Positions 1 to 64,000 of a stretch of 64,000 nucleotides of DNA are shown here, one piece after another. The position numbers and the translations under genes were made by a program. Under the pieces are notes generated by a model, which was not told where the DNA came from, did no database searches, and saw only the letters and a program-made list of their open reading frames with translations. Positions within the stretch are counted from its first letter, which is position 1, and the number at the start of each line of letters is the position of its first letter. This DNA is from an uncultured Clostridia bacterium. GTDB taxonomy: Bacteria > Bacillota > Clostridia > Christensenellales > CAG-138. The stretch covers positions 23,636 to 87,635 of the forward strand of contig CAMHJE010000001.1 in assembly GCA_946185305.1 (NCBI GenBank), read 5' to 3'.

Positions 1-524
1 GCAATGCCGCCGCAGGAGCTGTCGGTAATCTCGTTGCCGAGCCCGTCCTTGGTATAGCGGTCGTCGAAAAAGCTGAGGTTCGAGAAGTTCATCAGCAGGC
101 GGTAGCGCACGGTGCCGTTCACCTCGACGAACGTACCGTCCTCCTTGCTGTCCTCGCCGAAATTGACTTTGACGCGCTGATTCACATAGCCGCGTTCCTT
201 CAAGCCCGGTTCGGTGTAGCCGTGCCCGTATTCGTCCAGCGACAGCACGACGACGCCCCGGCGCGCCAGCTCAATGGCATACGCGGCGCAGGTTTCGCGG
301 TCGTTCTGATAGCCGTGCAGCAGCAGGATGCCCGGCGCGTTCGCCGCCCCCTTTGGCGTATACAGCTTATAGGCAAGGTCGCCGCGCTCGGTCTCGATCA
401 TGCCCTGCGTAATCTCGATGGCGCCGCCTGCCGTCTGGATCGCGTTCGCCCCGATCATGCAGACCAATATCGCCGCCAGCAGCACGCACAGGATCACCGC
501 CCACTTGGTTCGCACTTTGCGCAT
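1..524 (-). CDS. Membrane-anchored alpha/beta-fold hydrolase; 5' part only, the 3' end lies beyond the window start
   Basis: Hand translation from ATG at 522-524: MRKVRTKWAVILCVLLAAILVCMIGANAIQ...PGILLLHGYQNDRETCAAYAIELARRGVVVLSLDEYGHG. It has an N-terminal TM helix. A GGGGGAG RBS sits just upstream, and the frame stays open to position 1. Confidence 0.6.
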   Translation of the reverse strand, partial: MRKVRTKWAVILCVLLAAILVCMIGANAIQTAGGAIEITQGMIETERGDLAYKLYTPKGAANAPGILLLHGYQNDRETCAAYAIELARRGVVVLSLDEYGHGYTEPGLKERGYVNQRVKVNFGEDSKEDGTFVEVNGTVRYRLLMNFSNLSFFDDRYTKDGLGNEITDSSCGGI

Positions 525-569
525 GAAATCTCCCCCCTTTTCTCCTTCTTGGATTGTATACAGAATAGC

Positions 570-600
570 ACAAACCCCTTGCCGAGCGCAAGAGGTTTGT
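570..600 (-). terminator. Strong hairpin downstream of rarA; possible intrinsic terminator with a poor U-tract
   Basis: Minus strand reads ACAAACCTCTTGC-gctcg-GCAAGGGGTTTGT, a 13-bp stem with one G.U pair. It is followed by GCTATTCTG and lies 49 nt after the rarA stop. Confidence 0.4.
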
Positions 601-648
601 ATAGAAAATGTAAATTTATAATAAAATTTTAAGAATCACAAAGCGCCG

Positions 649-1971
649 TCAGTCATTCTTATGCGCCTCGCGCCATGCCTTGATCTGTTCCAATCGCTCT
701 TTGAACCGCGTTTCGAGGCCCTGTTCGGTCGGACGGTAGTATTCGCGGCCCTTGAGCGAATCCGGCAGGCATTGCATATTGGCGATCTTATCCTTGGTAT
801 CGTGCGCGTATTGATAGCCCTTGCCGTAGCCAAGGTCCTTCATCAGCTTAGTCGGCGCGTTGCGGATCACAAGCGGCACCGGCTCGGCGAGCATCTTCAC
901 CGCATCGTCCCGCGCAGCCATATAGGCGACCTCCATCGCGTTCGACTTCGGCGCAAGAGAAAGGTACGTGACCGCCTGCGTCAGATGCACCGTACATTCG
1001 GGCATCCCGATAAAGTGACACGCCTGATACGCCGCTACGCACAGCTCCAGCGCCCTCGGATCGGCCAGACCGACATCCTCACTTGCAAACCGCACGACGC
1101 GCCGCGCGATATACAGCGGGTCCTCGCCGGCTTCGAGCATCCGTGCGAGCCAGTAGATCGCGGCGTCCGGATCGGAATTGCGCATGGACTTGTGCAGCGC
1201 GGAGATCAGATTGTAATGCTCCTCGCCGCCCTTGTCGTACAGCAGCGATTTTTTGGAGATGCATTGCTCGACGGTTTCCTGCGTCACGGTGATACGGTCG
1301 CCGTCCATATCGCCGTTCAAAACGACCATTTCAAGCGTGGACAGCGCGGTTCTCGCATCGCCGTTCGCAAAGCCCGCAATCGTTTCGAGAATCTCCTTCG
1401 GGCAGTCCACCGCAAGGTTCCCGAACCCGCGCGGATCGGTGAGCGCGCGCGAAAGCAGCCCCGCAAGGTCGTCGCTCGACAGCGCCTGCAGCACGAACAC
1501 CTTGCAGCGGGAAAGAAGCGCGCCGTTGACCTCGAAGGAGGGGTTTTCGGTCGTCGCACCGATCAGGATGATGCTGCCCTTTTCCACGAACGGCAGAAAT
1601 GCGTCCTGCTGCGCTTTGTTGAAGCGGTGGATCTCATCGACAAACAAAATCGTCTTTTCCCCGAAGCGCAGATTGTCCTCGGCCTGCTGCATGACCTGCT
1701 TGATCTCTTTGATGCCGCTCGTGACCGCGGAAAAGTCGATGAACCGCGCTTTGGTCGAATTCGCAATGATCCGCGCCAGCGTCGTTTTGCCGACGCCCGG
1801 CGGACCCCAGAAAATCATCGACGAAATGCGGTCGGCCTCGATCAGCCGCCGCAAAATCTTCCCTTCCCCGATCAGGTGGCGCTGCCCCACGAACTCTTCG
1901 AGCGTGTTGGGCCTAAGCCGCGCCGCCAGAGGGCGGGAGGTATCGGTTTCAAAAAACGTTCTCTGCTCCAT
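649..1971 (-). CDS. rarA: Replication-associated recombination protein A (AAA+ ATPase RarA/MgsA)
   Basis: Walker A GPPGVGKTTLARIIA and Walker B ILFVDEIHRFNKAQQD, with a MgsA-type C-terminal domain. Start chosen at MEQRTFFETD (ATG 1969-1971) rather than the ORF-track start at 2016, which would overlap pheA by 44 nt. Confidence 0.9.
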   Translation of the reverse strand: MEQRTFFETDTSRPLAARLRPNTLEEFVGQRHLIGEGKILRRLIEADRISSMIFWGPPGVGKTTLARIIANSTKARFIDFSAVTSGIKEIKQVMQQAEDNLRFGEKTILFVDEIHRFNKAQQDAFLPFVEKGSIILIGATTENPSFEVNGALLSRCKVFVLQALSSDDLAGLLSRALTDPRGFGNLAVDCPKEILETIAGFANGDARTALSTLEMVVLNGDMDGDRITVTQETVEQCISKKSLLYDKGGEEHYNLISALHKSMRNSDPDAAIYWLARMLEAGEDPLYIARRVVRFASEDVGLADPRALELCVAAYQACHFIGMPECTVHLTQAVTYLSLAPKSNAMEVAYMAARDDAVKMLAEPVPLVIRNAPTKLMKDLGYGKGYQYAHDTKDKIANMQCLPDSLKGREYYRPTEQGLETRFKERLEQIKAWREAHKND

Positions 1972-1972
1972 A

Positions 1973-3094
1973 TCACATTTCGTTCCGTTTCCGCTGCAGG
2001 CTGACAAGCGTCGCATAGTGCCCCGCGATCTTCAGCGTCTCGCATACGCCCGCAAGCTCGTCGAGCATCGCGCGGCCGTTTTCGGCGGTCTCGTCGCCCT
2101 CGGCCTCGACGTAAAAGTAATACTGCCAGTCCCGCATGCGCACCGGGCGGCTCCGCAGCACCTTCATATTAAAGCCGTGATCTGCGATCACGTTGATCGC
2201 CTTTGCGAGCGCGCCGGCCACGTCGTTGACCGTGAACAGTAAAAGGAACTTGCCCTCGTCGGTCCTGGGCTGCGTTTCGATGCGCGAGAACACCGCAAAC
2301 TTCGTCGTGTTCGCGCTGCTTTCGTTGATGTCGTGGTCGAGGATATCGAGCCCGTAGACCTCCGCCGTCTCCGCGCTGGCAATGGCCGCCGTGCTCGGAT
2401 CGCCGGCCTTGGCCACGCCCTTGGCCGCCACCGCCGTGTTCACCGCCGTTTCGGTTTCCCAGCCGTGCAGCCGGATATAGTCGGCGCATTGCGCAAGCGC
2501 CTGCGGATGACTGACGACTCTTTTCACGTCCGAAAGCCTTGCGCCGCGCACGCCCAAAAGATTCTGCGCGACCGGCAGGGCATAAAGCCCGTTGACGAAA
2601 AGATCGCCCTCGAACATCAGATCCATGACCTGCCCGACGACGCCCGCATAGCTGTTCTCGACCGGCAGCACCGCACATTCACACTCGCCGTTCTGCACGG
2701 CGGCGTAGGCCGAAGCAAAGTCCGGATACCCGATTGCGAGCGCGTCGGGAAAGATGCGCCGCACCGCAATGTTTGCAAACGCCCCGATCACGCCGCTGTA
2801 CGCCACGCGCATCCCCTCGGACAGCACCTGCTGATACCGCTTGGAAACGTCCATCACGTCCTGCAGAAACATCGAATAAAAGACGCGCGTTTCGTCGTCG
2901 CCATAGCGCGCCGCGCCCCTTTGCAGCACGGCCTTTTCGCGCTCGGCGTCATAGATCGGCAAGCCGTGCTCGCGCTTGTACGCCGCCACGTCGGCTACCG
3001 CCGCCATGCGCTCGGCAAACAGCGCCGCCATTTTAGCATCGACGGCGTTGATCGTTTCCCTTGCCTGTTCGAGTTGATTTTTCCGGTTTTCCAT
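1973..3094 (-). CDS. pheA: Bifunctional chorismate mutase / prephenate dehydratase (P-protein)
   Basis: N-terminal helical CM-type II segment (INAVDAKMAALFAERMA). PDT core with NTTKFAVFSR. C-terminal ACT domain LLLFTVNDVAGALAKAINVIADHGFNMKVLRSRP. Confidence 0.88.
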   Translation of the reverse strand: MENRKNQLEQARETINAVDAKMAALFAERMAAVADVAAYKREHGLPIYDAEREKAVLQRGAARYGDDETRVFYSMFLQDVMDVSKRYQQVLSEGMRVAYSGVIGAFANIAVRRIFPDALAIGYPDFASAYAAVQNGECECAVLPVENSYAGVVGQVMDLMFEGDLFVNGLYALPVAQNLLGVRGARLSDVKRVVSHPQALAQCADYIRLHGWETETAVNTAVAAKGVAKAGDPSTAAIASAETAEVYGLDILDHDINESSANTTKFAVFSRIETQPRTDEGKFLLLFTVNDVAGALAKAINVIADHGFNMKVLRSRPVRMRDWQYYFYVEAEGDETAENGRAMLDELAGVCETLKIAGHYATLVSLQRKRNEM

Positions 3095-3152
3095 GCGGTC
3101 TGTTTCCTGTTGTGTGTATTTCGGCGTTTTCGGCCGCCGTTCGCCAATTCAA

Positions 3153-3181
3153 ATGATAAACGGACTTTGCGCGTTTGACAA
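3153..3181 (-). promoter_or_regulatory. Sigma-70-type promoter for pheA-rarA
   Basis: Minus strand TTGTCA-17 nt-TATCAT, about 55 nt upstream of the pheA ATG. Confidence 0.4.
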
Positions 3182-3205
3182 GCCCTTTTTTGTCGGGCCG
3201 ATCCG

Positions 3206-4210
3206 CTATACGACGCTCTTGTAAAACCGGACGGTAAAGCGCGCGCCGCCGTCGGGCAGATTGGCGGCGGTGATCGTCGCGCCCTGCGCCGCAAGCACCT
3301 CGCGTGTGAACGCAAGGCCGATGCCGATGCTGTCGGGCGTCGCGTTTTTGCCCTTATAGTAGCGTTCAAAGATATGTCCGAGATCGGCGGGGTCGAAGCC
3401 CTCGCCGGTGTCTGTCAGCACAAGCTCGGTATAGAGCGGCGTTTCGACGGCCTCGATGCGCACGGCGCCGCCCGCGGGCGTGTGCTCCATTGCGTTTTTC
3501 AGCAGGTTCCCGATGGCCTCGGTCGTCCATGCGGCGTCGCAGGTCACGGACGCGTCATGGGCGTCCAGCGCAAGCGTCACGCCCTTCAGCTCCATCGGGA
3601 TCGCAAACGGCTCGGCGGCACGCGCAAGCAGCGTCTGTACAGCCATTTTCTGCGGGGCGAACCGCGCGGTTCCGGCGTCGATCTTCGAGAGCTTCAGCAG
3701 CGTTTCGACGAGCCAGCGGATACGTTCGGTCTGCCGCAGCAGGCCGCGCGTCAGCTCCACGCGCCGCGCCTCGGACAGATCCGTTTCCCGCAGCATCGCA
3801 AGACCGAGGTTGATCGAGGTCAGCGGCGTCCGGATCTGGTGGAAGATATCCGCAATCGCGTCGGTCAGCATCACCTTATCCGCCGCAAGGCGGTCGGTCT
3901 GTTCCATCAGGCGCACGGTCATCTTTTGGATCTCGCTGGACAGGATCGAAAGCTCGCCCTCGTTGCTGCCGGTAATCAGGACGCGCTCCTCGTCGTGCAG
4001 AATCCGGTCGAGCCGGTGCGACAGCGCGGCGATGGCGGCATAGCGCCGGTAGGTAAACCACAGGTGCAGCGCGACAAGCGATCCGCCGCTGCCGAGCGCG
4101 ATCCAACCCGCCGCACGGGGAAAGACGAAGCACAGCGCCGCCCCGAGCGCCGCAAGGCCGACGCCCAGCAGCAGCTCCTTTAGAAATTCGCGGTTCCGAA
4201 GCAGCTTCAT
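3206..4210 (-). CDS. Sensor histidine kinase (two TM helices, HisKA + HATPase_c)
   Basis: H-box FHQIRTPLTSI, N-box LLKNAMEHT, G-boxes DTGEGF and GIGLAF. Lies 1 nt after the response regulator stop. Confidence 0.9.
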   Translation of the reverse strand: MKLLRNREFLKELLLGVGLAALGAALCFVFPRAAGWIALGSGGSLVALHLWFTYRRYAAIAALSHRLDRILHDEERVLITGSNEGELSILSSEIQKMTVRLMEQTDRLAADKVMLTDAIADIFHQIRTPLTSINLGLAMLRETDLSEARRVELTRGLLRQTERIRWLVETLLKLSKIDAGTARFAPQKMAVQTLLARAAEPFAIPMELKGVTLALDAHDASVTCDAAWTTEAIGNLLKNAMEHTPAGGAVRIEAVETPLYTELVLTDTGEGFDPADLGHIFERYYKGKNATPDSIGIGLAFTREVLAAQGATITAANLPDGGARFTVRFYKSVV

Positions 4211-4211
4211 A

Positions 4212-4871
4212 TCAGTCCACCCGGTAGCCGAGCCCGCGCACGGTCTTGATCAGCGTCGGGTTTTGCGGATCGTCCTCCAGCTTTTCCCGCAGCCGCTTGA
4301 TATACACGGTCAGCGTATTGTCGTTGACAAAATCGCCGCCCGCGTCCCAGATATCCTCCAACAGCCTTTGGCGCGGCAGAAGCCGTCCCCGATTGTTCAG
4401 CAGCGTCGTCAACAGCCGATATTCGAGCGACGACAGCGCGACCGGCACGCCGTCCCTGCGAACCGTGCCGCTGTCGAGATCGACGCTGACACGGCCGAGC
4501 GTCATGCTGCTGTCGCGTCCCGCGCGGCGCAGCACGCTCTTGATGCGCGATAAAAGCTCCCGCGGCCGGAACGGTTTGGCAATGTAATCGTCCGCGCCCA
4601 TGTCCAAGCCCTCGACGACGCTGTTTTCATCGCCGGACGCGGTCAGAAAGATCACGGGCAGCCCGCGCCGTTTGGCTTCGCGGCAGACGCCGTAGCCGGT
4701 GCCGCTTTGCAGCGAGATATCGAGCAGCACCAAATCCGGCTGTGCATTGAGCAGCGCAACGGCGCCCGCCTCGTCCGGTGCGTGCAAGACCTCGTACCCC
4801 TCGGCACGCAGGTATTCGCCGAGCATCCAGACAATCGACGCGTCGTCCTCTGCCAGTAAGATCCGCTGCAT
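4212..4871 (-). CDS. OmpR/PhoB-family response regulator
   Basis: Receiver domain (ILLAEDD..., DLVLLDISL) plus winged-helix C-terminus (LIKTVRGLGYRV). Confidence 0.92.
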   Translation of the reverse strand: MQRILLAEDDASIVWMLGEYLRAEGYEVLHAPDEAGAVALLNAQPDLVLLDISLQSGTGYGVCREAKRRGLPVIFLTASGDENSVVEGLDMGADDYIAKPFRPRELLSRIKSVLRRAGRDSSMTLGRVSVDLDSGTVRRDGVPVALSSLEYRLLTTLLNNRGRLLPRQRLLEDIWDAGGDFVNDNTLTVYIKRLREKLEDDPQNPTLIKTVRGLGYRVD

Positions 4872-5003
4872 GGGTGTTCCTCCCGTATTGTTGCAATGTC
4901 CCCTTCTTCCCGCAGGGGGAAAAGGGGACGAAAAGATGAGTTGCCCGACATTGCGCGGCTGCAGCGCCTGTTTTTATGCGCCGCTTCCGTTCGCCGCAAG
5001 GCT

Positions 5004-5032
5004 ATTATATCCGATCTCCGGACAGGAAGCAA
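5004..5032 (-). promoter_or_regulatory. Candidate promoter of the two-component operon
   Basis: Minus strand TTGCTT-17 nt-TATAAT. It would give a roughly 130-nt leader containing a GC-rich hairpin at 4898-4928. Confidence 0.35.
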
Positions 5033-5043
5033 GAAAAAGGATT

Positions 5044-6708
5044 TTATACCGCTTTCCAACGGAACACCTGCGCTTCATACGGGCGCAGCGTGCCGGGGAT
5101 CGGCGCGTCATAATTGCCGAGCAAACCTTCCGCACCGTCCGCCGTATAGCCCTTCGGCAGGCGGAACGATTGCGGGCGCTCGGAAAACGAAATCATCACA
5201 AGGATGCGCTCGCCGTTATACGTGCGCGCATAGACATAGCGGCGGCCGGAGAGCCGGTCGTATTCGCGGTAGTCGCCAAACAGCAGCGTGTCGCTTGCTT
5301 TACGCAGCGAAAGGCAGCGGCGGTAGAAGTTCAGAATGCTGTTCGGATCCTTTTCCTCGGCCTCGGCGTTGATCGTCGTATAGTTCGGGTTGACATGGAA
5401 CCACGGCGTGCCGGTCGTAAAGCCCGCATTCGGTTCGGCGCTCCATTGCATCGGCGTGCGGGCGGAGTCGCGGCTCGAAACGTGGATGCGGTGCAGCCGC
5501 CACGCCTCGGGGCGCTTGGTGAAAAATGAATGGTACATATTGATCGACGCCACGTCGATATACTTGTCAATGGAATCCAGCTTGATGTTCGTCATGCCGA
5601 GCTCCTGCCCCTGATAGACGAACGGCGTGCCCTGCTGAAACAGATAGGAAACGGCGAGCGCCGTCGCGGATTCGCGGTAGAATTTTTCGCTGCCATAGCG
5701 GCTTACCACGCGCGGATGGTCGTGGTTTTCGAGGTACAGCGCGTTCCATGCCTTGCCCGCCAGCGCATACTGCCACCGCGTAAACGCGCGCTTCAGCTTG
5801 CGGAGCGAAAAGCGGTGGTGGAGGTATTCGGTGAGAAAGCAGTCCGCCATCATCGTGTCGAACTGGATCATCATATCGAGCACGCGGTTTTCGCCGGTCA
5901 GGTAGCGCAGCGCCGTCTTTACCGGCGTCATCGGCGCTTCCCCGATCTGCACCGCGCCGTATGCCTTGGCGACCGCGCGGAACTCGGTCAGGTACGGCAC
6001 AAGGTTCGGGCCGTCCTTATAGTAGGGCAGACCGTTGACGGCGGGCAGAAACGGGATGCCGTCGGGCAGCTTTTCGTGCTTCGAGATATAGGTGATCACA
6101 TCCTCGCGGAAGCCGTCCACGCCCATGTCGAGCCAAAAGCGCATAATGCTTTTGACTTCCTCGCGCACCTTTGGGTTATCCATGTTCAGATCCGGCTGCT
6201 TTTTGGCAAAGACGTGCAGATAGTATTGCTGCCGCTCCTCGCCGTATTCCCACGCAAGCCCCTCAAACTGGCTGAACCAGTTGTTCGGCGGGCGGCGCCC
6301 CTTTTTGCCAAACTTCGGGTCGCGCCAGATGTAATAGTCGCTGTACGGGTTGTCCTTCCCCTTGCGGCTCTCCAAAAACCACGGATGCTCGTCCGAGGTG
6401 TGGTTCACGACCAGATCGAGGATCACCTTCAGCCCGAGCGCGTGCGCCCTGTCCAGCACCTTTTTGAACTGGTCGAGCGTGCCGTAATCGGGATGGATAT
6501 TGCGGTAGTCGGAAATGTCGTAGCCGTAGTCCGCGTTCGGGGACGGATAGATCGGGCTGAACCAGATGCCGTCCACGCCGAGCCTTTTGATGTAATCGAG
6601 CTTATCGTATACGCCGTACAGATCGCCGATGCCGTCTCCGTTGCCGTCGGCAAAGCTCCGAATCCAGATCTGATACAGCGACAGCCGCCGAAAATCGAAT
6701 TGTTCCAT
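5044..6708 (-). CDS. GH13 alpha-glucosidase / oligo-1,6-glucosidase-type enzyme (cytoplasmic)
   Basis: GH13 regions I-IV are all present: DLVVNHTS, GVDGFREDVI, QIGEAP, YLENHDHPR. The N-terminus YQIWIRSFADGNGDGIGDL is typical of the oligo-1,6-glucosidase subfamily. Confidence 0.9.
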   Translation of the reverse strand: MEQFDFRRLSLYQIWIRSFADGNGDGIGDLYGVYDKLDYIKRLGVDGIWFSPIYPSPNADYGYDISDYRNIHPDYGTLDQFKKVLDRAHALGLKVILDLVVNHTSDEHPWFLESRKGKDNPYSDYYIWRDPKFGKKGRRPPNNWFSQFEGLAWEYGEERQQYYLHVFAKKQPDLNMDNPKVREEVKSIMRFWLDMGVDGFREDVITYISKHEKLPDGIPFLPAVNGLPYYKDGPNLVPYLTEFRAVAKAYGAVQIGEAPMTPVKTALRYLTGENRVLDMMIQFDTMMADCFLTEYLHHRFSLRKLKRAFTRWQYALAGKAWNALYLENHDHPRVVSRYGSEKFYRESATALAVSYLFQQGTPFVYQGQELGMTNIKLDSIDKYIDVASINMYHSFFTKRPEAWRLHRIHVSSRDSARTPMQWSAEPNAGFTTGTPWFHVNPNYTTINAEAEEKDPNSILNFYRRCLSLRKASDTLLFGDYREYDRLSGRRYVYARTYNGERILVMISFSERPQSFRLPKGYTADGAEGLLGNYDAPIPGTLRPYEAQVFRWKAV

Positions 6709-6737
6709 ATTGTTCCCCTTGCTTTGCAGCGATATTT

Positions 6738-8144
6738 TTATTTCTTCCTGGCGTTCAATTCCCGTTCAAGCTCCTCGGCAAACCTGGCGAACCGCTGTTC
6801 GAGCGCGGAGCTGTTCTCCTGGAAGTTCTCCATCATGCCCACGGCGGTGTCCTTGAAATCGTTGAACAGCTCCCTGCGTATGCGGCGGTGCCGTGCCTGC
6901 TCCTCCATCGTCCGCGCAGTCAGCGTGACAAGATAATCCGTCGGCAGCTTCTTCTTTTGCAGCGCGCCGGAACGCTTCTTTTCCAGTATCTCGCCATAGC
7001 CGCGGTACGCCTCGCCGACGCAGTCCCGCCACGAAAGATACAGCTCGTCCATCGCGTGCTGCCCCATTTCCTTTAAGCGCGCCGGATCGTCCAAAACACG
7101 GTCCAGCAGCGCCGCCATCGCGTCCGCCGTTTCGGGAATGATAAAGCCGTTGCGGCCGTCGGTGATACCCTCGGCGGCGCAGGAATTTTCGATCAGCACG
7201 CACGCCAGCCCGCACGCCGCGGCCTCGCGCACGACAAGCCCGTTCGTGTCGAACGTGGACGGGAACAGGAACAGGTCGGCGCGCGTGTTCCAGGCGCGGA
7301 GCACGTCGCGGTCGTAGATCGGGCCGACAAAGATGCACTTGCCGGGCGTCGCGTCGTCCATCAGGCCAAGCTCGGCTGCCTTCTGTTCGAGCATGTCCCG
7401 GTCCGGTCCCTTGCCGATGAACACCATGCGAAAATCGCGGCCCGCGTCCGACAGCTTTTTCAGCGCGTCGAGGATCAGCGGCAGCCCTTTATAGGTGATC
7501 ATGCGGCCCACAAACAGCAGCACCGGCACGCCGTCCGGCAGGTCATACCCCTCGGTCGCCTGCTTGACCGCCGCGGCGTCCGTGCGCCCCTTCGGGAAAT
7601 CGACGCCGTTGTTCATCACGCGGTAGTCGCCGGTAAAGCCGAGCGCCTTCAGGCTTTCGCCCGCCCCGCGCGAGACGGTCCAGACCTCGTCGCACGCTTC
7701 GATATTGCCGACCATCGCACGGATGCTTTCGTCCGCCATCGGCTTCAGCTTCATATAGCGCCGGATGTCGATATCGTATTTCGTGTGATAGGTGAATACG
7801 ACCGGCGCGCCGGTTTCCTCCCGCAAAAGCCTTGCGATGATTGTTGCGGAGGCGGGGCAATGCGAGTGAATGATATCGGGCGCGAACGCCGCCAGCTCCG
7901 ACACCGCCTTGCCGTCGAACGGGTTGCCCGCACGGTAGCCGTTCGTGACCGCCGCCGTGTCAAGGCTCGGATAGGCCACGACCGGATAGGCGTATTTTGT
8001 ATAGTCCGCATCCGGATACTTCGGCGTGCCGACGATCACCTTGGCGTCGAAATCCTTTTGGAGATAGTCGGCATAGTTCATCATCACGTTCACAACGCCG
8101 TCGATCACGGGCGGGAACGAATCGTTCAATAAACAAACGTGCAT
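6738..8144 (-). CDS. GT4-family glycosyltransferase with a charged C-terminal coiled-coil tail
   Basis: MHVCLLNDSFPPVIDGV N-terminus and a GT-B C-domain (FPSTFDTNGLVVREAAACGLACV). The last ~90 aa or so are rich in E/R/K. Confidence 0.8.
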   Translation of the reverse strand: MHVCLLNDSFPPVIDGVVNVMMNYADYLQKDFDAKVIVGTPKYPDADYTKYAYPVVAYPSLDTAAVTNGYRAGNPFDGKAVSELAAFAPDIIHSHCPASATIIARLLREETGAPVVFTYHTKYDIDIRRYMKLKPMADESIRAMVGNIEACDEVWTVSRGAGESLKALGFTGDYRVMNNGVDFPKGRTDAAAVKQATEGYDLPDGVPVLLFVGRMITYKGLPLILDALKKLSDAGRDFRMVFIGKGPDRDMLEQKAAELGLMDDATPGKCIFVGPIYDRDVLRAWNTRADLFLFPSTFDTNGLVVREAAACGLACVLIENSCAAEGITDGRNGFIIPETADAMAALLDRVLDDPARLKEMGQHAMDELYLSWRDCVGEAYRGYGEILEKKRSGALQKKKLPTDYLVTLTARTMEEQARHRRIRRELFNDFKDTAVGMMENFQENSSALEQRFARFAEELERELNARKK

Positions 8145-8145
8145 G

Positions 8146-9078
8146 TTATTTCACCGTATACTTCGCAAAGAATGTACATTCGTCGTCGTTGCACTGCACG
8201 CCGATCGGGTTCTTCACATTGACGTGGAACACGTGCGGCGGCTTGTTGGCTTCATCCCCATAGATATGCAGCTCGGCCGTGACGCCCTTCGATTGCAGAA
8301 ATTCATACATCGGTTCGGCATAGGGCAGACACATATCCCCGGTCGCGCTCATCACAAAGGCGGGCGGGAAGTCCGCGGTGATGTACGGGAAGATATCGAG
8401 CTGCGCCTTTTGGCTCTCGTCCGCGAGATAGTAGGCTAAAATCCCGTCCATCCCGGACTGGTCGTAGACGCCGCAGTTCAGCGCCGTCGCGCGGAGCGTA
8501 AAATCCGGGATCGAAAGGCCGAGAAGCGCAGCGTATGCGGGGTTCGTGACCGCCGTGGTATACTGCGCATTCAGCTGCGCGCCCGCGCTGTCGCCCACGA
8601 AAAAGATATTGTTCGTGTCGATATGGTATTCGTCGGCGTGCTCCGATACAAAGCGCATCACGCTGTTCGTGTCCTCAATCGCCGCCGGATAGCGGTTTTC
8701 GGGCGCGAGGCGATAGGAGAAATTCACGACCGTGTACCCGTGCTCGGCAAGCTGCATTCCGTAATACTGATAGATCTCCTTGGAGCCGTAGGTCCACCCG
8801 CCGCCGTGAATGTTCACAATGGTCGGCAGCTTTTCGGTCGTGCCCTTGGGATAATAGATATCGAGCATCTGCAGCCTGTCCTCGCCGTAGCGAATGTTGT
8901 CTATGCGCATAACATCCTCCGGCGACTGCAAACCGAGATCACGGAAAAAGTCCGAGATCCCGAATGTGATCCTTGTCCAGCGGTACGACGGCAGCTTCAT
9001 CAAAATCACCCCCACGATCAGCAGTACGGCGACCGCCGCGAGCGCGACGATCCATCCCTTTTTTCGCTTTGTTTGCAT
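8146..9078 (-). CDS. Membrane-anchored esterase/lipase, HSL (family IV) type alpha/beta hydrolase
   Basis: N-terminal TM helix, oxyanion motif HGGGW and nucleophile elbow GDSAGA. Confidence 0.85.
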   Translation of the reverse strand: MQTKRKKGWIVALAAVAVLLIVGVILMKLPSYRWTRITFGISDFFRDLGLQSPEDVMRIDNIRYGEDRLQMLDIYYPKGTTEKLPTIVNIHGGGWTYGSKEIYQYYGMQLAEHGYTVVNFSYRLAPENRYPAAIEDTNSVMRFVSEHADEYHIDTNNIFFVGDSAGAQLNAQYTTAVTNPAYAALLGLSIPDFTLRATALNCGVYDQSGMDGILAYYLADESQKAQLDIFPYITADFPPAFVMSATGDMCLPYAEPMYEFLQSKGVTAELHIYGDEANKPPHVFHVNVKNPIGVQCNDDECTFFAKYTVK

Positions 9079-9246
9079 AACGCCTCCGATAAAACCCGAA
9101 CAGGTTCGTTTTCGCCTCTATTATACGCTTTGTGCCTGCCGTGCGCAAGACAAAATGCGCCGCGCTTCGGCAGGGAATCCCTTGCGCTTAACGGTTTTGC
9201 ATGGTAAACTATACGTAAAAGGAACCGCACACGGAGGGGAATGTGC

Positions 9247-10509
9247 ATGGAGTGGGAACGGGAGTTTTGCGCGATTCTGCATGAGGAGCTGCGCCCGGCG
9301 ATGGGCTGTACCGAGCCGATTGCACTCGCCTACGCTGCGGCAAAAGCGCGGGCGGTGCTGGGACGGCTACCGGAACGCGTTCGTGTCGAGGTATCCGGCA
9401 ATATTCTCAAAAATGTCAAAAGCGTCGTCGTGCCGCACACCGGGGGACTAAGGGGGATCGCGGCGGCCGTCGCCGCGGGCATTGTCGCCGGGGACGAGAC
9501 AAAGGAGCTCGAGGCGCTGTCCTGCGTGACCGAAGAACAGATCGCCGCCCTTCGCGCGTATGCCGCCGCCACGCCGATCGAGGTGGAGCATATCGAGACG
9601 CCGCACATCTTCGATATGCGCGTGACCGTATTCGCGGGCGCGGAAACCGCGACGGCGCGGATCGCGGATCATCACACGAACATCATTTATTTGGCAAAGA
9701 ACGGCACGGTGCTGCTCGACCGGCCGTGCGTCAAGCGTGACGACGGCCTTGTGGACCGGTCGTGTCTCACGATCGAGCGCATCGTGCGCTATGCCGACGA
9801 GGCCGACCTTTCGACGGTCGCGGACGTGCTGGAGCAGCAGATCGCCTGCAACATGGCGATTGCAAGGGAGGGGCTTTTGCACGACTACGGCGCCAATATC
9901 GGCAAAACGCTGCTCAAGGGACACGAAACCGATCCGGCCTACCGGATGCGGGCGTATGCCGCCGCGGCAAGCGACGCGCGCATGAACGGCTGCGAGCTGC
10001 CCGTGGTGATCAATTCCGGCAGCGGCAACCAAGGCATCACCGCGTCGGTGCCGGTCATCGTCTGCGCCGAGGACAGGGGCGTTCCGCATGAAACGCTGCT
10101 GCGGGCGCTGCTTGTATCGAACCTTGTCACTACGCACCTTAAAACCGGGATCGGGCGGCTTTCGGCCTACTGCGGCGTCGTCAGCGCGGGCTGCGGCGCG
10201 GCGGCGGGGCTGTGCTACCTCATGGGCGGGCGGTATGATGAGATCGCGCACACGGTCGTCAATGCGGTTGCAATGGATTCCGGTATCATCTGCGACGGCG
10301 CCAAGGCCAGCTGCGCCGCCAAAATCGCCTCCGCCGTGGATGCGGGGCTTTTGGGCCTTGCGATGTACCGAAACGGCAACCAGTTTTTCGGCGGCGACGG
10401 CATCGTGAAAAAGGGCGTGGAGAATACCATCGACAGTGTCGGCCGTCTCGCCCGCGTCGGCATGGAGCAGACGGATAAGGAAATCATCAAGCTGATGCTG
10501 GAAACGTAA
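9247..10509 (+). CDS. UPF0597 / L-cysteine desulfidase-like (YhaM/CdsB family) protein
   Basis: LRPAMGCTEPIALAYAAAKA family signature. Start moved to the second ATG (MEWEREF) because the GGAGGGG RBS is only 1 nt from the first ATG at 9241. Confidence 0.75.
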   Translation: MEWEREFCAILHEELRPAMGCTEPIALAYAAAKARAVLGRLPERVRVEVSGNILKNVKSVVVPHTGGLRGIAAAVAAGIVAGDETKELEALSCVTEEQIAALRAYAAATPIEVEHIETPHIFDMRVTVFAGAETATARIADHHTNIIYLAKNGTVLLDRPCVKRDDGLVDRSCLTIERIVRYADEADLSTVADVLEQQIACNMAIAREGLLHDYGANIGKTLLKGHETDPAYRMRAYAAAASDARMNGCELPVVINSGSGNQGITASVPVIVCAEDRGVPHETLLRALLVSNLVTTHLKTGIGRLSAYCGVVSAGCGAAAGLCYLMGGRYDEIAHTVVNAVAMDSGIICDGAKASCAAKIASAVDAGLLGLAMYRNGNQFFGGDGIVKKGVENTIDSVGRLARVGMEQTDKEIIKLMLET

Positions 10510-10525
10510 GCACAGGCGAACAGCA

Positions 10526-10549
10526 CCGGGCTCTGCCCCGGCTTTTTTT
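10526..10549 (+). terminator. Intrinsic terminator after the desulfidase-like gene
   Basis: CCGGG-ctctgc-CCCGG stem followed by C and seven T. Confidence 0.45.
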
Positions 10550-10564
10550 GCTGCCCCGCGTCGC

Positions 10565-10594
10565 TTGACGGCGTCGCCGCCGGTGCGGTATAAT
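10565..10594 (+). promoter_or_regulatory. Promoter of the uvrA paralog
   Basis: TTGACG-18 nt-TATAAT. Confidence 0.55.
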
Positions 10595-10637
10595 AACGAA
10601 AAATCGACCGCTTCGGCGGTCTTTTCGGAGAAATCGC

Positions 10638-13136
10638 ATGGAACACAAATCCATTCCCGACAACATCGAGATCCGCGGCGCGCGGGTGCATAACCTTAAG
10701 AATCTGGACGTGGACATTCCGCTGCATGAGATTGTCGGCATCGCGGGCGTTTCCGGCTCCGGCAAATCCTCGCTCGCGCTCGGCGTGCTGTATGCCGAGG
10801 GGTCGCGGCGGTACCTTGAATCGCTGTCCACCTATACACGGCGGCGCATGACGCAGGCGGCCAAGGCGCAGGTGGACGACGTGCGCTACGTTCCTGCGGC
10901 GCTCGCGCTGCATCAGCGCCCCGGCGTGCCGGGCATCCGCAGCACGTTCGGCACAATGACCGAGCTGCTGAACAGCCTGCGCTTGCTGTTTTCGCGCTGC
11001 GCGCATTATCTCTGCCCGAACGGACATACCGTGCCGCCGACGCTCGATTTCGCCGCCGAAAAGGAGGTGCGCTGCCCGGTCTGCGACGCGGTCGTGCCGG
11101 TGATCGGGGCGGAGGAAATGGCGTTCAACAGCGCCGGCGCGTGCCCGACCTGCGGCGGCACCGGCACGGTGCGGACGGTCGATATGGCAACGCTTGTCCC
11201 GGATGAAAGCCTCACGATCGACGGCGGCGCCGTTGCGCCGTGGAACAGCCTGATGTGGTCGCTGATGACCGACGTTTGCCGCGCCATGGGCGTGCGGACC
11301 GACGTGCCGTTTGCCGAGCTGACCGACGCGGAAAAGGAGATCGTCTATCACGGCCCGAAGGTGAAAAAGCATATCTTTTATAAGGCGAAGGGCGCGGACA
11401 GCGTCAGCGCCGGCGAGATGGATTTCACCTATTACAGCGCGACCGAAACCGTGCTGAACGCCCTGCACAAGGTCAAGGACGAAAAGGGCATGAAGCGCGT
11501 CGAAAAGTTTTTGAAGGAGGATGTCTGCCCGGACTGCGGCGGCACCCGCCTTGCCGCCCGCTGCCGCGCGCTGAAAATCGCGGGCGTATCGCTCGATGCC
11601 GTCTGCACGCTCCCGCTGCACGAGCTGATCGACTGGGTCAAGGCCGTGCCGAATACCCTGCCCGAACCGATGCGGCCGATGGCGGTCAATATCGGCGAAG
11701 CGTTTTTGCACACCGCCAAAAGGCTTGTCGATCTCGGCCTCGATTATCTGTCGCTCGACCGCGCGGCGGCCACGCTTTCGACCGGAGAGCGGCAGCGGAC
11801 GCAGCTGGCCCGCGCCGTGCGCAACCGCACGACCGGCGTGCTGTATGTGCTCGACGAGCCGTCCATCGGCCTGCATCCGGCGAATCTCGAAGGACTGACG
11901 GGCGTGATGGACGACCTTGTGGCCGACGGCAATTCGGTCGTGCTCGTCGATCACGATACGCAGGTGCTTGCGCACGCGGACCATTTGATCGAGCTCGGCC
12001 CCGAAGCCGGGGCGGGCGGCGGCCGCATTGTCGCCGAGGGCACGGTCAAGGCGCTCACCGAAAACCCTGCGTCGCTGATCGGGCCGTTTCTGCGGCCGGA
12101 CGCCGCGGCGCTGCCGCCAAAATCGGTTGAAAGAGAACGCCTGTTCGAGCTCGGCACGATCTGCATGCAGACGGCGGCGATCCATACGGTACAGCCGCTG
12201 TCCGTGCGGTTCCCCAAAGGACGCCTGTCGGTCGTGACCGGCGTTTCCGGCTCCGGCAAAACGACAATGGTGCTCGAAAGCCTGATCCCCGGCCTTTCGG
12301 CAAAGCTCGCCGGGGCGAAGCTCCCTGCGCACGTCCTTTCGGTCGAAGCCGAGGGCATCGAGACGGTCAAGCTGATCGACGCAACGCCGATCGGAATCAA
12401 TGTGCGCTCGACGGTCGCCACCTACGCGAACGTCCACGACGAGCTGCGAAAGGTCTACGCCAAGACGAAGGACGCCAAGGCAAGGGGCTTTTCGGCAAGC
12501 GATTTTTCCTACAACACCGGGCGGCTCCGCTGCCCGACCTGCGACGGTACCGGCACGATCAGTCTCGATGTGCAGTTTTTGCCGGACGTGGACGTGCCGT
12601 GTCCGGACTGCGGCGGCTCCCGCTATCAAAAGGACGCCTATGCGGTGCGCCGCCCCAAAAAGGACGGCACGGCGGTCTCGCTGCCTGCCTTGATGGCGGC
12701 AAGCGTGGACGAAGCCATACAGATTTGCGACGACCTGCCCGCGGTCAAGAGCCGCCTTGCCGTACTGCATGAGCTCGGCCTCGGTTATCTCACGCTCGGC
12801 GAGGAAACGCCGAGCCTGTCCGGCGGCGAAGCGCAGCGGCTGAAGCTGGCGAGCGAGATGGGCAGGGGCCAGTCCGACGCGATCTTTGTGTTCGACGAGC
12901 CGACCATCGGCCTGCACCCGCTCGACGTGCAAACGCTGCTTGCGGTGTTCCGCCGTCTGATCGACTTCGGTGCAACGGTCATCGTGATCGAGCATGATCT
13001 CGACGTGATCCGGCATGCGGATTACGTGGTGGACATGGGCCCGGGCGGCGGCAAGCTCGGCGGACGCATCGTCGCCGCCGGCACGCCGGAGGAGATCAAG
13101 GCCTGCCCGGACAGCGTCACAGGCCGGTATCTGTAA
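10638..13136 (+). CDS. UvrA-like ABC ATPase (short class II-type excinuclease A paralog)
   Basis: Two Walker A motifs (GVSGSGKSSLA, GVSGSGKTTMV) and two ABC signatures (LSTGERQRTQLA, LSGGEAQRLKLA). Zn-module cysteines are present (CPVCD, CPTCGGTG, CPDCGG, CPTCDGTG, CPDCGGSR). It is 832 aa. Confidence 0.88.
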   Translation: MEHKSIPDNIEIRGARVHNLKNLDVDIPLHEIVGIAGVSGSGKSSLALGVLYAEGSRRYLESLSTYTRRRMTQAAKAQVDDVRYVPAALALHQRPGVPGIRSTFGTMTELLNSLRLLFSRCAHYLCPNGHTVPPTLDFAAEKEVRCPVCDAVVPVIGAEEMAFNSAGACPTCGGTGTVRTVDMATLVPDESLTIDGGAVAPWNSLMWSLMTDVCRAMGVRTDVPFAELTDAEKEIVYHGPKVKKHIFYKAKGADSVSAGEMDFTYYSATETVLNALHKVKDEKGMKRVEKFLKEDVCPDCGGTRLAARCRALKIAGVSLDAVCTLPLHELIDWVKAVPNTLPEPMRPMAVNIGEAFLHTAKRLVDLGLDYLSLDRAAATLSTGERQRTQLARAVRNRTTGVLYVLDEPSIGLHPANLEGLTGVMDDLVADGNSVVLVDHDTQVLAHADHLIELGPEAGAGGGRIVAEGTVKALTENPASLIGPFLRPDAAALPPKSVERERLFELGTICMQTAAIHTVQPLSVRFPKGRLSVVTGVSGSGKTTMVLESLIPGLSAKLAGAKLPAHVLSVEAEGIETVKLIDATPIGINVRSTVATYANVHDELRKVYAKTKDAKARGFSASDFSYNTGRLRCPTCDGTGTISLDVQFLPDVDVPCPDCGGSRYQKDAYAVRRPKKDGTAVSLPALMAASVDEAIQICDDLPAVKSRLAVLHELGLGYLTLGEETPSLSGGEAQRLKLASEMGRGQSDAIFVFDEPTIGLHPLDVQTLLAVFRRLIDFGATVIVIEHDLDVIRHADYVVDMGPGGGKLGGRIVAAGTPEEIKACPDSVTGRYL

Positions 13137-13150
13137 ACCAAATCCGAACA

Positions 13151-13183
13151 GCGGCACGGAGGGAATCCCTTCCGTGCCGCTTT
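13151..13183 (+). terminator. Terminator of the uvrA paralog
   Basis: GCGGCACGGAGGGA-a-TCCCTTCCGTGCCGC stem of about 14 bp with one bulge, followed by TTT. Confidence 0.6.
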
Positions 13184-13191
13184 GCGTCCAT

Positions 13192-13226
13192 AAACAAAAA
13201 TCCCTCCCGGCGGGCACCGGGAGGGA
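13192..13226 (-). terminator. Terminator of pepF
   Basis: TCCCTCCCGG-cgggca-CCGGGAGGGA 10-bp stem. On the minus strand it is followed by TTTTTGTTTAT. Confidence 0.65.
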
Positions 13227-13240
13227 AGGAAAGTCGTCGC

Positions 13241-15028
13241 TTAGGCGTTCAGCTCATCCAGGAGAGTGTCGAGCTCCTTGACGGAATCGGCAAAGACCTG
13301 CATGGCCGCCTCGATGGGGGCGGGGGTCGTCAGATCGACGCCTCCGACCTTCAGTTCGTTGATCGCATAGTCGCTGCCGCCGAGCGTCAAAAACTTCAGA
13401 TAGCCGCTGTTGTCGCCGCCCTCGGCCAGATGCGTCGCAATCGAAACCGCGCTGGAGAAGCCGGTCGCATACTGATAGACGTAGAACGCGGAATAGAAAT
13501 GCGGGATGTAGGACCATTCATACTGCACCTCGTCCGGAACATCCGCGCCCGCATAGTACAGCTCGCACAGCTCCTTATAGACCTTGTTCAGCACCTGCGC
13601 CGTCAGCGGCGTGCCCGCCTGATACAGCTCGTGCGCCTTGCGCTCGAACTCGGCAAACAGCGTCTGACGGAACACGGTCGTGCGGAAGCCCTCCAGGAAA
13701 TGGTTGAGGATGTACGCGCGGCGCGCCTTGTCCGTCTCGGTTTTTAGGAGGTACTTGGTCAGCAGTACTTCGTTGACCGTCGAAGCGACCTCCGCGACGA
13801 AGATGCGGTAGTCATGGTTCAGATAGTCCTGCGTCGTGTCGGAGAAGTAGGAGTGCATCGAGTGGCCGAGCTCATGCGCAACCGTGAACACGTCGTCGAG
13901 CGTGTCGGTGTAGTTCAGCAGCACATAGGGATGCACGCCGAAGATGCCCATGCTGAAGGCGCCGCTGCGCTTGCCCTTGTTCTCGTAAACGTCCATCCAG
14001 CGTTCCGCAAACGCGCGGTCGAGCAGCTTTTGGTAAGTCTCGCCGAGCGGCTTGGTCGCGCCCTTCACGAGCGCCTTGCTGTCCTCGAACGGGATTTTGA
14101 AATCCACGTCCGGCACCATCGGGCAATAGAGGTCGTACATATCCAGCTTGTCGAGCTTCAGCGCCTTTTTGCGCAGATCGAGGTAGGCGCGCATCGTCGG
14201 CAGCGCCTTGTGGACGGCTTCGATCAGACTGTCATACACGGAGATCGGAACGTTCGTGCCGAACAGCGCCGCTTCGCACGCGCTCTTGTGGCCGCGAACG
14301 TCGGCATAGTAGCAGTCCATCTTGACGCTGCCCGCATACAGCGCGGCAAACGTGTTGTTGAATTTGCCGTAGGTGCCGAACATTGCCTTGAACGCGTCCT
14401 CGCGCACGCGGCGATCGGGGCTTTCGCGGAACACGCTGAAGTTGCCGGAGGAGAGCTGCACCTCTTCGCCGTTCTCGTCCTTGATCTTCGGCAGCACCAG
14501 ATCCACGTTCGTCAGCATTTCATACGTATCGGACGGCGCCTGCGACGCGTCGCCGAGCCTTGCGAGCATCCGTTCGCGCTCCTTGTCGAGGCTGTGCGCC
14601 CGCGCGCGGGTGATGTCCTCTGAAAAGTGACGGTAGGTTGCCATTTCCTCCGGCGCAAGGAATGCAGCAAGCGTTTCCTCCGGGATTGCCAAGATCTCCG
14701 GCTCGATGAACGCGGTCGCCATGCTGAACTGGACGTACAGGTTCGTCGCCTTGCCGTCCATTTCCTGATGCTTCGGGTCGCCGCCGTCCGCGGTGCGGTG
14801 CAGGTTGGCATAGCAGTAGACGCGCTCCAGCCGTTCGCCGACGGCGCTCACCGCGTCGATGCCGGCTTTGAAGGCTTCGCGGCTTTGGCCGAGCGTGCCC
14901 TCCACGGCGGAGAGCTTGGCAACTTCCTCGGTCAGCGCGTTCAGCTCGGCTTCCCAAGCCTCGTCACTCGGATAGATCGGGGTAAAGTCCCATTGATAGC
15001 GGGGGTCGATTTCGTTTCTGGCTTTCAT
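13241..15028 (-). CDS. pepF: Oligoendopeptidase F (M3B metallopeptidase)
   Basis: HELGHSMH zinc motif, overall M3B layout and 595 aa length. Confidence 0.9.
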   Translation of the reverse strand: MKARNEIDPRYQWDFTPIYPSDEAWEAELNALTEEVAKLSAVEGTLGQSREAFKAGIDAVSAVGERLERVYCYANLHRTADGGDPKHQEMDGKATNLYVQFSMATAFIEPEILAIPEETLAAFLAPEEMATYRHFSEDITRARAHSLDKERERMLARLGDASQAPSDTYEMLTNVDLVLPKIKDENGEEVQLSSGNFSVFRESPDRRVREDAFKAMFGTYGKFNNTFAALYAGSVKMDCYYADVRGHKSACEAALFGTNVPISVYDSLIEAVHKALPTMRAYLDLRKKALKLDKLDMYDLYCPMVPDVDFKIPFEDSKALVKGATKPLGETYQKLLDRAFAERWMDVYENKGKRSGAFSMGIFGVHPYVLLNYTDTLDDVFTVAHELGHSMHSYFSDTTQDYLNHDYRIFVAEVASTVNEVLLTKYLLKTETDKARRAYILNHFLEGFRTTVFRQTLFAEFERKAHELYQAGTPLTAQVLNKVYKELCELYYAGADVPDEVQYEWSYIPHFYSAFYVYQYATGFSSAVSIATHLAEGGDNSGYLKFLTLGGSDYAINELKVGGVDLTTPAPIEAAMQVFADSVKELDTLLDELNA

Positions 15029-15059
15029 ACCGTTCTCCTTTTATACTTTCGTTGGTAAC

Positions 15060-15088
15060 AGTATACCGTGTTTTCCCGCATTTGTCCA
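15060..15088 (-). promoter_or_regulatory. pepF promoter
   Basis: Minus strand TGGACA-17 nt-TATACT, about 30 nt upstream of the AAGGAGAA RBS and ATG. Confidence 0.5.
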
Positions 15089-15130
15089 TGCGGATTATAC
15101 GATTTTTCGGGCGGGAAGGGGGATAACGCT

Positions 15131-15276
15131 GTTCCTTTTTCTTCCGCGGTGAAGAAAAAGGAACCGAAAAAGAAGCCGGAGATTTTACGGCGGGATCGGG
15201 AGAAAGGTTTCCTATCCCGGCTTTCTTCTTTTCTTGGTGCTTCTTGTTCTTCATTCTCCGGAAAGAAGAAAAGAAG
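15131..15276. repeat. Array of three hairpins built from the same GAAGAAAAG/CTTTTCTTC arm
   Basis: 15131-15164 is a perfect 14-bp inverted repeat, GTTCCTTTTTCTTC-cgcggt-GAAGAAAAAGGAAC. About 15170-15232 is an imperfect AAGAAGCCGG...CCGGCTTTCTT hairpin. 15240-15276 is CTTCTTgTTCTTC-12 nt-GAAGAAAAGAAG. Confidence 0.6.
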
Positions 15277-15296
15277 TACAATAAGCCGGCGATCTT

Positions 15297-15332
15297 TCCC
15301 AAAAACAAAAGCCGCCCGGTTTCCCGGACGGC
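15297..15332 (-). terminator. Terminator of the cyclophilin gene
   Basis: Minus strand GCCGTCCGG-gaaa-CCGGGCGGC followed by TTTTGTTTTTG. Confidence 0.7.
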
Positions 15333-15349
15333 CTGCCGCTTGTTAACGT

Positions 15350-15976
15350 TTATTGCAGCTTCTCAAAATCGCTGTAATCCACGCCCTTGGTATCGACGCG
15401 GATCGTGCCGATCACAACGTCTTCGAGCGGGACGGACTTTTCACCGCTGTACGGATTATAGGTGACGGGCGTCGCAGCGATCGCGTCGAGCGTGTCGAAC
15501 CCGTCGGTCAGCATACCGAACGCGGCATAGCTGCCGTCTAAAAAGTCGCTGTCCGCATGCATGATGAAGAACTGGCTGCCCGCAGAATTGGGCTTTGAGG
15601 CACGCGCCATCGAGATCACGCCGCGCTTATGCGAGATCGGGTTTTTCACGCCGTTGGCGGAAAATTCGCCCTTGATCGAATAGCCGGGGCCGCCGGTGCC
15701 ATCGCCGTCCGGGTCGCCGCCCTGGATCATGAAGCCCGCATAGATGCGGTGGAAGGTCAGTCCGTCATAGAACCCACTGTTGGCGAGCGTGACAAAGTTC
15801 GCAACGGTGATCGGCGCAACGTCCGGATACAGCTCCAGCGTCATCGTCTGGCCGTCCGCCATGGTGATCGTGGCGATGGGATTGGTGTTCATTTCGGTTT
15901 TCTCCTCCTCTTTGGCGCCGCAGCCGAAGGAAAGCATCAGCAGCAGCGCAAGCAGTATGGGTAACAGTCTTTTCAT
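15350..15976 (-). CDS. Secreted or lipoprotein cyclophilin-type peptidyl-prolyl cis-trans isomerase
   Basis: Signal peptide ending LSFGCG. Cyclophilin core FHRIYAGFMIQGGDP. Confidence 0.9.
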   Translation of the reverse strand: MKRLLPILLALLLMLSFGCGAKEEEKTEMNTNPIATITMADGQTMTLELYPDVAPITVANFVTLANSGFYDGLTFHRIYAGFMIQGGDPDGDGTGGPGYSIKGEFSANGVKNPISHKRGVISMARASKPNSAGSQFFIMHADSDFLDGSYAAFGMLTDGFDTLDAIAATPVTYNPYSGEKSVPLEDVVIGTIRVDTKGVDYSDFEKLQ

Positions 15977-15993
15977 GGATTTGCCTCCGTTTG

Positions 15994-16935
15994 TTATTCC
16001 GTCGGCTGCGTTTCGGCTTCCTCCGCACGGAATTTGGTTATCTTATCGCCGTTCATTTCGGCGCAGACCTCCAGGAAGCGATTGATCACGCGGGACCGGT
16101 ATTGCTTCTTCTGCGCCAGCAGCACAAGCGACGGCATATCGAGCTGCCGATCCGAAATCGTCTTGAACGCGAAATGCTCGAATCCCAGCATCGCCAGCGA
16201 CAGCCGCGGCACAAGCGCCACGCCCTTGCCGGACTCCGCCCACATCAGACACGCGTTCGTATTGCTGCCGACAAACTTCGGCAAAAACGTCGTCCCGGCC
16301 TCGCGGAACGCGGTGCGCAGCAGCGAAAGATGCTCCTCGGTCGCGCTGAGCGGGAACTTGGCCAGCTCCCGTAAAGACACGGCGGCGTCCTCGTTGCCGC
16401 GGAAAAAGGCTTCGGGCCGATAGCTCGCCACCAGATAATCCGGCTGCGAGAAAATGACCTCGAGGTTCTCGAATTTCTGCTCGTTGGTGCGCAGAAACGC
16501 CGTTTCGACAAGCCCGTTCTGCAGCATCTTGATAAGCTCCTGCGCGTTGGCTTCGCGCAGAATGATCTCCGTTTCCGGATTCCGCTCCGAAAAAATGTCC
16601 AGCGCGTGCATAAGGTAGCGGTTGCCGAGCGTATCGACAATGCCGACCCGCAGCGAGCTCGAACCGCCGTCGAAGCAGTTGTTGATCTCGGATCGGGCGG
16701 CTGCCTCCGCCTCCGCCATCACCTTGGCTTTCTCGTACAGGATCCGGCCGGCGTCCGTCAGCTCCAGCTTATGCGAGCCGCTCCCCCGGTGAAACAGCCG
16801 TGCCCCGTATACCTCTTCCATCGCCTTGACCTGATTGCTCAGCGCCGGCTGTGCCACGCGCAGCTTGCGCGACGCCGATGTGAGACTCCCCTCTTCCACT
16901 ATCACGATATAGTTGACATAATACTGAAAGTTCAA
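15994..16935 (-). CDS. LysR-family transcriptional regulator
   Basis: N-terminal HTH LTSASRKLRVAQPALSNQVKAME plus an LTTR substrate-binding domain. 313 aa. Confidence 0.9.
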   Translation of the reverse strand: MNFQYYVNYIVIVEEGSLTSASRKLRVAQPALSNQVKAMEEVYGARLFHRGSGSHKLELTDAGRILYEKAKVMAEAEAAARSEINNCFDGGSSSLRVGIVDTLGNRYLMHALDIFSERNPETEIILREANAQELIKMLQNGLVETAFLRTNEQKFENLEVIFSQPDYLVASYRPEAFFRGNEDAAVSLRELAKFPLSATEEHLSLLRTAFREAGTTFLPKFVGSNTNACLMWAESGKGVALVPRLSLAMLGFEHFAFKTISDRQLDMPSLVLLAQKKQYRSRVINRFLEVCAEMNGDKITKFRAEEAETQPTE

Positions 16936-17143
16936 ATCAAGACCCCCTTTCTCCTATGTATTTTTTCCGCCCAGTATAGTAAAAACAGTATATCGAAAAA
17001 ACAGGAAAAAAGCAAGGAGTTTTTTTGCATTTATGACGCGCTTTTGAGAATGCCATCAATACATTTTTTACATATAACTTGAAAAAAACGATCACGCAAC
17101 CCTTCTCCAAAGTCGGATTTTATCGCAAATAAATGCCTGTCTT

Positions 17144-17158
17144 ATACAAAAACAGTAT
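17144..17158. promoter_or_regulatory. Candidate LTTR box (ATAC-N7-GTAT)
   Basis: ATACaaaaacaGTAT in the AT-rich divergent region between the lysR-type gene and the M3 peptidase gene. Confidence 0.35.
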
Positions 17159-17201
17159 AGCACACTCTTAACGAACAGGCAACAGGTTTTTGTATGGGGA
17201 A

Positions 17202-17230
17202 TTGCAAACCGGTCAAGAGGATGGTATACT
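17202..17230 (+). promoter_or_regulatory. Promoter of the second M3 peptidase gene
   Basis: TTGCAA-17 nt-TATACT with an extended -10 (TGGTATACT), 35 nt upstream of the ATG. Confidence 0.55.
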
Positions 17231-17264
17231 ATCATCAAAACCATAGAAAGGAATCCGAATCGCT

Positions 17265-18953
17265 ATGGAAAATACAAATTGGATTTTTGCCGATCTGCCC
17301 TATGCGCGTTACGATGTAGACGACTTCATGCGCGACGAAAGCGCCCTGCTCGACGCGCTCGAGCAGGCCCAAACAGCCGACGAAGCCAAGGCCGCCTACC
17401 TTGCGATCGACGCGCTTTCGCAGCGGTTTTCGACGACTGTGACGATTGCGCACGTCCGTCACGACTGCGATACGAACGACAAATTCTACGACGAAGAAAT
17501 GACCTACTGGGATACGAACCTGCCACGTACGATGCCGCTGGACGAACGGCTGATGAAAACGCTGCTCGCGCATCCGTTCCGCAAGGCCTTGGAGGACGCG
17601 TTCGGCAAGATCATTTTCACGGCCGCCGAAGCGCGGATGCGCCTGATGGACGAGCGCCTGATCCCGGACATGACCGAGGATCAGCTGCTGAGAAGCCGCT
17701 ACGCCAAGCTGACCGCGGGCTGCACGACCGAGTATATGGGCCAAACCTGCAACTTCTACGGCCTGCTGAAATTCATGCAGGATCCGGATCGCACCGTGCG
17801 GGAAGGCGCGTTTCGCAAATGGGCGGCGCTGTACGCCTCGATTGCGGACGAGCTTGACGAGATCTATGACAAGATGGTCGCCCTGCGCACGCATAAGGCC
17901 GCGATCCTCGGCATGGAAAACTATGTCGAGATGGCGTATCTCGAGCGCGGCCGCTACGAATACAGCGAAACCGACGTGGCGCGCTTCCGGGAGGGCGTGA
18001 AAAAGTACGTCGTGCCGCTTTGCGCGCGCATCCGGGAGGAGCAGCGCAAGCGCATCGGCGTGGACAAGCTGCGCTATTACGACGAGGAATTTTTCTTCCC
18101 GGAGGGCAACCCGACGCCGCACGGCACCGAGGCCGAAATGGTCGAGGCGGCGCGGCAGATGTACCGCGAGCTGTCGCCCGAAACCGGCGAATACTTCGAT
18201 TTCATGGTGCAGCATCAGCTGTTCGATCTGACCTCGCGCCCCGGCAAGCGCATGGGCGGGTATCAGACCGAGCTGGCCGCGCGCAAGGCGCCGTTCATCT
18301 TCTCCAACTTCAACGGCACCTCCGCCGATGTGGACGTGCTGACGCATGAGGCGGGGCACGCATTCCAGGCCTACCTTGCCTCGCGCACGCTGCCGGTGTC
18401 GGACGTATGGCAGGCGCCGATGGAGATCTGCGAGGTACATTCGATGTCGATGGAGCACTTCGCCTATCCGTGGATGGAAAAGTTCTTCGGCGACGACGCG
18501 CCGCGCTATCGTCGCGCGCACCTCACGAACGCAATGCTCACGATCCCGTATCTCGCCATGGTCGATGATTTTCAGCACCGCGTCTATCGCAAGCCGGACA
18601 TGACCCGTGCCGAGCGGTACGCCGTATGGAAGGAACTGGAGGGCGAATACCTGCCGTGGCGCGACTACGACGGCGACGCGTTCCTGGAAAAGGGCGGGTT
18701 CTGGATGCAAAAGCAGCATATCTTTATCTACCCGTTCTATTACATCGACTATGCGCTGGCACAGACCTGCGCGTTCGATTTCTACCTCAAGCACCTGCAG
18801 GATCCGAAGGCGGCCTGGGCGGATTACCTTGCGCTGTGCAAGGCGGGCGGCAGCGTCGGCTACTTCGAGCTGCTGAAGGTCGGCAACCTCCGCAGCCCGT
18901 TCGACGAAACGACCGTGCGCGATATCACCGCCGCAATCGAGGCGCTGCTTTGA
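17265..18953 (+). CDS. M3-family oligoendopeptidase (PepF-like paralog)
   Basis: HEAGHAFQ zinc motif. 562 aa, collinear with M3B peptidases. Confidence 0.88.
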   Translation: MENTNWIFADLPYARYDVDDFMRDESALLDALEQAQTADEAKAAYLAIDALSQRFSTTVTIAHVRHDCDTNDKFYDEEMTYWDTNLPRTMPLDERLMKTLLAHPFRKALEDAFGKIIFTAAEARMRLMDERLIPDMTEDQLLRSRYAKLTAGCTTEYMGQTCNFYGLLKFMQDPDRTVREGAFRKWAALYASIADELDEIYDKMVALRTHKAAILGMENYVEMAYLERGRYEYSETDVARFREGVKKYVVPLCARIREEQRKRIGVDKLRYYDEEFFFPEGNPTPHGTEAEMVEAARQMYRELSPETGEYFDFMVQHQLFDLTSRPGKRMGGYQTELAARKAPFIFSNFNGTSADVDVLTHEAGHAFQAYLASRTLPVSDVWQAPMEICEVHSMSMEHFAYPWMEKFFGDDAPRYRRAHLTNAMLTIPYLAMVDDFQHRVYRKPDMTRAERYAVWKELEGEYLPWRDYDGDAFLEKGGFWMQKQHIFIYPFYYIDYALAQTCAFDFYLKHLQDPKAAWADYLALCKAGGSVGYFELLKVGNLRSPFDETTVRDITAAIEALL

Positions 18954-18954
18954 T

Positions 18955-19695
18955 ATGGCGGATCGGTTTTCCCGCACCGAGCTGGTGCTCGGCCGCGCAG
19001 CGTTGGAACGGCTGCAGAACAGCCGCGTGATCGTGTTCGGTGTCGGCGGCGTCGGCGGGTACTGCGTCGAGGCGCTCGCCCGCAGCGGCGTCGGGCATAT
19101 CGAGATCGTCGATGACGACTGCGTCGCACCGTCGAACCTGAACCGTCAGATCATCGCGCTCGAAAGCACCGTCGGTCGTCCGAAGGTCGAGGTCATGGCG
19201 GAGCGCATCCATGATATCAACCCGGACTGCGAGGTCGTCGCGCACCGGATGTTCTTCCTGCCAGAAACGCAGGATCGGTTCGACTTTGCCGCTTATGATT
19301 ATGTGGTGGACTGCGTCGATACCGTCGCGGCCAAGCTCGCGCTGATCGAAGCGTGTCAAAAGGCGAATACCCCGATCCTATGCGCCATGGGCGCGGGCAA
19401 TAAGCTCGACCCGACCGCGTTCAAGGTTGCCGACCTCGAAAAAACATCCGTCGATCCGCTTGCCCGCGTGATGCGCGTGCAATGCCGCAAGCGCGGCTTC
19501 AAGCATGTGCGCGTCGTCTATTCGACCGAGCCGCCCGTTCCGCCGTCGCCGGACAGCGATAGGGAGGCCGTCCGCGCCGAGGGCAAGACGGCGAACCGCC
19601 GCAGCATCCCCGGCTCGCTGGCGTTCGTCCCGTCGGTGATGGGCTTGGTTTTGGCGGGCGAGGTCGTGCGCGCCTTGGCAAAGCGCGAACCGTAA
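18955..19695 (+). CDS. tcdA: tRNA threonylcarbamoyladenosine dehydratase (ThiF/E1-like)
   Basis: RVIVFGVGGVGGYCVEALARSGVGHIEIVDDD Rossmann motif. ThiF-family length and layout. Confidence 0.8.
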   Translation: MADRFSRTELVLGRAALERLQNSRVIVFGVGGVGGYCVEALARSGVGHIEIVDDDCVAPSNLNRQIIALESTVGRPKVEVMAERIHDINPDCEVVAHRMFFLPETQDRFDFAAYDYVVDCVDTVAAKLALIEACQKANTPILCAMGAGNKLDPTAFKVADLEKTSVDPLARVMRVQCRKRGFKHVRVVYSTEPPVPPSPDSDREAVRAEGKTANRRSIPGSLAFVPSVMGLVLAGEVVRALAKREP

Positions 19696-19742
19696 TTGCC
19701 GGAAAACGGTACGGATTAGCATACCGAAAAACGCAAAAGATA

Positions 19743-19781
19743 AAGGCAGTCTTTTCCCAAAAGGAGAGGCTGCCTTGTTTC
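19743..19781 (+). terminator. Possible terminator after tcdA
   Basis: AAGGCAG...CTGCCTT stem with an inner CTTTT-ccc-AAAAG, followed by GTTTCTT. Confidence 0.4.
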
Positions 19782-19810
19782 TTGACAGGCCGGGCGGCAA
19801 GGCGTATACT
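19782..19810 (+). promoter_or_regulatory. Near-consensus promoter of the HAD/kinase operon
   Basis: TTGACA-17 nt-TATACT. Confidence 0.65.
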
Positions 19811-19848
19811 GCTTTTATATGGAGCAAAGCTCGAAAAAGAGGGAAGCT

Positions 19849-20658
19849 ATGGAAACATTTACCGACCGACCGAATCGCCCGTCCGCCGCGCCGCGCTATG
19901 CGGTGCTGGATTTCGACGGCACGGTGTCGCTGATCCGCGAGGGCTGGCAGCAGATCATGACGCCGTATTTCACCGACGAGCTGGCCGCTACGCCCAGAGG
20001 GCGCGAGCTGCCGTATGAAACGGTCGAGGCCATCTGCCGCGAGTTTATCACGCTGCTGACCGGCAAGCAGACGATCTATCAATGCATCCGGCTCGCGGAG
20101 GAGATTACCGCGTTCGGCGGCACGCCGCTCGATCCGCAGGCGTATAAGGACGAGTATTCGAGACGGCTGCTGAAGCGGATCGACGGGCGGCTCAAGGGCC
20201 TTGCGGACGGGTCGATCGACCCCGAAACGCTGACGGTGCCCGGCGCATACGACCTGTTGGACATGCTGCTGCGGCACGGCGTCACGCCATACCTTGCGTC
20301 CGGCACCGACGAGGAGCATGTGCTGCAGGAAGCGCATTTACTGGGCGTGGACAAATACTTCGGCCAGCACATCTACGGTGCGCAGAGGGCGTACAAAACG
20401 TTCTCCAAAAAGCTTGTGATCGAACGGCTGATCCGGGAAAACGGGCTGTCCGGCGCGGAGCTGATCGGCTTCGGCGACGGCTATGTGGAGATCGAAAACG
20501 TGCGCGAGGCAGGCGGCTTTGCCGTCGGCGTCGCGTCGAACGAGCATGACCGCTGCGGGATCGACGAATGGAAGCGCGAGCGCCTGATCCGCGCGGGCGC
20601 GAATCTGATCATCCCGGACTACCGCGACCTGAACGCGCTCGAAGCACAGCTGTTTTAG
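19849..20658 (+). CDS. HAD-superfamily hydrolase (phosphatase-like)
   Basis: Motif I VLDFDGT and motif IV GFGDGYVE. Start set to the second Met (METFT), which has a GAGGGAAG RBS. The ATG at 19819 lies only 8 nt after the -10 box. Confidence 0.75.
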   Translation: METFTDRPNRPSAAPRYAVLDFDGTVSLIREGWQQIMTPYFTDELAATPRGRELPYETVEAICREFITLLTGKQTIYQCIRLAEEITAFGGTPLDPQAYKDEYSRRLLKRIDGRLKGLADGSIDPETLTVPGAYDLLDMLLRHGVTPYLASGTDEEHVLQEAHLLGVDKYFGQHIYGAQRAYKTFSKKLVIERLIRENGLSGAELIGFGDGYVEIENVREAGGFAVGVASNEHDRCGIDEWKRERLIRAGANLIIPDYRDLNALEAQLF

Positions 20659-20700
20659 CATCGCTCAAAACACCGACCCGCCATACGAAAGGGAGAGCTT

Positions 20701-21723
20701 ATGGAACTGACACGCAACCGGCTGACGGAGATTTTTGCTCGCTACGCCGATCTGAAAATCGCGCTTGTCGGGGATCTGTTCTTGGATCAATGGTTCGAGA
20801 TCGACCCGTCTCTGAACGAGATTTCGCTGGAAACCGGCAAGACGGCGCATCAGGTCGTCGGACGGCGCTCCTCGCCGGGCGCGGGCGGCAATGTGCTGAG
20901 CAACCTGGCGGCAATGGGCGCGGGGAAGCTCTGGGTGATTTCGCTGATCGGGCACGACGGCGGGGGATGGGAGCTGCTGCGGCTTTTGAAGGAGCGCGGC
21001 ATCGACGTGTCCCGCATCCTTTGGTCGGATGCGGTCATGACGCCGTCCTATATCAAGCCGATGAACCCGACCGAGGGCGAACGGTTTGATATCAAGAACT
21101 TCACGACGACGCCGACGGAGCTTGAAAACGAGCTGATCGATCGTCTGCAGACCGTCGCCGCCGAAGCCGACGCGGTGATTTTGCTTGATCAGGTCTGCGA
21201 GCCGGACTGCGGCGTGATCACCGAGCGCGTGCGCGCTGCGGCGGCCAAGGCTGCCGAGGCGAACCCCGATACGCTGTTTATTGCGGATTCGCGCGCGTTT
21301 GCCCATGCGTTCCGCAATGTGATCTTAAAGTGCAACAACTTTGAAGCAGCGGAGCTTTCCGGCCGCGTCGCGGACGAAAACGAATTCAACCGGCATGAGA
21401 TCTTCGCGTGCATGGACGATATCGAAACGCTCACCGGCCGTCCCGTGATCATCACCTGCAACCGCCACGGCATCGCCGTGCGCGACGGCGGAGAGCAGCG
21501 CATCCTGCCCGCTGTCCGGTTCAGCGGCCCGATCGACGTGTGCGGCGCGGGAGACGCCTGCACCGCCGCGTTCGCCATGTCGCTCTGCGCGGGCGCGTCA
21601 ATGACCGAGGCCGCCGAGATCGCCAACCTTGCCGCGGGCGTGACCGTGCGCAAGCTCAACGAAACCGGCACCGCCACCCAAGCCGAAATGCTCGCCATGC
21701 TTTCCGAGCAGCAGGCATTTTAA
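20701..21723 (+). CDS. PfkB-family sugar/sugar-phosphate kinase (RfaE/HldE domain-I-like)
   Basis: KIALVGDLFLDQW N-terminus and the DVCGAGDACTAAF anion-hole motif. Confidence 0.75.
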   Translation: MELTRNRLTEIFARYADLKIALVGDLFLDQWFEIDPSLNEISLETGKTAHQVVGRRSSPGAGGNVLSNLAAMGAGKLWVISLIGHDGGGWELLRLLKERGIDVSRILWSDAVMTPSYIKPMNPTEGERFDIKNFTTTPTELENELIDRLQTVAAEADAVILLDQVCEPDCGVITERVRAAAAKAAEANPDTLFIADSRAFAHAFRNVILKCNNFEAAELSGRVADENEFNRHEIFACMDDIETLTGRPVIITCNRHGIAVRDGGEQRILPAVRFSGPIDVCGAGDACTAAFAMSLCAGASMTEAAEIANLAAGVTVRKLNETGTATQAEMLAMLSEQQAF

Positions 21724-21740
21724 TGACAAATACACAGTCT

Positions 21741-21772
21741 GCGGCGCGGCCATCGGCTGCGCCGCCTTTTCT
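21741..21772 (+). terminator. Intrinsic terminator after the kinase gene
   Basis: GCGGCGCGGCC-atc-GGCTGCGCCGC stem of about 11 bp followed by CTTTTCTT. Confidence 0.65.
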
Positions 21773-21824
21773 TACCGCAAACGCAACTGGCGTTTTGCAC
21801 GGCATGGATTGCGCCGGCAGACGG

Positions 21825-21853
21825 TTGACAAAAGCGGGCCGGAACGGTATCAT
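21825..21853 (+). promoter_or_regulatory. Promoter of the GH2 gene
   Basis: TTGACA-17 nt-TATCAT. Confidence 0.6.
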
Positions 21854-21889
21854 AAAATATAAGTAAAAGAACATACGGGGAGGCATTCG

Positions 21890-24274
21890 ATGAAACGTAC
21901 CGCATGGAATGACAACTGGTTGATCCGGCACCTCGGCACCGACGAAGCGCCGCAGCCCGTCCGCGTGCCGGACGATGCCATGCTGCGCGAGCCGCGCACC
22001 GCAAAGGCGCTCGGCGGTCTCAGCGTTGGCTGGTTCGAGGGGCGCGATTACAGCTATACCAAGACCTTTACGCTTTCGGCGGAGGAAGCGGAACGGCACA
22101 ACGTGCTCGAATTTGAGGGCGTCTACCGCAAGGCGGAGGTCTATATCAACGGTGAAAAGGCGATGTTCCGGCCCTACGGCTACACGAATTTCTACGTGGA
22201 TTGCGATGCGTTCGTGCATGCGGGGGAAAACGAGATCGAGGTGCGCGCCTTTAACGCCGATCAGCCGAATTCCCGCTGGTATTCCGGCGCGGGCATCTAC
22301 CGCCCGGTGCAGCTTTGGACGAGCGGGAAAAACCGCATCGAACTGAACGGCGTCAAGATCCGCACGCTCTCGCTTGATCCGGCTTCGGTTGAAGTCACGG
22401 TCAAGACGAGCGGTGAAGGCCCGGTCACGGTCACGCTGCTGGACGGTGAAGCCGTTCTGGCCAAGGCCGAGGGCAGCGAGCGCACGTTTGCGCTGACCGT
22501 ACCCGGCGCGACGCCGTGGAGCGCCGAAACGCCGAAGCTCTATACCTGCCGCGTCACGTATGCCGACGATGAGACCGAGGAAACGTTCGGTTTCCGCACG
22601 ATCGCCTGGGGACGGGACGGCTTTTTGGTCAACGGCGAGCGCGTCATTTTGCGCGGCGCGTGCGTGCATCACGACAACGGACTGATCGGCGCGGTCTGCG
22701 ACCCCGACGCGCTCGAACGCCGCATCCGCATCTTAAAGGAGAACGGCTATAATGCGCTGCGCAGCGCACACAATCCCTGCTCGAAAACGGCACTCGAAAT
22801 CTGCGACCGGCTCGGCGTGTACGTCATGGACGAATACATCGACCATTGGTACATCCATAAGACGATGTACGATTACGTCGATTTCTTCTTTGACTTCTGG
22901 CAGCAGGACGTGACCGATATGGTCGATAAGGACTTCAACCATCCGTGCGTGATTCTGTATTCGTCCGGCAATGAGGTCGCGGAGACCGCGCAGCCCAAGG
23001 GGATTCAGCTGGCTAAGGATCTGACCGCGCTGTTCCACAAGCTCGATCCGACGCGCCCGGTCACCTGCGGCATCAATATTTTCTTCAATTTCCTGAACAA
23101 GATCGGCTTCGGCCAGTATTCGGACGAGAAGGCCAAAAAGGAAGCGGAGGCCGCGGCTAAGGCCAAGGCTGAGGGCAAAAAGGCCAAGGAGAGCAGCACC
23201 GGCTCGAAGTTCTTCAACGATATGGCCGGGCTTTTGGGCGCTGGGTTTATGAAGACCGGCGCGGCGCTGCACGGCTCGGATGTTACCACGCGCGAGGCCT
23301 TTGCGAACATGGATATCGCGGGCTACAACTACGGCGAAAAGCGGTACAAAAAGGACTTGAAAAACTATCCGAACCGCATCATTCTCGGATCGGAAACCTT
23401 CTGCTTCGACGCCTATAAGTTCTGGGAACTCGCCAAGGACAACCCGCGTCTGATCGGCGATTTCGTATGGGCGGGCAGCGACTACCTCGGCGAGTGCATG
23501 ATCGGCGCGTGGGAGTACGGCGACTATGCCAAGAACATGGACGCCGGCCCCGGCTGGATCGCGGCGGGCAGCGGCCGGATCGATCTGACCGGCAAGCCGC
23601 TCGGCGAGGCGCTGTATACCCGCGTCGCCTTTGAGCGCGAAAACGGGCCGTATATCGCGGTGCGCCCGATCTGTCATGAGGGCAAGCACAGCCCGTCGTC
23701 GTGGAAAATGACAAACGCGATGCCGTCATGGTCGTGGCGCGGCTTTGAGGGACGCGTCGCCACCGTCGAGGTCTATGCGCGCGCGGCAGCGGTCGAATTG
23801 AAGCTGAACGGCAAGAGCGTCGGCAAAAAGGCGTTTCATAACGACTGCGTCTATACGTTCAAGGTACCGTATGAAAACGGCTCGCTCGAGGCCGTTGCGC
23901 TCGACGCGCAGGGCCGCGAGATCGGCCGGAACGAATTAAAAACCGCCGAGCTTCGCACCGTGCTCCTTGCCGAGCCGGAGGAAAAGACCGTTCGCCCCGG
24001 TCACCTTGCCTTTATCCGCTTCCGCTATGCGGACGCCTACGGTACGACCAAGCCCGCCGAGCGCGGCATGCTCCATGCCGAGGTGACGGGCGGCACGCTC
24101 GAAGCGTTCGGCTCGGCCTGCCCGTTCTATGAGCAGAGCTATCTCGATCCCGATTCGGACACCTACTACGGCGAAGCCCTGCTGATCGCCCGCGCGGGCG
24201 AGGGCGGCACGCTCTCCGTCAAGGTCACGGACGGCACGCGCAGCGCCGAAGCGGCGGTGGAAATCGCACAATAA
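21890..24274 (+). CDS. GH2-family glycoside hydrolase (beta-galactosidase/beta-glucuronidase-like), cytoplasmic
   Basis: Sugar-binding N-domain (WNDNW), NALRSAHNPCS and the acid/base region ILYSSGNEVAE. 794 aa. Confidence 0.85.
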   Translation: MKRTAWNDNWLIRHLGTDEAPQPVRVPDDAMLREPRTAKALGGLSVGWFEGRDYSYTKTFTLSAEEAERHNVLEFEGVYRKAEVYINGEKAMFRPYGYTNFYVDCDAFVHAGENEIEVRAFNADQPNSRWYSGAGIYRPVQLWTSGKNRIELNGVKIRTLSLDPASVEVTVKTSGEGPVTVTLLDGEAVLAKAEGSERTFALTVPGATPWSAETPKLYTCRVTYADDETEETFGFRTIAWGRDGFLVNGERVILRGACVHHDNGLIGAVCDPDALERRIRILKENGYNALRSAHNPCSKTALEICDRLGVYVMDEYIDHWYIHKTMYDYVDFFFDFWQQDVTDMVDKDFNHPCVILYSSGNEVAETAQPKGIQLAKDLTALFHKLDPTRPVTCGINIFFNFLNKIGFGQYSDEKAKKEAEAAAKAKAEGKKAKESSTGSKFFNDMAGLLGAGFMKTGAALHGSDVTTREAFANMDIAGYNYGEKRYKKDLKNYPNRIILGSETFCFDAYKFWELAKDNPRLIGDFVWAGSDYLGECMIGAWEYGDYAKNMDAGPGWIAAGSGRIDLTGKPLGEALYTRVAFERENGPYIAVRPICHEGKHSPSSWKMTNAMPSWSWRGFEGRVATVEVYARAAAVELKLNGKSVGKKAFHNDCVYTFKVPYENGSLEAVALDAQGREIGRNELKTAELRTVLLAEPEEKTVRPGHLAFIRFRYADAYGTTKPAERGMLHAEVTGGTLEAFGSACPFYEQSYLDPDSDTYYGEALLIARAGEGGTLSVKVTDGTRSAEAAVEIAQ

Positions 24275-24288
24275 GCTAATCTGCAACG

Positions 24289-24321
24289 AAAAAACCGGCC
24301 GCATGCACGCGGTCGGTTTTT
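24289..24321. terminator. Bidirectional terminator between the convergent GH2 and GH10-like genes
   Basis: AAAAAA-CCGGCCGC-atgcac-GCGGTCGG-TTTTT, with one G.U pair. Confidence 0.7.
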
Positions 24322-24347
24322 CATAGGAGGGAACCGGATGAAGGCTT

Positions 24348-25598
24348 TTATAGAGCAAAGTCCCATGTCACGCTGCCGCCGCCCGCATAGAAGCTCTCAC
24401 GCGGGAGCGTGCGGGTGAACGTTTTACGGAGGCCGTCCGCTTCGACCGTGATTTCATAGTCGCCGCAGAACAGGCTTGCGCCCGTGACGCCCTCGGCGTT
24501 CGTGAGACTCGTTTGGTCGGACGACCATTCCTTGTGTATCAGCCGATGCAGCGTATGGTACACGGGCTTGGGGTTCATATCGTCGTCGATCACGCCGCCC
24601 GGCGCGCCGAGCCAGCGGTGATCGGTAAAGTCGAACCACGACAGCGCCTCCACGGCGGGTTCGGAAAAGACGAGCGTATAAAAATCCTCGGCAAAGCCCG
24701 CCTGCCATTCGGCCAGCTCGGGTGTTTCATAAAAGCGGTTGACCGTGCCGTTGCTGTCGTAAACCATCTCTCCGACCGGCGTGCCGCTGCAGATCGAGCA
24801 TTCCGGAAAATGGATCGGGAACCCGTAGGCCGCCGCGCGTTCGATCACGCGCATCGTTTCCTCTGCCGTCCAAAGATCGCGCTGCATGTGGCTCTGCATG
24901 CCGATGATGTCGATGCCCGCGCCCTCGTCGCGCAGACGGCCTAAAAAGTCAAAGTATTCGTCCTTATGCACGTTCCAGTCCCCGAACAGCAGCTTGGCGT
25001 CGGGCTTGATGGATCGCACCAGTTTCGCGCCGAATTGAATCATCTCGACCGGCCCGATGCGGCGCACCCACCGCGATACCGGGTTGTCGAACCGGTCGTT
25101 GACCATCGTTTCATTCGCCAGATCAAAAAAGTCGAACCGGTCGCCGTAGGTCTGCATCAGGTGCGTAATGCGGCGCACGTATTCGTCCTGCACGGTTTCG
25201 TCCGTCACCCAATCGGGGCAAAGCTCATGCCAGATCAGCGCGTGCAGCTTCTTTTTCAACCCATTTTCGTCCGCCCAATCGACAAGGTTGCCGGTGTACG
25301 GCTCGTTATATTGCCCGCGCTGCGGCTCGTACCACTTCCAATGGAACGGCACCATCGTATAGTTGAACAGCTTCGTGAACAGCTCGGTGAACCGCACTTC
25401 CTCCTCCGGCGTTTTATACGTGCCGTGCGCATAGCAGACCGCGCCGAACAGGAACGCCGATTTTGTCATTTTCATCCGTACCCGCGCGTTCTCCACGGGC
25501 TTGCCGTCTTTCCAGACAAGGCAGATCGCCTCCTTCTTGCGCACGCGCTCGATGCGGCGTTTGGCGTCCTGCAAAACCGATGATGAATAGCGGAGCAT
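24348..25598 (-). CDS. GH10-like glycoside hydrolase (xylanase-family fold), no signal peptide
   Basis: LHALIWHE, FDLANET (acid/base-like NE), IGMQSH and HFPECS (nucleophile-like E). AGGAGG RBS. Confidence 0.7.
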   Translation of the reverse strand: MLRYSSSVLQDAKRRIERVRKKEAICLVWKDGKPVENARVRMKMTKSAFLFGAVCYAHGTYKTPEEEVRFTELFTKLFNYTMVPFHWKWYEPQRGQYNEPYTGNLVDWADENGLKKKLHALIWHELCPDWVTDETVQDEYVRRITHLMQTYGDRFDFFDLANETMVNDRFDNPVSRWVRRIGPVEMIQFGAKLVRSIKPDAKLLFGDWNVHKDEYFDFLGRLRDEGAGIDIIGMQSHMQRDLWTAEETMRVIERAAAYGFPIHFPECSICSGTPVGEMVYDSNGTVNRFYETPELAEWQAGFAEDFYTLVFSEPAVEALSWFDFTDHRWLGAPGGVIDDDMNPKPVYHTLHRLIHKEWSSDQTSLTNAEGVTGASLFCGDYEITVEADGLRKTFTRTLPRESFYAGGGSVTWDFAL

Positions 25599-25615
25599 GG
25601 CGGTCCTCCTGCATG

Positions 25616-25629
25616 GGTAATCGTTTACC
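25616..25629. promoter_or_regulatory. LacI-type operator, site A
   Basis: ggtaatCGtttacc (reverse complement ggtaaaCGattacc). It overlaps the predicted +1 of the GH10 promoter. Confidence 0.5.
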
Positions 25630-25632
25630 TAT

Positions 25633-25660
25633 ATTGTAACCGATCCTGCCGATTTGTCAA
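25633..25660 (-). promoter_or_regulatory. GH10-like gene promoter
   Basis: Minus strand TTGACA-16 nt-TACAAT. Confidence 0.5.
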
Positions 25661-25690
25661 GGGAAATGTAAAGAAAACGAAAAATGCCGA

Positions 25691-25719
25691 TTGACTTTAC
25701 ACCGCCGCTGTGCTACCAT
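25691..25719 (+). promoter_or_regulatory. ygjV/yesL promoter
   Basis: TTGACT-17 nt-TACCAT. Confidence 0.45.
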
Positions 25720-25746
25720 CGGAAAAAACGAAAGGGGGCAGCCTGC

Positions 25747-26274
25747 ATGGAGAAAACGATTGCGCAGGTCATTGGGTTCGTCGCAGTCGCGGAAAACCTG
25801 CTGATCTATCTCAGCAACCGCCGCGAGCGGATCCTGCTGTGGAAGGCCGTTTCGGACGCGCTGTGGCTTATGAACTATCTGCTCATGGGCGGCTTCACGG
25901 GCGCGATGCTCAACGCCGTGGCGCTTGTGCGCGAGGGCGTGTTTTCGCTGCGCGGCAAGGCGAAATGGGCGGACGGCAAGTGGATCCCGGCGCTGTTTCT
26001 GGCGCTCACATGGCTGTCGCCCGCGCTCGAATGGATCAACGGTGGCGCGTTTACGTGGCTGCCGCTGCTGCCCGCGTTCGGCAGCATGATCTTTGTGCTC
26101 GGCTTTTATGTGAAAAATACCGTGTTCACCAAGGCGTCGTCACTTGTCGGCAACGCGCTGTGGCTGACCTATGCGATCCTGATCGGCAATACTGCCGGGC
26201 TCGTCGGCAATGTGCTGATGCTCGCCTCCGCGCTGATCGGGCTGTGGCGGGAAAGGCAGGCGAAGCACGGATGA
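25747..26274 (+). CDS. YgjV-family inner membrane protein
   Basis: MEKTIAQVIGFVAVAENLLIYLSNRRERILLWK... with multiple TM helices. Start set at the internal ATG, which has a GGGGG RBS. Confidence 0.6.
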   Translation: MEKTIAQVIGFVAVAENLLIYLSNRRERILLWKAVSDALWLMNYLLMGGFTGAMLNAVALVREGVFSLRGKAKWADGKWIPALFLALTWLSPALEWINGGAFTWLPLLPAFGSMIFVLGFYVKNTVFTKASSLVGNALWLTYAILIGNTAGLVGNVLMLASALIGLWRERQAKHG

Positions 26275-26918
26275 AGAAAAAGCCGATGTCCGAAAAGCGC
26301 CTCCGTATTTTGGCGCGGCTCTCGAAAATCACCGATTACCTGCTTGTCGGGCTGCTGTCGTTCGTTATATCGCTGCCTGTCCTCACGCTCGGTGCGGCGG
26401 CCGCCGCGTTTTATGCCGTGGGAAAGCAGCTGCAAAGCGACGAGGGCGGCTCGGCATATCGCACTTACTTTGCGGCGTTCAGGCAATACGGAAAGCGCGC
26501 GACGCTGCTGTGGCTGCCGTTTTTGGGCGTTTTGCTGCTGCTGACGTTCAACGCGCTGTTCTATTGGTACATGGCCGCAAACGATGCGGCGTGGGCGCAG
26601 TTCGGCCTCGGCGTCTGCGCGGCGGTCGCGCTGCTGCTGTCGCTTGCCGGTGCGTTTCTGTTTCCGCTGCTTGTGACAGAGCCGGACAAGGGCGGGCTCG
26701 ACCTTGCCAAGCGTTCGCTGTACCTTGCGGCGCGGGAGCCGCTTTTGTGGGCGGGCAAGACTGCCGTGCAGCTTGCGGCGCTCGCCGCCGTCTGGTTCGT
26801 GCCGTTTCTGATCGTGTTTATCCCCGGTCTGCTGCTTTTTTGGGACACATTTTGTTTTTCCCGTGCCTATGGCAAACGATTTCCGAAAATCAAGGAAGAA
26901 TCGGCAAAACGCGATTGA
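26271..26918 (+). CDS. YesL/DUF624-family membrane protein
   Basis: ITDYLLVGLLSFVISLPVLTLGAAAAAFYAV is a DUF624-like N-terminus. ATGA start/stop overlap with ygjV. Confidence 0.65.
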   Translation: MKKKPMSEKRLRILARLSKITDYLLVGLLSFVISLPVLTLGAAAAAFYAVGKQLQSDEGGSAYRTYFAAFRQYGKRATLLWLPFLGVLLLLTFNALFYWYMAANDAAWAQFGLGVCAAVALLLSLAGAFLFPLLVTEPDKGGLDLAKRSLYLAAREPLLWAGKTAVQLAALAAVWFVPFLIVFIPGLLLFWDTFCFSRAYGKRFPKIKEESAKRD

Positions 26919-26943
26919 CAGACGCCCCTTTTACGTGTAAAAT
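26915..26943 (+). promoter_or_regulatory. Promoter of the 17-gene glycan-utilisation unit
   Basis: TTGACA-17 nt-TAAAAT. The -35 box overlaps the yesL stop codon. Confidence 0.6.
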
Positions 26944-26951
26944 ATACGTTA

Positions 26952-26965
26952 AGAAAACGTTTACT
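26952..26965. promoter_or_regulatory. LacI-type operator, site B
   Basis: agaaaaCGtttact, starting about 2 nt after the predicted +1. Confidence 0.5.
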
Positions 26966-26979
26966 CAAACTTTAGCATG

Positions 26980-26993
26980 AGAAAACGATTACC
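26980..26993. promoter_or_regulatory. LacI-type operator, site C
   Basis: agaaaaCGattacc, centred 28 bp downstream of site B. Confidence 0.5.
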
Positions 26994-27061
26994 TATACAC
27001 AACCGGTCGGAGGGGCATACCCCTTCGGCATTGCGACGGATCACGGCTTGGGACGGTACGT

Positions 27062-29980
27062 ATGAAGAAGAAACAGGGAATGGCTTGGATACTGGCGATC
27101 TGCCTGCTGCTCGGCGAGCTTGTCGGCCTTGTGCCGGTGCCTGCGGCGGCGGACGTCTCCGCGTCCGCAGAACCGAAAGCAGCGGCCACGGCGGCGTATG
27201 CGGCGTATTTGGCGGCGCACGGCGATCCGGCGGCAGCGGCGGCAAACGATACGATCACAATTCCGGCAGCCTCGGTCAACGAGACCGAAGCCTATCTTGC
27301 CGAGTATCAAGGCAAAAGCTCTGTCCTTGTCTGGGACGAGCAGGGCACGGCGTATTCGTGGACGTTCACCGCAAAAACCGCGGGGTACTACCGCCTTGCG
27401 CTGACCTACGCGGGCGTGGCAAACAAACAGTATGATATCACGCTCGACGTGCTGCTGGACGGCGCCGCGCCGTACCCGAACACGCTCGGCGTCAAGCTGC
27501 ATCGTCTGTTCCTCGACGAGACCTACGCCGGCCCCGGCGAGAACGTCTTTTTGCAGAACCTGAACGGCGACGAGATCATGCCCGCGCTGTCCGAGCAGTA
27601 CGCATGGCAGACGCAGTATATTTACGATTCGCAGGGCGCGTATCCCGCGCCGCTGTATTACTGGCTCGACACGGGCGAGCATACGATCACCCTTACCTTA
27701 AAGGACGAAGCCTTTGCGCTCGATGCAATCACCTTTCTGAACCTCCCCAAGGAGCCGACCTACGCCGAAACGCTCACCGCCCATGCAGACGCGGCGGACA
27801 CAAGCGGCGTTCTTCTGACCTATGAGGCCGAAAAAAGCTATCTCAAAAACGACGTGACGCTGTTCGCCACCTACGACACCGCGTACAGCCACGTCACGCC
27901 GGCGAGCGCCGAAAACATTCTCTACAACACCATCGGCAAGAACACATGGAAAAAGGTCGGGCAGATGATCACGTGGGAAATCGACGTGCCCCAGACCGGC
28001 TGGTACTGCGTCGCGTGCAAGGTCAAGCAGTATGACAAGAGCAATGCGTATTCGACGCGCGCGTTCACGATCGACGGCGAGCCGATCTGCGTCGAGGCCG
28101 ACGCGCAAAAGTTCCCGTATAAAACCGGCTGGTACGTGCAGCGGCTCGAAATCGAGGGCGGCGAGCCGATCAAGGTATATCTCGAGGCGGGCCGCCATGT
28201 GCTCGGCATGCGCGCGGTGCTGGACGAGGAGCTGGCAAGCGTGTTGCGCGATGTGAACGGCACCACGGAAAAGCTGCAGGGATGGTACCGCGAAATCATC
28301 AAAATCACCGGCTTCAATGCCGATGCCGAGCGCATCACAATCGACGCCAACCGCGATTTCAGCCTCGAAAAGAACGTGCCGGGTCTGCTCGAGGGTCTTG
28401 CCGCCTGCAAGGCCGAGCTGGACGGCTACTATCAGCGGATCGACGAAATCTCCGAAATCTCCACCGCGAGCGCGTCGATCCTGTCCGAGACCTCGTCGCT
28501 GCTCGGCAAGCTCATCAAGCGCCCCAAAAGGATCGTGCCGCAGATCGAAACGCTGCGTTCGGATATTTCGAGCCTTGCGACATGGGTCATCGACATGCAG
28601 ACGCAGCCGCTGCAGATGGATAAGCTGTATATCTACTCGCCGGACGTGAAAACGCCGCAGGTGGACAACAATATCTTCGTGCAGATCTGGTACCGCTTTT
28701 TGATGTTCCTGCACTCGTTCAAGGGCGGCACGACCGCCGTGACCGGCACCGTGCAGACCGCCGCCGACGCCCCGACGATCCGCGTGTGGATCTCCACCGC
28801 CGACATCACGACCACCGGCGCATCCTCCGGCCGCGATCAGGCGATCATTCTGAAGCGACTGATCGACGAATCCTTCACGGCCTCGACCGGCATCAACGTG
28901 GAGGTCAGCCTCGTTTCCGGCTCCGATACGCTTGTGCAGGCGGTGCTGGCAGGCGAGGGGCCGGATGTGGCGCTGTTCACCTCGACCGATACGCCGGTCA
29001 ACCTTGCGATGCGCGGCGCGGTGCTGGATCTGAGCCGGTTCGACGGTTTTGCCGAAACGACAAAGCAGTTTACCGAAAGCGCGGTCACGCCGTTTTGGTA
29101 TCAGGGCGGGTGCTACGCGTTCCCCGAAACGCAGAATTTCAACGTCCTGTTCTACCGCACCGATATCTACGAGGAATTGGGACTGAAGCCCCCGACGACG
29201 TGGGACGAGTTCTATGAACAGGTGATCTACCTTTCGAACCACAACTACATGGTCGGCGTGCCGCAGAACCAGAACATCTTTGAATCGTTCCTCTACCAGT
29301 CCGGCACAACGTTCTATACGCCCGACTTTTCGGCTTCCACGTTCGACACCGAGGAAGCCTTGGAATCGTTCCAAAGCTGGACGGGGCTGTACACCAAATA
29401 CAGCCTACCGCTGATCTTCGACTTTTTCAATCGCTTCCGGAGCGGCGAAATGGCGCTCGCCATCGAGCCGTATAACCAGGTCAACTACCTCTATTCCGCG
29501 GCGCCGGAGCTGGACGGCCTGTGGCAGATCGCGCCGCTGCCCGCCACGGTGCGCGCCGACGGCACGGTGAGCGGCGTCGAAACCTGCTCGTCCACCGGGT
29601 GCATCGCCTTAAAGGGCACGACCCACCCGGAGGAAGCCTATCAATTCCTGTCGTGGTGGGTATCCGCCAAGACGCAGGGCGATTTCGGCACGCAGGTGGA
29701 GCAGACGCTCGGCGTTGCCGCGCGATACGGCACGGCGAACTTAGAGGCGTTCGAGCGCATCCCGTGGAACCCGGAGCAGGCCGCGGTCATCCGGCAGCAG
29801 CGGCAGAACACCGTCGCGGTCGAGCAGATCCCCGGCAATTACTACATCGCCCGCAACCTCTCGTTTGCGTTCCGCGCGGTCGTGTACAACAAGGCGAACC
29901 TAAGAGAAACGCTCTATAAGTACAATATCGAGATCAATAAAGAACTGGCCCGCAAGCAAAAGGAATTCAGCTATCGGTAA
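27062..29980 (+). CDS. Giant extracellular solute-binding protein: two CBM-like beta-sandwich regions, a helical linker and a family-1 SBP domain
   Basis: Signal or anchor peptide. CBM-like stretches (TAKTAGYYRLALTYAG, QTGWYCVACKVKQ). The C-terminal ~400 aa or so look like a CUT1 sugar SBP (GPDVALFTSTD, PFWYQGGCYAFPET). Confidence 0.7.
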   Translation: MKKKQGMAWILAICLLLGELVGLVPVPAAADVSASAEPKAAATAAYAAYLAAHGDPAAAAANDTITIPAASVNETEAYLAEYQGKSSVLVWDEQGTAYSWTFTAKTAGYYRLALTYAGVANKQYDITLDVLLDGAAPYPNTLGVKLHRLFLDETYAGPGENVFLQNLNGDEIMPALSEQYAWQTQYIYDSQGAYPAPLYYWLDTGEHTITLTLKDEAFALDAITFLNLPKEPTYAETLTAHADAADTSGVLLTYEAEKSYLKNDVTLFATYDTAYSHVTPASAENILYNTIGKNTWKKVGQMITWEIDVPQTGWYCVACKVKQYDKSNAYSTRAFTIDGEPICVEADAQKFPYKTGWYVQRLEIEGGEPIKVYLEAGRHVLGMRAVLDEELASVLRDVNGTTEKLQGWYREIIKITGFNADAERITIDANRDFSLEKNVPGLLEGLAACKAELDGYYQRIDEISEISTASASILSETSSLLGKLIKRPKRIVPQIETLRSDISSLATWVIDMQTQPLQMDKLYIYSPDVKTPQVDNNIFVQIWYRFLMFLHSFKGGTTAVTGTVQTAADAPTIRVWISTADITTTGASSGRDQAIILKRLIDESFTASTGINVEVSLVSGSDTLVQAVLAGEGPDVALFTSTDTPVNLAMRGAVLDLSRFDGFAETTKQFTESAVTPFWYQGGCYAFPETQNFNVLFYRTDIYEELGLKPPTTWDEFYEQVIYLSNHNYMVGVPQNQNIFESFLYQSGTTFYTPDFSASTFDTEEALESFQSWTGLYTKYSLPLIFDFFNRFRSGEMALAIEPYNQVNYLYSAAPELDGLWQIAPLPATVRADGTVSGVETCSSTGCIALKGTTHPEEAYQFLSWWVSAKTQGDFGTQVEQTLGVAARYGTANLEAFERIPWNPEQAAVIRQQRQNTVAVEQIPGNYYIARNLSFAFRAVVYNKANLRETLYKYNIEINKELARKQKEFSYR

Positions 29981-29991
29981 AGGAGGTCGCC

Positions 29992-30912
29992 ATGGGATCC
30001 GATTCGCTGCAAAAGAAAAGACCGGCAAAAGCGCGCGTCTGGTTCCGCAAGCAGGGGCCGAGCCTTGCTTTTCTGGCGCCGTTTACCGTGTTCTTCTTCC
30101 TGTTCACGATCCTGCCGATCATGGCGGCCATCGTGCTCAGCTTCACGTACTTCAACATGGTCAGCACGCCGACGTTCGTGGGTTTCGAGAACTATGTGCG
30201 CCTGTTCTTCGACGACGACGTGTTCTGGATCGCGCTCCGCAATACCGCGATCTTTGCGATGATCACCGGCCCGATCAGCTATGTGCTGTCGTTCTTCGTC
30301 GCGTGGCTGATCAACGAATTCAACCGCACCGTGCGCACGATTTTAACGCTGATCTTCTACCTCCCGTCGCTCGCCGGCAACGTGTATTTTGTTTGGACGT
30401 ACATCTTCTCCGGCGACAGCAACGGCTTTCTGAACAGCATCCTGATCCGGCTCGGCCTGCTTTACGGCCCGATGCAATGGCTGACCGACACCAAGTACAT
30501 GATGGCGGTCGTAATCGTCGTGATCTTGTGGCTGTCGCTCGGCACCGGGTTTCTGTCGTTCGTCGCGGGACTGCAGTCGCTGAACCGCGAGCTGTTCGAG
30601 TCCGCCGCCATCGACGGCATCCCGAACCGCTTTGCCGAGCTTTGGTATATCACCCTGCCGCAGATGGGGCCGCAGCTTTTGTTCGGCGCGGTCATGCAGA
30701 TTTCCACATCGTTCGCCATCGGCTATGAGTGTATGAACCTCACGGGCTTTCCGTCCACCGACTACGCGACGCAGACGCTTGTGCTGCACATCCTCGATTT
30801 CGGACAGGTTCGCTTCGAAATGGGCTATGCCTGCGCGATTGCGGTCGTGCTGTTTGCGCTGATGCTGCTGATGTGGAAGGTCATCAATAAAGTCCTTTCC
30901 AAGTGGTTATAA
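29992..30912 (+). CDS. Carbohydrate ABC transporter permease (MalF/LplB-like)
   Basis: Six TM segments. EAA loop ESAAIDGIPNRFAELWYITLPQMGP. Confidence 0.9.
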   Translation: MGSDSLQKKRPAKARVWFRKQGPSLAFLAPFTVFFFLFTILPIMAAIVLSFTYFNMVSTPTFVGFENYVRLFFDDDVFWIALRNTAIFAMITGPISYVLSFFVAWLINEFNRTVRTILTLIFYLPSLAGNVYFVWTYIFSGDSNGFLNSILIRLGLLYGPMQWLTDTKYMMAVVIVVILWLSLGTGFLSFVAGLQSLNRELFESAAIDGIPNRFAELWYITLPQMGPQLLFGAVMQISTSFAIGYECMNLTGFPSTDYATQTLVLHILDFGQVRFEMGYACAIAVVLFALMLLMWKVINKVLSKWL

Positions 30913-30925
30913 GGGGGTGAAGCGT

Positions 30926-31819
30926 ATGGAATCCGTAACCGTGAAAGCCCCGAAAAAGCGGGAAAAACGTTACCGCCGCGTGACCCTGTCGCGCTCGGTC
31001 GGCGGCACCGTCGCCATCTTCGCGTTCCTCATTCTGATCGGCGCGTTTATGGTGCTGCCGCTTGTGTACGTGCTCGTCACCGCGTTCAAGCCGCTGAATG
31101 AAATTCTGGCATACCCGCCGAAGTTCTTCGTGCAGCATCCGACGCTCGCCAACTTCCGCGACCTGATCGAGATCACGCAGGAAACGTGGGTGCCGTTCGA
31201 ACGGTCGCTGTTCAATTCGCTGATGCTTGCGATCCTCGGCACGTTTGTGTACATCATCATCGCGTCGCTTGCGGCGTACCCGCTGGCGAAGAATCGCTCT
31301 AAATGGGTGTACGTCTATTATCAGGTCGTCGTGCTCGCGATCCTGTTCCGCCCGGAGGTCACAAGGACGCCGCTGTACATCATCATTTCGCGGCTCGGCC
31401 TCATCAATACCTATTGGTCGCTGCTGCTGCCGGTGCTGGCGGGCAGCTTCGGCGTGTTCCTGATGCGCCAGTTCATGATGACGATTCCGGACGAAATGTT
31501 AGAGGCCGCGCGCATCGACGGCGCGAACGAGTTCACGATCTTCTGGCAGTTCATTATGCCGTCGGTCAAGCCCGCATGGATGACGCTGACGATCTTCACG
31601 TTCAAGGATCTGTGGAACACCGGCGAATCGCAGTATATCTACGAGGAAACGCTGAAAACGCTGACCGCGGTCATGCAGTCGATCTCCTCGGCGGGCATTG
31701 CGCGTGCCGGCGCGGGCGCGGTCGTGGCCTTGATCATGATGCTTCCGCCGATCGTCGTGTTCATCATTTCCCAGTCGTCGGTCATCGAAACGATGGCGAC
31801 CTCCGGCATCAAGGGATAA
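30926..31819 (+). CDS. Carbohydrate ABC transporter permease (MalG/LplC-like)
   Basis: EAA loop EAARIDGANEFTIFWQFIMPSVKP. ATG at 30926 has an AAGGGGGTG RBS, whereas the ORF-track start at 30917 is a GTG inside that RBS. Confidence 0.9.
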   Translation: MESVTVKAPKKREKRYRRVTLSRSVGGTVAIFAFLILIGAFMVLPLVYVLVTAFKPLNEILAYPPKFFVQHPTLANFRDLIEITQETWVPFERSLFNSLMLAILGTFVYIIIASLAAYPLAKNRSKWVYVYYQVVVLAILFRPEVTRTPLYIIISRLGLINTYWSLLLPVLAGSFGVFLMRQFMMTIPDEMLEAARIDGANEFTIFWQFIMPSVKPAWMTLTIFTFKDLWNTGESQYIYEETLKTLTAVMQSISSAGIARAGAGAVVALIMMLPPIVVFIISQSSVIETMATSGIKG

Positions 31820-31831
31820 GGGGGTGCGACG

Positions 31832-33271
31832 ATGAAACGGTTACAACGCTTCTTATCCGCGGCGCTTTCGCTGTTCCTTTGTCTGCTGCCGCTTCTTGCG
31901 GTCGCGGACGATTCGGAGGTGCCGTATCAGACCTATACCTATGACCGGTGGAGCAATCCGACGCCGACGCCCAACGCCTATCTGCCCACGCGCAGCATCG
32001 GCGGTGCACAGCTCGGCTGCGGCAACTTCAGCGCCGCGCAGGATCTGTTCTATAACGAGGCGCGGCATGAGATCTACGTGGCCGACTCCGGCAACGCGAG
32101 GATCCTTGTGCTGGACGAGGACTTTACGCTGCTGCGGGAGATCAAGGAATTGAACAACCCCGACGGCGAAGCCTACGCGCTGAAAAACCCGCAGGGGCTT
32201 TTCGTGCAGGACGACGGCACGGCCTATATCTGCGACATGGGCAATCAGCAGGTCGTCGTCGCGGATGAAACCGGGACGCTTGTCCGCATCCTGCCGACGC
32301 CCGTTTCGCCGCTGCTGCCGGAGAACTTCAACTATCTGCCGACCAAGATCGTCGTGGACGAAAACGGCAGAATCTATATCCTCTCGCGCGGCGTGTACCA
32401 AGGGCTGATTTATCTGGAGCCGGACGGGACGTTCATCAAATTCTTCGGCCCCAACGAAGTTGAAATGACGTTCGGGCGGCAGGTGCAAAAGCTCTGGAAG
32501 TCGATCCTGTCCGATCAGGCCGCCGCGTCGATGCAGTCGTTCAACCCGATCGAATACAGCAACCTGTTCCTCAGCGACGAGGGCTACATCTTTGCCACCG
32601 CCGCGGGCAGCGAAAACGGCGCAAGGGTGCTGACGCAGCTGAATCCGCTCGGCATCAATGTACTGAACTGGACGGGCGGCAGCGAAACGCTGCTGTATTC
32701 AGACGCCGTGGAGCGGGACGGCATCATCGTGCTGCTCGATACGAACGGCGGGCATCTGATCCAAACGACCGTGCAGCGCGACGCGGGCCTGTCCATGCAG
32801 ATCACCTTCGGCGGCGTCGGACAGCAGCTCGGCCTGTTCCAAAAGCCGGTTTCGCTTGTCGAGATCGGCGGCAATCTGTACGTGCTCGACGCCGAAAAGA
32901 ATACGATCACCGAGTTCGTGCTGACCGATTTCGGCAGAGAGATTCACGAGGCGATCATGTATTACAACCAAGGGCTGTATACCGAAAGCATCGCGCCGTG
33001 GCAGCAGGTCATCCATCACAACACCAACTATCTGCCCGCGTATTCCGGCCTCGGCAAGGCGTATTATCAGATGCGCGATTATGCGACGGCCATGTACTAC
33101 TTCAAGCTCGCGGGCGACCGGCAGAACTATTCGCTCGCGTTCAAGGAGCAGTCGTTGATCGCCATGCGGCAGGCGTTCCCGTATATTGCGCTCGGGCTTC
33201 TGCTCATGATCGTCGCGTGGGTGATCCTGGGGCGCGTGCTGAAAAAGCGAAAGGAGGCGCGGCATGGATAA
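31832..33271 (+). CDS. Secreted NHL-repeat beta-propeller protein with a TPR-like segment and a C-terminal TM anchor
   Basis: Signal peptide. NHL-type repeats (IYVADSGNARILVLD, AYICDMGNQQVVVAD, LYVLDAEKNTITEF). TPR-like GLGKAYYQMRDYATAMYYFKLA. Terminal TM helix PYIALGLLLMIVAWVILG. Confidence 0.7.
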   Translation: MKRLQRFLSAALSLFLCLLPLLAVADDSEVPYQTYTYDRWSNPTPTPNAYLPTRSIGGAQLGCGNFSAAQDLFYNEARHEIYVADSGNARILVLDEDFTLLREIKELNNPDGEAYALKNPQGLFVQDDGTAYICDMGNQQVVVADETGTLVRILPTPVSPLLPENFNYLPTKIVVDENGRIYILSRGVYQGLIYLEPDGTFIKFFGPNEVEMTFGRQVQKLWKSILSDQAAASMQSFNPIEYSNLFLSDEGYIFATAAGSENGARVLTQLNPLGINVLNWTGGSETLLYSDAVERDGIIVLLDTNGGHLIQTTVQRDAGLSMQITFGGVGQQLGLFQKPVSLVEIGGNLYVLDAEKNTITEFVLTDFGREIHEAIMYYNQGLYTESIAPWQQVIHHNTNYLPAYSGLGKAYYQMRDYATAMYYFKLAGDRQNYSLAFKEQSLIAMRQAFPYIALGLLLMIVAWVILGRVLKKRKEARHG

Positions 33272-33911
33272 GGTAAAATCGCTGCTCCGTGAGGCGGGCG
33301 CAGGCTTTTCGCAATGCTTCTACACGATGTTCCATCCGGTCAACGGCTTCGACCAGGTCAAGTGGGAGAAGAAGGGAAACGTCCTCACCTGCGTGTGCAT
33401 CCTCCTTGCGTTCTTTTTGACCAACGTATTCGAGCAGGTGCTGACCGGGTTCATCTTCAATACCTATAACCCGGATCGCATCTCGGTGCCGTCGATCCTT
33501 CTGATCACGATGGGCGGCTTTGCGATCGCCTACGTCGCCAACTGGGCGGCGGGGTCGCTGCAGTTCTCCGAGGGCGAAGCGCGGGATATTCTGATCGTGC
33601 TGTGCTATACGCTTGTGCCGTATACGATCTTCGCGCTCGCGCATATCTTCTTTACCAACTTTGCCAACGCGGAGCTGAACGCATTTCTGGTCGCGCTGCG
33701 CGTGGTCGGCTACCTTTGGAGCGGCATGATTTTAGTGTTCGGCATGTACTACGTGCATCAGTTCAGCTTCGGCGGACTGGTGCTGAACCTGTTTTTAACC
33801 GTCGTCGGCATCGCGATCATCCTGTTCCTGCTGCTTTTAGGCTATTCACTTGTGCAGCAGATGAGCACGTTTGTCGTGACGATCTACAACGAGATCGCAT
33901 TCCGGCTGTGA
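33264..33911 (+). CDS. Yip1-domain integral membrane protein
   Basis: Five predicted TM helices with Yip1-like topology. The start overlaps the previous gene by 8 nt. Confidence 0.6.
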   Translation: MDKVKSLLREAGAGFSQCFYTMFHPVNGFDQVKWEKKGNVLTCVCILLAFFLTNVFEQVLTGFIFNTYNPDRISVPSILLITMGGFAIAYVANWAAGSLQFSEGEARDILIVLCYTLVPYTIFALAHIFFTNFANAELNAFLVALRVVGYLWSGMILVFGMYYVHQFSFGGLVLNLFLTVVGIAIILFLLLLGYSLVQQMSTFVVTIYNEIAFRL

Positions 33912-33925
33912 GGGAGGGGGACGGC

Positions 33926-36232
33926 ATGAAAAGAACAATGATTTCCCTCCTTGCGGCGCTGCTGCTTTTCAGCACGCTTTTCGGCTGCTCGGCGGCAAGA
34001 CCTGCGGTGCCCGTGCGCGAAACGCATGTGGACGCCACGGCGGGCTTTTCCCCGGCTGCTTCGGAAAACGAGCTGGTCGAGATTTCCCAAAGCGGCCGCT
34101 TCACGCTGTTTGCTAACCTCAAGAACGGCGAGGCGGCGGTGGAGGATCGGCAAAACGGCGTGACGTGGTACACCAACCCGGTCGATAAGTTCGACGACAC
34201 GCTGGCCTCCGGCTATTATAAGAACGCGCTGCTCAGCGCGATCACGGTCGTGTATACGACGGTGCAGAACGTCGAAATGACCTGTGGCGGGTATCTGTCG
34301 AGCGTGCAGAAAAAGGGACTGTATTACCGCATCGAGCCGGACGGCTCCATCGTGTTCCTGTTCGATTTTCCGAACGAGCAGCTTCGTGTGCCGATCCGCT
34401 ATGCGATTACGGACGATCACTTCGAGGCGTCGATCCTCACCGACGGCATTTTGGAATACGGCGCGAATAAGATCAAATCCATCGACCTGTTGCCGTTCTT
34501 CGGTGCGGGCAGCCACGACGAGGACGGGTACATGTTCGTGCCGGACGGCTGCGGCGCTTTGATCCGGTTCAACAACGAACGTCTGACCGCGCGAACCTAT
34601 ACGCAGGGTCTGTACGGCTTCGACAATGGCACGAACGACAAGACGATGGGCGGCGCGGCAATCGCGGGCTACTTCACGCTGTCGCAAAACGCGTATCTGC
34701 CGGTGTTCGGCATCCATAAGAACGACGACGGATTTCTTGCCGTGATCTCGTCCGGCGCGCCGCGCGCGACGCTGAATGCGAACGTCGCGGATAAGTATTC
34801 GTTCTACAACAATGTGTGGACGACGTATTCCTACCGCACGGTCGGCACGGTGCGGCAGACGCAGAAGGACGGCACCGATCAGGTCGTTTCCATCGGGGAA
34901 AAGAACCTCGAAACCTACGCCGACTACACCGTTTCCTACTACTTCCTCGATACCGGCCATGCCGCCTATGCAGACATGGCAAAGCGTTACCGGGACTATC
35001 TGATCGAAAACGAGGGCCTCGCGGTTCGCACGGCGGGCGGCGCGGCGGTGCCGCTGTATCTCGACGTATACGGCTATATCGAAAAGCCCAAATCGCTGCT
35101 CGGCATCCCGGTCGATACCAAGATCACGACCGCGTCGGTCGAGGACGTCGATGCGATGCTCGACGCGCTCCATTCGGACGGCATCGACCGTGTCGTGCTC
35201 AAATACAACTATTGGTCCAAGGACAGCTTCTATCGCAAGCTCCCGACCACCGGCGATACGGACGGCAAGGTCGGCAGCAACGCCGCGATGCTCGCGCTGC
35301 AGACGCGGCTTACCGGAACCGGCGGCGGGCTGTTCCTCGGCGCGGATCTCATGAACGTCTACAAGTCCGGCCGCGGCGTGAACCAGTACCGCGACGCGCT
35401 CCAGTCGGTCGCCAACACCGTGCAGCGGCAGTATGCGTTCCGGCTCGATTCGGCTTTGGTCGATTCGCGCTATGAGCCGTGGTATCTCTTGCGGCTCGGC
35501 GCGGTAAACCGCGTGTTCGGCACGTATGCCGGGAACCTGAAAAAGAACGGCTTTACCGGCGCGGCGCTCGACACGGTCGGCGAGCGTCTCTATTCCGAAC
35601 TCGGCACCGGCGGCACGGGGCGCAATCAGGCACGGGAAATCATGGCGGCGGCGGTGCAGAGCGTGCAGACAACGGCGGGCGGCGTGCTGGTGACCGGCGC
35701 GAACGAATACGCGGCCAACTACGCCTCGCACATCCTCGTCACGCCCGCGGGCAGCAGCGGCTACGACTTGGAGGACGCTGCGATCCCGTTCTATCAGATG
35801 GTGTATCACGGCTGCGTATCGTATTCGATCCGCGCGTCCAACCTGTCGAGCAACCCGCGCGATCTGACGCTCACCTGCCTCGAATACGGCGCGTATCCGC
35901 TGTTTTCACTGATCTGTGAGAATACCGACGAGCTGATCGGCTCGCGGCTGAACAGCCTCTATTCGGCGGACTTTGCGGACTGGCGCGGCTTTATGGCGGC
36001 ACAGTATGCGCAGGTCAACGCGGCGCTTTTGCCGGTGCAGACGGCGTTTGTCACCGGACATGAGATCGTAACGGACACGGTGCGCCGTGTGACGTATGAC
36101 AACGGCGTGACCGTGTATGTCAACTACGGCGACGCGGCTTACGGCATAGACGGCATAACGATTCCGGCGCGCGGCTTTGCGGCGGCGCAGGGCGGCACGG
36201 TCTACGCAAGCGGCACAGCGGTCGGGGACTGA
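33926..36232 (+). CDS. Large lipoprotein of unknown function; I recall this type being annotated DUF5696; possible distant glycosidase-like fold
   Basis: Lipobox LFSTLFGCS at a start with a GGGAGGGGGA RBS. 768 aa with no recognisable catalytic motif. The ORF-track N-terminal extension overlaps the Yip1 gene and was discarded. Confidence 0.55.
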   Translation: MKRTMISLLAALLLFSTLFGCSAARPAVPVRETHVDATAGFSPAASENELVEISQSGRFTLFANLKNGEAAVEDRQNGVTWYTNPVDKFDDTLASGYYKNALLSAITVVYTTVQNVEMTCGGYLSSVQKKGLYYRIEPDGSIVFLFDFPNEQLRVPIRYAITDDHFEASILTDGILEYGANKIKSIDLLPFFGAGSHDEDGYMFVPDGCGALIRFNNERLTARTYTQGLYGFDNGTNDKTMGGAAIAGYFTLSQNAYLPVFGIHKNDDGFLAVISSGAPRATLNANVADKYSFYNNVWTTYSYRTVGTVRQTQKDGTDQVVSIGEKNLETYADYTVSYYFLDTGHAAYADMAKRYRDYLIENEGLAVRTAGGAAVPLYLDVYGYIEKPKSLLGIPVDTKITTASVEDVDAMLDALHSDGIDRVVLKYNYWSKDSFYRKLPTTGDTDGKVGSNAAMLALQTRLTGTGGGLFLGADLMNVYKSGRGVNQYRDALQSVANTVQRQYAFRLDSALVDSRYEPWYLLRLGAVNRVFGTYAGNLKKNGFTGAALDTVGERLYSELGTGGTGRNQAREIMAAAVQSVQTTAGGVLVTGANEYAANYASHILVTPAGSSGYDLEDAAIPFYQMVYHGCVSYSIRASNLSSNPRDLTLTCLEYGAYPLFSLICENTDELIGSRLNSLYSADFADWRGFMAAQYAQVNAALLPVQTAFVTGHEIVTDTVRRVTYDNGVTVYVNYGDAAYGIDGITIPARGFAAAQGGTVYASGTAVGD

Positions 36233-36244
36233 CGGGAGGTGCGT

Positions 36245-37165
36245 ATGGCAAAGCAACGGAAAAAGCATTACTCGTTGGTGCGGCGGCAGAACCGCGCGGG
36301 CTGGATGTTCGTGATGCCGTTTGTGATCGGCTTTCTGATCTTCTTCGCCAAGCCGATGGTCGAGAGCTTCTGGTACACGCTCAACGACGTGACGATGGGG
36401 CAGAACGGCCTCGAAACCAAGTGGGTCGGCCTCGGCAACTTCCGCTATCTGCTGCTGGAGGACAGCAGCTTTCTGCGAAACCTTTGGACGGTAACAAGCC
36501 AGATGCTTGCGCAGGTTGCGATCTGCACGATCCTGTCGCTGTTCATCGCCATCGTGCTGGTACAGAACTTCCGCGGCCGCACGATCTACCGCGCGATCTT
36601 CTTCCTGCCGATCATCATGACGAGCGGCGTCGTGTATTCGATGGTCAGCTCGGTCGTCGGCTCGTCGGGGCTTTCCGGCACCGGCAACGCCTATATCTAT
36701 TCGTCGGTGTCGATGACGACGCTGATGCAGCAAGGCGGCGTGCCGACGGCGTTCATCAATCTGATCACACAGGTCATCGACGCGATCTTCTCGATGGTCG
36801 TGAACTGCGGCGTGCCGATCCTGCTGTATATCTCCGGCCTCCAGAAGATCCCGCAGAGCGCGTATGAAGCGGCGCGGATCGAGGGCGCGAGCACATGGGA
36901 TATCTTTTGGCGCATCACGATCCCGAAGATCTTCCCGATCATCTTCTTGAACGTCGTCTACTGCGTGATCGACGCTTCGACGGCCTACGGCGCGCAGCAG
37001 GGCGGCAACGTCATGATGGCGGCGATTCAGCAAATGGGCTTCGGCAAGACAATGAAGTTCGGCATGAGCGCCGCGATGGCTTGGATGTACTTCCTCGTGA
37101 TCGCGCTGTTCCTGGGTCTTGCATGGCTCACCATCGGGCGCCGCGCGGCCAAGATCGAGAATTGA
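36245..37165 (+). CDS. Carbohydrate ABC transporter permease (second system, MalF-like)
   Basis: EAA loop EAARIEGASTWDIFWRITIPKIFP. GGGAGG RBS. Confidence 0.9.
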   Translation: MAKQRKKHYSLVRRQNRAGWMFVMPFVIGFLIFFAKPMVESFWYTLNDVTMGQNGLETKWVGLGNFRYLLLEDSSFLRNLWTVTSQMLAQVAICTILSLFIAIVLVQNFRGRTIYRAIFFLPIIMTSGVVYSMVSSVVGSSGLSGTGNAYIYSSVSMTTLMQQGGVPTAFINLITQVIDAIFSMVVNCGVPILLYISGLQKIPQSAYEAARIEGASTWDIFWRITIPKIFPIIFLNVVYCVIDASTAYGAQQGGNVMMAAIQQMGFGKTMKFGMSAAMAWMYFLVIALFLGLAWLTIGRRAAKIEN

Positions 37166-37179
37166 AGGGAGGTCAGAGT

Positions 37180-38160
37180 ATGCAGCGTTCCCCGCAGGCG
37201 GAGGTCAACCGCATGATCCTTCGCAACCGCATCATCGGCATTATTTTGGCGATCCTCCGGCACGTCTTTTTGATCGGGCTTTGCTACGTCGTACTGTATC
37301 CGGTGCTGTACATGGTCAGCAACGCGTTCAAGCCCGTCTCCCAATACTATGACCCCTCGGTCGTTTGGATCCCGCGCTCCTTAACGCTCGATAACTTCAT
37401 GATCGTGTTCACGGTCATGGATGTCGGCAAGGTGCTGCTGAATACCCTGCTGATCGAAATTCTGCCCGCGTTTATTTCGACGTTCATCTGCATGATGGTC
37501 GGTTACGGACTGGCGCGGTTCGATTTCCGCGGCAAGGCGCTGATCCTCGGCTGCGTGATCTTGACGATCATCGTCCCGCCGCAGACGATCTCGACCTCGC
37601 TGTATTCGAGCTATCGGTACTTCGACTTTTTAGGCATTTTAAGTCTGCTGCACAACGTATTCCCCGCCATCGGCCCGATCAATCTGATCGGCACGCCTTG
37701 GGTCACGATCCTGCCCTCGATCTTCGGCGTCGGGCTCAAAAACGGCATCTTCATTTTCATCTTCATGCAGTTCTTCACCGGCCTGCCCAGAGAGCTGCAG
37801 GAGGCCGCCGCCATCGACGGCTGCGGGCCGCTGCGCACGTTTTTGAAGATCATCCTGCCGACGGCGAAGAACATCGTGATCGCGGTGCTGCTGCTCGCGG
37901 TCGTGTGGAACTGGAACGACTACTATACGCCCGCCATGTACATCCGCACGACGGACACGATGGCCACCGCGATGGCGGCTTTCCGGGCAAATTTAGAGAA
38001 CCTGCACAACATGGGCACCGGCCTTGAGAACATTCAGACCGCGAATACGCAGATTCAGGCCGCGGCGCTGATCGCAATTCTGCCGCTTGTCATTCTGTAT
38101 GTATTTTTGCAAAAGCGGTTTTCCGAGGGCATCGAGGACTCCGGCCTGACCGGTATTTAA
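37180..38160 (+). CDS. Carbohydrate ABC transporter permease (second system, MalG-like)
   Basis: EAA loop EAAAIDGCGPLRTFLKIILPTAKN. Start at MQRSPQAEV with a GGGAGG RBS. Confidence 0.9.
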   Translation: MQRSPQAEVNRMILRNRIIGIILAILRHVFLIGLCYVVLYPVLYMVSNAFKPVSQYYDPSVVWIPRSLTLDNFMIVFTVMDVGKVLLNTLLIEILPAFISTFICMMVGYGLARFDFRGKALILGCVILTIIVPPQTISTSLYSSYRYFDFLGILSLLHNVFPAIGPINLIGTPWVTILPSIFGVGLKNGIFIFIFMQFFTGLPRELQEAAAIDGCGPLRTFLKIILPTAKNIVIAVLLLAVVWNWNDYYTPAMYIRTTDTMATAMAAFRANLENLHNMGTGLENIQTANTQIQAAALIAILPLVILYVFLQKRFSEGIEDSGLTGI

Positions 38161-38204
38161 GACGCGAAAACCATTTCACCATACAAAGAACAGGAGGAAC
38201 TACT

Positions 38205-39644
38205 ATGAAGAACACCGTTTCCAAAATCGTTTGTCTCATGCTCGCTTTGACCATGTGCTTCGGCCTTTTCGCCTGCACAAGCGAGATCGCGCCGTCCGCG
38301 CAGACGAACACGCCGTCCAACCCGGTCACCGGCGCGACCGATCCGACGACCGGCGCCGCGCCGGCAGCGCAGACCGAACCCGAAAAGACCGAAAGCACCG
38401 AGCCGCAGAACGGCGAGGTCGCGGGCGAGATCATCACGGGCGGCGGCGCGGAAGCCGGCTTCCTTGACAACGTCGAGGGCTTGCCGGACACGCTCGCCAA
38501 TCCGAACATCACCATCGTCTACTGGTACAACCCGAAGCAGTACGCCGTCGATATCCGCAAGCAGGCCGACGTATACGACCCGATCTTAGAGGCGATCCCG
38601 TACTTTGAAGAAAAGTACGGCGGCAAGGTCACGGTCATCTACGCCGCGTGGGGCGACATGCTCGAAACCGTCACGTCCCTGCAGAACGCGGGCGACGCGC
38701 CCGATCTCTTCGAGGTCTACGACGAAACGATGTACAGCGTGATCCTGTCCGGCGTAGCGATGAATCTGGATCCCTACGTAACCGATTTCGATTACAGCTA
38801 CTATAAGGTCAACCGCGAAACGTTCCAATGGAAGGGCAGCGACTATGCGATCCCGCTGAAGCCCTACGCGTTCTATATCATGTACAACAAGGATCTGTTC
38901 GATCTGGAGGGCCTCGACGATCCCGCGACGATGTTCCAGCAGGGCAAGTGGAACTGGGATACGTTCCGCGATGTCTGCAAGCGGCTCACCAAGACCGTGG
39001 ACGGCGAGTTGAGCCAGGTCGCTTACGGCTCGTGGGAGGATACGATCCTGTCGTTCATGTATGCCAACGGCGGCTCTCTGCTCAATATCGACACCAAGAC
39101 CGGCGAGGTCGCTTCGAACCTCGGCTCCGTCCAGACGCAGGACACGATCAACTACCTGATCGAGCTGAAGGACTGCTTCATCTACGGCAACGATATGTGG
39201 GGCTGGTTCGACAACGGCGCCATGGCGATGATCCGCGGCCATGAATACCCGGTCGATTTCCCGTTCGATACCGGCATGGTGCCGTTCCCGACCGGCGACG
39301 ATTACGAGGGCAAGAACCTTGTCGTCTATCCGCAGGGCATGGCCGTCCCGAACGGCGCAAAGAACCCGGAGGGCGCGGTGGCGTTCATGCGCGTCGTCAA
39401 TGAAATGCAGAAGAACGTCGGCGATCAGAAGGAAGCGAACCGCATCGGGCAGGCCAACTACGACATGATCTATGCCGACGACGTGAACCTCGTCTATCAG
39501 TATGACAAGGGCCTCAACGACATCGGCACCGTGATCGCTACGATTGTCAATTACATCCGTGACGGCGTTCCGGCGGCCACGATCAACGCAAACCTTGAAT
39601 CGCAGCTGCAGGCCGAAATCAACCTGATGTACAACGACCGGTAA
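38205..39644 (+). CDS. Sugar ABC transporter substrate-binding lipoprotein
   Basis: Lipobox GLFACTS followed by a Pro/Thr/Glu-rich linker and a family-1 SBP body. Confidence 0.85.
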   Translation: MKNTVSKIVCLMLALTMCFGLFACTSEIAPSAQTNTPSNPVTGATDPTTGAAPAAQTEPEKTESTEPQNGEVAGEIITGGGAEAGFLDNVEGLPDTLANPNITIVYWYNPKQYAVDIRKQADVYDPILEAIPYFEEKYGGKVTVIYAAWGDMLETVTSLQNAGDAPDLFEVYDETMYSVILSGVAMNLDPYVTDFDYSYYKVNRETFQWKGSDYAIPLKPYAFYIMYNKDLFDLEGLDDPATMFQQGKWNWDTFRDVCKRLTKTVDGELSQVAYGSWEDTILSFMYANGGSLLNIDTKTGEVASNLGSVQTQDTINYLIELKDCFIYGNDMWGWFDNGAMAMIRGHEYPVDFPFDTGMVPFPTGDDYEGKNLVVYPQGMAVPNGAKNPEGAVAFMRVVNEMQKNVGDQKEANRIGQANYDMIYADDVNLVYQYDKGLNDIGTVIATIVNYIRDGVPAATINANLESQLQAEINLMYNDR

Positions 39645-39662
39645 AGGAAAGGGAAAACAACC

Positions 39663-41846
39663 GTGGAAAGAGGCATATATTTCGACGGCTGGTATCACGA
39701 CAACCATTGCTACCATCCGAGTCTGCCGTATCGCTCGATGCAGATGGTCGAGGATTTGGAGCGTTATCAAGCGACGATTCTCGTCTGGTCCTGCCTCGGC
39801 GGCGGCTCGATCTCGCTGCCGTACCTGGAGAATGAAGCGTTTGGCGAGGTAGATCCTCGCCTGCGCTTTTACGGATACATGAACGACGCCGAGTTTATCG
39901 CAGAGTGCAGCAAGCGCGGCATCAAGACCATGGGCATCGTCTTTGAGGTGCAGGGCTGGGAATTCCCGGTCGAGGTCAGCGCGGACGGCAAGCACATGAA
40001 GGCGTTCAACGTCCTGCGCGACCGCCCCTCCGATCAGGGCGAAGCCTATTACGGCCTCAACGAATTCTCCTCTGGCAAGTTCGACGGCCTGTTCCGCACA
40101 AAACTGGCCGACTATTACCCGGACGGGATCATCAACAGCGACGGCGAGCGCGTGACCGCCTTGCAGGAGGAGGCCGCGGCGCGCACGTTTCGCGGCGAGC
40201 CGGTGCATGCGGGCTGGGTCGAGGTCAAGGGCCATTCGCGCACCTGCTATCAGACCTGCCGCAACAACCCCGTATGGCGCGGCTACCTCAAAAAGATCAT
40301 GGAGCTGCAGATCGACGCGGGCGTATACGGCATCCAGCTCGACGAGGCCGAGCTGCCGATCACGTCGATGGGCGCGGGCGGCTGCTTCTGCAAGGACTGC
40401 GTCAAGCAGTTCCGCGTGTATTTGCAGGAGAAGAAGGCAAACGGTACGCTGCCCAAGGGGTATGAGGGCTTCGATCTCGACACGTTCGATATCGGGCAGT
40501 ATCTGCGCGATTGCGGCGTGCATCACCCGACCGAATCGTGGACATACCGCGACGTGTATGAATTCCAGATGCGCGCGGTGAAGAAGCACTTTACCGAGCT
40601 GGTCGAGCACGCGCGGCGCTATGCCAAGGAAACGTATGACCGCGATATTTGGATGAGCGGCAACTTTTTCACCTGCATGCCGGTCTACTATCCGTTCGAG
40701 AACACCGTGGACTGCGTGATCACCGAAATGGATCACACGCTGTTCCGGCAGCCGCATTGGTATCGCTATATTGCGGGCTTCTCGAACGACAAGCCCGTGA
40801 TCGTCGCGGAAAATCCCTACGGCGGCATTATCCCGCAGCTGTTGGAGCAGCTCAACAAGGGCAAAGGCTATGACCTCTACCGGCTGCTGCTGCTGGAAGC
40901 GTCGGTCTACGGCTGCAATATGAGCGTGCCTTACGGCGGATGGATGGGCAACACGATCAAAACCGGCTTTTGGCCCCCGCGCGACGTGACCGAGCAGGTG
41001 CAGACGTTTTTAGCCGAGCACGACGATTTGTTCGGCAAGCGCAGCGGCGCAAACGTACTGGTGCCGTATTCATTCCCGAGCTACTACTGGCGTGAGGTCA
41101 CCAAGAAGGGCGGCGGCGACCAGTTCACCGATGTGGATTCGATTCTGTTCTACAAGTCCGTCGAGGAGCAGAGCGAGAACGCGTCCCGTCTGTCGTTTTG
41201 GGAGATCATCCAACGGCTTTCCGAGCAGCAGACGCTGTACGACGTGCGCATGTTCGGCGACGACGAGCTGCGCCCCGACCGCGTTTCGGCGGACGACTGG
41301 ACGCAGTACGACCTGATCATCCTGCCGGAATGTGATTATCTCACGGCGAATCAATGCGAGGAGATCGAACGCTTTGCCCGCCGCGGCGGCAAGGTGCTGC
41401 TGTTCGGCCTGACCGCTTTGAACCGGCCCGGCTGGGCGGAGCGCATGACCGCGCTGCCGAACGTGATCCTCGTCCCGAACCCCGCGCCGCGCCGCGCCGC
41501 ACTGCGGCTGTTTACAGACGCGTTCAAGCTGCTGTATCGCGGCTGCGAGCAGCTTTCGATCCAAACCGAAAATCCCAAGGACGCCGCGTTTATCGGCGCG
41601 AACAGCCACGAAGCGAACGGCAAACGCAGTCTGCATCTTTTGAACTACCGCTATGACGCGCAAAAGGACGCCGTGCAGCCGATCGAAAACGTGACGGTCC
41701 GGTTCCGTCCCCGTGCCGCGGCAAGCGGGGCAAGGGTCATCGACCTTGACGGCAAGCCGATCCCCGCCGACGTGCGGATCGAAAACGGCGCGCTGACCGT
41801 GCGCCTTTGGACTCTCCCGCTGTATGCGGCTATCGTAATGGAGTAA
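39663..41846 (+). CDS. Uncharacterised three-domain protein with GH42-like architecture (putative glycosidase)
   Basis: QLDEAE strand motif followed by CFCKDC, with TCYQTC about 42-46 residues upstream. The C-terminal DLIILPECDYL...RRGGKVLLFG resembles a GATase-like or trimerisation domain. Apparent GTG start. Confidence 0.5.
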   Translation: MERGIYFDGWYHDNHCYHPSLPYRSMQMVEDLERYQATILVWSCLGGGSISLPYLENEAFGEVDPRLRFYGYMNDAEFIAECSKRGIKTMGIVFEVQGWEFPVEVSADGKHMKAFNVLRDRPSDQGEAYYGLNEFSSGKFDGLFRTKLADYYPDGIINSDGERVTALQEEAAARTFRGEPVHAGWVEVKGHSRTCYQTCRNNPVWRGYLKKIMELQIDAGVYGIQLDEAELPITSMGAGGCFCKDCVKQFRVYLQEKKANGTLPKGYEGFDLDTFDIGQYLRDCGVHHPTESWTYRDVYEFQMRAVKKHFTELVEHARRYAKETYDRDIWMSGNFFTCMPVYYPFENTVDCVITEMDHTLFRQPHWYRYIAGFSNDKPVIVAENPYGGIIPQLLEQLNKGKGYDLYRLLLLEASVYGCNMSVPYGGWMGNTIKTGFWPPRDVTEQVQTFLAEHDDLFGKRSGANVLVPYSFPSYYWREVTKKGGGDQFTDVDSILFYKSVEEQSENASRLSFWEIIQRLSEQQTLYDVRMFGDDELRPDRVSADDWTQYDLIILPECDYLTANQCEEIERFARRGGKVLLFGLTALNRPGWAERMTALPNVILVPNPAPRRAALRLFTDAFKLLYRGCEQLSIQTENPKDAAFIGANSHEANGKRSLHLLNYRYDAQKDAVQPIENVTVRFRPRAAASGARVIDLDGKPIPADVRIENGALTVRLWTLPLYAAIVME

Positions 41847-41859
41847 AGGAAACAAACGT

Positions 41860-44800
41860 ATGGAAGAAAACATTCTTGTCACCGGCGAACCCCTTTCCAA
41901 GGGCAAGTTCAAAACCCCGAGCAAGGAATTCGGCATCATGCCGTTCTGGTTCTGGAACGGCGAAATGTCCTACGACGAGATCGCCTATCAAATCAGGGAA
42001 TACAAGGCCAAGGGCTGCCCCGGCTTCTACATTCATGCGCGCTTCGGCGTGCGCGAGGAGCTCGGCTATATGAACGAGGACTGGCTCGACCGCGTGAAGT
42101 TCACAATCGAAAAGGCGCAGGAGGAGGGCTTGCAGGTTTGGGTATACGACGAGTATAACTGGCCGAGCGGCACCTGCGGGCAGACGCTGATGAAGGATCA
42201 TCCCGAAATGACGAACGTGTATCTGGAGCTTGTGGACGGCGATCTGCCGGGACAGTTCTTCACGTTCATGGAGGGCACCGATTCGCGCTACAACGACCTC
42301 GAACAGTCCGAGCCGGTCTATGCCTGCGCGATCAAGCTGGAGGACATGCAAAACGGCAACTATGAGATCGTCGATCTGATGCCGTCGCTGTCGTTCGACA
42401 AGGTCATCACGTGGGAAGCGCCAAAGGGCCCGTGGAAGCTGTTCTACTTCATCGAGCGCAAGAGCACCTGGTATGCGGACGTGCTGAACCCCGAAACGAC
42501 CAAGAAGTTCATCGAGTACACGCATGAGCGGTACAAGGCGTACCTTGACGGCGATTTTAGCAAGCAGGTCAAGGGCTTCTTTACCGACGAGCCCGCCATG
42601 CACTATTTCGAGACGGGCCGCGATAACTTCATTATCCCGTGGACGCACGGCATGTTCCGCATCTTCCGCGAGCATAACGGCTACGACCTCAAAAAGAACC
42701 TGCCGAAGCTGTTCTTTGACTGCGGCGGAGACACCGAGCAGGTGCGCTACGATTTTTGGAGCACGCTGACCGATCAGTATGAAAAATCCTATTTCAAGGA
42801 AATCGAGGACTGGTGCGCGGACAACGACGTGATCTTCACGGGGCATCTGCTGTATGAGGAATCGCTCCGCGCCCACGCCCGCGTGGACGGCAACCTGTTC
42901 AAGCATTTGCAGCACTTCCACATGACCGGCGTGGATCACCTCTATCCGCGCATCGGCACACGGGAGATGGAAAACGAGCACGTCGCGCTGAAGATCGCAT
43001 CGAGCGCGGCGCACCAGAACGGCAGCGCGCGGCTTGTGTGCGAATCCATGGGTGGCTCCTACTGGGACTGCACGATGGAGCGCATGAAATGGATCGGCGA
43101 CTGGGAATACGTTCTCGGCGTGAACCAGTTCATTCCGCACGGCTTCCATTACACGATCGAAGGCGAGCGCAAGCGCGACTGGCCGCCGTCAATGTTCTGC
43201 CAGTTTACATGGTGGGAGCAGTACGGCCTGTTCAACGACTATATGACGCGCCTCGGCTATACGCTGTCCGGCGGCGATCACGTCGCCAAGGTGGCGGTGC
43301 TCTACCCGATGAATTCGATTTGGGCGAATTACATGCCGAACCGCCGCACGAAGATTTCCGAGTGCATCGAGCGCGAATTTGCGTACATGGCGGATCGGAT
43401 GCTGCGCCTGCATATCGACTACGACTATCTCGACGAGGACGTGCTGAACGAGCGCGTGCGGATCGAAAACGGCAAGCTCTGCATCCAAGGCGAGCGGTAC
43501 GAAATGCTGCTGCTCCCGCCCTGCACGCATATCAAGGCCAAAACGCTCGACACGCTCGAAGCGTTCGCGGCGGCGGGCGGCAAGATCGGCGGCGACGCGC
43601 TGCTGCCCTATCGGTGCATCGAGGGCGAAGCCAAGGATTTTGCGGCGCGGATAGAAGCCCTGTTCGGCGTCGATCCGGTCGTGCTGCGCGAAACGTTTCT
43701 GCAAACGGATAACCGCGAGCAGACAGTCACGGTTCGCCGGCACAACGGCGGCAAGGTCGTGTTCGCTTCGGGCGAAGGCTTCAAGGCAAACCCCGATCCC
43801 GAAAAAGGCCTAAGAAATCTCAATCAGCTCCTTCGCGCGTGCGTCACGCCGGAGATCGAGATCGACAGCGAGGAGGTCTTTTACCTCCACCGCGTCAAGG
43901 ATGGAAAAGACCTGTTCTTTCTCATCAACCCGGTCGATTTCGCGGCGGACTGCGAGCTGCGCTTCAGGGGCGCGCATACGCCGGAGTTGTGGAACCTCGA
44001 AACCGGCGATATCCGAAAAGTCACGGTGTACGAGCAGCGCGACGGCTTTACGCGGCTGCGCCTGCATCTGGAGCCGTTCGGCTCGGCGCTCTATTCGTTT
44101 GCCGACGAACCGGAGGCCGTGCATGTTTGCGCGTCGGATATGACCGTCGAGACGTTCGATCCCGCAACCCGCACCGCGACCGGCTTTGCACGGCTCGAAA
44201 CCGACGGCGCGATCACGCTGCAAACCGGCAGCGAGCGCGAAACCGTTTCGATCCCCGCGGCAGCGCCCGCGCCCGTCCTCCCGCTTTGCGGCCCGTTTGC
44301 ATTTGCGACCGACAAGCCGAACAGCCTCAACACTGACGCGTGGAAAATGACCTACGCGACCGACGCGGACGAGATCGCGGCGATCACGGCAGGCAAGGCG
44401 GACATGTCGAGCTGGCTCGATATGCGCATGGGCGCGTGGGAAATGCAGCTCCCGGTCGAGCGCGACGACGCGACCTACCCGGTCACGCTGTGGTATGTCA
44501 CCAAGGTGCACGCGGCGTATATCCCGGACGATCTGAAGCTGATGATCGACGGCTTCAAGGGCAGCGGCTACACGCTGTTCGTGAACGGCAAAGCGGTCAC
44601 CGAAACGCCGGAGCGCAGCTATCTGGACGCGGAGATCAAGACCGTGCCGATGCGCCCGTACTTTGTGCCGGGCGAAAACACGATTGCCGTGCGGCTCACC
44701 GTCACAAAAAAGAGCGACGGCATGACCGACCTCTTGAAGATTATCGGCAGCTTTGCGGTCGAAACCGCGGACGGCGTCGAAACCATCGTGCAGCCCAAGA

Positions 44801-45150
44801 CCGAGATTACGCTCGGGGACTGGAACGAAAAGGGCTATCCCTACTATTCCGGCACCGGCTTCTACACGGCTAAGGTCAATATCACAAAGGACCTGCTCGA
44901 AAAGAAGCTGCTTCTTTCGGCCGATATCGGCCGGGATGTGCTGCTCGTTTCGGTCAACGGCAAACCGGTCAAGACCTGCCTGTGGCGGCCGTATGAAGCG
45001 GATCTGACCCCGTATCTGGTCGAGGGCGAGAACGAGATCACGCTCGGCGTCGTCAATACGCTGATGAACCTGCTCGAATCGACGCACAACCCGTCCGGCC
45101 TGTTCAAAGCCGAGATCGTGCCGTTCGACCGGTATACGGTCACGTTCTGA
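41860..45150 (+). CDS. Large putative glycoside hydrolase with C-terminal jelly-roll/galactose-binding-like domains (possibly GH106-like)
   Basis: N-terminal FGIMPFWFWNGEMSYDEIAYQIREYKAKGCPGFYIHARFG, a motif I associate with the jelly-roll glycosylhydrolase family. 1096 aa, no signal peptide. Confidence 0.5.
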   Translation: MEENILVTGEPLSKGKFKTPSKEFGIMPFWFWNGEMSYDEIAYQIREYKAKGCPGFYIHARFGVREELGYMNEDWLDRVKFTIEKAQEEGLQVWVYDEYNWPSGTCGQTLMKDHPEMTNVYLELVDGDLPGQFFTFMEGTDSRYNDLEQSEPVYACAIKLEDMQNGNYEIVDLMPSLSFDKVITWEAPKGPWKLFYFIERKSTWYADVLNPETTKKFIEYTHERYKAYLDGDFSKQVKGFFTDEPAMHYFETGRDNFIIPWTHGMFRIFREHNGYDLKKNLPKLFFDCGGDTEQVRYDFWSTLTDQYEKSYFKEIEDWCADNDVIFTGHLLYEESLRAHARVDGNLFKHLQHFHMTGVDHLYPRIGTREMENEHVALKIASSAAHQNGSARLVCESMGGSYWDCTMERMKWIGDWEYVLGVNQFIPHGFHYTIEGERKRDWPPSMFCQFTWWEQYGLFNDYMTRLGYTLSGGDHVAKVAVLYPMNSIWANYMPNRRTKISECIEREFAYMADRMLRLHIDYDYLDEDVLNERVRIENGKLCIQGERYEMLLLPPCTHIKAKTLDTLEAFAAAGGKIGGDALLPYRCIEGEAKDFAARIEALFGVDPVVLRETFLQTDNREQTVTVRRHNGGKVVFASGEGFKANPDPEKGLRNLNQLLRACVTPEIEIDSEEVFYLHRVKDGKDLFFLINPVDFAADCELRFRGAHTPELWNLETGDIRKVTVYEQRDGFTRLRLHLEPFGSALYSFADEPEAVHVCASDMTVETFDPATRTATGFARLETDGAITLQTGSERETVSIPAAAPAPVLPLCGPFAFATDKPNSLNTDAWKMTYATDADEIAAITAGKADMSSWLDMRMGAWEMQLPVERDDATYPVTLWYVTKVHAAYIPDDLKLMIDGFKGSGYTLFVNGKAVTETPERSYLDAEIKTVPMRPYFVPGENTIAVRLTVTKKSDGMTDLLKIIGSFAVETADGVETIVQPKTEITLGDWNEKGYPYYSGTGFYTAKVNITKDLLEKKLLLSADIGRDVLLVSVNGKPVKTCLWRPYEADLTPYLVEGENEITLGVVNTLMNLLESTHNPSGLFKAEIVPFDRYTVTF

Positions 45151-45153
45151 GTT

Positions 45154-46032
45154 ATGGAACAGAAGCGTTACAATATCCTGATCGACACCGACATCGGCGG
45201 CGACGTGGACGACGCCCTGGCGCTCGCGCTTGCGCTGAACACGCCGTCCGTCCGGATCGTGGGGATCACGAACGTCTACCTTGCGAACGCGTGGCGCGCG
45301 GGCGTCACCAAGGAGCTGCTGCGCGTCTACGGACGGGAGGATATCCCGGTCTGCACCGGCGCGGAAAAGCCGCTGATCGGCTGGTGGGACGAAAGCCGCA
45401 TCCCGAACAGCTCGCCCGATTACGGCGAGTATCGTGGGGAAAAGCTGCCCCACGCCGCGGACTTCATCATCCAAAAGGCGGAGGAGATCGACGATCTCGT
45501 TTTGCTCGCCATCGGGCCGCTGACAAACGTGGGCCTCGCGCTTGCCAAAGCGCCGCATATCGCGGGGCGGCTGAAAATCTACATGATGGGCGGGCAGGTG
45601 AATAAGGCGCACCCGGAATGGAACATCGTCTGCGACCCGGAGGCCGCGCGCATCGTGTTCGAAAGCGGCGCGGATATCACGATGGTCGGACTCGATGTGA
45701 CCAACCGCTGTCAGTTTACGCGTGCCGAGGTGGACGAGATCAAAAACACGCCGCGTCCCGGCGCAAGTCGGCTCGGCGTGATGATGGAGCAGTTCATTGT
45801 GAACTTCGGCTATCTGCCGATCCTGCACGATCCGTTGGCGCTGGCCGCGCTGCTGTGGCCGGAGCTTGTCAGGCTCGAACGCAAGAACATTCTGATCGAA
45901 ACGCGCGGCGAATTCACGCGCGGCCTCACGATCGACTGCGACTGGGGCGCGGGGCATCCCGCCATGGTGGCGACCGACGTGGATGTGACCGCGTTCAAGC
46001 GGCGCTTGATCGAGGTGCTGAAGACCGTATGA
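45154..46032 (+). CDS. Inosine/uridine-preferring nucleoside hydrolase family protein
   Basis: DTDIGGDVDDALAL (DxDxxxDD Ca-binding motif) and EWNIVCDPEAA. Confidence 0.85.
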   Translation: MEQKRYNILIDTDIGGDVDDALALALALNTPSVRIVGITNVYLANAWRAGVTKELLRVYGREDIPVCTGAEKPLIGWWDESRIPNSSPDYGEYRGEKLPHAADFIIQKAEEIDDLVLLAIGPLTNVGLALAKAPHIAGRLKIYMMGGQVNKAHPEWNIVCDPEAARIVFESGADITMVGLDVTNRCQFTRAEVDEIKNTPRPGASRLGVMMEQFIVNFGYLPILHDPLALAALLWPELVRLERKNILIETRGEFTRGLTIDCDWGAGHPAMVATDVDVTAFKRRLIEVLKTV

Positions 46033-47444
46033 AAAAACTGACATTGATCGGCGGCGGGAGCGTCCGCACGTATTACTTCATCGAATCGCTGCTGCGCTTC
46101 TACCGCCGCATGGAGATCGGCGAGGTCGCCGTGATGGATACCGACCCGGTCAAGCTGCGCTACTTCGGCGGCTTGGCAAAGTATCTTTGCACGCGTGAAA
46201 AGGCCGAGCTGCGCGTCACACTGCACACGGACGCGGTGGAAGCTCTGAAAAACGCCGATTATGTCGTCACCACCGTGCGCACCGGCGGGGATGAAACGCG
46301 CGTGCGGGACGAGCGCATCGCGCTGTCGCACGGCGTGATCGGGCAGGAAACGACCGGCGCGGGCGGCTTTTCGTACGCGATCCGCACGATCCCGGTCATG
46401 CTGGACTATATGCGCCTGATCCGCGAGCACGCTAAGCCGAACGCTCCGGTGTTCAACTTTACGAATCCGTCCGGTCTTGTCACGCAGGCGCTGTACGACG
46501 CGGGCTATGACAACATCATCGGGATCTGTGACAATGCGACCGGCATCAAGATCGACACGGCGAACGCGCTCGGCGTCAACGCAAGCGATCTCGTCGTCAA
46601 GGTCTACGGGCTGAACCATCTTTCGTGGGCGAACCGCGTCGAGGTCGGCGGCGTCAATATTCTGCCGCGGCTGCTGGCAAATGATTCCTTCATCGAGGGC
46701 TTCCACCAGTTCCGGTACTTCGACCGCGACTTGATCCGACGCTTAAAAGCGATCCCGAACGGCTATCTCTATTACTTTTACCACCGCGAGCGCGCGCTGC
46801 ATAACCTGTTGTCCGCGCCCGAAACGCGCGGCGAAAGCATCCTCCGCATCAACACGGCGATGATGGCAGAGCTGAAAAAGCACGATATCGACGCCGAGCC
46901 GGAAGCGTGCCTTGCGATCTACCGCGAGTACATGCGCCGGCGCGAGGGCAGCTATATGCAGATCGAGCTCGGCGGCAGCGTGCCGCATGGCGCGGCGGTC
47001 GATCCCGATGCACTCGGCATCCGGCAGCTGCTCGGAAATAAACCCGTTACGGAAATCTACGAGGGCTATGCGGGCGTCGTATTCAACTATATCGACAGCG
47101 TGCAGGAGGATAAGGGCATCGACCTTGCGATCAGCGTCCCGAACCGCGGCGCGATTTCCGTGATGGCGGACGACGACGTTTTGGAGATTACCTGCCGGAT
47201 CGGCAAGGACGGCGCGGTGCCGATGCGCTTTGCACCGGAGGAGATCGACGAAACGAACCTCGCGCTGATGAAGACGATCAAGCGGTATGAACGGCTGACC
47301 GTGGAGGCCGTGCAAACCAAGTCCAAGGCCGCCGCGCGCGAGGCGCTGATGCAGCACCCGCTTGTCGGGGACTATGCCTTGGCCAAGGCGCTTGTGGACG
47401 AGTATGCGGCGCTGAACGCGCCGTGGATCGGAGAATGGCGATGA
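46029..47444 (+). CDS. GH4-family NAD/Mn-dependent glycosidase
   Basis: LTLIGGGSVRT, GQETTGAGGF, NFTNPSG, GICDN. ATGA overlap with the previous gene. The ORF-track N-terminal extension was discarded. Confidence 0.85.
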   Translation: MKKLTLIGGGSVRTYYFIESLLRFYRRMEIGEVAVMDTDPVKLRYFGGLAKYLCTREKAELRVTLHTDAVEALKNADYVVTTVRTGGDETRVRDERIALSHGVIGQETTGAGGFSYAIRTIPVMLDYMRLIREHAKPNAPVFNFTNPSGLVTQALYDAGYDNIIGICDNATGIKIDTANALGVNASDLVVKVYGLNHLSWANRVEVGGVNILPRLLANDSFIEGFHQFRYFDRDLIRRLKAIPNGYLYYFYHRERALHNLLSAPETRGESILRINTAMMAELKKHDIDAEPEACLAIYREYMRRREGSYMQIELGGSVPHGAAVDPDALGIRQLLGNKPVTEIYEGYAGVVFNYIDSVQEDKGIDLAISVPNRGAISVMADDDVLEITCRIGKDGAVPMRFAPEEIDETNLALMKTIKRYERLTVEAVQTKSKAAAREALMQHPLVGDYALAKALVDEYAALNAPWIGEWR

Positions 47445-48316
47445 AGCGCATCCTTTGTATCGCGGGAAGCTGCTGCGATCTGGTGTTCGGCGGGCTCGAC
47501 CGCCTGCCGTCCTTGGGAGAGGAAATCTTCGGCACGCATTTTTCGATGCAGGCGGGCGGCGGCGCGAACACGGCGGTGCAGCTCGGACGGCTCGGCGCCG
47601 ACGTGTCGTTTTGGACGCTGCTCGGCCCCGACCTCGCGGGCGGCATCGTGCGGGACGCGCTTGTAAAGGCGAATGTGCGGCTGATCGAGCACGGGCAGAT
47701 CATCGGCAGAACTCCGGTTTCGGCCGTGCTGAGCACGAAGGAGGATCGCGCCTTTGCGTCGTTCGATGCGGGCGATCCGCTGATCGAAAACGTCGCGGCG
47801 CTCGAAACGGCGATTGCAAAAGCCGATATCGTGCATACGTTCCTTGGCTACTGCCTGTCGTATCCGATAGCGGAGCTGTGCCGCAAGCATCATAAAATCC
47901 TGTCCGTGGACTGCTCCTTTTGCGACGCACCGGGCGAGCAGACCGATGCGATCCTGCGCGAATGTGACTACTGGAAGGGCAACGAGGGCGAGGCGCTCCG
48001 TCTGACTGGCGCGGCCGACGTCGAAACGGCGCTTTTGCACCTTGCGGGCATGGTGCGACGCGGCGCCGTCGTCACGCTCGGCGGTGAAGGAAGCCTCGGC
48101 ACGGAGCGCGGCAGGACGCCGGTTTTTGTCCCCGCCGCGCCGATCGAGCGTTTCGTTGACGCCTGCGGCGCGGGCGACGCGTATGCGGCGGGCTTTTTGT
48201 TCGGACTGGCCGACGACGAGCCGTTTGCGGCCTGCATGGCGCGCGGCGCGGCCCTTGCCGCCTCGGTCGTACAGCACTATGGCGGCACACCGGAGCAAGA
48301 GCGCTTCTGCAACTGA
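47441..48316 (+). CDS. PfkB/ribokinase-family sugar kinase
   Basis: GGGANTAVQLGRLG and DACGAGDAYAAGF. ATGA overlap with the GH4 stop. Confidence 0.85.
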   Translation: MKRILCIAGSCCDLVFGGLDRLPSLGEEIFGTHFSMQAGGGANTAVQLGRLGADVSFWTLLGPDLAGGIVRDALVKANVRLIEHGQIIGRTPVSAVLSTKEDRAFASFDAGDPLIENVAALETAIAKADIVHTFLGYCLSYPIAELCRKHHKILSVDCSFCDAPGEQTDAILRECDYWKGNEGEALRLTGAADVETALLHLAGMVRRGAVVTLGGEGSLGTERGRTPVFVPAAPIERFVDACGAGDAYAAGFLFGLADDEPFAACMARGAALAASVVQHYGGTPEQERFCN

Positions 48317-48337
48317 AAAACACAGATTTGACGCATG

Positions 48338-48351
48338 AGTAAACGTTTTCA
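48338..48351. promoter_or_regulatory. LacI-type operator, site D
   Basis: agtaaaCGttttca, upstream of the -35 box of the lipoprotein promoter. Confidence 0.45.
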
Positions 48352-48370
48352 AATTTTTTCCGAAAACCAC

Positions 48371-48399
48371 TTGCATCTATGTAAAGATTATGTTATCAT
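48371..48399 (+). promoter_or_regulatory. Promoter of the triple-repeat lipoprotein gene
   Basis: TTGCAT-17 nt-TATCAT with an extended -10 (TGTTATCAT). Confidence 0.55.
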
Positions 48400-48406
48400 G
48401 CAGTTG

Positions 48407-48420
48407 GGAAAAGGTTTACT
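48407..48420. promoter_or_regulatory. Degenerate operator-like site E
   Basis: ggaaaaGGtttact. The central CG is replaced by GG. It overlaps the predicted +1. Confidence 0.3.
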
Positions 48421-48460
48421 CAAAATTTACCCCTACAAAAATACAAACAGGAGAGAACGT

Positions 48461-50335
48461 ATGAAAAAGGTATCTTGGTTATTGGCAGTTTTGATGCTGC
48501 TTTCGGTCGTTTTCGGCTGTACGGCGACCCCGGCGCCCGCCGCGTCCACGCCGACCGAAGCGCCCGCGGCAACCGTGACCGAAGCGCCCAAGGCAACGGA
48601 AGCGCCCGCACCCACCGAGGCGCCCGCGCCGGAACCCGAGGCCGAACCGGTCAAGGAGCCCGCTGTGTACAACAGCGTCGAGGGCTTTCATGACGATACG
48701 GCGACCGAAGGCGTCTGGCAGTATTATTACAGCATCGACGACGGCGCGACCGTGACCGATCCCTGCGAGGATTACACCGATTACGGCGGATACGGCGGCT
48801 GGCATCCTTGGGAAGGCTCCTATGTGGGCGTCGGCTTCAACCATGACGTCGAAGGGTATCTGGAGTTCAACACCGATCAGCGCGGCGGTTTGATGGGCGT
48901 TCTCGTCTTTGAAGCGCCCGCGGACGGCAAGTATGTCGTGACTGCGCAGATCTGGAACCCGTGGGAGCAGGATCTGGACAGCTACACCGTCAAGAACGAC
49001 AAGTTTGAGACCGTTGTGGAGCAGTCGATGGACGAGCTTGTGGACGTGTACGGCTTCATTACCCCGACCGATGTGGAGATGAAGACCGGCGAAAAGTTGT
49101 ACTTCATGTGCAACTCCAAGAGCGAATCCTGGGCAAGCGCCTATTCCAACGTCACGATCTACTATGAGCCGCAGGACGAATCCGTCTATGTGATTCCGGA
49201 AGTCGTGATGCCGGTTAAGGAAGTGGTCGGCGTCGATCCGGACTTCGAGCAGGAAGCCAAGTGGAACGCGGTAAAGGACTTCGACCGCACCGCTGCGGAC
49301 GGCTCCAACACGCCTTGGGTCTATGCAACGACTGTGGCATGGGGCGAGTTTGCGATCAACGAAAAGTATGAGGAGCAGGATTGGGACGGCGACGGCAAGG
49401 CCGACGCGAACCAGTGGTACTCCGCCGACGGCACCGGCATGGGCTTTAACTTCAACGAAGCCTACGGCGGCAACTATCTCGAACTGAACACGACGGACTA
49501 CGGCGCGACCGTTTCCGCGCTCGGTTTCAAGGCGCCCGCTGCCGGCACCTACGCGTTCAACGGCTATGTTATGAATATCTGGGGCGCGAATGCGAACATG
49601 CTCCGCGTCTATAAGGGCAGCGAGTATTACAAGGACTTCGCCGCCAAGGAATACAAGGAAAAGCCCAACGAGTTTGCGTTCACCGCAAAGCTCGAGGAGG
49701 GCGAGATCGTTTGGCTGTTCGTCGATTCCGAGGGCGGCTGGGTCTCCTCCGCACTGTCCGTGTTCGTCAATGAGACCGAGGATGCGCCGGTCGTCGAGGT
49801 GAATCTGCTGCAGGACGCCAAGTGGGCGGCCTACCGCGACTTTGACCGTACCGCGGCGGACGGCTCCAACACGCCGTGGATCTACGCCACGACCGTGGCA
49901 TGGGGCGAGTTTACGACCAACGTGAAGTATGACGAGCCCGACTGGGACGGCGACGGCGCACCGAACGCGAACCAGTGGTATTCCGAGGACGGCACCGGCA
50001 TGGGCATTTCGTTCTCCTACGATGAGGGCTACCTCGAGCTGAACACGACTGACTACGGCGCGACCGTGTCCTGCCTCGGCTTCAAGGCTCCGGCCGCAGG
50101 CACTTACGCGTTCAACGGCTATGTCCGCAACCCGTGGGGCCAGAGCATGAACCTGCTCCGCGTCTATAAGAACGCCGATTACTTCGCCGACTTCCCGGCG
50201 GGCGAGTTCGTCGATGCGCCGAACGCGTTCGACTTTGAGGTCGAGCTGGCCGAAGGCGACATCGTTTGGGTGTTCGTCGATTCCAACGGCGGCTGGGTCA
50301 GCGCGGCGGTCGCTCTGTTCGTCAACGAGAAGTAA
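48461..50335 (+). CDS. Surface lipoprotein with a Pro/Thr/Ala/Glu linker and three tandem CBM-like domains of about 185 aa
   Basis: Lipobox VVFGCT. Repeats 2 and 3 are nearly collinear (AKW..DFDRTAADGSNTPW.YATTVAWGEF...GFKAPAAGTYAFNGYV...). Repeat 1 is divergent (FEAPADGKYVVTAQIW). Confidence 0.75.
   Translation: MKKVSWLLAVLMLLSVVFGCTATPAPAASTPTEAPAATVTEAPKATEAPAPTEAPAPEPEAEPVKEPAVYNSVEGFHDDTATEGVWQYYYSIDDGATVTDPCEDYTDYGGYGGWHPWEGSYVGVGFNHDVEGYLEFNTDQRGGLMGVLVFEAPADGKYVVTAQIWNPWEQDLDSYTVKNDKFETVVEQSMDELVDVYGFITPTDVEMKTGEKLYFMCNSKSESWASAYSNVTIYYEPQDESVYVIPEVVMPVKEVVGVDPDFEQEAKWNAVKDFDRTAADGSNTPWVYATTVAWGEFAINEKYEEQDWDGDGKADANQWYSADGTGMGFNFNEAYGGNYLELNTTDYGATVSALGFKAPAAGTYAFNGYVMNIWGANANMLRVYKGSEYYKDFAAKEYKEKPNEFAFTAKLEEGEIVWLFVDSEGGWVSSALSVFVNETEDAPVVEVNLLQDAKWAAYRDFDRTAADGSNTPWIYATTVAWGEFTTNVKYDEPDWDGDGAPNANQWYSEDGTGMGISFSYDEGYLELNTTDYGATVSCLGFKAPAAGTYAFNGYVRNPWGQSMNLLRVYKNADYFADFPAGEFVDAPNAFDFEVELAEGDIVWVFVDSNGGWVSAAVALFVNEK
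49256..50332 (+). repeat. Tandem in-frame duplication with a period of 561 bp, inside the lipoprotein gene
   Basis: gccaagtgg... begins at both 49256 and 49817. Long identical runs include gacggctccaacacgcc and gtggcatggggcgagttt. Confidence 0.8.
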
Positions 50336-50364
50336 TTCCAACCGTACAGCATAAGTCAGGTTGC

Positions 50365-50403
50365 GGAGGTTATGAGGAGGCAGCCTCCTCGTAACCTCCT
50401 TTT
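50365..50403 (+). terminator. Strong intrinsic terminator after the lipoprotein gene
   Basis: GGAGGTTATGAGGAGG-cag-CCTCCTCGTAACCTCC, a 16-bp stem with one G.U pair, followed by TTTT. Confidence 0.8.
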
Positions 50404-50424
50404 CCGTTCAAAAGGGAGAGAACG

Positions 50425-53400
50425 ATGAAACCATTTCGCAAGCAGGAACAGCATTTCACGGCGCTCCGCACGCTGTTGGAGCGCGGCGTGTATCACGCGG
50501 CGGCTCCGCTTTCCATGACGGCCTTGATCACGTCCGATCCCGTGCCGTATGAAAACAGGGCGACAGAGACGATGACGCCGCTTGCGCCCGGCGATCATTG
50601 GGGCGATCTGTTCGACTGCGCATGGGTGCACTTTACCGCGCCGCTGCCCGCCGCATTTCCGCCGGAGGCCGCGCTGTGCCGGCAAAAGCATTGGGCGCTG
50701 CTTGTCGATCTGTCCGCCGAGGGACTGGTGTATAACGCGCTCAGCGAGCCGGTGCAGGGCTTAACGAGTGCCACGTCGCGCAACGAGTTCCCGCTCGGGC
50801 TTTGGGGCAAGCGCACGGTCGAGCTGGCCGATACGATCCAAAACGGACGCATCGATTTTTGGGCGGACTTCACCTGCTGCGACGTGGAGGGACAGTACCG
50901 CAACGGCGGCCGCGTCAAGGAGGCGTGTACCGCTTGGGTGGACGACCTCTGCCGCGACGCGTTCTATGACTGGCAGATCGTCCAAAGCCTGTTTGTCGGG
51001 CTGATGGAAAACGGCGATCCCTACGGCGAGGAGGTCGGCGCGGTTTTGGAGCGCGCGGCGGCGGTTCTGGAGAATGCGCTCGGGCTGACCTATTCCGAAG
51101 CGGAAGGCATGCAGTCCGGCACCACGCCGTTTTTCGGCCGCGACGCATACTTTACCGACGAAACGCCGAGCGCCGTCGAAGCCGCGGGCGAGCGCCTTTC
51201 GATCTGGCCGGACGCGGAAACCGAACCGACCAAAAGGACGCAGCTTGTTTTGCAGCAGGACGCGCTGACCGAGGTGCGCCGGATTCTTGCCGAGGTGCTG
51301 GACAGAAAAAACGAGCATCCCGATTACGTGTATTCCGCCATCGGGCACAGTCATCTCGATTTGCTGTTCCTTTGGACGGAGCGCGAGACATACCGCAAGA
51401 GCGCGCGCACGATTGCGAACGTGCTGCGGATCATGGATATTGATCCGAACTATCAGTTTACGCTGAGCCAGGCGCCGGTCTACCGGTGGCTGAAGGCGCA
51501 GTATCCGTCCCTGTACCGGCGGCTTTTACGCCGCGTGGAGGAGGGGCGGCTCGAAATCGTCGGCGCGCTGTATATCGAGTGCGACACGAACCTGCCCTGC
51601 GGCGAATCGCTCGCACGGCAGCTGCTGTACGGCAAACGCTTTTTCCGCGAAGAATTTCATAAAGATATGCGCGTTTGCTTTTTGCCCGACGTTTTCGGCT
51701 ATTCGGCGGCGCTGCCGCAGCTGTTGAAGCTCGCGGATGTGCCCTACTTTACGACCAACAAGCTTTCCATGAACGACACGAACCGTTTCCCGCGCTATAC
51801 GTTCTGGTGGCACGGGCTCGACGGGACGCGCGTTCTGACGCACATGCCGCCCGAAAACAGCTACACCTCGGCGGTCGTGCCGCAGATGGCGCTGTACGGC
51901 TATTACCACGACACCGACAAGGACCTTTGCCCGCGCGGACTGGAGCTGTTCGGCCTCGGCGACGGCGGCGGCGGGCCGGGCTTGGAGCATGTCGAGCGGC
52001 GCAGGCGGACGAGAAACCTCAAGGGCTGTCCGCCGTTTGAGGACGAGTTTGTCGTGGACTTTTTCGACCGGATCGCCAAGGACGCCGACCGCTATCGCGC
52101 ATGGCACGGCGAGCTGTACTTTGAACGGCATCAGGGCACCTATACCTCGATTGCGCGGCAAAAGCGGTGGAACCGCACGCTCGAAACCGACCTGCATGCG
52201 TTGGAGCTTGCGGCGTCGCTTGCGCTCGGTACGGACGGTTACGAGTACCCGGCGGCATGGCTGAAAAGCGCGTGGGAGGATGTGCTGTTATACCAGTTCC
52301 ACGACTGTCTGCCCGGTTCCGCGATCCCGCCTGTGTATGAGCAGACGCAGGCGCGCTATGCCGAGCTGCATGCGCAGGCCGAGGGGAAGCTGCAGGAAGC
52401 CCTTGCTGCGCTGACCCAGCACATGGGTAGGGCCGGTGCGCATGGCACGGTCGTGCTGAATCCGTCGCCGTTTGCGCGAACCGAGCGGATCGGCAGCGGC
52501 TTTGCGCCGGTCACGCTGCCGCCGTGCAGCGCGGTGTGGCTCGATGGCGAGATCCCCCAAGCGCGCACAACCGTGTCGGCACAGCAGCCGCCGTACACGC
52601 TCGAAAACGAATACCTTTGCGTGACCGTTCATCCGGACGGCACGATCACCGACCTATACGATAAGCGCACGGGCAGACGGCCTTTGGCGAACGATAAAGC
52701 CGGCAACGTTTTGACGCTCTACCCCGACGAGCTGACGCATTGGGACATCAACAAGGCGTATCTGCATGAACAGGGGCAGCGGGCAATCTGCACGGCCTGC
52801 GAACGGTTTTCAACCGAGACCGCCGAGGGCGTGCGTCTAACTTATGCGGTCGGCGAGCACTCGACGCTTTGGCAGACGATCACGCTCGAAAAGGGCAGCG
52901 CACGACTTACATTCGACTGTCATGCGGATTGGCAGGAGGAATACCAAATGCTGCGCGTTTCGTTCCCGACCTCGATCGTCACGGATCACGCAACGTGCGA
53001 AATCCAGTTCGGCCACCTCGACCGTCCGACGCATCACAATACGTCGTGGGACGAGGCGAAGTTTGAGGTCTGCGCGCAGCGCTGGGTCGATATGACCGAC
53101 GCGGCGGGCGGCGCGGCGCTGCTGGCGGACTGCAAATACGGCTATAAGGTGTGGGACAACGTGCTCGACCTTTGCCTGCTGCGCAGTCAGAACTGTCCCG
53201 CCGAGCACGGCGATATCGGCGAACATGCGTTCACCTACGCGCTGCTGCCGCACGACGGCGATGCGTATGACGGCGGCGTGATCGCGGAGGGCTACCGGCT
53301 GACCTATCCGCTGCCGCACCTAAGCGTCGTCGGCGCGGGCGGCGAAACGGCGCTGTGTCCGTTCCGGGTCACGGCGGGCACGGCGGTGCTCGAAACCGTC

Positions 53401-53616
53401 AAAAAGGCCGAGGACAGCGATCAACTCGTCCTGCGGCTCTATGAGGCCAAGGGCGGCGCGACGACCGCGCGGCTTGCGCTTGCGGGTTATGCGCCGGCGG
53501 CGATCTGCAATCTGTTGGAGGAGCCGACGGGAGAAGCGTATACGTGGGAAAACGGCGAGCTGGTTCTGCCGTTCCATCCGTTTGAAATCAAATCCATTCT
53601 GGTACAACGAACCTGA
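50425..53616 (+). CDS. GH38 alpha-mannosidase (MngB-like, cytoplasmic)
   Basis: AIGHSHLDLLFLW metal-binding N-terminal motif. 1063 aa with a GH38 domain order. Confidence 0.88.
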   Translation: MKPFRKQEQHFTALRTLLERGVYHAAAPLSMTALITSDPVPYENRATETMTPLAPGDHWGDLFDCAWVHFTAPLPAAFPPEAALCRQKHWALLVDLSAEGLVYNALSEPVQGLTSATSRNEFPLGLWGKRTVELADTIQNGRIDFWADFTCCDVEGQYRNGGRVKEACTAWVDDLCRDAFYDWQIVQSLFVGLMENGDPYGEEVGAVLERAAAVLENALGLTYSEAEGMQSGTTPFFGRDAYFTDETPSAVEAAGERLSIWPDAETEPTKRTQLVLQQDALTEVRRILAEVLDRKNEHPDYVYSAIGHSHLDLLFLWTERETYRKSARTIANVLRIMDIDPNYQFTLSQAPVYRWLKAQYPSLYRRLLRRVEEGRLEIVGALYIECDTNLPCGESLARQLLYGKRFFREEFHKDMRVCFLPDVFGYSAALPQLLKLADVPYFTTNKLSMNDTNRFPRYTFWWHGLDGTRVLTHMPPENSYTSAVVPQMALYGYYHDTDKDLCPRGLELFGLGDGGGGPGLEHVERRRRTRNLKGCPPFEDEFVVDFFDRIAKDADRYRAWHGELYFERHQGTYTSIARQKRWNRTLETDLHALELAASLALGTDGYEYPAAWLKSAWEDVLLYQFHDCLPGSAIPPVYEQTQARYAELHAQAEGKLQEALAALTQHMGRAGAHGTVVLNPSPFARTERIGSGFAPVTLPPCSAVWLDGEIPQARTTVSAQQPPYTLENEYLCVTVHPDGTITDLYDKRTGRRPLANDKAGNVLTLYPDELTHWDINKAYLHEQGQRAICTACERFSTETAEGVRLTYAVGEHSTLWQTITLEKGSARLTFDCHADWQEEYQMLRVSFPTSIVTDHATCEIQFGHLDRPTHHNTSWDEAKFEVCAQRWVDMTDAAGGAALLADCKYGYKVWDNVLDLCLLRSQNCPAEHGDIGEHAFTYALLPHDGDAYDGGVIAEGYRLTYPLPHLSVVGAGGETALCPFRVTAGTAVLETVKKAEDSDQLVLRLYEAKGGATTARLALAGYAPAAICNLLEEPTGEAYTWENGELVLPFHPFEIKSILVQRT

Positions 53617-53643
53617 CCGCTGATGCGGCACGAAAGGAGCTTT

Positions 53644-54327
53644 ATGAAACGTTCCCAAATCAATCAAATCATCCGCGAAACGGAAGCGCTTTTGGCGGCG
53701 CATCAGATCCGCCTTGCGCCGTTTTTCAACTGGACGCCCGAGGAGTGGGCCAAGAAGGGTCACGAATGTGACGAGATCCGGGACAACGCGCTCGGCTGGG
53801 ACGTGACGGACTTCGGCGCGGGCGATTTCGACAATATCGGCCTGACCGCGCTGACGATCCGCAACGGCAACGCCAAGGAGCCGGGCAAGTATCCGAAGCC
53901 CTATGCCGAAAAAATCCTGATCGCGCGCGAGGGACAGGTCACACCGCTGCACTTCCATTGGTACAAGATGGAGGACATCATCAACCGCGGCGGCGGGGTG
54001 CTGATGATGCAGCTGTATAACGCGACCGAAAACGAGGAACTCGACCTTGTGAACCCGGTTGAGATCGTGTCCGACGGCGTGAAGCTGACGATCCCCGCAG
54101 GCGGGTATCTCGAACTGCAGCCGGGGCAGAGCGTGACCTATACGCAATATCTCTATCACGCGTTCTGGGGCAAAAAGGGCACCGGCGACGTGATCGTGGG
54201 CGAGGTTTCGATGTGCAACGACGACAACACCGACAATCGCTTTTACGACGTGCCGGGGCGCTTCCCGGCCATCGACGAGGACGAAGCACCTTACCGCCTG
54301 CTGTGCAACGAGTACCCGAACGCATGA
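53644..54327 (+). CDS. D-lyxose/D-mannose ketol-isomerase (cupin)
   Basis: TPLHFHWYKMEDIINRGGG cupin metal motif. AAAGGAG RBS before MKRSQINQ. Confidence 0.8.
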   Translation: MKRSQINQIIRETEALLAAHQIRLAPFFNWTPEEWAKKGHECDEIRDNALGWDVTDFGAGDFDNIGLTALTIRNGNAKEPGKYPKPYAEKILIAREGQVTPLHFHWYKMEDIINRGGGVLMMQLYNATENEELDLVNPVEIVSDGVKLTIPAGGYLELQPGQSVTYTQYLYHAFWGKKGTGDVIVGEVSMCNDDNTDNRFYDVPGRFPAIDEDEAPYRLLCNEYPNA

Positions 54328-55388
54328 GACCGTGGTTTGACGCGCATGTGCATGTTCTCGGCGGCAGGCCCGATGCACTCGATGAGTTGCGGCGGATCGA
54401 GACCGGCTACGGCTATACCGACGCCAATCTGCTTTCGGTCGAGGGCATGGACGATGCGGCGCAGAACGCGCTTGCGATCGCGTGGAAGCTGGACGGCGAG
54501 CGGGAGGCGGCCGAAACGGACGGCGTTTCGCATCGGTATGCGCTCGGCGGGCTGCACCATCGGTATGCGTATGATTACCGAAAAGAGCTCGAAACGCTGT
54601 GGGCGCTCGGCTTCGACGGGCTGAAAATGATCGAAAACAAGCCGACCGAGCGGCGGCGGTGGGGGATCGCGCAGAACGATCCCGCACTCGATCCGCTGTA
54701 TGCCTATGCGGAGGAAAACGATATCCCGCTGCTGATCCACGTCAACGATCCACGCGAATTTTGGGACGAAAAACGCTGTCCGGCATGGGCACGGGACGCG
54801 GGTTACTTTTACGACGGCAGTTTCGTTTCGTTCGAGCAGATCCTTTCGGAATCGCTCGATATGCTGAAAAAGCACCCGCGCCTTCGGATCTGCTTTGCGC
54901 ATTTTCTGTTCCTTTCGGACGATGAGCCTGCGCTGCGCGACATTCTGCAAGCGTACCCGAACGTGTATCTCGACGTGACCGCGGGCACCGAAATGTACCC
55001 GAACTTTGCGCGCGATCCCGCCGTGTGGCGGCGGTTTTTCGGGGATTTTGCGGATCGCATCCTATACGGCACCGACAACTGCGCGCCGATGAACGCGGAG
55101 GACAAGCGCATTGCGGACGTATTGAACAACCTCGAACGTCGGTTCTTTTTATCGCGCGATCCGATCCCGCTTTGGGAGGATACGGTGGAAGGGCTCGGCC
55201 TTGCACCGGACGGCGTACAGGCGCTGCTTTACGGCAACGCAAAGCGATTTTTCGGGGCGAAACCGCGCCCGGTGAACCGCGTTATCGCCTGTCGTTACTT
55301 AAGGGAACGGCTATCCGATAAAAGTTTGCAGCTTACCGAGCGGGAGTACGAAATCACGACAAAAACTCTTGCGAAATGCTTGCAATGA
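54324..55388 (+). CDS. Amidohydrolase_2-type metal-dependent TIM-barrel hydrolase
   Basis: WFDAHVHVLGG at the N-terminus, LLIHVND and YGTDN. ATGA overlap with the isomerase stop. Confidence 0.7.
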   Translation: MRPWFDAHVHVLGGRPDALDELRRIETGYGYTDANLLSVEGMDDAAQNALAIAWKLDGEREAAETDGVSHRYALGGLHHRYAYDYRKELETLWALGFDGLKMIENKPTERRRWGIAQNDPALDPLYAYAEENDIPLLIHVNDPREFWDEKRCPAWARDAGYFYDGSFVSFEQILSESLDMLKKHPRLRICFAHFLFLSDDEPALRDILQAYPNVYLDVTAGTEMYPNFARDPAVWRRFFGDFADRILYGTDNCAPMNAEDKRIADVLNNLERRFFLSRDPIPLWEDTVEGLGLAPDGVQALLYGNAKRFFGAKPRPVNRVIACRYLRERLSDKSLQLTEREYEITTKTLAKCLQ

Positions 55389-55408
55389 AAGAGCATTTCC
55401 GATATAAT
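55380..55408 (+). promoter_or_regulatory. Promoter of the LacI-family regulator
   Basis: TTGCAA-17 nt-TATAAT. The -35 box lies in the last codons of the amidohydrolase gene. Confidence 0.55.
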
Positions 55409-55440
55409 TTCATCATTAGTACCAGAGGACGTTAAGGCGT

Positions 55441-56445
55441 ATGCAGAAGAAAATTTCGATCAAGGATATTTCCGAACAGGCCGACGTGTCGATTGCGACG
55501 GTGTCGCGCGTGATCAATAAAAACGGCCGCTACTCCAAGGAAACGGAGGAGCGGGTGCTGCGCGTGATCCGGGAAAACAACTATCAGCCGAACCTGATTG
55601 CAAAGGGGCTTCGGGTGCAGCGCATGAAGAATGTGGGCATACTTGTCCCGGATATCAAGAACGAATTTTTCACCAAGCTCGTTTATGAGATCGAGCGCAA
55701 CCTCTTTGCCGCAGGCTATGAAACCTTCGTCTGCAACACCGACGAGGACGAATCCATCGAGCGCCAGCATCTGGCCATGATGCAGATGCAGAGCGTTTGC
55801 GGACTGATCTTCATCGCTGGCAGCGCGCCCGCCGCCTCCGGTCGCAAGGAGCATATCCCGACCGTCTATATCGACCGCATCCCGGCCGAGCCCGGCCAAA
55901 ACGACTGCATGATCACCAGCGACAACGTCGAGGGCGGCTACCTTGCAACCAAGGAGCTTTTGGAGCAGGGCGCGCGCCGCATCCTGTTTATGACAAGCCG
56001 CCGCCGCGTCTCCTGCTATGCCGAACGCTTCGAGGGCTATTGCAAGGCGCTCCGGGAATTCGGGCTAAAAGAAACCGACCGCATGGTGGTCGCGCTGAAC
56101 TCCGTTCGCTATCAGGACGCTTACGACAGCATGAACGCATTGTTGGACGAGGGCGCTTCGTTCGACGGCGTGTTCGCCGGGTCCGACTGGCTCGCGCTCG
56201 GCTGTTACCGCGCGCTGTGCGAGCACGGCAAGCGCATCCCGGCGGATGTGAAGCTGGCGGGCTACGACGATATCTCGATCACCGCGTTCAACGCCATTCC
56301 GATCACGACCGTGCATCAAAAGGTGGACGAAATGGGGCGCCTCGCCGCGCAGCAGCTGATCGCCGTCATCGAGGGCGAGTCGGTGGAGAAGCGCCTTTCG
56401 CACGTTCCCGTTACCCTTGTGCCACGTGCGTCCACGCGCGGCTGA
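55441..56445 (+). CDS. LacI-family transcriptional regulator
   Basis: HTH IKDISEQADVSIATVSRVINKNG plus a periplasmic-binding-protein-like sugar-binding core. Confidence 0.92.
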   Translation: MQKKISIKDISEQADVSIATVSRVINKNGRYSKETEERVLRVIRENNYQPNLIAKGLRVQRMKNVGILVPDIKNEFFTKLVYEIERNLFAAGYETFVCNTDEDESIERQHLAMMQMQSVCGLIFIAGSAPAASGRKEHIPTVYIDRIPAEPGQNDCMITSDNVEGGYLATKELLEQGARRILFMTSRRRVSCYAERFEGYCKALREFGLKETDRMVVALNSVRYQDAYDSMNALLDEGASFDGVFAGSDWLALGCYRALCEHGKRIPADVKLAGYDDISITAFNAIPITTVHQKVDEMGRLAAQQLIAVIEGESVEKRLSHVPVTLVPRASTRG

Positions 56446-56510
56446 CCTTTCCTGCCCGCAGCGGCGGCCGACCACACCAAGACAGCTTTTCCGCGGGAAA
56501 AGCCGCGTTG

Positions 56511-56524
56511 GGAAAACGATTAAC
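56511..56524. promoter_or_regulatory. LacI-type operator-like site F
   Basis: ggaaaaCGattaac, immediately 5' of the ROK gene RBS (CCGGAGG). Confidence 0.4.
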
Positions 56525-56534
56525 CGGAGGAACT

Positions 56535-57449
56535 ATGGAAGCCATCGAAGTTTTGCTCAGCATGGATATCGGCGGCACGAACTGCCGCATGGGACTGTGC
56601 AGCAGGGACGGCACGCTGTATGAAAAGGAGATCGTCTCGACCGAGACGATGGCGGAGGAGGGCTTTGCGGATGCGCTTGTGCGCCGCATGCGCGCCTTTT
56701 TGCAGCGGGCGGGCAAGGCATACGCGGTGCGCGGCATAGCCATGGGCTTTCCCGCCACGATCGACAAGGCGCGGCGCGTCGTGCTGCAGGCGCCGGCCAT
56801 CGCGGGCATGGAGCACTTTGCGGTCTGCGATCTGCTCGAAGGCGCGTTCGGCCTGCCCGTGTTTTTGGAAAAGGATGTGAACCTGCTGTTCGAGTACGAC
56901 CGCAAGAACCTGCACCTGCCGGACGAGGGCTTGGCCATCGGCATTTATTTCGGCACCGGCATCGGCAACGCGATCTTCTATAACGGTAAACCGTTCCTCG
57001 GCGCGAACGGCGTCGCAGGCGAGCTCGGTCACATTCCACAATGGAAGAACACGCGTGAATGCGGCTGCGGCAACATCGGCTGCCTCGAACCGTTCGGCGG
57101 CGGCAAGCGATTGGCCGAGCTGTGCAGAACGACCCATCCCGACGCCAATATCCGCACGATCTACCGCGACTGTGCGGGCGATCCCGACGTATGGGGGCAG
57201 GTGGACGCGATGGCGATAGCGGTGGCGACCGAGGTCAATATCCTCGACCCGGCTTATGTCGTGCTCGGCGGGGGCCTTTTGCAGATGGAGGGCTTCCCGA
57301 TCCCGTATTTCGAGCAAAAAATCAGGGCCTACGTGCGTAAGCCCTATCCCGAACAAAATTTGCGGCTCGTCTATTCCCGTCCCGATCAGGAGAACGGCAT
57401 CATCGGCGCCGCGTTCTACGGCTGGGAGCAGCTCAACCGTCAGGCCTGA
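56535..57449 (+). CDS. ROK-family sugar kinase
   Basis: LSMDIGGTNCRMG ATP-binding motif and the ROK zinc motif CGCGNIGCLE. Start at MEAIEVLL. Confidence 0.85.
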   Translation: MEAIEVLLSMDIGGTNCRMGLCSRDGTLYEKEIVSTETMAEEGFADALVRRMRAFLQRAGKAYAVRGIAMGFPATIDKARRVVLQAPAIAGMEHFAVCDLLEGAFGLPVFLEKDVNLLFEYDRKNLHLPDEGLAIGIYFGTGIGNAIFYNGKPFLGANGVAGELGHIPQWKNTRECGCGNIGCLEPFGGGKRLAELCRTTHPDANIRTIYRDCAGDPDVWGQVDAMAIAVATEVNILDPAYVVLGGGLLQMEGFPIPYFEQKIRAYVRKPYPEQNLRLVYSRPDQENGIIGAAFYGWEQLNRQA

Positions 57450-58333
57450 GCCGCCCGGATCGCTTCGGCAAGCCGCGCGTTCCACGCCTGCGCCTGTTCC
57501 TTTGTGGCGGCGGGCAGCTCTTTGAGCGTGTAGCTTCGTCCGACGCCCGCCCACTTTTGCACGCCGATGGTATGATACGGCAGGATCTCGTATCGCTCGA
57601 TGTTCGGATGCGCGGCGATCACCCGCCCCGCGAACGCAAAGTGCGCGTCGGTATCGTTGACGCCCGGGATGATCGGCAGCCGCAGCCAGATCGGTTTTTG
57701 CACCGCCGAGAGCGTTTCAAGCGTCGTCTGCCAGCGCGCAAAGTCCCCGCCGGTGTACGCTTTCAGCGTTTCGGCGTCGGGCGCTTTGCAATCGAGCAGC
57801 CACAGATCGACGAGCGGCAGCAGCGTTTCGAGCGTTTCGGGCGTGATACAGCCGTTCGTTTCGAGCGCGGTGTGCAGCCCTTCGGCCTTGCATTGTTCCA
57901 AACACTCACGCAAAAAGGCGGCTTGCACGGTCGGCTCCCCGCCCGAAAACGTCACGCCGCCGCCGCTTTGCACATAGTAGGCGCGGTCGCGCAGCACGAC
58001 GGCAAGAACCTCGTCCGCGGTCATTTCCCGCCCTGTGATTTTCAGCGCGTTTTGCGGGCAGACCTTGATGCACGCGCCGCATAGGGTACACTTATTTTGC
58101 AGCACGGTATGCGTCCCGTCCGGAAACCGGTGCACCCCGGCAGGGCAGAGGCGGGCGCATCGACGGCACCCGATACAGAGCGCGGGCAGCAGCTCGATTT
58201 CCGGGCGCGGCGAAAACGATTCGGGGTTGTGACACCAAATACAGCGCAGGCTGCAGCCCTTCAAAAAGACGGTCGTGCGGATGCCCGGCCCGTCGTGATA
58301 CGCACAGCGCGAAATATCGAATACGATTCCCAT
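57440..58333 (-). CDS. Glycyl-radical enzyme activating enzyme (radical SAM, with a two-cluster ferredoxin insert)
   Basis: CSLRCIWCHNPE (CX3CX2C), CIGCRRCARLCP and CTLCGACIKVCP. 297 aa. The 3' end overlaps the ROK gene 3' end by 10 bp. Confidence 0.92.
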   Translation of the reverse strand: MGIVFDISRCAYHDGPGIRTTVFLKGCSLRCIWCHNPESFSPRPEIELLPALCIGCRRCARLCPAGVHRFPDGTHTVLQNKCTLCGACIKVCPQNALKITGREMTADEVLAVVLRDRAYYVQSGGGVTFSGGEPTVQAAFLRECLEQCKAEGLHTALETNGCITPETLETLLPLVDLWLLDCKAPDAETLKAYTGGDFARWQTTLETLSAVQKPIWLRLPIIPGVNDTDAHFAFAGRVIAAHPNIERYEILPYHTIGVQKWAGVGRSYTLKELPAATKEQAQAWNARLAEAIRAAQA

Positions 58334-58345
58334 AACTTGACTCCG

Positions 58346-58359
58346 AGAAAACGATTACA
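58346..58359. promoter_or_regulatory. LacI-type operator, site G
   Basis: agaaaaCGattaca, 13/14 identical to site C. It overlaps the predicted +1 of the activase promoter. Confidence 0.5.
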
Positions 58360-58364
58360 CAGCC

Positions 58365-58393
58365 AGTATACCAAACTTTTTCGGCGCTGTCCA
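58365..58393 (-). promoter_or_regulatory. Promoter of the activase gene
   Basis: Minus strand TGGACA-17 nt-TATACT with an extended -10 (TGGTATACT). Confidence 0.55.
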
Positions 58394-58412
58394 TAGCGCG
58401 GAGGGAGACGAC

Positions 58413-60611
58413 ATGACGTTTTATGAATACCTGAAAGCCTTTACCGAAACGTATCGGGCGCATATCCATGACGACGTTTCTTTGCGCGAAGCGTATTGCA
58501 TCGCCGTGCAGAGCCGCTATGAATTTCTGCCGCTGCAGGCGGGCGAGCCGCTTGCCGGGCGCAAGCGCGTCCTGCCGGTCGGCTTTTTGAATGAACCCCT
58601 GCTCGGCAGAAGCGTGTGCTGGTTCGTCGATGAGGGCCGCGCCATGCTCGCCCTCGAAAATGACGGCGCGACCGAAGCCGAGATCGAGGACGCCAAGGCC
58701 ATGCTTGCCTTTTGGCGAACGCAGGAGACGCGGAAAAACCTGCGCGCATCGTACCCGGCGGACATTGCCGAGGCGCTGCCGGAGGATATCTACTGGGAGC
58801 ACAGCGAGGTCGCATTCCCGCTGTACCGCGTCGTCGGTTCATATCTCGATTACGACAAGCTCCTGCGGCTCGGGCTTGACGGCATGAAGGCCGAGATCGA
58901 AGCGTATCAAAAGGCCGCCGCGCCGGGCTCGACCGCCGACGGCCTCTATCGCGGATGCCGGATCGCGCTCGATGCGCTGTCCGACGTTGCGCGCCGTTAT
59001 GCCGAAAACGCCGCGGCGCTCGGCAATGCACGGCTTTCTGTGGCACTCAACAAGATCGCACATGAAAAGCCGGATACTTTCTTGGAGGCGATCCAGCTGG
59101 CATGGCTGTACAGCCTGATTTCCGGCGTGCTGAATTACGGCCGCATGGACGATTACCTCGGGGACTATTTGGCGCGCGATCTGGACAGCGGCGCGATCAC
59201 CGAGGCCGAGGCGCTGGACATTCTCTGCTGCCAATGGCGGCTGATTGACGAGCGCAAGACCGTGTTCCACGGCCGCGTGATCATCGGCGGGCGCGGACGG
59301 CACAACGAAGCGAACGCCGACCGCTTTGCCATGCTTGCGATGGAAGCCTCCCGCATCGTCGCGGAAGCCGAGCCGCAGCTTTCCCTGCGCTTTTACGAAG
59401 GGCAGAACCCCAAGCTGATGGAAAAGGCGCTCGACGTGATCGGCGAGGGCAAGGTTTACCCGATGCTCTATAACGACGATGTGAATATCCCGTCCGTGAT
59501 GCGCGCGTTTGATCTGCCCGAAAGCGAAGCGGTCAATTATTGCTTTTTCGGCTGCGGCGAGTATGTGATCAACAAGCGCAGCACCGGCTCCCCGAACGGG
59601 ATCATCAATCTTTTGAAGGCGCTCGAAATTACGCTGTTCAACGGGCATGACGTGCTCGATCCCAAGGCGCGCGGCTTGGCGCTCGGCGCGTTCGAGAGCT
59701 TCACATCGTTCGAGGATTTCTACGCCGTATACAAGGAACAGCTTGCGTTCTATATCGAAAAGCTCGCGCGGTGCGAGAAGATGGAGTACGACTATTGCGC
59801 CAAGGTCGGCTCGTTCCTCTACATCTCGATGCTGATGGACGACTGCATGGCGCGCGGCAAAAGCCTGCTCGCGGGCGGCGTCCGCTATGAGGGCGGCACG
59901 CTCGAAACCTACGGCAATATCAATACCGCGAACAGCCTCTATGCGATCAAAACGCTCGTGTTCGAGCAAAAAAAGATCGCGCCCGATATGCTGCTTCGGG
60001 CGCTGCAAAGCAATTTCGAGGGGTATGAAGCGGAAAGGCGGATGCTGCTCGACGCCGAAAAGTACGGCAACGATCAGGACGGCGCGGACGCGATGGCCGT
60101 GGATCTGCACGAATATGTCTGCCGCACGGTGCGCGATCTGGCGCCGCAGGTGGGGCTGCACAGCTACATGGTCGTCATCATCAACAACGAAGCGAATACG
60201 GTGCTCGGCCGGTTCACGGCGGCTTCCGCGGACGGGCGCAAGGCGCGCGAGCCGATGGCGAATGCGAACAACCCGGCGGGCGGTACGGATCAAAACGGCG
60301 TCACGGCCATGCTCAATTCGCTTGTGAAGCTGCGCACCGACATCCACGCGGGCGCGGTGCAGAACATGACGTTCTCGCCCGAGCTGTTCAACGATAACCG
60401 CCCGGTACTGCGGGCGCTGCTGCAGACGTATTTTGACAACGGCGGCCCGCAATGCATGATCAACGTTCTGCACAGAGGCGATTTGGAGGACGCGATGGCG
60501 CACCCGGAGCGGCATCAAAGCCTGCTCGTCCGTGTCGGTGGCTTCTCGGCCCGATTCGTCACGCTCTCGCCCGACGTGCAGCGGGAGATCGCGTCCAGAA
60601 CGCTGTATTGA
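58413..60611 (+). CDS. Glycyl-radical enzyme (PFL-fold), function unknown
   Basis: C-terminal glycine-radical motif LLVRVGGFSARFV. Single-Cys loop FFGCGEYVI. GGAGGGAG RBS. 732 aa. Confidence 0.88.
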   Translation: MTFYEYLKAFTETYRAHIHDDVSLREAYCIAVQSRYEFLPLQAGEPLAGRKRVLPVGFLNEPLLGRSVCWFVDEGRAMLALENDGATEAEIEDAKAMLAFWRTQETRKNLRASYPADIAEALPEDIYWEHSEVAFPLYRVVGSYLDYDKLLRLGLDGMKAEIEAYQKAAAPGSTADGLYRGCRIALDALSDVARRYAENAAALGNARLSVALNKIAHEKPDTFLEAIQLAWLYSLISGVLNYGRMDDYLGDYLARDLDSGAITEAEALDILCCQWRLIDERKTVFHGRVIIGGRGRHNEANADRFAMLAMEASRIVAEAEPQLSLRFYEGQNPKLMEKALDVIGEGKVYPMLYNDDVNIPSVMRAFDLPESEAVNYCFFGCGEYVINKRSTGSPNGIINLLKALEITLFNGHDVLDPKARGLALGAFESFTSFEDFYAVYKEQLAFYIEKLARCEKMEYDYCAKVGSFLYISMLMDDCMARGKSLLAGGVRYEGGTLETYGNINTANSLYAIKTLVFEQKKIAPDMLLRALQSNFEGYEAERRMLLDAEKYGNDQDGADAMAVDLHEYVCRTVRDLAPQVGLHSYMVVIINNEANTVLGRFTAASADGRKAREPMANANNPAGGTDQNGVTAMLNSLVKLRTDIHAGAVQNMTFSPELFNDNRPVLRALLQTYFDNGGPQCMINVLHRGDLEDAMAHPERHQSLLVRVGGFSARFVTLSPDVQREIASRTLY

Positions 60612-60641
60612 AAAAACGGCGTGCCGCAGAACGACACGCCG
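60611..60641 (-). terminator. Terminator of the GH13 lipoprotein operon; its hairpin also closes the GRE gene
   Basis: Minus strand CGGCGTG-tcgttctgcgg-CACGCCG followed by TTTTTT. Confidence 0.6.
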
Positions 60642-60653
60642 CAAAAGCTCCCT

Positions 60654-62858
60654 TTATTTCATATCCAAGATCACACCGGCATAGGGCGCAAGCTCTGTGC
60701 CGTTTTCGTTTGCCGTCACGTCCCCGACGGCGGCGAGCACCGTCCCGCCCTGCGGATAGGACGCAGGCGCATCGGACAGATTCACAAGCACAAGCCGCGT
60801 CTGCGCGCCGTCGGTGCGCTTGCAGGCAAATACCGCCGAGCCGGTATAGAGGTATGCGGTATCCATCGTGTTCGGGACGAACGTGCGCTTGGCGGCGATC
60901 AGATCGGTGAAGAACGCTTCTAAATTTTCGCCGTTGAGCCGGTAGGTCGCCGGGTCCTCGTCGCCCTGATACGCGAAGATCACGCCGTCGATCCAGCCGA
61001 GCGCCGTCCACAGCGCCTTGGCCTTTTCGGTGCCGTACACGACCTGCGCGCGCGCCGCGTCGAACGTCCATGTCACGGTGTCATGGTTGCCCAAAAACCG
61101 CAGCTTCAGCTGCCCCGGCACCGAGGTGCGGTGCTCGGCTTCGAGATAGGCGGTCAGCGCCGCCGTAAAATCGGCGTCGGAAAGGTTCGCGTGGTTCAGG
61201 TTGAACAGCGTCCGATACAGCGGCATGTCGTAGAACACGTCGGTCACGGCGGCATAGGCGGGGGAGGGATGGAAGTTCTCGGGCAGCAGCAGCACGTTCG
61301 CGCCGCCGGCCTTGAAGCCCTCGCGGTAGCAGGACACGACGTTGCGCCCTGCCATCAGACCCGCCGCCGACGCGCGCACGCCGGTGACGGCTTCGTTCCA
61401 GTTCGGCAGACCGCCCATGCTGCAGTCGATCCGCGCCCCGTCCAAGCCGAGCTTTTCGGCGTAATACTCGGTCAGCTCGAAATTGTAGGCGGCATAGTCC
61501 GGGTGGTTGTAGTCCATCGAGACGCAATCCCACTCGATCCGGTTCTTGCCGTCCTTGTCCTTGGCGATCCAGTCCGGATGCTCCTTCGCAAACGGATAGA
61601 CCGGGCGCGGGCCGTGCGGCACAAAGTCGAACAGCACCTTCAGGCCGAGGCCGTGCGCCGTGTCGATAAACGTTTTCGCCTCGGCTTCGCCGCCATAGCG
61701 CGGGTCGATCACGGCTTGGTCGATCGGCTCATAGACGTTGTCACCCGTGTGCGAGAACACCGGCAGCAGCCAGATCGCATCAAAGCCCATCTCCGCCACC
61801 GGCTGGATGCGCTCGGCGTAAGCGGCAAGCGTCCAGCGGTTGAAATAGTCGGTGTCCATCGTGCCGAACGGGTGCGCCGAATAGATCGCGCAAAGGTTCT
61901 CCGCGGCGGTCGTGTCGGTCGGCGTGTGATAGCCGAGCGCCGTCCAAAGCTGCGCCACCGCGTCATAGGCGTCGGTGGTCGCGTCGTGCAGCGGCAGGTA
62001 CAGCGTCCCGACGGTCATCGGCTTGTCCTTGGTCAAATATCCCTCGCACGCGGCCAAAAAGCCGACGCAAGGCTTTTGATTCTCGTCCGACCAGCTGGCG
62101 GTCGTCCATTTTTCGACCTCATCGACAAACACGATGTTTTCGGCATGCTCGCCCTCCCGAAGCTGTACGACCGGCGCGGCATAGTCGGCGCTTTCGGCGC
62201 GGTAGCGCATCCGCGTCTTATACGCAAGCCGTCCGGACGGCGTACTGCCGGGGAACTCGAATGTCGCGTCCGCGAGCGAAAAGCCCTCGATGCCCGCGGT
62301 CACAAACCCGACACCGTTGATCTCATGCCGATCGTCGTCCGAAACCGACAGCGTTGCCGAAAGCGCAAGCGCGCCGTTGAGCATCGTGTAGCCATAGCGC
62401 ACGGTCAGCGTGCCGTAGGTCATATCGACCGCAAAGCCGTCGCCCGTCGTATCGAACGTGATCGCGTCCGGCGCGGGAAGCTCCTTCATGCGCGGGTAGA
62501 GCGTCGGCAGCTCGTAGGTTGCGAGCTTGCCCATGTCGATGTAGCCGAGCTGATTCAACAGCGCCTTGCCGTCGATGCCGAGGTCGATATAGACGCGCCC
62601 GAAGGACAGCGCGCCGTCCGCGTTCTGCACCCCGGTCAGAAAGCCGGTATGTTTGTCCACGGTCGCAGTCATACCGCCATGGGTGAACGTGATCGTTTCG
62701 TCGCCGTCCGTGCACGTCACGGCGGGGGCGGCGGTCGGTATCGGCGCTTCCGTGGCGGTCGGGGCGGGGCTTTCCTGCGGTGCGGCACAGCCGATCAGCA
62801 GGAACAGCAGCAAAGCAAAGCAGAGAGCCGGCCGCGCCATGCGGGAAAAACGGTTCAT
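60654..62858 (-). CDS. Atypical GH13-family lipoprotein (alpha-amylase superfamily) with an N-terminal domain of about 330 aa
   Basis: Lipobox LLIGCA at the internal start MNRFSRMARP. GH13-like regions VLFDFVPHGP, GARIDCSMG, LLPENF, FLGNHDT. Confidence 0.8.
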   Translation of the reverse strand: MNRFSRMARPALCFALLLFLLIGCAAPQESPAPTATEAPIPTAAPAVTCTDGDETITFTHGGMTATVDKHTGFLTGVQNADGALSFGRVYIDLGIDGKALLNQLGYIDMGKLATYELPTLYPRMKELPAPDAITFDTTGDGFAVDMTYGTLTVRYGYTMLNGALALSATLSVSDDDRHEINGVGFVTAGIEGFSLADATFEFPGSTPSGRLAYKTRMRYRAESADYAAPVVQLREGEHAENIVFVDEVEKWTTASWSDENQKPCVGFLAACEGYLTKDKPMTVGTLYLPLHDATTDAYDAVAQLWTALGYHTPTDTTAAENLCAIYSAHPFGTMDTDYFNRWTLAAYAERIQPVAEMGFDAIWLLPVFSHTGDNVYEPIDQAVIDPRYGGEAEAKTFIDTAHGLGLKVLFDFVPHGPRPVYPFAKEHPDWIAKDKDGKNRIEWDCVSMDYNHPDYAAYNFELTEYYAEKLGLDGARIDCSMGGLPNWNEAVTGVRASAAGLMAGRNVVSCYREGFKAGGANVLLLPENFHPSPAYAAVTDVFYDMPLYRTLFNLNHANLSDADFTAALTAYLEAEHRTSVPGQLKLRFLGNHDTVTWTFDAARAQVVYGTEKAKALWTALGWIDGVIFAYQGDEDPATYRLNGENLEAFFTDLIAAKRTFVPNTMDTAYLYTGSAVFACKRTDGAQTRLVLVNLSDAPASYPQGGTVLAAVGDVTANENGTELAPYAGVILDMK

Positions 62859-62859
62859 C

Positions 62860-64000
62860 TTACACCTCCGCGTCCAGGATCCGGTAGGCCCACGGCGCAA
62901 GCGGGGCGGAGGCTTCGGCGTCCGTGCTGTCAAACAGCAGCTTGCCGGAAGCGCCTGCCGGGATCGGCTGCGGCGCGTCGGAAAGGTTCAGCAGCACCCA
63001 CACGCTGTGCTCACCCTCGGTCTGATACGGGGCGGGCGGCACATCCTCCTTCACACGCAAAAACGCCATCACCGGCGTGCCGGTATGGAGGTACTCGGTG
63101 CGGTTCGAGCCGCGCGGGATAAAGCGGCGGCGGGCGGAAAGCAGTTCGGTGAAGTAGGCCGTCAGGTTCTCGCCGTCGTGCCCGTAGATCGCCGGATCCT
63201 CGTCACCCTGATAGAGCATCGGCACGCCGTCGAGCAGCGCGATCAAGGCAAACAGCGCCTTCGCGCCGTCCGTGCCGTAGCAGTCCACGGCGCGCTTCGA
63301 TTGCCACACCCACGAAACCGTGTCGTGATTGCCCAAAAAGCGCATCTTGTGGTAGTTCGCCGGGAACAGCCACGCTTCGCGCTCCAGGTAGTCGGTCAGC
63401 CCTTCGACGAACGCCGCGGGATCGGTGTGCAGCTTGGCTTCCAGATCGACGAACGCACGGTATAGGTTCATGCCGTAGAACAGGTCGGTGCAATGGTAGT
63501 AGTTCGGGATCGGGTTGAAGTTTTCCGGCAGGATGAACGACGGCTTGCCGCCACGCAGAAACCCTTCGCGGATCGCCTCGGTGATGTGAACGCCGGCAAG
63601 GACGCTGTTGCCGCTCGGCCGATTGCCGGGGTAGGGCCGCCAGTTGGAGAGCCCGCCCATCGCGCAGTCGATCCGCGCGCCGTCCACGCCGAAGCGGTCC
63701 ACATGATCGTGCACCAGCTCCGCGGTGTATTCCTGATAGCCGGGGTGGTTGTAGTCCATCGAGACACATTCCCATTCGTCCTGCAAAGAGCCGTCGCGCC
63801 GCTTGGACGGCCATGTCGGGTTGTCCTGCGCAATCGGAAATTCCGGCGCGGGGCCGTGCGGCACATAGTCGAACAGAATCGTCATGCCGAGCGCGTGCGC
63901 CCTGTCGCAATAGTATTTGCAGCCCTGTTCGCCGCCGTAGCGCGGGTCGATCACGCCCTGATCGGTCGAATGGTAGACGCCGCCCGCGTCATGCTCAAAG
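62860..64000 (-). CDS. Paralogous atypical GH13-family protein; 3' part only, the 5' end lies beyond the window
   Basis: ILFDYVPHGP, GARIDCAMG, ILPENF, FLGNHDT. The frame stays open to position 64000 (…FEHDAGGVYHSTDQGVIDPRYGG). The ORF-track M at 63954 is an internal GTG (Val). Confidence 0.8.
   Translation of the reverse strand, partial: FEHDAGGVYHSTDQGVIDPRYGGEQGCKYYCDRAHALGMTILFDYVPHGPAPEFPIAQDNPTWPSKRRDGSLQDEWECVSMDYNHPGYQEYTAELVHDHVDRFGVDGARIDCAMGGLSNWRPYPGNRPSGNSVLAGVHITEAIREGFLRGGKPSFILPENFNPIPNYYHCTDLFYGMNLYRAFVDLEAKLHTDPAAFVEGLTDYLEREAWLFPANYHKMRFLGNHDTVSWVWQSKRAVDCYGTDGAKALFALIALLDGVPMLYQGDEDPAIYGHDGENLTAYFTELLSARRRFIPRGSNRTEYLHTGTPVMAFLRVKEDVPPAPYQTEGEHSVWVLLNLSDAPQPIPAGASGKLLFDSTDAEASAPLAPWAYRILDAEV

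Follow-up and report, generated by a model that had tools for sequence, protein, structure and literature searches.

The window, a 64-kb stretch of DNA from an uncultured Clostridia bacterium, was mapped to 45 genes, and intergenic DNA makes up 2,770 nt of it (4.3%; 50% GC against about 60%). Seven 14-bp palindromic sites were proposed in a preliminary description as operators of one LacI-family repressor encoded in the same stretch. All seven were found in the sequence as described, and all seven lie outside the mapped genes.

The first proposed target is a gene for a GH10 glycoside hydrolase on the minus strand (24348–25598; Pfam PF00331, E=5.7e-30). Its promoter, TTGACA-16-TACAAT (25633–25660, minus strand), agrees with the consensus at 11 of 12 positions, and the −35 and −10 boxes are kept in two related loci, L020 and L021. 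The operator O-GH10, ATGGGTAATCGTTTACCTAT (25613–25632, core 25616–25629), begins 3 nt past the −10 box and covers the predicted +1; it scored 30.1 bits with the Bacilli matrix introduced below, and its right half-site is retained in the same two loci. On the plus strand, a promoter TTGACA-17-TAAAAT (26915–26943; 11 of 12 consensus matches, kept in six related loci) precedes an ABC/glycosidase unit at 27062–48316. O1-ABC (26949–26968, core 26952–26965; 28.2 bits) starts 8 nt past the −10 box, and an equivalent was found at the same place in six of the seven relatives (L020, L021, L023, L024, L025 and L026). O2-ABC (26977–26996, core 26980–26993; 26.5 bits) lies 28 bp downstream of O1-ABC in a 5′-UTR insertion missing from all relatives, and is thus species-specific. 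The unit had been counted as 17 genes, but our gene map places 14 downstream of 26915, in an order kept in L020–L026. By their Pfam assignments they encode a 972-aa solute-binding lipoprotein, two plus two ABC permeases, an NHL/TPR protein, Yip1, DUF5696 and a second solute-binding protein, followed by a GH42M-like protein, GH106, a nucleoside-hydrolase-like protein, GH4 and a PfkB kinase.

Two operators flank the promoter of a surface lipoprotein gene (48461–50335, plus strand), another proposed target, whose product has a signal and lipobox-like N-terminus and internal repeats in the translation; its orthologues are 64–70% identical. The promoter, TTGCAT-17-(TGt)TATCAT (48371–48399, plus strand), is of the extended −10 type. 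It was missed by the consensus promoter scan and was called by eye and from conservation of the block in L001–L003. The distal operator (48335–48354, core 48338–48351; 20.1 bits) lies upstream of the predicted +1, its centre about 62 bp away, and the proximal one (48404–48423, core 48407–48420; 23.4 bits), which has a GG centre, begins 7 nt past the −10 box. Both are kept in L001–L003 at a conserved spacing of 68–69 bp, and the proximal site, non-CG centre included, also in L030 and L032. A hairpin with a 16-bp stem and a T-run (50365–50399, plus strand), returned by the terminator scan, follows the gene as a terminator or attenuator, and the same stem forms in L001–L003 despite base differences. 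Beyond it lie genes for a GH38 alpha-mannosidase, a D-lyxose/mannose isomerase and an amidohydrolase (50425–55388, plus strand; Pfam and NCBIfam). The spacer after the hairpin is too short for a promoter, and these genes probably need read-through from the lipoprotein promoter.

The repressor gene follows at 55441–56445 (plus strand); as had been claimed, the Pfam scan of the 45 genes gave no other member of the LacI family. Its own promoter, TTGCAA-17-TATAAT (55380–55408, plus strand; 10 of 12 consensus matches), is kept in L001–L003 and has no operator; the repressor is therefore probably made constitutively. LacI proteins that act locally do not usually lack such a site, and this counts against the proposed assignment. 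The spacer between this gene and a ROK sugar kinase gene (56535–57449, plus strand), whose product passes the allose-kinase model (NF007251, 298 bits against a cut-off of 253), contains a weak operator (56508–56527, core 56511–56524; 14.0 bits), near which no recognisable promoter was found. A similar variant occurs in the Faecousia MAG L032 (12.3 bits); the site is weak in L001 and absent from L002 and L003.

The last two genes considered here are divergent and encode a glycyl-radical-enzyme activase (57440–58333, minus strand; TIGR02494, 313 bits against a cut-off of 174) and a 732-aa glycyl radical enzyme, or GRE, whose subfamily is unassigned (58413–60611, plus strand). The latter was recognised by its Pfam PFL-like and Gly_radical domains and by PDB comparison, and scored under the cut-off of every matching NCBIfam GRE model. 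The activase promoter, TGGACA-17-(TGg)TATACT (58365–58393, minus strand), has 10 of 12 consensus matches and an upstream TG, and is kept in L001–L003. The operator in the spacer (58343–58362, core 58346–58359) begins 5 nt past its −10 box. It scored 12.4 bits with the 20-bp Bacilli matrix and 20.6 bits with a 14-bp matrix, and was absent at that place in L001–L003 and L030–L032. At the GH10, ABC, lipoprotein and activase promoters alike, the site thus directly follows the −10 box as described, with a gap of 3–8 bp.

The palindrome and its independent recovery

The pattern given in the preliminary description, RGWAAACGWTTACY, matched literally at three of the seven sites (25616, 26952 and 26980), where 0.01 matches would be expected. 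The other four are off by one or two positions, namely 48338 (...TTTTCA), 48407 (GG centre), 56511 (...TTAAC) and 58346 (...TACA). The centre-to-centre distances of 28 bp for the ABC pair and 69 bp for the lipoprotein pair were correct. The motif proper is a longer palindrome of 18–20 bp, TTGAGTAAAC followed by GTTTACTCAA, with half-sites TGRGWAAWC and GWTTWCYCA, which exceeds the 14-bp core through conserved T-G flanks. The T at half-site position 3 is well conserved, and 12 of 14 half-sites have R/Y, not T/A, at the outermost base of the 14-mer. The operator expected for a LacI-family protein is an even palindrome of 16–22 bp, centred on CG and situated near the genes it controls (PMC4052901). 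The motif found here is likewise an even palindrome and has a CG centre in six of its seven copies; the kind of motif, the placement of the sites and the apparently local regulon agree with the family-wide survey of LacI regulons.

An independent matrix was trained solely on 12 sites beside homologues of the window's LacI protein in Bacillus and Staphylococcus. With it, the seven sites were the top seven and the sole matches of at least 10 bits in the 64 kb, where 0.13 would be expected by chance. All seven reached 12 bits (0.06 expected per window), and five scored at least 20 bits (about 0.001 expected). Conversely, a matrix built from the window sites returned two to four matches of 17–28 bits beside the Bacillus and Staphylococcus homologues, and nothing above 17.2 bits beside LacI genes of at most 33% identity. 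The homologues in question are 41–52% identical to the repressor overall and have a near-identical DNA-binding domain, VS[IV]ATVSRVIN[KQ]NGR[YF]SKETEE, in Bacillus spp. and Staphylococcus simiae. Each is flanked by two to five copies of the same 20-bp palindrome, which was not seen alongside the more distant LacI genes (≤33% identity). They lie in or beside a cluster containing rpe (rpe-rpiB-PTS-lacI in L004 and L006).

Comparison with related gut and rumen Clostridia bore out part of the proposed set: the GH10, the first ABC and both lipoprotein operators are conserved, the second ABC and the activase/GRE operators are not, and the ROK site is patchy. The conserved operators adjoin conserved −35 and −10 boxes in relatives whose proteins are 55–79% identical. 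An eighth strong site, overlapping a −35 box, was found just past the window on contigs of the same species, upstream of rpiB and a ribokinase-like gene. Across the window and roughly 330 kb of loci from related Clostridia, the only sites seen were those in this gene cluster. No other conserved palindrome was visible in the aligned spacers as a candidate operator for the repressor.

The candidate binding protein

The repressor has 334 aa and the two-domain architecture of the RbsR/PurR branch (E. coli RbsR and PurR, Lactobacillales RbsR), from which its best NCBIfam and PDB matches come. Its LacI helix-turn-helix (PF00356, residues 6–51, E=2.8e-16) scored 59.5 bits against a cut-off of 27, and the effector domain, similar to periplasmic binding proteins (Peripla_BP), exceeded the cut-offs of PF00532, PF13377 and PF13407; the protein aligns over its full length to RbsR and PurR structures. 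It did not reach the level of an RbsR equivalog (232.3 bits against 382 for NF047341, 205.3 against 531 for NF007743). Identity with CcpA was rejected (TIGR01481, 158.6 bits against a cut-off of 442.35). In the hinge, the leucine of its AKGL motif aligned by phmmer with that of ARSL in PurR. PurR–DNA and LacI–DNA structures show this leucine inserted at the operator's central CpG. No CpG, which such a leucine lever should require, is present in the proximal lipoprotein operator, and this conserved exception counts against assigning the sites to this protein.

Among known systems, the RbsR/PurR branch shares the even palindromic operator with central CG, and rpiB, rpe and ribokinase-like genes belong to the core of the regulon in relatives. 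In the published Lactobacillales RbsR operator, gTAAAACGTTTTAc, the half-site exceeds the GTAAAC found here by one base, and in place of a single rbs operon we find a glycan-utilisation cluster of roughly 40 kb in which at least six promoters or spacers would be regulated. The combination of a start-site operator with auxiliary operators tens of bp away (the 28-bp ABC and 69-bp lipoprotein pairs) resembles lac O1–O3 and gal OE/OI. Unlike these pairs, those at the Bacilli homologue loci abut, 19–20 bp apart.

The CcpA–cre system is similar in several respects, with a LacI-family protein, a core G-AAA-CG-TTT-C, repressing sites over or downstream of promoters and internal roadblock sites. The seven sites could be cre bound by a CcpA encoded outside the window and serve glucose repression, with the local LacI protein binding elsewhere. 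The 12-bp core G-WAAA-CG-WTTW-C shares the cre geometry, and overlap of cre with other LacI operators is known (PMC2329647). Site 48338 fits the Bacillus consensus creBS, WTGNAANCGNWNNCW, but the other six do not. The Clostridioides difficile consensus creCD, RRGAAAANGTTTTCWW, which was derived for CcpA of that species and accepts a non-CG centre (PMC3510511) such as that of 48407, comes within two mismatches of 26952, 48338 and 48407, so cross-talk with CcpA is possible at those three, in addition to or instead of the local protein. The remaining four miss it by at least three positions. Unlike creCD, the sites have a well-kept central CG and a well-kept T at half-site position 3. With its conserved T-G flanks the motif is longer than 16 bp, and its outer R/Y is not the T/A of cre. 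The same 20-mer clusters beside the regulator homologues in Bacilli, whose cre differs in sequence, and within the loci scanned the sites gather round the regulator's own locus, not genome-wide as for CcpA. No further creCD-like match was found in the window, including upstream of its other sugar genes, and assignment to CcpA would leave the local regulator without any candidate operator. We consider CcpA unlikely to be the principal binder.

Firmicutes commonly encode LacI paralogues that resemble one another in their recognition helices and in their CG-centred palindromes (PMC2329647), and the binder might instead be a paralogous protein with a VSIATVSRVINKNGRYSKETEE-type domain encoded elsewhere. 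This seems quite improbable, for the motif travels with this regulator clade across Clostridia and Bacilli, and the regulator gene lies within the regulated cluster in every genome examined. Several regulator and solute-binding-protein clusters also agree exactly in the length of their longest contig, which suggests that the two genes are on one contig in at least six more assemblies. Most sites lie just downstream of a predicted +1 and would be transcribed, which raises the question of RNA hairpins in 5′ UTRs acting on stability or translation. The ABC 5′ UTR does fold somewhat better than shuffled sequence (z = −2.5), but its structured part lies outside the operators and is missing in relatives, and a loop-free palindrome would give only a short A/U-rich stem. 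Neither the distal lipoprotein site, about 62 bp before the predicted start, nor the rpiB site, over a −35 box, would be transcribed, and an Rfam search of the whole window gave no family match; a role as RNA is very improbable. Chance matches were conceivable given that intergenic DNA is richer in A+T and that the pattern was defined from the sites themselves. The seven matches of at least 12 bits with the independently trained matrix, against 0.02 expected in intergenic DNA, together with the cross-species conservation of sites, effectively refute this explanation. Co-occurrence in Bacilli, recovery with the Bacilli matrix and operator conservation in relatives all point, as had been proposed, to one local repressor. 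From these sequence comparisons we put the probability that the sites are operators of the LacI-family protein encoded at 55441–56445 at about 0.75.

Proposed regulation of the sugar genes

By analogy with the family, a dimer of the local repressor would bind the 18–20 bp palindrome, with the hinge-helix leucine inserted at the central CpG. Four promoters (GH10, ABC, lipoprotein and activase) have an operator over the predicted transcription start, and there the bound protein would block initiation or promoter escape. The extra operators, 28 bp downstream at the ABC promoter and 69 bp upstream at the lipoprotein promoter, may give cooperativity, and the site in the repressor–ROK spacer may serve as a roadblock. 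A sugar or sugar phosphate from the imported glycan would release the repressor and thereby induce the whole cluster, including rpiB and the ribokinase-like gene just past the window. Binding, repression and the effector are in this scheme predicted from sequence and family knowledge.

The radical enzyme had also been counted in the regulon. One operator and the synteny of the LacI, ROK, activase and GRE genes speak for this; the order LacI-(Rpe)-ROK-activase-GRE is conserved across families, from Oscillospirales to Lachnospiraceae and in an 'Anaerolineaceae' MAG. Against it, the activase/GRE operator is specific to the species, so that the one operator tying the radical enzyme to the regulon is not conserved.

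Collectively, our results give good support to a mechanistically ordinary sugar regulon comprising genes for glycan uptake and breakdown. Taking the operator network together with the conserved gene order, we tentatively suggest, as a possibility still on the doubtful side, that the 732-aa GRE belongs to an anaerobic pathway, so far undescribed, that acts on a sugar or sugar phosphate derived from a glycan and recalls in spirit the anhydro-sugar-phosphate lyases YbiW/PflD, and that this pathway may be under the control of an unnamed RbsR-like clade whose operator is conserved between Clostridia and Bacilli.

Seven intergenic palindromes and the genes beside them

The 14-bp cores of the seven sites begin at 25616, 26952, 26980, 48338, 48407, 56511 and 58346. 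On a map of 45 genes drawn from third-position G+C content and Pfam, 2,770 nt count as intergenic, which is 4.3% of the window (G+C about 60%), and all seven sites fall within this fraction, as the preliminary description had claimed. The degenerate pattern proposed there held only in part, since it matches literally at 25616, 26952 and 26980 (0.01 expected) but not at the other four sites. An idealised 12-mer, with two mismatches allowed at most, gave nine matches against 1.17 expected, six of them among the seven sites; the seventh, 56511, has a deviating right arm. Conserved T-G flanks showed that the full element is a palindrome of 18–20 bp, with half-sites TGRGWAAWC and GWTTWCYCA joined at the centre. 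One conserved exception is the proximal operator of the repeat lipoprotein gene (48404-48423), whose centre is not CG in any of the genomes examined (GG; CC in L002). Its equivalents lie at 3073, 3046 and 3026 in the syntenic gut/rumen Clostridia loci L001, L002 and L003, at 2567 in an Anaerotaenia-like contig (L030) and at 3451 in a Faecousia MAG (L032), and outside the centre these operators match the consensus strongly, at 18–26 bits. An Rfam search of the entire window returned no RNA family.

The genes concerned begin with a GH10 gene on the minus strand (24348-25598), followed on the plus strand by genes for YgjV-like and DUF624 membrane proteins (25747-26918), which have an operator-free promoter of their own (TTGACT-17-TACCAT, 25691-25719); in two relatives' loci, L022 and L025, the DUF624 gene has an operator upstream instead. 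A 14-gene unit identified by Pfam (27062-48316, plus strand) opens with a 972-aa solute-binding lipoprotein and also contains two ABC permease pairs, DUF5696, a second binding protein, GH106, a nucleoside-hydrolase-like gene, GH4 and a PfkB kinase. In the 972-aa protein (27062-29980) the SBP_bac_1 domain is confined to residues 596–872, and the N-terminal extension of about 590 aa had no Pfam match; gut/rumen assemblies supply over 50 clusters of proteins 55–79% identical to it. Further along the plus strand are the repeat lipoprotein (48461-50335), then GH38, a D-lyxose/mannose isomerase and an amidohydrolase (50425-55388), the LacI-family gene (55441-56445) and a ROK kinase scoring above the cut-off of the allose-kinase model (56535-57449). 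A glycyl-radical activase (57440-58333, minus) and a 732-aa glycyl radical enzyme, GRE (58413-60611, plus), come next, and two GH13-like genes (60654-63954, minus) complete the series. The gene at 55441-56445 is indeed the only LacI-family gene in the window, as first stated; the other regulators, an OmpR-type response regulator and a LysR protein, both lie in the unrelated left part.

The regulator and its probable 20-bp operator

The 334-aa local regulator was compared with named families and with homologues from one genome per species. Its nearest families are RbsR and PurR, every equivalog cut-off was missed, and its identity as CcpA was ruled out, since it scored 158.6 bits with TIGR01481, whose cut-off is 442. 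Three fully syntenic gut/rumen Clostridia MAGs encode a regulator 73–74% identical, and homologues 41–52% identical were found in three Bacillus species and Staphylococcus simiae, with a DNA-binding region nearly equal to that of the window protein (VS[IV]ATVSRVIN[KQ]NGR[YF]SKETEE). A LacI gene at the edge of L023 was set aside as an unrelated paralogue (28% identical). In the Bacilli the regulator gene lies inside or adjoins an rpe-containing cluster, which in L004 and L006 is an operon of the order rpe(AlsE-like)-rpiB-PTS(beta-glucoside-type IIABC)-lacI. Upstream of these clusters we found two to five copies of a TGAGTAAACGATTACTCA-type palindrome (L004 6636-6733, L006 6879-6911, L005 9964-11576, L008 6614-6721), some of them as abutting pairs 19–20 bp apart. 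These clusters appear to be an uncharacterised sugar system. The literature on Firmicutes rpe-rpiB-PTS operons yielded no relevant characterised regulator, and public sources give the regulator clade only generic family names.

A 20-bp matrix was built independently from 12 Bacilli sites beside homologues of the local regulator. When the window was scanned with it down to 8 bits, exactly the seven sites reached at least 10 bits, with scores of 30.1, 28.2, 26.5, 23.4, 20.1, 14.0 and 12.4; a first-order Markov null predicts 0.13 matches of at least 10 bits per 64 kb, and 0.02 of at least 12 bits in intergenic-like sequence. None of the other candidates, whether from a loose search (15342, 19851, 61666) or among the lower matches to a self-trained matrix (26871, 54713, 24414, 38165, 25751), reached 8 bits with the Bacilli matrix, and all were treated as chance; most lie in coding sequence or lack conservation. 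In the reverse direction, a matrix from the window sites scored 17–28 bits only beside the Bacilli homologues, and beside LacI genes at most 33% identical nothing exceeded 17.2 bits. Read from the sequences, these reciprocal results are the classical signature of an operator co-evolving with one regulator clade. Together with the footprinting in relatives, they support the proposal that the seven sites are LacI-type operators and that the local LacI protein is their probable binder.

The geometry of the experimentally defined CcpA motif of C. difficile, RRGAAAANGTTTTCWW (PMC3510511), equals that of the core of the window sites, and three of the seven lie within two mismatches of this motif, creCD, while the other four lie beyond. 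As cre, the CcpA site, is known to overlap operators bound by other members of the LacI family (PMC2329647), control shared between CcpA and the local regulator is a real possibility. CcpA fits poorly as the principal binder: the window motif conserves a central CG that creCD lacks, half-site position 3 is mostly T, the conserved flanks reach past 16 bp, and in the Bacilli the motif is tied to homologues of the local regulator. The canonical Bacillus cre was not enriched in the window (two matches against 0.99 expected, only one of them at one of the seven sites, 48338). We retain the local regulator as the likely main binder; the system is an unnamed RbsR-like clade of the LacI/GalR kind with a conserved 20-bp operator, and its mechanism is not new.

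Promoters, conservation and proposed mechanism

A consensus scan identified promoters for the ABC operon (TTGACA-17-TAAAAT, 26915-26943, plus strand), GH10 (TTGACA-16-TACAAT, 25660-25633, minus) and the activase (TGGACA-17-TATACT with an upstream TG, 58393-58365, minus). The lipoprotein promoter (TTGCAT-17-TGtTATCAT, 48371-48399, plus) fell under the scan threshold; relatives retain it as one block. The core begins 8 (ABC), 3 (GH10), 5 (activase) and 7 (lipoprotein) nt after the -10 box, so that the expected transcription starts are covered; the earlier claim of a site directly after the -10 at four promoters was thus right. No recognisable promoter was found at the ROK site (56511).

Conservation bore out some of these sites and not others. 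In L001-L003 the lipoprotein promoter keeps both operators, its -35 and -10 boxes and the 68–69 bp spacing, and the proximal operator also occurs in L030 and the Faecousia L032, whose regulators are 52–58% identical. Orthologues of the 972-aa binding protein (55–79% identical) were traced to seven contigs; in six, a high-scoring operator follows the conserved TTGACA-17-TAAAAT at unchanged distance, and in the seventh, where the operon has its start farther upstream, an operator likewise precedes it. The right half of the GH10 operator and its promoter are kept in both relatives having GH10. In contrast, the second ABC operator (26980) lies within an insertion found only in the window's species, and the repressor-ROK site (56511), also within an insertion, is patchy: absent from L002 and L003, weak in L001, with a similar variant in Faecousia. 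The insertions absent from the closest relatives, 26969-27061 and 56446-56510, each carry a G+C-rich hairpin, GGAGGGGCATACCCCTTC and GCTTTTCCGCGGGAAAAGC respectively. In relatives the motif also stands upstream of rpe/rpiB, of PfkB/nucleoside-hydrolase genes and of a GH13 pair. Two contigs of the window's species, 98% identical to it, carry one more strong operator, the eighth, TTGCGTAAACGATTACCTAT (25.2 bits; L029 12426-12445, L027 19416-19435). It is located about 2.5 kb to the right of window position 64000, with the GH13 pair on one side and rpiB and a ribokinase-like gene on the other, and shares sequence with what is likely the -35 box and spacer of the promoter of rpiB.

We infer a mechanism in which the repressor would bind and act sterically at the four transcription starts, auxiliary operators would add cooperativity, a roadblock might form ahead of the ROK kinase gene, and a sugar or sugar phosphate would release the repressor. 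Recurrent neighbours of the system (rpiB, rpe, ribokinase-like and allose-kinase-like genes) hint, speculatively, at a pentose or rare hexose, free or phosphorylated, as the effector. The conserved, near-consensus promoter of the repressor gene itself (TTGCAA-17-TATAAT, 55380-55408), which overlaps the end of the amidohydrolase gene, has no operator, and this suggests constitutive synthesis and not autoregulation; most local LacI regulators are autoregulated (PMC4052901). A hairpin with a 16-bp stem and a T-run (50365-50399) directly follows the lipoprotein gene and ends some 20 nt short of the ribosome-binding site of GH38; its stem is retained in L001-L003 although its bases differ. The enzymes from GH38 onward therefore probably need read-through. 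The hairpin probably serves as an attenuator or marks the 3' end of an mRNA, and would thereby keep lipoprotein levels high relative to those of the enzymes that follow.

The glycyl radical enzyme and the bounds of the proposed regulon

Inclusion of the radical enzyme in the regulon, as first proposed, is favoured by gene order, but its operator link is one species-specific site. This operator is the weakest of the seven by the independent matrix and is absent at the equivalent position in all six relatives examined, whose activase/GRE spacers hold no conserved operator. It sits precisely at the start of the conserved activase promoter, and chance is an unlikely explanation for it. The order LacI-(Rpe)-ROK-activase-GRE is kept in L001-L003, Faecousia, the Anaerotaenia-like contig and an 'Anaerolineaceae' MAG, and the GRE always adjoins a ROK kinase and this LacI clade in Oscillospirales, Lachnospiraceae and the 'Anaerolineaceae' MAG. 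L001 (12945-12958) and L002 (12941-12954) have a strong core, TGAAAACGTTTACC, 19 nt into the coding sequence of the GRE, with a degenerate version, TGAAAGCCTTTACC, at the equivalent window position (58432-58445). It could reflect operator turnover or be a by-product of the conserved peptide LKxFT; as this peptide by itself supplies both half-sites, the core is only suggestive of turnover.

None of the NCBIfam GRE models that matched the enzyme reached its cut-off, and the enzyme is roughly equidistant from diol/glycerol dehydratases, choline lyase (CutC) and YbiW. YbiW and PflD provide a precedent for sugar-phosphate-cleaving glycyl radical enzymes (PMC13450708).

In summary, a LacI-type repressor over transcription starts is a textbook mechanism, and the value of the finding is practical. 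The operator marks out a regulator clade with a conserved 20-bp site across Bacilli and Clostridia, and provides a sequence handle that would group about 30 genes of an uncultured rumen/gut Clostridia lineage as one co-regulated system, comprising two ABC importers, GH10, GH106, GH4, GH38, the repeat lipoprotein, sugar kinases, isomerases and the GRE with its activase. If the link to the GRE is true, the search for its substrate would be narrowed to a sugar or sugar phosphate made by the cluster. The main value thus lies in the bounds given to a putatively co-regulated glycan-utilisation cluster, and in a pointer to the physiological context of an unassigned glycyl radical enzyme.

Follow-up and report, generated by a model that had tools for sequence, protein, structure and literature searches.

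The six contiguous genes at positions 27062-36232 of the 64-kb window (the whole stretch of DNA that was analysed) make up two thirds of a nine-gene cassette coding for two sugar importers and three surface or membrane proteins. We consider it probable, at about 0.6, that this region represents the conserved core of a family of loci by which Gram-positive bacteria use glycans, and that it joins a dual CUT1-type importer to three dedicated accessories, extracytoplasmic or in the membrane, for which individual roles are inferred below. The features of the region are as follows.

26915..26943, + strand: promoter-like site (TTGACA, 17 nt, TAAAAT), 11/12 consensus positions, a match to consensus only
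27062..29980, + strand: giant binding protein A, 972 aa, with a signal peptide without lipobox, two CBM35-like sandwiches, a helical bundle and a CUT1 solute-binding protein (SBP) domain
27239..27751, + strand: first CBM35-like beta-sandwich (aa ~60-230), from family profile and structure model
27809..28219, + strand: second CBM35-like beta-sandwich (aa ~250-386), from family profile and structure model
28226..28600, + strand: helical bundle (aa 389-513), long helices in the structure model
28769..29980, + strand: CUT1 oligosaccharide-binding domain (aa ~570-972), from Pfam SBP_bac_1 and Foldseek
29992..30912, + strand: permease A1, MalF/UgpA-like, 306 aa, BPD_transp_1, UgpA-like, EAA loop
30917..31819, + strand: permease A2, MalG/UgpE-like, 300 aa, BPD_transp_1, UgpE-like, EAA loop
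31832..33271, + strand: NHL/TPR type I membrane protein, 479 aa, with signal peptide, NHL beta-propeller, TPR, C-terminal TM segment and short basic tail
33264..33911, + strand: Yip1-domain membrane protein, 215 aa, Pfam Yip1, five TM segments
33926..36232, + strand: DUF5696 lipoprotein, 768 aa, GH129/GH101-like, with N-terminal sandwich, (beta/alpha)8 barrel and C-terminal sandwich
36239..37165, + strand: permease B1 of the second importer, 6 nt past the DUF5696 gene, position kept in related loci
37180..38160, + strand: permease B2, BPD_transp_1
38205..39644, + strand: binding protein B (SBP-B), 479 aa, ordinary lipoprotein SBP, SBP_bac_1 and SBP_bac_8, lipobox LFAC
39663..46032, + strand: lineage-specific cytoplasmic cargo, three genes assigned by Pfam, in the same tight array

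The original prediction of six tightly packed genes, separated by 14 nt or less or overlapping, is borne out by the ORF list and translations, in which all six are present on the + strand with spacings of 11, 4, 12, -8 (an overlap) and 14 nt. Its domain predictions hold. The end of the block at 36232 is, however, an arbitrary boundary, as six further + strand genes follow equally tightly up to 46032, with spacings of 6, 14, 44, 18, 13 and 3 nt, and the unit comprises eight or nine genes and two ABC importers rather than the six genes and single importer originally proposed. The promoter-like site lies 119 nt 5' of the first gene, and no convincing terminator-like site was found between it and position 43000.

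The C-terminal part of the giant binding protein was correctly identified from the sequence as a CUT1 SBP, aligning with this class both by Pfam (SBP_bac_1, aa 596-872, E 1e-24) and by fold, although the domain occupies ~40% of the protein rather than the third initially assigned to it. In Foldseek comparisons aa ~570-972 matched the sugar SBPs 5ci5, 5ysf, 9xf5, 5f7v and 4r9f (E 1e-17 to 1e-21), and thus the fold of CUT1 oligosaccharide-binding proteins. The two CBM-like sandwiches and the helical segment predicted in the N-terminal part are likewise recovered by both family profile and structure model. The family profile matches the CBM35 structures 2w47, 2w1w and 2vzp (E 4e-4 to 4e-3) over the first sandwich, which is modelled as beta strands with a pLDDT of 80-90, and the CBM35 of the cycloisomaltooligosaccharide glucanotransferase 5x7g (E 4.8e-10) over the second. 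Pfam CBM_35 scores in the 972-aa protein itself are below threshold (18.8-22.3 bits against a cut-off of 28); 11 of the 62 homologues match this model at E <=0.01, while Golvesin_C matches the second sandwich in 27/62. The CBM35 relationship of both sandwiches is apparent at the level of profiles, and carbohydrate binding by them is putative. The helical bundle, the profile of which matches designed antiparallel coiled-coil bundles, is possibly a stalk or docking element. The structure model of the full protein is moderately confident (pLDDT 71, pTM 0.46). The same fused architecture occurs in the giant SBP homologues of 60/60 related loci with sufficient upstream flank, and these proteins lack the lipobox cysteine that is present in both the DUF5696 protein and SBP-B.

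Permeases A1 and A2 are the standard sugar permeases they were predicted to be, with BPD_transp_1 domains and visible EAA loops, which in translation read ESAAIDGIPNRFAELWYITLP and EAARIDGANEFTIFWQFIMP; the motifs were read in pair A only. No other part of the cassette is as well conserved as this pair, at 47-87% identity across classes, with A1 itself showing 47-87% identity to its homologues in related loci. The BPD_transp_1 domain exceeds the curated cut-off in A1, A2 and B2 and falls below it in B1 (21.8 bits against 26.4), the counterparts of which in related loci carry the domain according to independent gene calls. The start of B2 is placed at ATG 37180, with AAGGGAGG just before it, and not at ATG 36895. 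SBP-B is matched by Pfam SBP_bac_1 with E 3e-23. No transport ATPase of the MalK/MsmX type is encoded within the 64-kb window, in which the sole combination of Walker A and LSGG signature occurs in a UvrA-like ORF (10638-13136). As shared ATPases encoded elsewhere are usual in Bacillota, this does not exclude CUT1 membership, and both importers fit CUT1 type I, with SBP_bac_1/MalE-fold binding proteins and MalF/MalG-type permeases.

Species-representative genomes contain at least 595 loci with a gene for a DUF5696 relative, and the family comprises 4128 clusters at 50% identity (E <=1e-30). Synteny was examined in the best 80 of these loci, so that other DUF5696 contexts may exist. Among these 80, the five genes upstream of the DUF5696 gene occur in order in 60/60 testable loci, a test of synteny between accessories and transporter that had been set beforehand, and permease pair B follows directly in 67/67. 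The order is fixed as giant SBP, pair A, NHL/TPR, Yip1, DUF5696 and pair B, usually followed by an ordinary lipoprotein SBP; homologues of SBP-B lie downstream in 32/50 testable loci and solely upstream in four more, and a looser ORF cluster (c5) contains further, more divergent SBPs. This order is invariant across Bacilli and Clostridia at 24-35% protein identity, and independent gene calls place the cassette also around a 24%-identical DUF5696 protein (P0120) and in Paenibacillus sp. VCA1. Cassettes were found in Oscillospiraceae, Lachnospiraceae, Christensenellales and Paenibacillus, with two copies in at least four genomes. The papers searched contain no description of the cassette as a whole. 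None of the three outcomes named beforehand as refuting the original interpretation was observed.

The cargo genes that continue the array code for a 727-aa protein with a weak GH42M-like match, a GH106-like rhamnosidase (1096 aa) and an IU-nucleoside-hydrolase-like protein, all three without a signal peptide. They recur together only in the two closest loci (L002 and L009), while the GH106-like gene is also present on the opposite strand in two others (L007 and L008). Cytoplasmic GH2, GH10, GH106-like, GH4 and GH38 proteins and a LacI regulator are encoded around the cassette in the window, and PfkB sugar kinases are found among the genes flanking the cassette. In related loci AraC-type response regulators and histidine kinases often occur just upstream of the cassette; the regulators differ by locus (AraC, LacI or two-component) or are absent beside it. 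The flanks of related loci fall into types with three GH32 genes and a fructokinase-type PfkB, with GH10, GH43 and esterases, or with GH13, alongside single matches to GH67, GH115, GH113, GH26 and PL6. A transporter, CAZyme and regulator are co-located in the window and in related loci, in agreement with the operational definition of a Gram-positive polysaccharide utilisation locus (PUL). The proposed function in glycan capture and import gains from the catabolic glycosidases, sugar kinases and sugar-type regulators flanking the cassette, but its restriction to one polymeric glycan does not stand, as cassette lineages occur in fructan-type, xylan-type, alpha-glucan-type and other loci. The lineages track flank type, not taxonomy: the nearest relatives of the Lachnospiraceae GH32-type DUF5696 proteins and giant SBPs outside their own clade are those of Paenibacillus GH32-type loci, while both proteins of the Paenibacillus xylan-type loci form a separate group. 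This clustering could reflect horizontal transfer of whole loci.

The 768-aa lipoprotein, described at first as lacking any recognisable catalytic motif, is a lipoprotein (lipobox LFGC), but its relationship to glycosidases is detectable. Translated from an ATG inside a longer GTG ORF (33602-36232), it matches DUF5696 (PF18952) with E 1e-164 and 549 bits against a cut-off of 25.6, over model positions 15-612 of 612. A search for a functional assignment of this domain returned none, and neither DUF5696 nor PF18952 is mentioned in the papers searched. The structure model (pLDDT 91) matches the GH129 structures 5opq and 8rzk (Foldseek E 1e-29, TM about 0.6-0.7) and 5wzn (E 1e-23), as well as GH101 (E 1e-17). 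The DUF5696 profile gave E values of 8e-9 and 1e-6 against PDB sequences, hhalign against 18 GH129 sequences gave a probability of 99.5% (E 3e-22, 16% identity), and the Pfam model itself matches GH129-like fragments. Judged by profiles and modelled fold, DUF5696 is a remote homologue of GH129 and GH101, sharing the three-domain fold of NagBb alpha-N-acetylgalactosaminidase and the 3,6-anhydro-D-galactosidase ZgGH129; unlike these stand-alone enzymes, it is a lipoprotein within a transporter cassette.

A role as the proposed novel depolymerase is not established by the glycosidase fold, as the GH129 catalytic carboxylates are not kept family-wide. The positions of NagBb D435 and E478, which we take to be the nucleophile and the acid/base of GH129, are invariant in 18/18 GH129 sequences. 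In an alignment which, at 16% identity, may be shifted by a few residues, the nucleophile corresponds to DUF5696 column 549, occupied by D or E in 20/39 members (the six commonest residues being D13, E7, R6, G4, S3 and A3), and D549 is kept by the window protein and by relatives at least 42% identical to it. The acid/base falls in a gap between G591 and A592, with the adjacent columns not acidic family-wide, and the sugar-stacking W398 of GH129 is not conserved. Scaffold residues common to both are Y338, Y355-R356, W430, R566 and H628. DUF5696 differs from GH129 in its own near-invariant set (D207, D233, [DE]558, D617 and N639), of which D207 and D233 sit in the N-terminal domain. Near-invariant carboxylates follow the barrel strands ([DE]558 in 39/39, D617 in 36/39 and E653 in 34/39), and the near-invariant acidic or polar residues at the C-terminal strand ends are [DE]558, R566, N593, D617, N639 and E653. 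An active enzyme and a scaffold are equally compatible with this arrangement of carboxylates.

An active DUF5696 protein is the alternative that survives best, if still rather unlikely: an extracellular glycosidase or transglycosylase would cut the polymer captured by the CBM-SBP protein into importable pieces, its specificity diverging by lineage, with the remainder of the cassette acting as in the preferred reading. Besides the GH129/GH101 homology in fold and profile, the polar residues at the barrel-strand ends and the acidic residue retained at the nucleophile position (D549) by the window subfamily, this is consistent with DUF5696 lineages that track flank type, and with DUF5696 being the sole surface-exposed glycosidase-fold protein in the window locus, since all recognised glycosidases there lack a signal peptide. 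Against it stand the variable nucleophile column and the gap at the acid/base. Characterised GH129 and GH101 enzymes, and their structural neighbours GH36 and GH31, moreover act on alpha-glycosides, whereas the cassette occurs in loci for beta-linked fructan and xylan, and in the locus of Paenibacillus sp. VCA1 a multimodular GH10-CBM xylanase is already present.

The secreted NHL propeller with TPR-like segment and C-terminal anchor, and the five-TM Yip1-domain protein, were both found as originally described. NHL repeats score 42 bits against a Pfam cut-off of 20, and PDB comparisons match the NHL domain of Thin (E 2e-13) and the PknD sensor (E 2e-9). The TPR at aa 376-430 is sub-threshold in Pfam and supported by PDB TPR matches, and the TM segment lies at about aa 443-472. 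Yip1 scores 47 bits against a cut-off of 28.6 (E 3e-12), and a TM scan shows five hydrophobic segments. The first 8 nt of the Yip1 gene are also the last 8 of the NHL gene, and in 26 related loci NHL, TPR and Yip1 form one in-frame polypeptide, a fusion confirmed by Pfam in three loci of three lineages and by independent gene calls in one more.

NHL propellers are used as sensor domains outside the cell, as in PknD, and the giant SBP, NHL and Yip1 proteins might be read as a sensor of extracellular polymer that acts on importer B, controlling its activity or assembly, or signals to adjacent regulators. The PknD match, the frequent location of paired histidine kinases and AraC-type response regulators just upstream, and the presence of two importers, one of which could have turned regulatory, are compatible with this. 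It is nevertheless improbable, as the strong conservation of pair A with its EAA loops argues for a working transporter, domain searches revealed no kinase, GGDEF or DNA-binding domain in any accessory, and regulators vary between loci or are absent beside the cassette. Least probable is that the NHL, Yip1 and DUF5696 proteins form an independent unit, for instance in cell-envelope maintenance, co-inherited between two ordinary importers without functional coupling, since, although the papers searched describe no role of this trio in sugar uptake, its order is invariant in 60/60 and 67/67 loci across Bacilli and Clostridia at 24-35% identity, its genes overlap or are separated by 14 nt or less, and among the loci examined it never occurs without both permease pairs.

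The view that the accessories lack a described role in sugar uptake holds in so far as the papers searched connect no nutrient importer with an NHL propeller and a Yip1 protein, but a Yip1-family protein, YknW of YknWXYZ, has already been described as modulating the assembly of an ABC transporter (PMC4887032). The cassette resembles the Bacillus YknWXYZ system in encoding a Yip1-domain membrane protein with an ABC transporter, on the assembly of which YknW acts (PMC4887032). It differs in the partners of its Yip1 protein, which are type I importers, whereas YknYZ belongs to the MacB-type exporters and has a membrane fusion protein, and in that the cassette Yip1 is joined to an NHL/TPR ectodomain by coupling or fusion.

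Under the preferred reading of a dual importer with dedicated accessories, the giant SBP, lacking a lipid anchor, would be exported and, as a guess, held at the cell surface by other parts of the complex. Glycan chains or long oligosaccharides would be captured by its CBM35-like domains and passed by its SBP domain to pair A. The NHL/TPR-Yip1 unit may be the membrane scaffold that puts the complex together, much as YknW acts in the assembly of the ABC exporter YknXYZ. For DUF5696 we propose a subunit derived from a glycosidase and shared by loci of all substrate types, either a binding or docking module or a trimming enzyme whose catalytic residues have been relocated. Smaller products would enter through importer B and its ordinary lipoprotein SBP, both importers would be energised by ATPase subunits encoded elsewhere, and the cytoplasmic glycosidases encoded beside the cassette would finish the degradation.

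In common with the CUT1 importers MalEFGK2 and UgpABCE and with described Gram-positive PULs, the cassette has SBP_bac_1 proteins and EAA-loop MalF/MalG-type permeases, no ATPase in the locus, and adjoining glycosidases and sugar regulators. Unlike CUT1 importers, it fixes two complete permease pairs together, includes an SBP with ~560 extra N-terminal residues and no lipid anchor, and holds three extra conserved genes between the two importers. A parallel may also be drawn with the Sus-like PULs of Bacteroidota (SusC/SusD), in which a constant capture-and-import core is likewise combined with variable CAZymes and regulators, paralogous copies occur within genomes and core lineages track substrate type. 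The cassette is without homology to these, operates without an outer membrane and employs ABC rather than TonB-dependent transporters, so that the resemblance would be one of way of working, not of family membership. Glycosidase-fold ectodomains also serve as ancillary subunits of eukaryotic heteromeric amino-acid transporters in the SLC3 heavy chains rBAT and 4F2hc, the latter without canonical glycosidase catalytic residues. DUF5696, as proposed here, would be an analogous glycosidase-derived transporter subunit, in an unrelated lineage and with an unrelated class of transporter.

To our knowledge, glycan foraging by Gram-positive bacteria is usually pictured as the work of secreted enzymes and ordinary ABC importers, without a conserved Sus-like surface apparatus. 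More tentatively, a large part of the Bacillota may share one ancient glycan-harvesting surface machine, a monoderm counterpart of SusCD for many substrates, in which a wall-spanning CBM35-stalk-SBP fusion, a propeller-Yip1 membrane scaffold and a glycosidase-fold protein with non-canonical active-site residues would be physically joined with two ABC importers in one complex, and the paralogous lineages of which would define substrate classes in the manner of the SusC/D pairs of Bacteroidota. As culturable Paenibacillus species carry the GH32-type cassette, the idea is directly testable on defined substrates such as levan, inulin and fructo-oligosaccharides. The cassette brings a nutrient importer together with an NHL propeller and a Yip1 protein, would supply the first functional context for DUF5696 and could mark glycan-utilisation loci in Bacillota genomes, and is a candidate for a conserved surface apparatus of Gram-positive glycan foragers in gut and soil.

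Six plus-strand open reading frames (ORFs), separated by 11, 4, 12, -8 and 14 nt, are present between positions 27062 and 36232 as given in the original prediction, and domain and motif searches uphold its assignment of a binding protein (SBP), two permeases, an NHL/TPR protein, a Yip1 protein and a lipoprotein. The 972-aa giant SBP (27062-29980) matches SBP_bac_1 at aa 596-872 (E 1e-24), with sub-threshold matches to CBM_35 and Golvesin_C, and permeases A1 and A2, with which it forms importer A, are UgpA/UgpE-like BPD_transp_1 proteins with EAA loops legible in both translations. The 479-aa protein (31832-33271) combines a signal peptide with NHL repeats (42 bits), a TPR segment at aa 376-430 and one C-terminal TM segment, the 215-aa protein (33264-33911) matches Yip1 (47 bits) and has five hydrophobic segments, and the 768-aa protein (33926-36232) carries the lipobox LFGC and matches DUF5696 (PF18952, E 1e-164). 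The minus-strand ORFs at 27698-29374 (558 aa) and 33884-35809 (641 aa), which run antisense to the genes of the giant SBP and of DUF5696, were rejected as composition artefacts; similar antisense ORFs occur in many high-GC related loci. Only the predicted right-hand boundary at 36232 was misplaced, the tight gene spacing running on past it through the following genes:

36239-37165, plus strand, permease B1, after a gap of 6 nt
37180-38160, plus strand, permease B2, after a gap of 14 nt, its ATG preceded by AAGGGAGG
38205-39644, plus strand, lipoprotein SBP-B, after a gap of 44 nt
39663-41846, plus strand, 727-aa protein, after a gap of 18 nt
41860-45150, plus strand, GH106-like protein, after a gap of 13 nt
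45154-46032, plus strand, IU-nucleoside-hydrolase-like protein, after a gap of 3 nt

Signal peptides are absent from the last three proteins. The 727-aa protein is cytoplasmic and shows only weak GH42M and ABC_transp_aux matches; its gene also lies directly after SBP-B and before a GH106-like gene in two related loci (L002 and L009), and it may represent an uncharacterised glycosidase. Past 46032 come genes for a GH4 protein, a PfkB kinase, a secreted protein of 666 aa and a GH38 protein, and a LacI regulator is encoded farther downstream. The 666-aa protein (48335-50335), in which a signal peptide follows an internal Met, has a weak C1q-domain match and is the only likely exported protein of the island besides those of the cassette. 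At the island's right end is the gene of a glycyl-radical enzyme (PFL-like and Gly_radical domains, 58413-60611). Upstream are GH2 and GH10 genes and two further genes, which overlap by 4 nt and together account for a long GTG ORF at 25710-26918:

25684-26274, YgjV-like inner-membrane protein (PF10688)
from the ATG at 26271, DUF624/YesL-like protein of 215 aa

This pair also precedes the cassette in L009, and DUF624 was rejected as a core member as it is found upstream only in the window and this locus. A promoter-like site occurs at 26915-26943, no convincing terminator was found between it and position 43000, and no transport ATPase is encoded within the 64-kb window.

When one genome per species was scanned by pattern, at least 595 loci were found to encode a relative of DUF5696. 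The best 80 of these, from Paenibacillus, Lederbergia, Oscillospiraceae, Ruminococcaceae, Acutalibacteraceae, Lachnospiraceae, Christensenellales and unclassified Clostridia, were fetched and compared with the window proteins by tblastn. The giant SBP, A1, A2, NHL, Yip1 and DUF5696 genes occur in this order in all 60 of the best 80 loci with enough upstream DNA, and the N-terminal and SBP parts of the giant SBP are contiguous in 60/60 testable loci. Permease pair B follows DUF5696, small overlaps being allowed, in all 67 of the best 80 loci with enough downstream DNA, the two genes being adjacent in 57 and split by extra genes in ten. In 32 of 50 testable loci an SBP-B homologue is encoded downstream, and in four others solely upstream of the giant SBP; looser clustering adds further, more divergent SBPs. 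Independent gene calls recovered the same cassette around P0120, the most distant DUF5696 match (24% identity), and in Paenibacillus sp. VCA1. As gene order is kept across the testable loci, the conserved unit spans eight or nine genes and includes two importers. DUF5696 proteins make up a very large family of 4128 clusters at 50% identity (E 1e-30 or better), and at least four genomes carry two cassettes. The occurrence of a cassette in Verrucomicrobiota (L076, DATJKM010000222.1, labelled Candidatus Udaeobacter sp.) was rejected; this MAG contig shares 94% DNA identity over 8.7 kb with Paenibacillus sp. Soil522 (L013) and is, by sequence comparison, almost certainly mis-binned. Extra DNA between the B1 and B2 homologues occurs in ten Oscillospiraceae-type loci (L019, L022, L023, L026, L030, L032, L043, L047, L056 and L064) and encodes mostly two proteins without a Pfam match, one of ~350 aa and one of 480-840 aa; in these loci SBP-B is followed by a DUF4838 protein.

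The genes flanking the cassette vary between loci, greedy ORF calls that gave antisense artefacts in high-GC loci (clusters c10, c14, c21, c22 and c28) being excluded:

Flank genes of related cassettes
Seven Paenibacillus loci: GH32 genes, two or three per locus, with a PfkB kinase in five loci and, upstream, an AraC-type response regulator in three
Three Lachnospiraceae loci: GH32 together with LacI
Paenibacillus sp. VCA1 and L077: GH10, GH43 and esterases
L002, L003, L007, L008 and L072 (Christensenellales-like included): GH13 on the opposite strand
Ten Oscillospiraceae loci: a DUF4838 protein and members of two families without a Pfam match
86 singleton flank proteins: including GH43 (4), GH67, GH115, GH113, GH26, GH2, PL6, CBM6 and CBM35

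A recurrent family of ~880-920 aa (cluster c15), for which no Pfam match was found, is also encoded downstream of the cassette, adjoining SBP genes, in L044, L045, L066, L071 and L078. A single-substrate system was rejected, as related cassettes are flanked by differing CAZyme sets. In the GH32-type loci of Lachnospiraceae, the DUF5696 proteins and the giant SBPs have their nearest relatives outside their own clade in the Paenibacillus GH32-type loci, while the Paenibacillus xylan-type cassettes group elsewhere, indicating that cassette lineages track flank type and not taxonomy. Either substrate-linked divergence or transfer of whole loci would explain this clustering.

The model of the DUF5696 lipoprotein (pLDDT 91, pTM 0.91) retrieved ZgGH129 (E 1e-29), NagBb (E 1e-23) and GH101 (E 1e-17) with Foldseek, followed by GH36 and GH31. 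A single-sequence search of the PDB gave no match; the family profile recovered the same GH129 chains from PDB sequences (E 8e-9 and 1e-6), and precomputed matches to PF12905 and PF18952 are both present on GH129-like fragments. Homologue searches with a NagBb fragment returned short fragments only, and full-length NagBb and 17 relatives were rebuilt from metagenome contigs. The resulting GH129 profile aligned to that of DUF5696 with a probability of 99.5% (E 3e-22, 16% identity), and the fold, profile and profile-profile matches together establish homology between DUF5696 and GH129 at the level of profiles and models. The main rival reading takes DUF5696 for a catalytically active glycosidase outside the cell, in favour of which it is the sole exported protein with a glycosidase fold in the window locus and retains conserved carboxylates. 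The near-invariant residues are D207 (in the motif PDGSGALI), D233, [DE]558 (39/39 members), R566, N593, D617, N639 and E653, those from 558 on being located just after barrel strands in the modelled secondary structure. However, the catalytic pair of NagBb, which we take to be the nucleophile D435 and the acid/base E478, is invariant in the 18 GH129 sequences and does not appear to carry over to the DUF5696 family. In the 16% identity alignment D435 faces column 549, where 20 of 39 members have D or E; these include the window protein and the relatives at least 42% identical to it. E478 faces a gap. Furthermore, fructan and xylan loci, whose substrates are beta-linked, carry the cassette, whereas the substrates of characterised GH129, GH101, GH36 and GH31 enzymes are alpha-glycosides. 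No extra Pfam domains were found in the longer DUF5696 proteins. In the main reading DUF5696 would act as a glycosidase-derived subunit.

The NHL/TPR and Yip1 genes overlap by 8 nt in the window and form a single ORF of ~616-850 aa in 26 loci; Pfam confirmed NHL+TPR+Yip1 or NHL+Yip1 fusions in three loci of different lineages, and independent gene calling yielded a 696-aa fusion, all of which speaks for joint action of these accessories. This is consistent with a topology of signal peptide, extracellular propeller and TPR, TM segment, cytoplasmic linker and five-TM Yip1 core. The Yip1-family protein YknW provides a precedent as an ABC-transporter assembly factor (PMC4887032), after which the NHL/TPR-Yip1 unit may act as an assembly scaffold.

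The AlphaFold2 model of the giant SBP (pLDDT 71, pTM 0.46) shows beta-sandwiches at aa ~60-230 and ~250-386, a helical bundle at aa 389-513 and a conserved amphipathic helix at aa 538-554, followed by the SBP domain. Matches to this domain, which resembles binders of sophoro-, cycloisomalto- and manno-oligosaccharides, cycloalternan and maltodextrins (E 1e-17 to 1e-21), swamped the N-terminal part in fold searches. A profile of the N-terminal part (62 sequences) matched the CBM35 of cycloisomaltooligosaccharide glucanotransferase (E 4.8e-10), other CBM35 modules (E 4e-4) and coiled-coil bundles. The segment at aa 255-295 (27824-27946; EAEKSYLKND..TLFATYDT...) is strongly conserved family-wide with many invariant columns; its pLDDT is below 50, and it may become ordered only on partner binding. 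In most family members a signal peptide or anchor is present and, unlike in SBP-B and DUF5696, a lipobox cysteine is absent. We infer the roles of the individual accessories: the CBM35-like domains would capture glycan, the helical bundle would form a stalk or docking element, and the accessories would hold the giant SBP at the cell.

The composition, gene order, fusions, folds and variable flanks of the cassette are shown, and the best-supported reading is that it forms a conserved core, for capture and import, of the loci with which Gram-positive bacteria use glycans, the neighbouring enzymes setting the substrate. It is less likely that parts of the cassette serve as a sensor or that the accessories are hitch-hikers. 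ABC-based glycan loci are already known as a kind. The searchable literature holds no mention of DUF5696 or PF18952 and no description of this gene combination (Yip1 or NHL with ABC transporter, SBP or Paenibacillus; CBM-SBP fusion), YknW being the sole related precedent found. The fixed dual-importer cassette, with its CBM-SBP fusion, NHL-Yip1 unit and GH129-like lipoprotein, is a new form of such loci, and may represent a Gram-positive counterpart of the Sus core.

Follow-up and report, generated by a model that had tools for sequence, protein, structure and literature searches.

A glycyl radical enzyme of probably new specificity and its activase within a glycan-utilisation cluster of an uncultured Clostridia bacterium

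The analysed window is a stretch of 64,000 nucleotides in which a glycyl radical enzyme (GRE) and a divergently transcribed activating enzyme (AE, or activase) lie within a large group of sugar-utilisation genes. The features of the locus are as follows.

26952-26965 and 26980-26993, no strand: two operator-like copies (12/14 and 13/14 identical) before the 30-kb glycan operon
27062..50335, forward: upstream part of the glycan-utilisation operon, all on the same strand
50425..53616, forward: GH38 alpha-mannosidase, 1063 aa
53623..54327, forward: D-lyxose/D-mannose isomerase-type cupin (LyxI; PF07385, 327 bits; NF051472, 280 vs 350)
54324..55388, forward: Amidohydro_2 protein, 354 aa, of the lactonase/decarboxylase/hydratase superfamily
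55441..56445, forward: LacI-family regulator, RbsR-like by profile matches that fall below the cut-off
56512..56523, no strand: operator-like site GAAAACGATTAA between the LacI and ROK kinase genes, from a motif scan
56535..57449, forward: ROK-family sugar kinase, 304 aa, passing the NF007251 'allose kinase' equivalog (298 vs a cut-off of 253)
57440..58333, reverse: GRE-activating radical-SAM enzyme, 297 aa, from ORF motifs and TIGR02494
58334..58412, no strand: divergent control region of 79 bp between the start codons of activase and GRE
58346..58359, no strand: LacI-type operator-like site AGAAAACGATTACA, from motif copies and kin loci
58365..58393, reverse: sigma-70-like promoter TGGACA-17-TATACT facing the activase, a consensus match only
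58413..60611, forward: GRE, 732 aa, from ORF, Pfam, alignments and structure model
60654..63954, reverse: two tandem GH13-like genes (alpha-amylase family, weak match), convergent with the GRE

The GRE reading frame matches the Pfam PFL-like (1.3e-105) and Gly_radical (2e-20) families, and the 732-aa PFL-fold ORF with its two loops, described in a first-pass annotation of this DNA, was recovered. The glycyl loop RVGGFSARF (R707-V-G-G710-F) places the radical Gly710 22 residues before the C-terminus, and the cysteine loop FFGCGEYV (G380-C381-G382-E383-Y384) contains a single Cys. Cys381 and Glu383 align with the catalytic Cys438 and with Glu440 of propanediol dehydratase, and Gly710 is found in 83 of 83 family members. 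The annotation had correctly set this loop apart from the Cys-Cys pair of pyruvate formate-lyase, but it had also placed it outside the eliminase type. This second part does not hold, as GCGE differs from GCVE in the middle residue alone and, judged by sequence, the CXE motif of GRE eliminases and isomerases is retained with its catalytic Glu (Cys in 83/83, Glu in 82/83 members). Nor is the protein truncated at its N-terminus, as had been suspected: the PFL-like profile aligns from profile position 24 at residue 5, and the first 120 residues of the AF2 model (pLDDT 86.6, pTM 0.89) have pLDDT above 90. The chain lacks about 23 residues at the N-terminus and has internal deletions of 6, 13 and 3-4 residues. 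Its shortness comes from small deletions scattered over its length, and the family as a whole measures about 720-770 aa.

Several features of the activase and the spacer were likewise reproduced from the sequence: the C27-x3-C31-x2-C34 motif, the two ferredoxin-type CX2CX2CX3CP clusters, the 79-bp spacer with its promoter (10/12 consensus positions, extended TG), and the 10-bp overlap of 3' ends, in which the activase stop begins at 57440 and the ROK stop lies at 57449. The activase passes TIGR02494, the GRE-AE family, scoring 313 bits where 174 are required, and stays under every substrate-specific equivalog cut-off (best, the HypD activase, 277 vs 425). It shares its motifs with TIGR02494 activases that carry the two-cluster ferredoxin insert, such as CutD, HypD-AE and HpsH, and is an ordinary member of that group. 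In 69 of 81 related loci the GRE has an activase homologue no more than 10 kb away, and a flavodoxin gene is present in the Ignavibacteria GRE clusters. Both genes are intact, and the locus probably encodes a working GRE with its own activating enzyme.

No characterised enzyme is equivalent to this GRE, in agreement with the first-pass annotation. The best identity to GREs in the PDB is 22-26%, the closest characterised GRE reaches about 28% (YbiW 28%, PflD 26%), and every NCBIfam GRE equivalog or subfamily cut-off is missed. The structure model aligns with all PFL2-type GRE structures at TM-scores of 0.81-0.86. Relatives are named 'pyruvate formate-lyase' in source annotations (P0001, P0011, P0090 and others), but activity as a pyruvate or 2-ketobutyrate formate-lyase is hardly credible given the single Cys in GCGE, a TIGR01255 score of 85.6 vs 994 that is limited to the C-terminal glycyl radical domain, the alignment of PFL structures over residues 549-731 only, and an activase of the ferredoxin-domain type and not the PflA type.

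The best matches in both PDB sequence and fold are the propanediol dehydratase of Roseburia inulinivorans (PDB 5I2A/5I2G; phmmer E 1.7e-69) and the glycerol dehydratase of Clostridium butyricum (PDB 1R8W; E 6.4e-68), with joint TM-scores of 0.85-0.86. Both resemble the GRE in their single-Cys CXE loop, in an RVxG[FY] glycyl loop at the C-terminal end and in having an activase of the ferredoxin-domain type. As the operon also includes a GH106 gene, the enzyme could be pictured as an ordinary B12-independent diol dehydratase acting on glycerol or on 1,2-propanediol from rhamnose freed by the GH106 rhamnosidase. This is very improbable, however, as identity is just 24-26% and TIGR01774 yields 307 vs 678; the GRE chain is also 60-110 residues shorter. 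In addition, the diol-site His (GD 164/PD 166) is Ser143 here and Ala, Gly, Ser or Thr throughout the family, the Asp (GD 447/PD 452) is Asn395 here and Asn or Ser in the family, and the family has an invariant Arg (Arg139) four residues upstream of the His position, which diol dehydratases lack. Unlike diol-dehydratase systems, the locus is without a microcompartment or a propanediol-pathway context: no rhamnose isomerase/kinase/aldolase set, lactaldehyde reductase, aldehyde dehydrogenase or microcompartment genes accompany it. In line with the first-pass annotation, the large ORFs of the window (those of at least 150 aa) gave no Pfam match to microcompartment shell proteins, to AdhE or FocA, or to proteins for the catabolism of aromatics or sulfonates.

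The GRE belongs to a widespread, previously uncharacterised clade of about 720-770 aa that crosses phyla. At least 305 species genomes from about 8 phyla carry relatives, nearly always with an activase gene adjoining, and these form about 100 clusters at 50% identity. With its activase adjacent here too and so large a family, the GRE does not fit the label 'orphan' given earlier. In 83 members from several phyla, Cys381 (83/83), Glu383 (82/83), Gly710 (83/83) and Arg139 (81/83) are conserved, position 143 is A/G/S/T, position 395 is N/S, and the strands of the barrel show conserved polar sequences (IINNxAN, HAGxVQN, TLETYGNxN). Arg139, the lack of His at the diol-dehydratase position, Asn/Ser in place of Asp447 and RVGGF make up a family signature that is kept down to about 36% identity and is not seen in other GRE families, where residue 143 is a His.

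The surroundings of the gene are conserved too, and the sugar context is no local accident: the order GH38-LyxI-Amidohydro_2-LacI-ROK-AE-GRE is kept at 93%, 80% and 61% identity, and the context recurs in altered form in other phyla. Across phyla, the genes near the GRE encode GH38/GH92 alpha-mannosidases, lyxose/mannose-isomerase cupins, sugar kinases, lactonase-like proteins and GFO oxidoreductases. Among 81 non-redundant related loci, counting genes within 10 kb of the GRE, a kinase was found in 41, a cupin isomerase (D-lyxose/D-mannose isomerase or short related type) in 34, a lactonase-like gene in 29, an alpha-mannosidase in 20 and a GFO oxidoreductase in 16; at least one of these sugar genes is present in 61 loci and none in 20. 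The kinase type varies by lineage (ROK, PfkB, FGGY) and, together with the 20 loci without any of these genes, this makes the link of the GRE to one defined pathway loose. Homologues of individual neighbours recur in 17 (GH38), 21 (Amidohydro_2), 36 (LacI) and 23 (ROK) related loci, with GH92 replacing GH38 in Ignavibacteria-type loci and an SMP-30/gluconolactonase-like protein in the place of Amidohydro_2 in 9 loci of other phyla. The search for a characterised relative of the Amidohydro_2 protein detected no close one. GH38, LyxI and ROK already constitute a complete mannose-to-fructose-6-P route that does not need the GRE.

Upstream, the region 27062..50335 encodes two ABC systems (SBPs and permeases), NHL, Yip1, DUF5696, GH106, IU_nuc_hydro (IUNH) homologue, GH4 and PfkB kinase proteins and unknown proteins of 727 and 666 aa, of which the 727-aa protein, GH106, IUNH and the 666-aa protein recur beside GRE relatives. 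Shared control of this region and the GRE is suggested by the operator-like sites. The 13/14 copy of AGAAAACGATTACA that had been noted before the ABC/glycosidase unit was found again at 26980-26993, 70 bp 5' of that operon's first gene, and both copies there lie just 3' of a TTGACA..TAAAAT promoter-like pair, with the glycan operon starting at 27062. A scan with AGAAAACGATTACA gave 4 matches at two or fewer mismatches vs 0.18 expected, and the operator motif gave 12 matches vs 0.83 expected, with further copies at 25617, 25752 and 48339. The spacer site has copies at no fewer than five other intergenic positions of the 30-kb glycan operon, the motif lying 5' of a GH10 gene, the SBP operon, the 666-aa gene, the ROK gene and the AE/GRE pair. 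The spacer site is identical in locus L001, and similar palindromes occupy the AE-GRE spacers of L006, L015-L018 and L026. The GRE and activase therefore appear, from these motifs, to be co-regulated with the glycan operon; the LacI-family protein at 55441..56445 is the presumed binder, and this repressor would control both units through the common operator copies.

CXE GREs are eliminases of C-O, C-N or C-S bonds, or isomerases, and among characterised GREs YbiW and PflD alone act on sugars, cleaving the ring C-O bond of anhydro-hexitol 6-phosphates (PMC13450708). These C-O lyases (GRE isomerases, PDB 8ID7/8ID0; 1,5-anhydroglucitol-6-P and 1,5-anhydromannitol-6-P) have the same CXE loop, YbiW is among the best structural matches of the model, and their clusters, as the GRE loci, carry carbohydrate uptake and phosphorylation genes. 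Perhaps the ROK (AlsK-like) or PfkB kinase, one of which adjoins the AE/GRE pair in many loci, forms a 1,5-anhydro-hexitol 6-phosphate or similar cyclic-ether sugar phosphate, whose ring C-O bond the GRE opens to a 1-deoxy-ketose phosphate ('anhydroglycolysis'). The manno-type context would suit this, since the PflD substrate is manno-configured, as would nearby GFO_IDH_MocA and aldo-keto reductases, families that include anhydrofructose reductases. We nevertheless regard it as unlikely: identity (28%/26%) is not above that to other GREs, NF007437, a formate C-acetyltransferase equivalog that we take to be the PflD model, gives 192 vs a cut-off of 1109, and the His that this family lacks is present in YbiW and PflD, whose glycyl loop reads RVAGY. 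While their clusters carry PTS components and FSA aldolase, the GRE loci have ABC transporters, glycoside hydrolases, cupin isomerases and lactonase-like genes; neither the window nor any of 85 related loci searched (L001-L085, +-10 kb) contained an FsaA/FsaB or YbiV homologue, and no PTS genes were seen.

The sulfolyases IseG/IslA/HpsG (isethionate, DHPS) also share the CXE loop, and in them an Arg and a Gln with a spacing of four residues on the first strand of the barrel (Arg187/Gln191 in IseG) hold the anionic group. By register, that is, by spacing to the catalytic Cys and not by alignment, Arg139 would occupy the sulfolyase Arg position, a role that derives from sequence register rather than from a ligand-bound structure. 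The second sulfolyase Arg (676/678) has no counterpart in the family, where the strand reads IINNxAN, and, unlike sulfolyase systems, no sulfite-reduction or sulfonate genes lie near the GRE. The invariant Arg139 four residues before the catalytic-His position and the usual flanking kinase or lactonase-like gene indicate that the substrate is probably anionic, with a sugar phosphate favoured over an aldonate.

An aldonate could arise through a GFO dehydrogenase and a lactonase, the GRE then dehydrating it to a 2-keto-3-deoxy-aldonate for a PfkB (KDG-kinase-like) kinase; in another version, H abstraction at C1 of an aldopyranose hemiacetal and loss of the C2 hydroxyl would give a 2-deoxy-aldonolactone to be opened by the lactonase-like neighbour. 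The unrelated Amidohydro_2 and SMP-30/gluconolactonase families stand a few genes from GRE-AE in 29/81 loci, operons GRE-AE-Amidohydro_2-PfkB and GRE-AE-SMP30-GFO exist, Arg139 could bind a carboxylate, and the chemistry parallels that of GRE dehydratase and sulfolyase on 2,3-dihydroxypropanesulfonate. Even so, such a lactone- or aldonate-linked dehydratase has a low probability: it is without precedent, and aldonates can be dehydrated without a radical mechanism. Moreover, the comparisons do not identify the Amidohydro_2 protein as a lactonase, no KDPG-type aldolase appears among the genes identified, and many loci have no GFO genes.

On balance, we favour a CXE-type GRE of new specificity that, with its dedicated activase, would break a C-O bond of a probably anionic compound derived from sugar. 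C-O cleavage is suggested by analogy to characterised GREs. Because alpha-mannosidases, cupins, kinases and lactonase-like genes accompany the GRE in several phyla, we infer that the substrate is a polyhydroxylated sugar derivative from the catabolism of alpha-mannoside-containing glycans. In the proposed C-O cleavage, the activase, with a radical-SAM cluster and two auxiliary [4Fe-4S] clusters, would install the radical on Gly710, from where it would pass to Cys381. The Cys381 thiyl radical would abstract a substrate H at a carbinol carbon, Glu383 of CXE would remove the proton of the hydroxyl there, and the resulting ketyl radical would eject a hydroxyl or an ether/ring oxygen as leaving group from the adjacent carbon before Cys381 gives the H back. 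Since the His and Asp that aid hydroxyl loss in diol dehydratases are missing in the family, a simple diol-type dehydration would need other proton donors. As the GRE lies inside, and is apparently co-regulated with, a large sugar/mannoside-degrading cluster, it probably contributes an oxygen-sensitive radical reaction to the anaerobic breakdown of sugars. On the far side of the GRE, the GH13-like pair, the first gene of which has a lipoprotein-type signal, is kept in 18-19 related loci.

The glycyl radical enzyme (GRE) and its radical-SAM activase form a real gene pair of ordinary-looking architecture. Translation confirmed both reading frames, and the motifs, clusters, spacer, promoter and gene overlap described in the first-pass annotation were all found in place.

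57440-58333, minus strand, activase, 297 aa
58334-58412, spacer between the two genes, 79 bp
58413-60611, plus strand, GRE, 732 aa

The GRE carries the loop FFGCGEYV, with Cys381, and the motif RVGGFSARF, in which the RVxG[FWY] rule places the radical glycine at Gly710 (R707-V-G-G710-F), 22 residues before the C-terminus. Pfam matches it to the PFL-like family PF02901 (1.3e-105) and to Gly_radical PF01228 (2e-20). In the translated activase, C27-x3-C31-x2-C34 is followed by CIGCRRCARLCP and CTLCGACIKVCP, with Fer4 Pfam matches, and the protein passes the GRE-activase family model TIGR02494 (313.3 bits, cut-off 174.35). The activase promoter TGGACA-17-TATACT on the minus strand was recovered in a promoter scan by consensus match (10 of 12 positions plus TG), and the stops of the neighbouring kinase (57449) and the activase (57440) give an overlap of 10 bp.

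The label of orphan does not hold, as the activase adjoins the GRE and the family is large. A word-index search returned 1,655 homologues, those among the 120 matches listed all being at least 55% identical, and an exhaustive search gave about 100 clusters (50% identity) whose full-length alignments extend to identities as low as about 33%. By pattern scan with one genome per species, at least 305 genomes hold a confirmed relative. Carriers include Clostridia among the Bacillota (rumen, gut, Faecousia, Lachnospiraceae, Christensenellales) and, beyond these, Ignavibacteria/Melioribacter, Calditrichaceae, Rhodothermales, Verrucomicrobiota, Planctomycetota, Acidobacteriota and Chloroflexota; cultured carriers include Anaerotaenia torta DSM 100431 and Clostridium lacusfryxellense DSM 14205. 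In the contig index, from which the exact sequence of the window GRE is absent, the enzyme was represented by its close relatives P0003, P0007 and P0090. A search of the published literature for a GRE clade in a sugar context found no paper on this one. Two of the related loci (L014 and L023) hold two paralogous copies of the GRE family within 22 kb, and in L023 each copy adjoins an FGGY kinase.

The enzyme had also been thought truncated at its N-terminus, which the alignments contradict: the Pfam profile aligns from its position 24 at residue 5. Compared with Escherichia coli YbiW and PflD, the shortfall in length amounts to about 23 N-terminal residues and internal deletions of 6, 13 and 3-4 residues. 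All relatives are 715-770 aa long, and the AF2 model (pLDDT 86.6, pTM 0.89) has pLDDT above 90 across most of residues 1-120. A pseudogene or truncated relic was rejected, since members are full length throughout and strongly conserved. The N-terminal ~140 residues are distinctive in sequence, other GRE families aligning only from about residue 144 on.

No characterised GRE is highly identical to the window enzyme: YbiW reaches 28%, PflD 26%, and the best solved structures, propanediol and glycerol dehydratases (PD and GD), 24-26% (E ~1e-69). With the AF2 model, Foldseek returned about 50 GRE structures, essentially every PFL2-type GRE, at TM 0.81-0.86 and 19-26% identity; the enzyme is thus equidistant from all of them and the fold match does not discriminate function. 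Every NCBIfam GRE model was missed by a wide margin, the equivalogs of CutC, HypD, HpsG, HpfG, HPAD and IAD giving 177-243 bits against cut-offs of 1000-1150, so that membership failed for each.

Scores of the window GRE against NCBIfam models (bits, with cut-off)
TIGR01774 (subfamily, diol dehydratase): 307, cut-off 678
HypD: 243, cut-off 1100
CutC: 239, cut-off 1050
HpsG: 238, cut-off 1000
NF007437 (formate C-acetyltransferase equivalog, which we take to represent PflD): 192, cut-off 1109
HPAD: 177, cut-off 1150
IAD: 177, cut-off 1100
PFL (TIGR01255): 85.6, cut-off 994.2, matching the C-terminal 190 residues only

A formate-lyase of the PFL type (PflB/TdcE) was rejected on this score together with the single Cys in place of a Cys-Cys pair, and the chance of such an activity is close to nil. 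The first-pass annotation had been right about the single Cys, but it had also placed the loop outside the eliminase type, and this part fails because GCGE keeps the Glu of the CXE motif (82/83 sequences). HMMER pairs FFGCGEYV with IIGCVEPQ of PD, aligning Cys381 and Glu383 on Cys438 and Glu440, so the loop retains CXE, a motif that the 2026 GRE review (PMC13450708) lists for every C-O, C-N and C-S eliminase as well as for the new isomerases.

Conservation of the active-site signature was counted in 83 sequences drawn from related loci. Cys381 and Gly710 are kept in all of them, and Gly382 (81/83), Glu383 (82/83) and Arg139 (81/83) are nearly invariant. Position 143, equivalent to His166 of PD and His164 of GD, is Ala, Gly, Ser or Thr and never His (Ser143 in the window GRE), and position 395, equivalent to Asp452 and Asp447, is Asn or Ser and never Asp (Asn395 here). 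Polar barrel strands are conserved at 496-504 (TLETYGNxN), 589-595 (IINNxAN) and 645-651 (HAGxVQN). In representatives at 50% identity the elements LYRxxG, GCGEY, S/T-P-N/S, NN, HAGxVQN and RVGGF are retained down to about 36% identity, and the signature ends at the start of other GRE families, which carry His at position 143 and, for the most part, GC[VIA]E or GCxQ loops. A B12-independent diol dehydratase like GD or PD, the enzymes closest among solved structures, is therefore very improbable; that reading was rejected because the His/Asp pair is missing and the subfamily score of TIGR01774 failed.

Arg139 precedes the His position by four residues and would therefore be expected to face the same way on a beta-strand. 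The sulfonate C-S lyases IseG, IslA and HpsG bind sulfonate through an Arg and a Gln spaced four residues apart in the corresponding region. Arg139 might then correspond to Arg187/189 of IseG/IslA, a lead that comes from register and not from a printed alignment; a PDB search with a 76-residue GRE fragment, run for an alignment to these two enzymes, gave no matches.

Pfam and NCBIfam matches place the divergently transcribed pair directly after a plus-strand unit of about 30 kb that runs as far as the ROK sugar kinase gene.

24348-25598, minus strand, GH10-like gene
from 27062, plus strand, first part of the unit in order: 972-aa solute-binding protein (SBP), permeases, NHL, Yip1, DUF5696, permeases, SBP
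plus strand, middle of the unit in order: 727-aa protein, GH106, IU_nuc_hydro homologue (IUNH), GH4, PfkB, 666-aa protein
plus strand, end of the unit in order: GH38 alpha-mannosidase, LyxI (lyxose/mannose-isomerase) cupin, Amidohydro_2, LacI, ROK kinase
60654-62933 and 62860-63954, minus strand, two tandem GH13-like genes convergent with the GRE, with weak alpha-amylase Pfam matches

The ROK kinase (56535-57449) passes the allose kinase equivalog NF007251 over its full length (298.4 bits, cut-off 253) and is, by profile score, putatively AlsK-like. In some relatives (L004/L020, L012, L018, L026 and L072) the cluster also has genes for the remaining two allose-pathway activities, one for an RpiB/LacAB isomerase and one that is ribulose-phosphate-3-epimerase-like. 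As had been claimed, Pfam detected no shell proteins, AdhE, FocA or genes for aromatic or sulfonate catabolism in any large ORF with high GC3 in the window. The BMC and EutN families were likewise missing from window ORFs of at least 150 aa and from the called genes of L001-L005, and a microcompartment enzyme was rejected on these grounds.

The order GH38-LyxI-Amidohydro_2-LacI-ROK-activase-GRE is conserved in relatives at 93%, 80% and 61% identity, the last locus being that of A. torta, which adds RpiB, a Ru5P-3-epimerase-like gene and DUF4867. A wider comparison covered 81 non-redundant loci (±10 kb), whose ORFs were clustered and cluster representatives annotated.

Genes within 10 kb of the GRE relative (number of loci out of 81)
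Activase: 69
Any sugar-related cluster (regulators and PhyH left out): 61
LacI or AraC regulator: 54
ROK, PfkB or FGGY kinase: 41
Lyx_isomer-type or related cupin: 34
Amidohydro_2 or SMP-30/gluconolactonase-like: 29
GH38 or GH92 alpha-mannosidase: 20
GH13-like pair: 18
GFO_IDH_MocA: 16
IUNH: 12
727-aa protein: 12
RpiB/Rpe-like: 11

Gene order itself varies. Christensenellales and other Bacillota show 727-aa protein-GH13-like-short LyxI / GRE-activase-Amidohydro_2-PfkB, and the Ignavibacteria type reads cupin-AKR-flavodoxin-FGGY-IUNH-SBP-MalK-PhyH-AraC / GRE-activase-SMP30-GFO-GH92. Across loci, the alpha-mannosidase, lactonase-like and kinase functions persist while the protein family switches, which argues for a real functional link and not inherited synteny. 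Five loci of the Ignavibacteria type (L040, L042, L052, L058, L065) have flavodoxin, aldo-keto reductase, PhyH and GH92 clustered with the pair, and this flavodoxin could plausibly supply the activase with electrons.

A shared operator had been proposed for the spacer, and the 14-mer AGAAAACGATTACA is indeed present at 58346-58359. A copy at 26980-26993 agrees with it in 13 of 14 positions and those at 26952 and 25751 in 12 of 14, giving 4 matches where 0.18 would be expected. Its LacI-type core GAAAACGNTTAC occurs 12 times at no more than one mismatch, compared with 0.83 expected, and the intergenic copies lie as follows.

25617 and 25752, ahead of the GH10-like gene
26953 and 26981, ahead of the SBP operon, just downstream of a TTGACA..TAAAAT pair
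48339, at the start of the 666-aa gene
56512, between the LacI and ROK genes
58347, in the activase/GRE spacer

The site is identical in L001, and similar palindromes such as AGTAAACGTTTACG occur in the activase-GRE region of several relatives. Spread over 33 kb, these copies suggest a putative LacI-family regulon of the GH10-like gene, the ABC/glycosidase operon, the kinase and the activase/GRE pair, with the LacI protein of the cluster as the presumed binder.

On balance we lean towards a CXE-type radical enzyme acting on a sugar-derived substrate, which probably carries a phosphate or carboxylate. This substrate class is deduced from the Asn/Gln/His-rich pocket strands, the near-invariant Arg139 and the neighbours, namely a kinase or lactonase-like gene beside the pair, the cupin aldose-ketose isomerase and alpha-mannosidases. 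By analogy with the shared logic of CXE GREs (PMC13450708), flavodoxin or ferredoxin would reduce the activase, which would generate the Gly710 radical, and Cys381 would become a thiyl radical that abstracts hydrogen from a carbinol carbon. Glu383 would deprotonate the hydroxyl on that carbon, the ketyl radical would expel an oxygen leaving group from the adjacent carbon, and the hydrogen would return from Cys381.

Within the model of a CXE enzyme on a sugar-derived substrate, a C-O lyase or dehydratase of sugar phosphates, among them an enzyme like the anhydro-hexitol-6-phosphate lyases YbiW and PflD, is slightly favoured over a dehydratase linked to a lactone or aldonate. Membership of the YbiW/PflD group itself is contradicted by identities of only 28% and 26% and by the failed NF007437 score. 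In E. coli K-12, moreover, fsaA and fsaB flank ybiW and pflD, whereas the GRE loci lack an FSA-type aldolase: no homologues of FsaA, FsaB (both searched by tblastn) or YbiV were found in the window or in the 85 related loci L001-L085. The missing aldolase and the low identity argue against a straightforward orthologue.

Alternatively, the clade could catalyse a radical sugar reaction without precedent, though we regard this as unlikely. An aldopyranose hemiacetal, for example, might be dehydrated when hydrogen is abstracted from C1 and the hydroxyl on C2 leaves, giving a 2-deoxy-aldonolactone that the conserved lactonase-like neighbour would open; or a glycosidic, ether or ester substituent beside the carbinol carbon might be eliminated radically. 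If true, either reaction would give anaerobes from at least eight phyla, Clostridia of the gut and rumen among them, a new and oxygen-sensitive way to bring manno/lyxo-type sugars into metabolism.

GREs perform chemically difficult anaerobic reactions, and every clade assigned so far has revealed a further part of gut or environmental metabolism: that of choline (to TMA), of hydroxyproline, of isethionate (to H2S) and 'anhydroglycolysis', the last in 2024. The present clade is not categorically new, the GRE/activase architecture being already known, but it is large, has no characterised member, combines a distinct active-site signature with a tie to mannoside and sugar catabolism across phyla, and thereby makes a worthwhile target. 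Because cultured strains carry it, its function can be tested directly; an assignment would add a second sugar-directed GRE chemistry and correct thousands of 'pyruvate formate-lyase' annotations.

Several further proteins in these loci deserve mention. The 727-aa (39663-41846, plus strand) and 666-aa (48335-50335, plus strand) proteins have no Pfam or NCBIfam match and recur beside GRE relatives in 12 and 10 loci, the former across different gene orders; both may be undescribed glycoside hydrolases. PDB and NCBIfam searches with these two, Amidohydro_2, the conserved neighbours c58 and c38 and the short cupin returned nothing informative. The IUNH gene (45154-46032, plus strand) is RihC-like, below cut-off; because it sits inside a glycan operon and accompanies the GRE in 12 loci, including Ignavibacteria, it hints at a ribosyl substrate or another unusual glycoside. 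The first SBP (27062-29980, plus strand) is unusually long at 972 aa, SBP_bac_1 covering only residues 596-872 and the N-terminal ~590 residues having no family match. The first GH13-like gene encodes a lipoprotein-type signal (LLIGC), and the pair is kept in 18-19 loci, often with two GFO_IDH_MocA genes.

Distant GREs of about 710-760 aa (P0237, P0239, P0249, P0251, P0253) combine RVGG[FY] with a GC[GSN]Q loop, Gln replacing the CXE Glu, and may form a further uncharacterised group. Upstream in the window, an unrelated minus-strand cluster (5044-9078) encodes a canonical GH13 alpha-amylase (487 bits) together with a GT4 glycosyltransferase and an esterase, and the remainder of 1-24 kb is taken up by housekeeping genes (MgsA, chorismate mutase/prephenate dehydratase, a two-component system, a UvrA-like protein and M3 peptidases).
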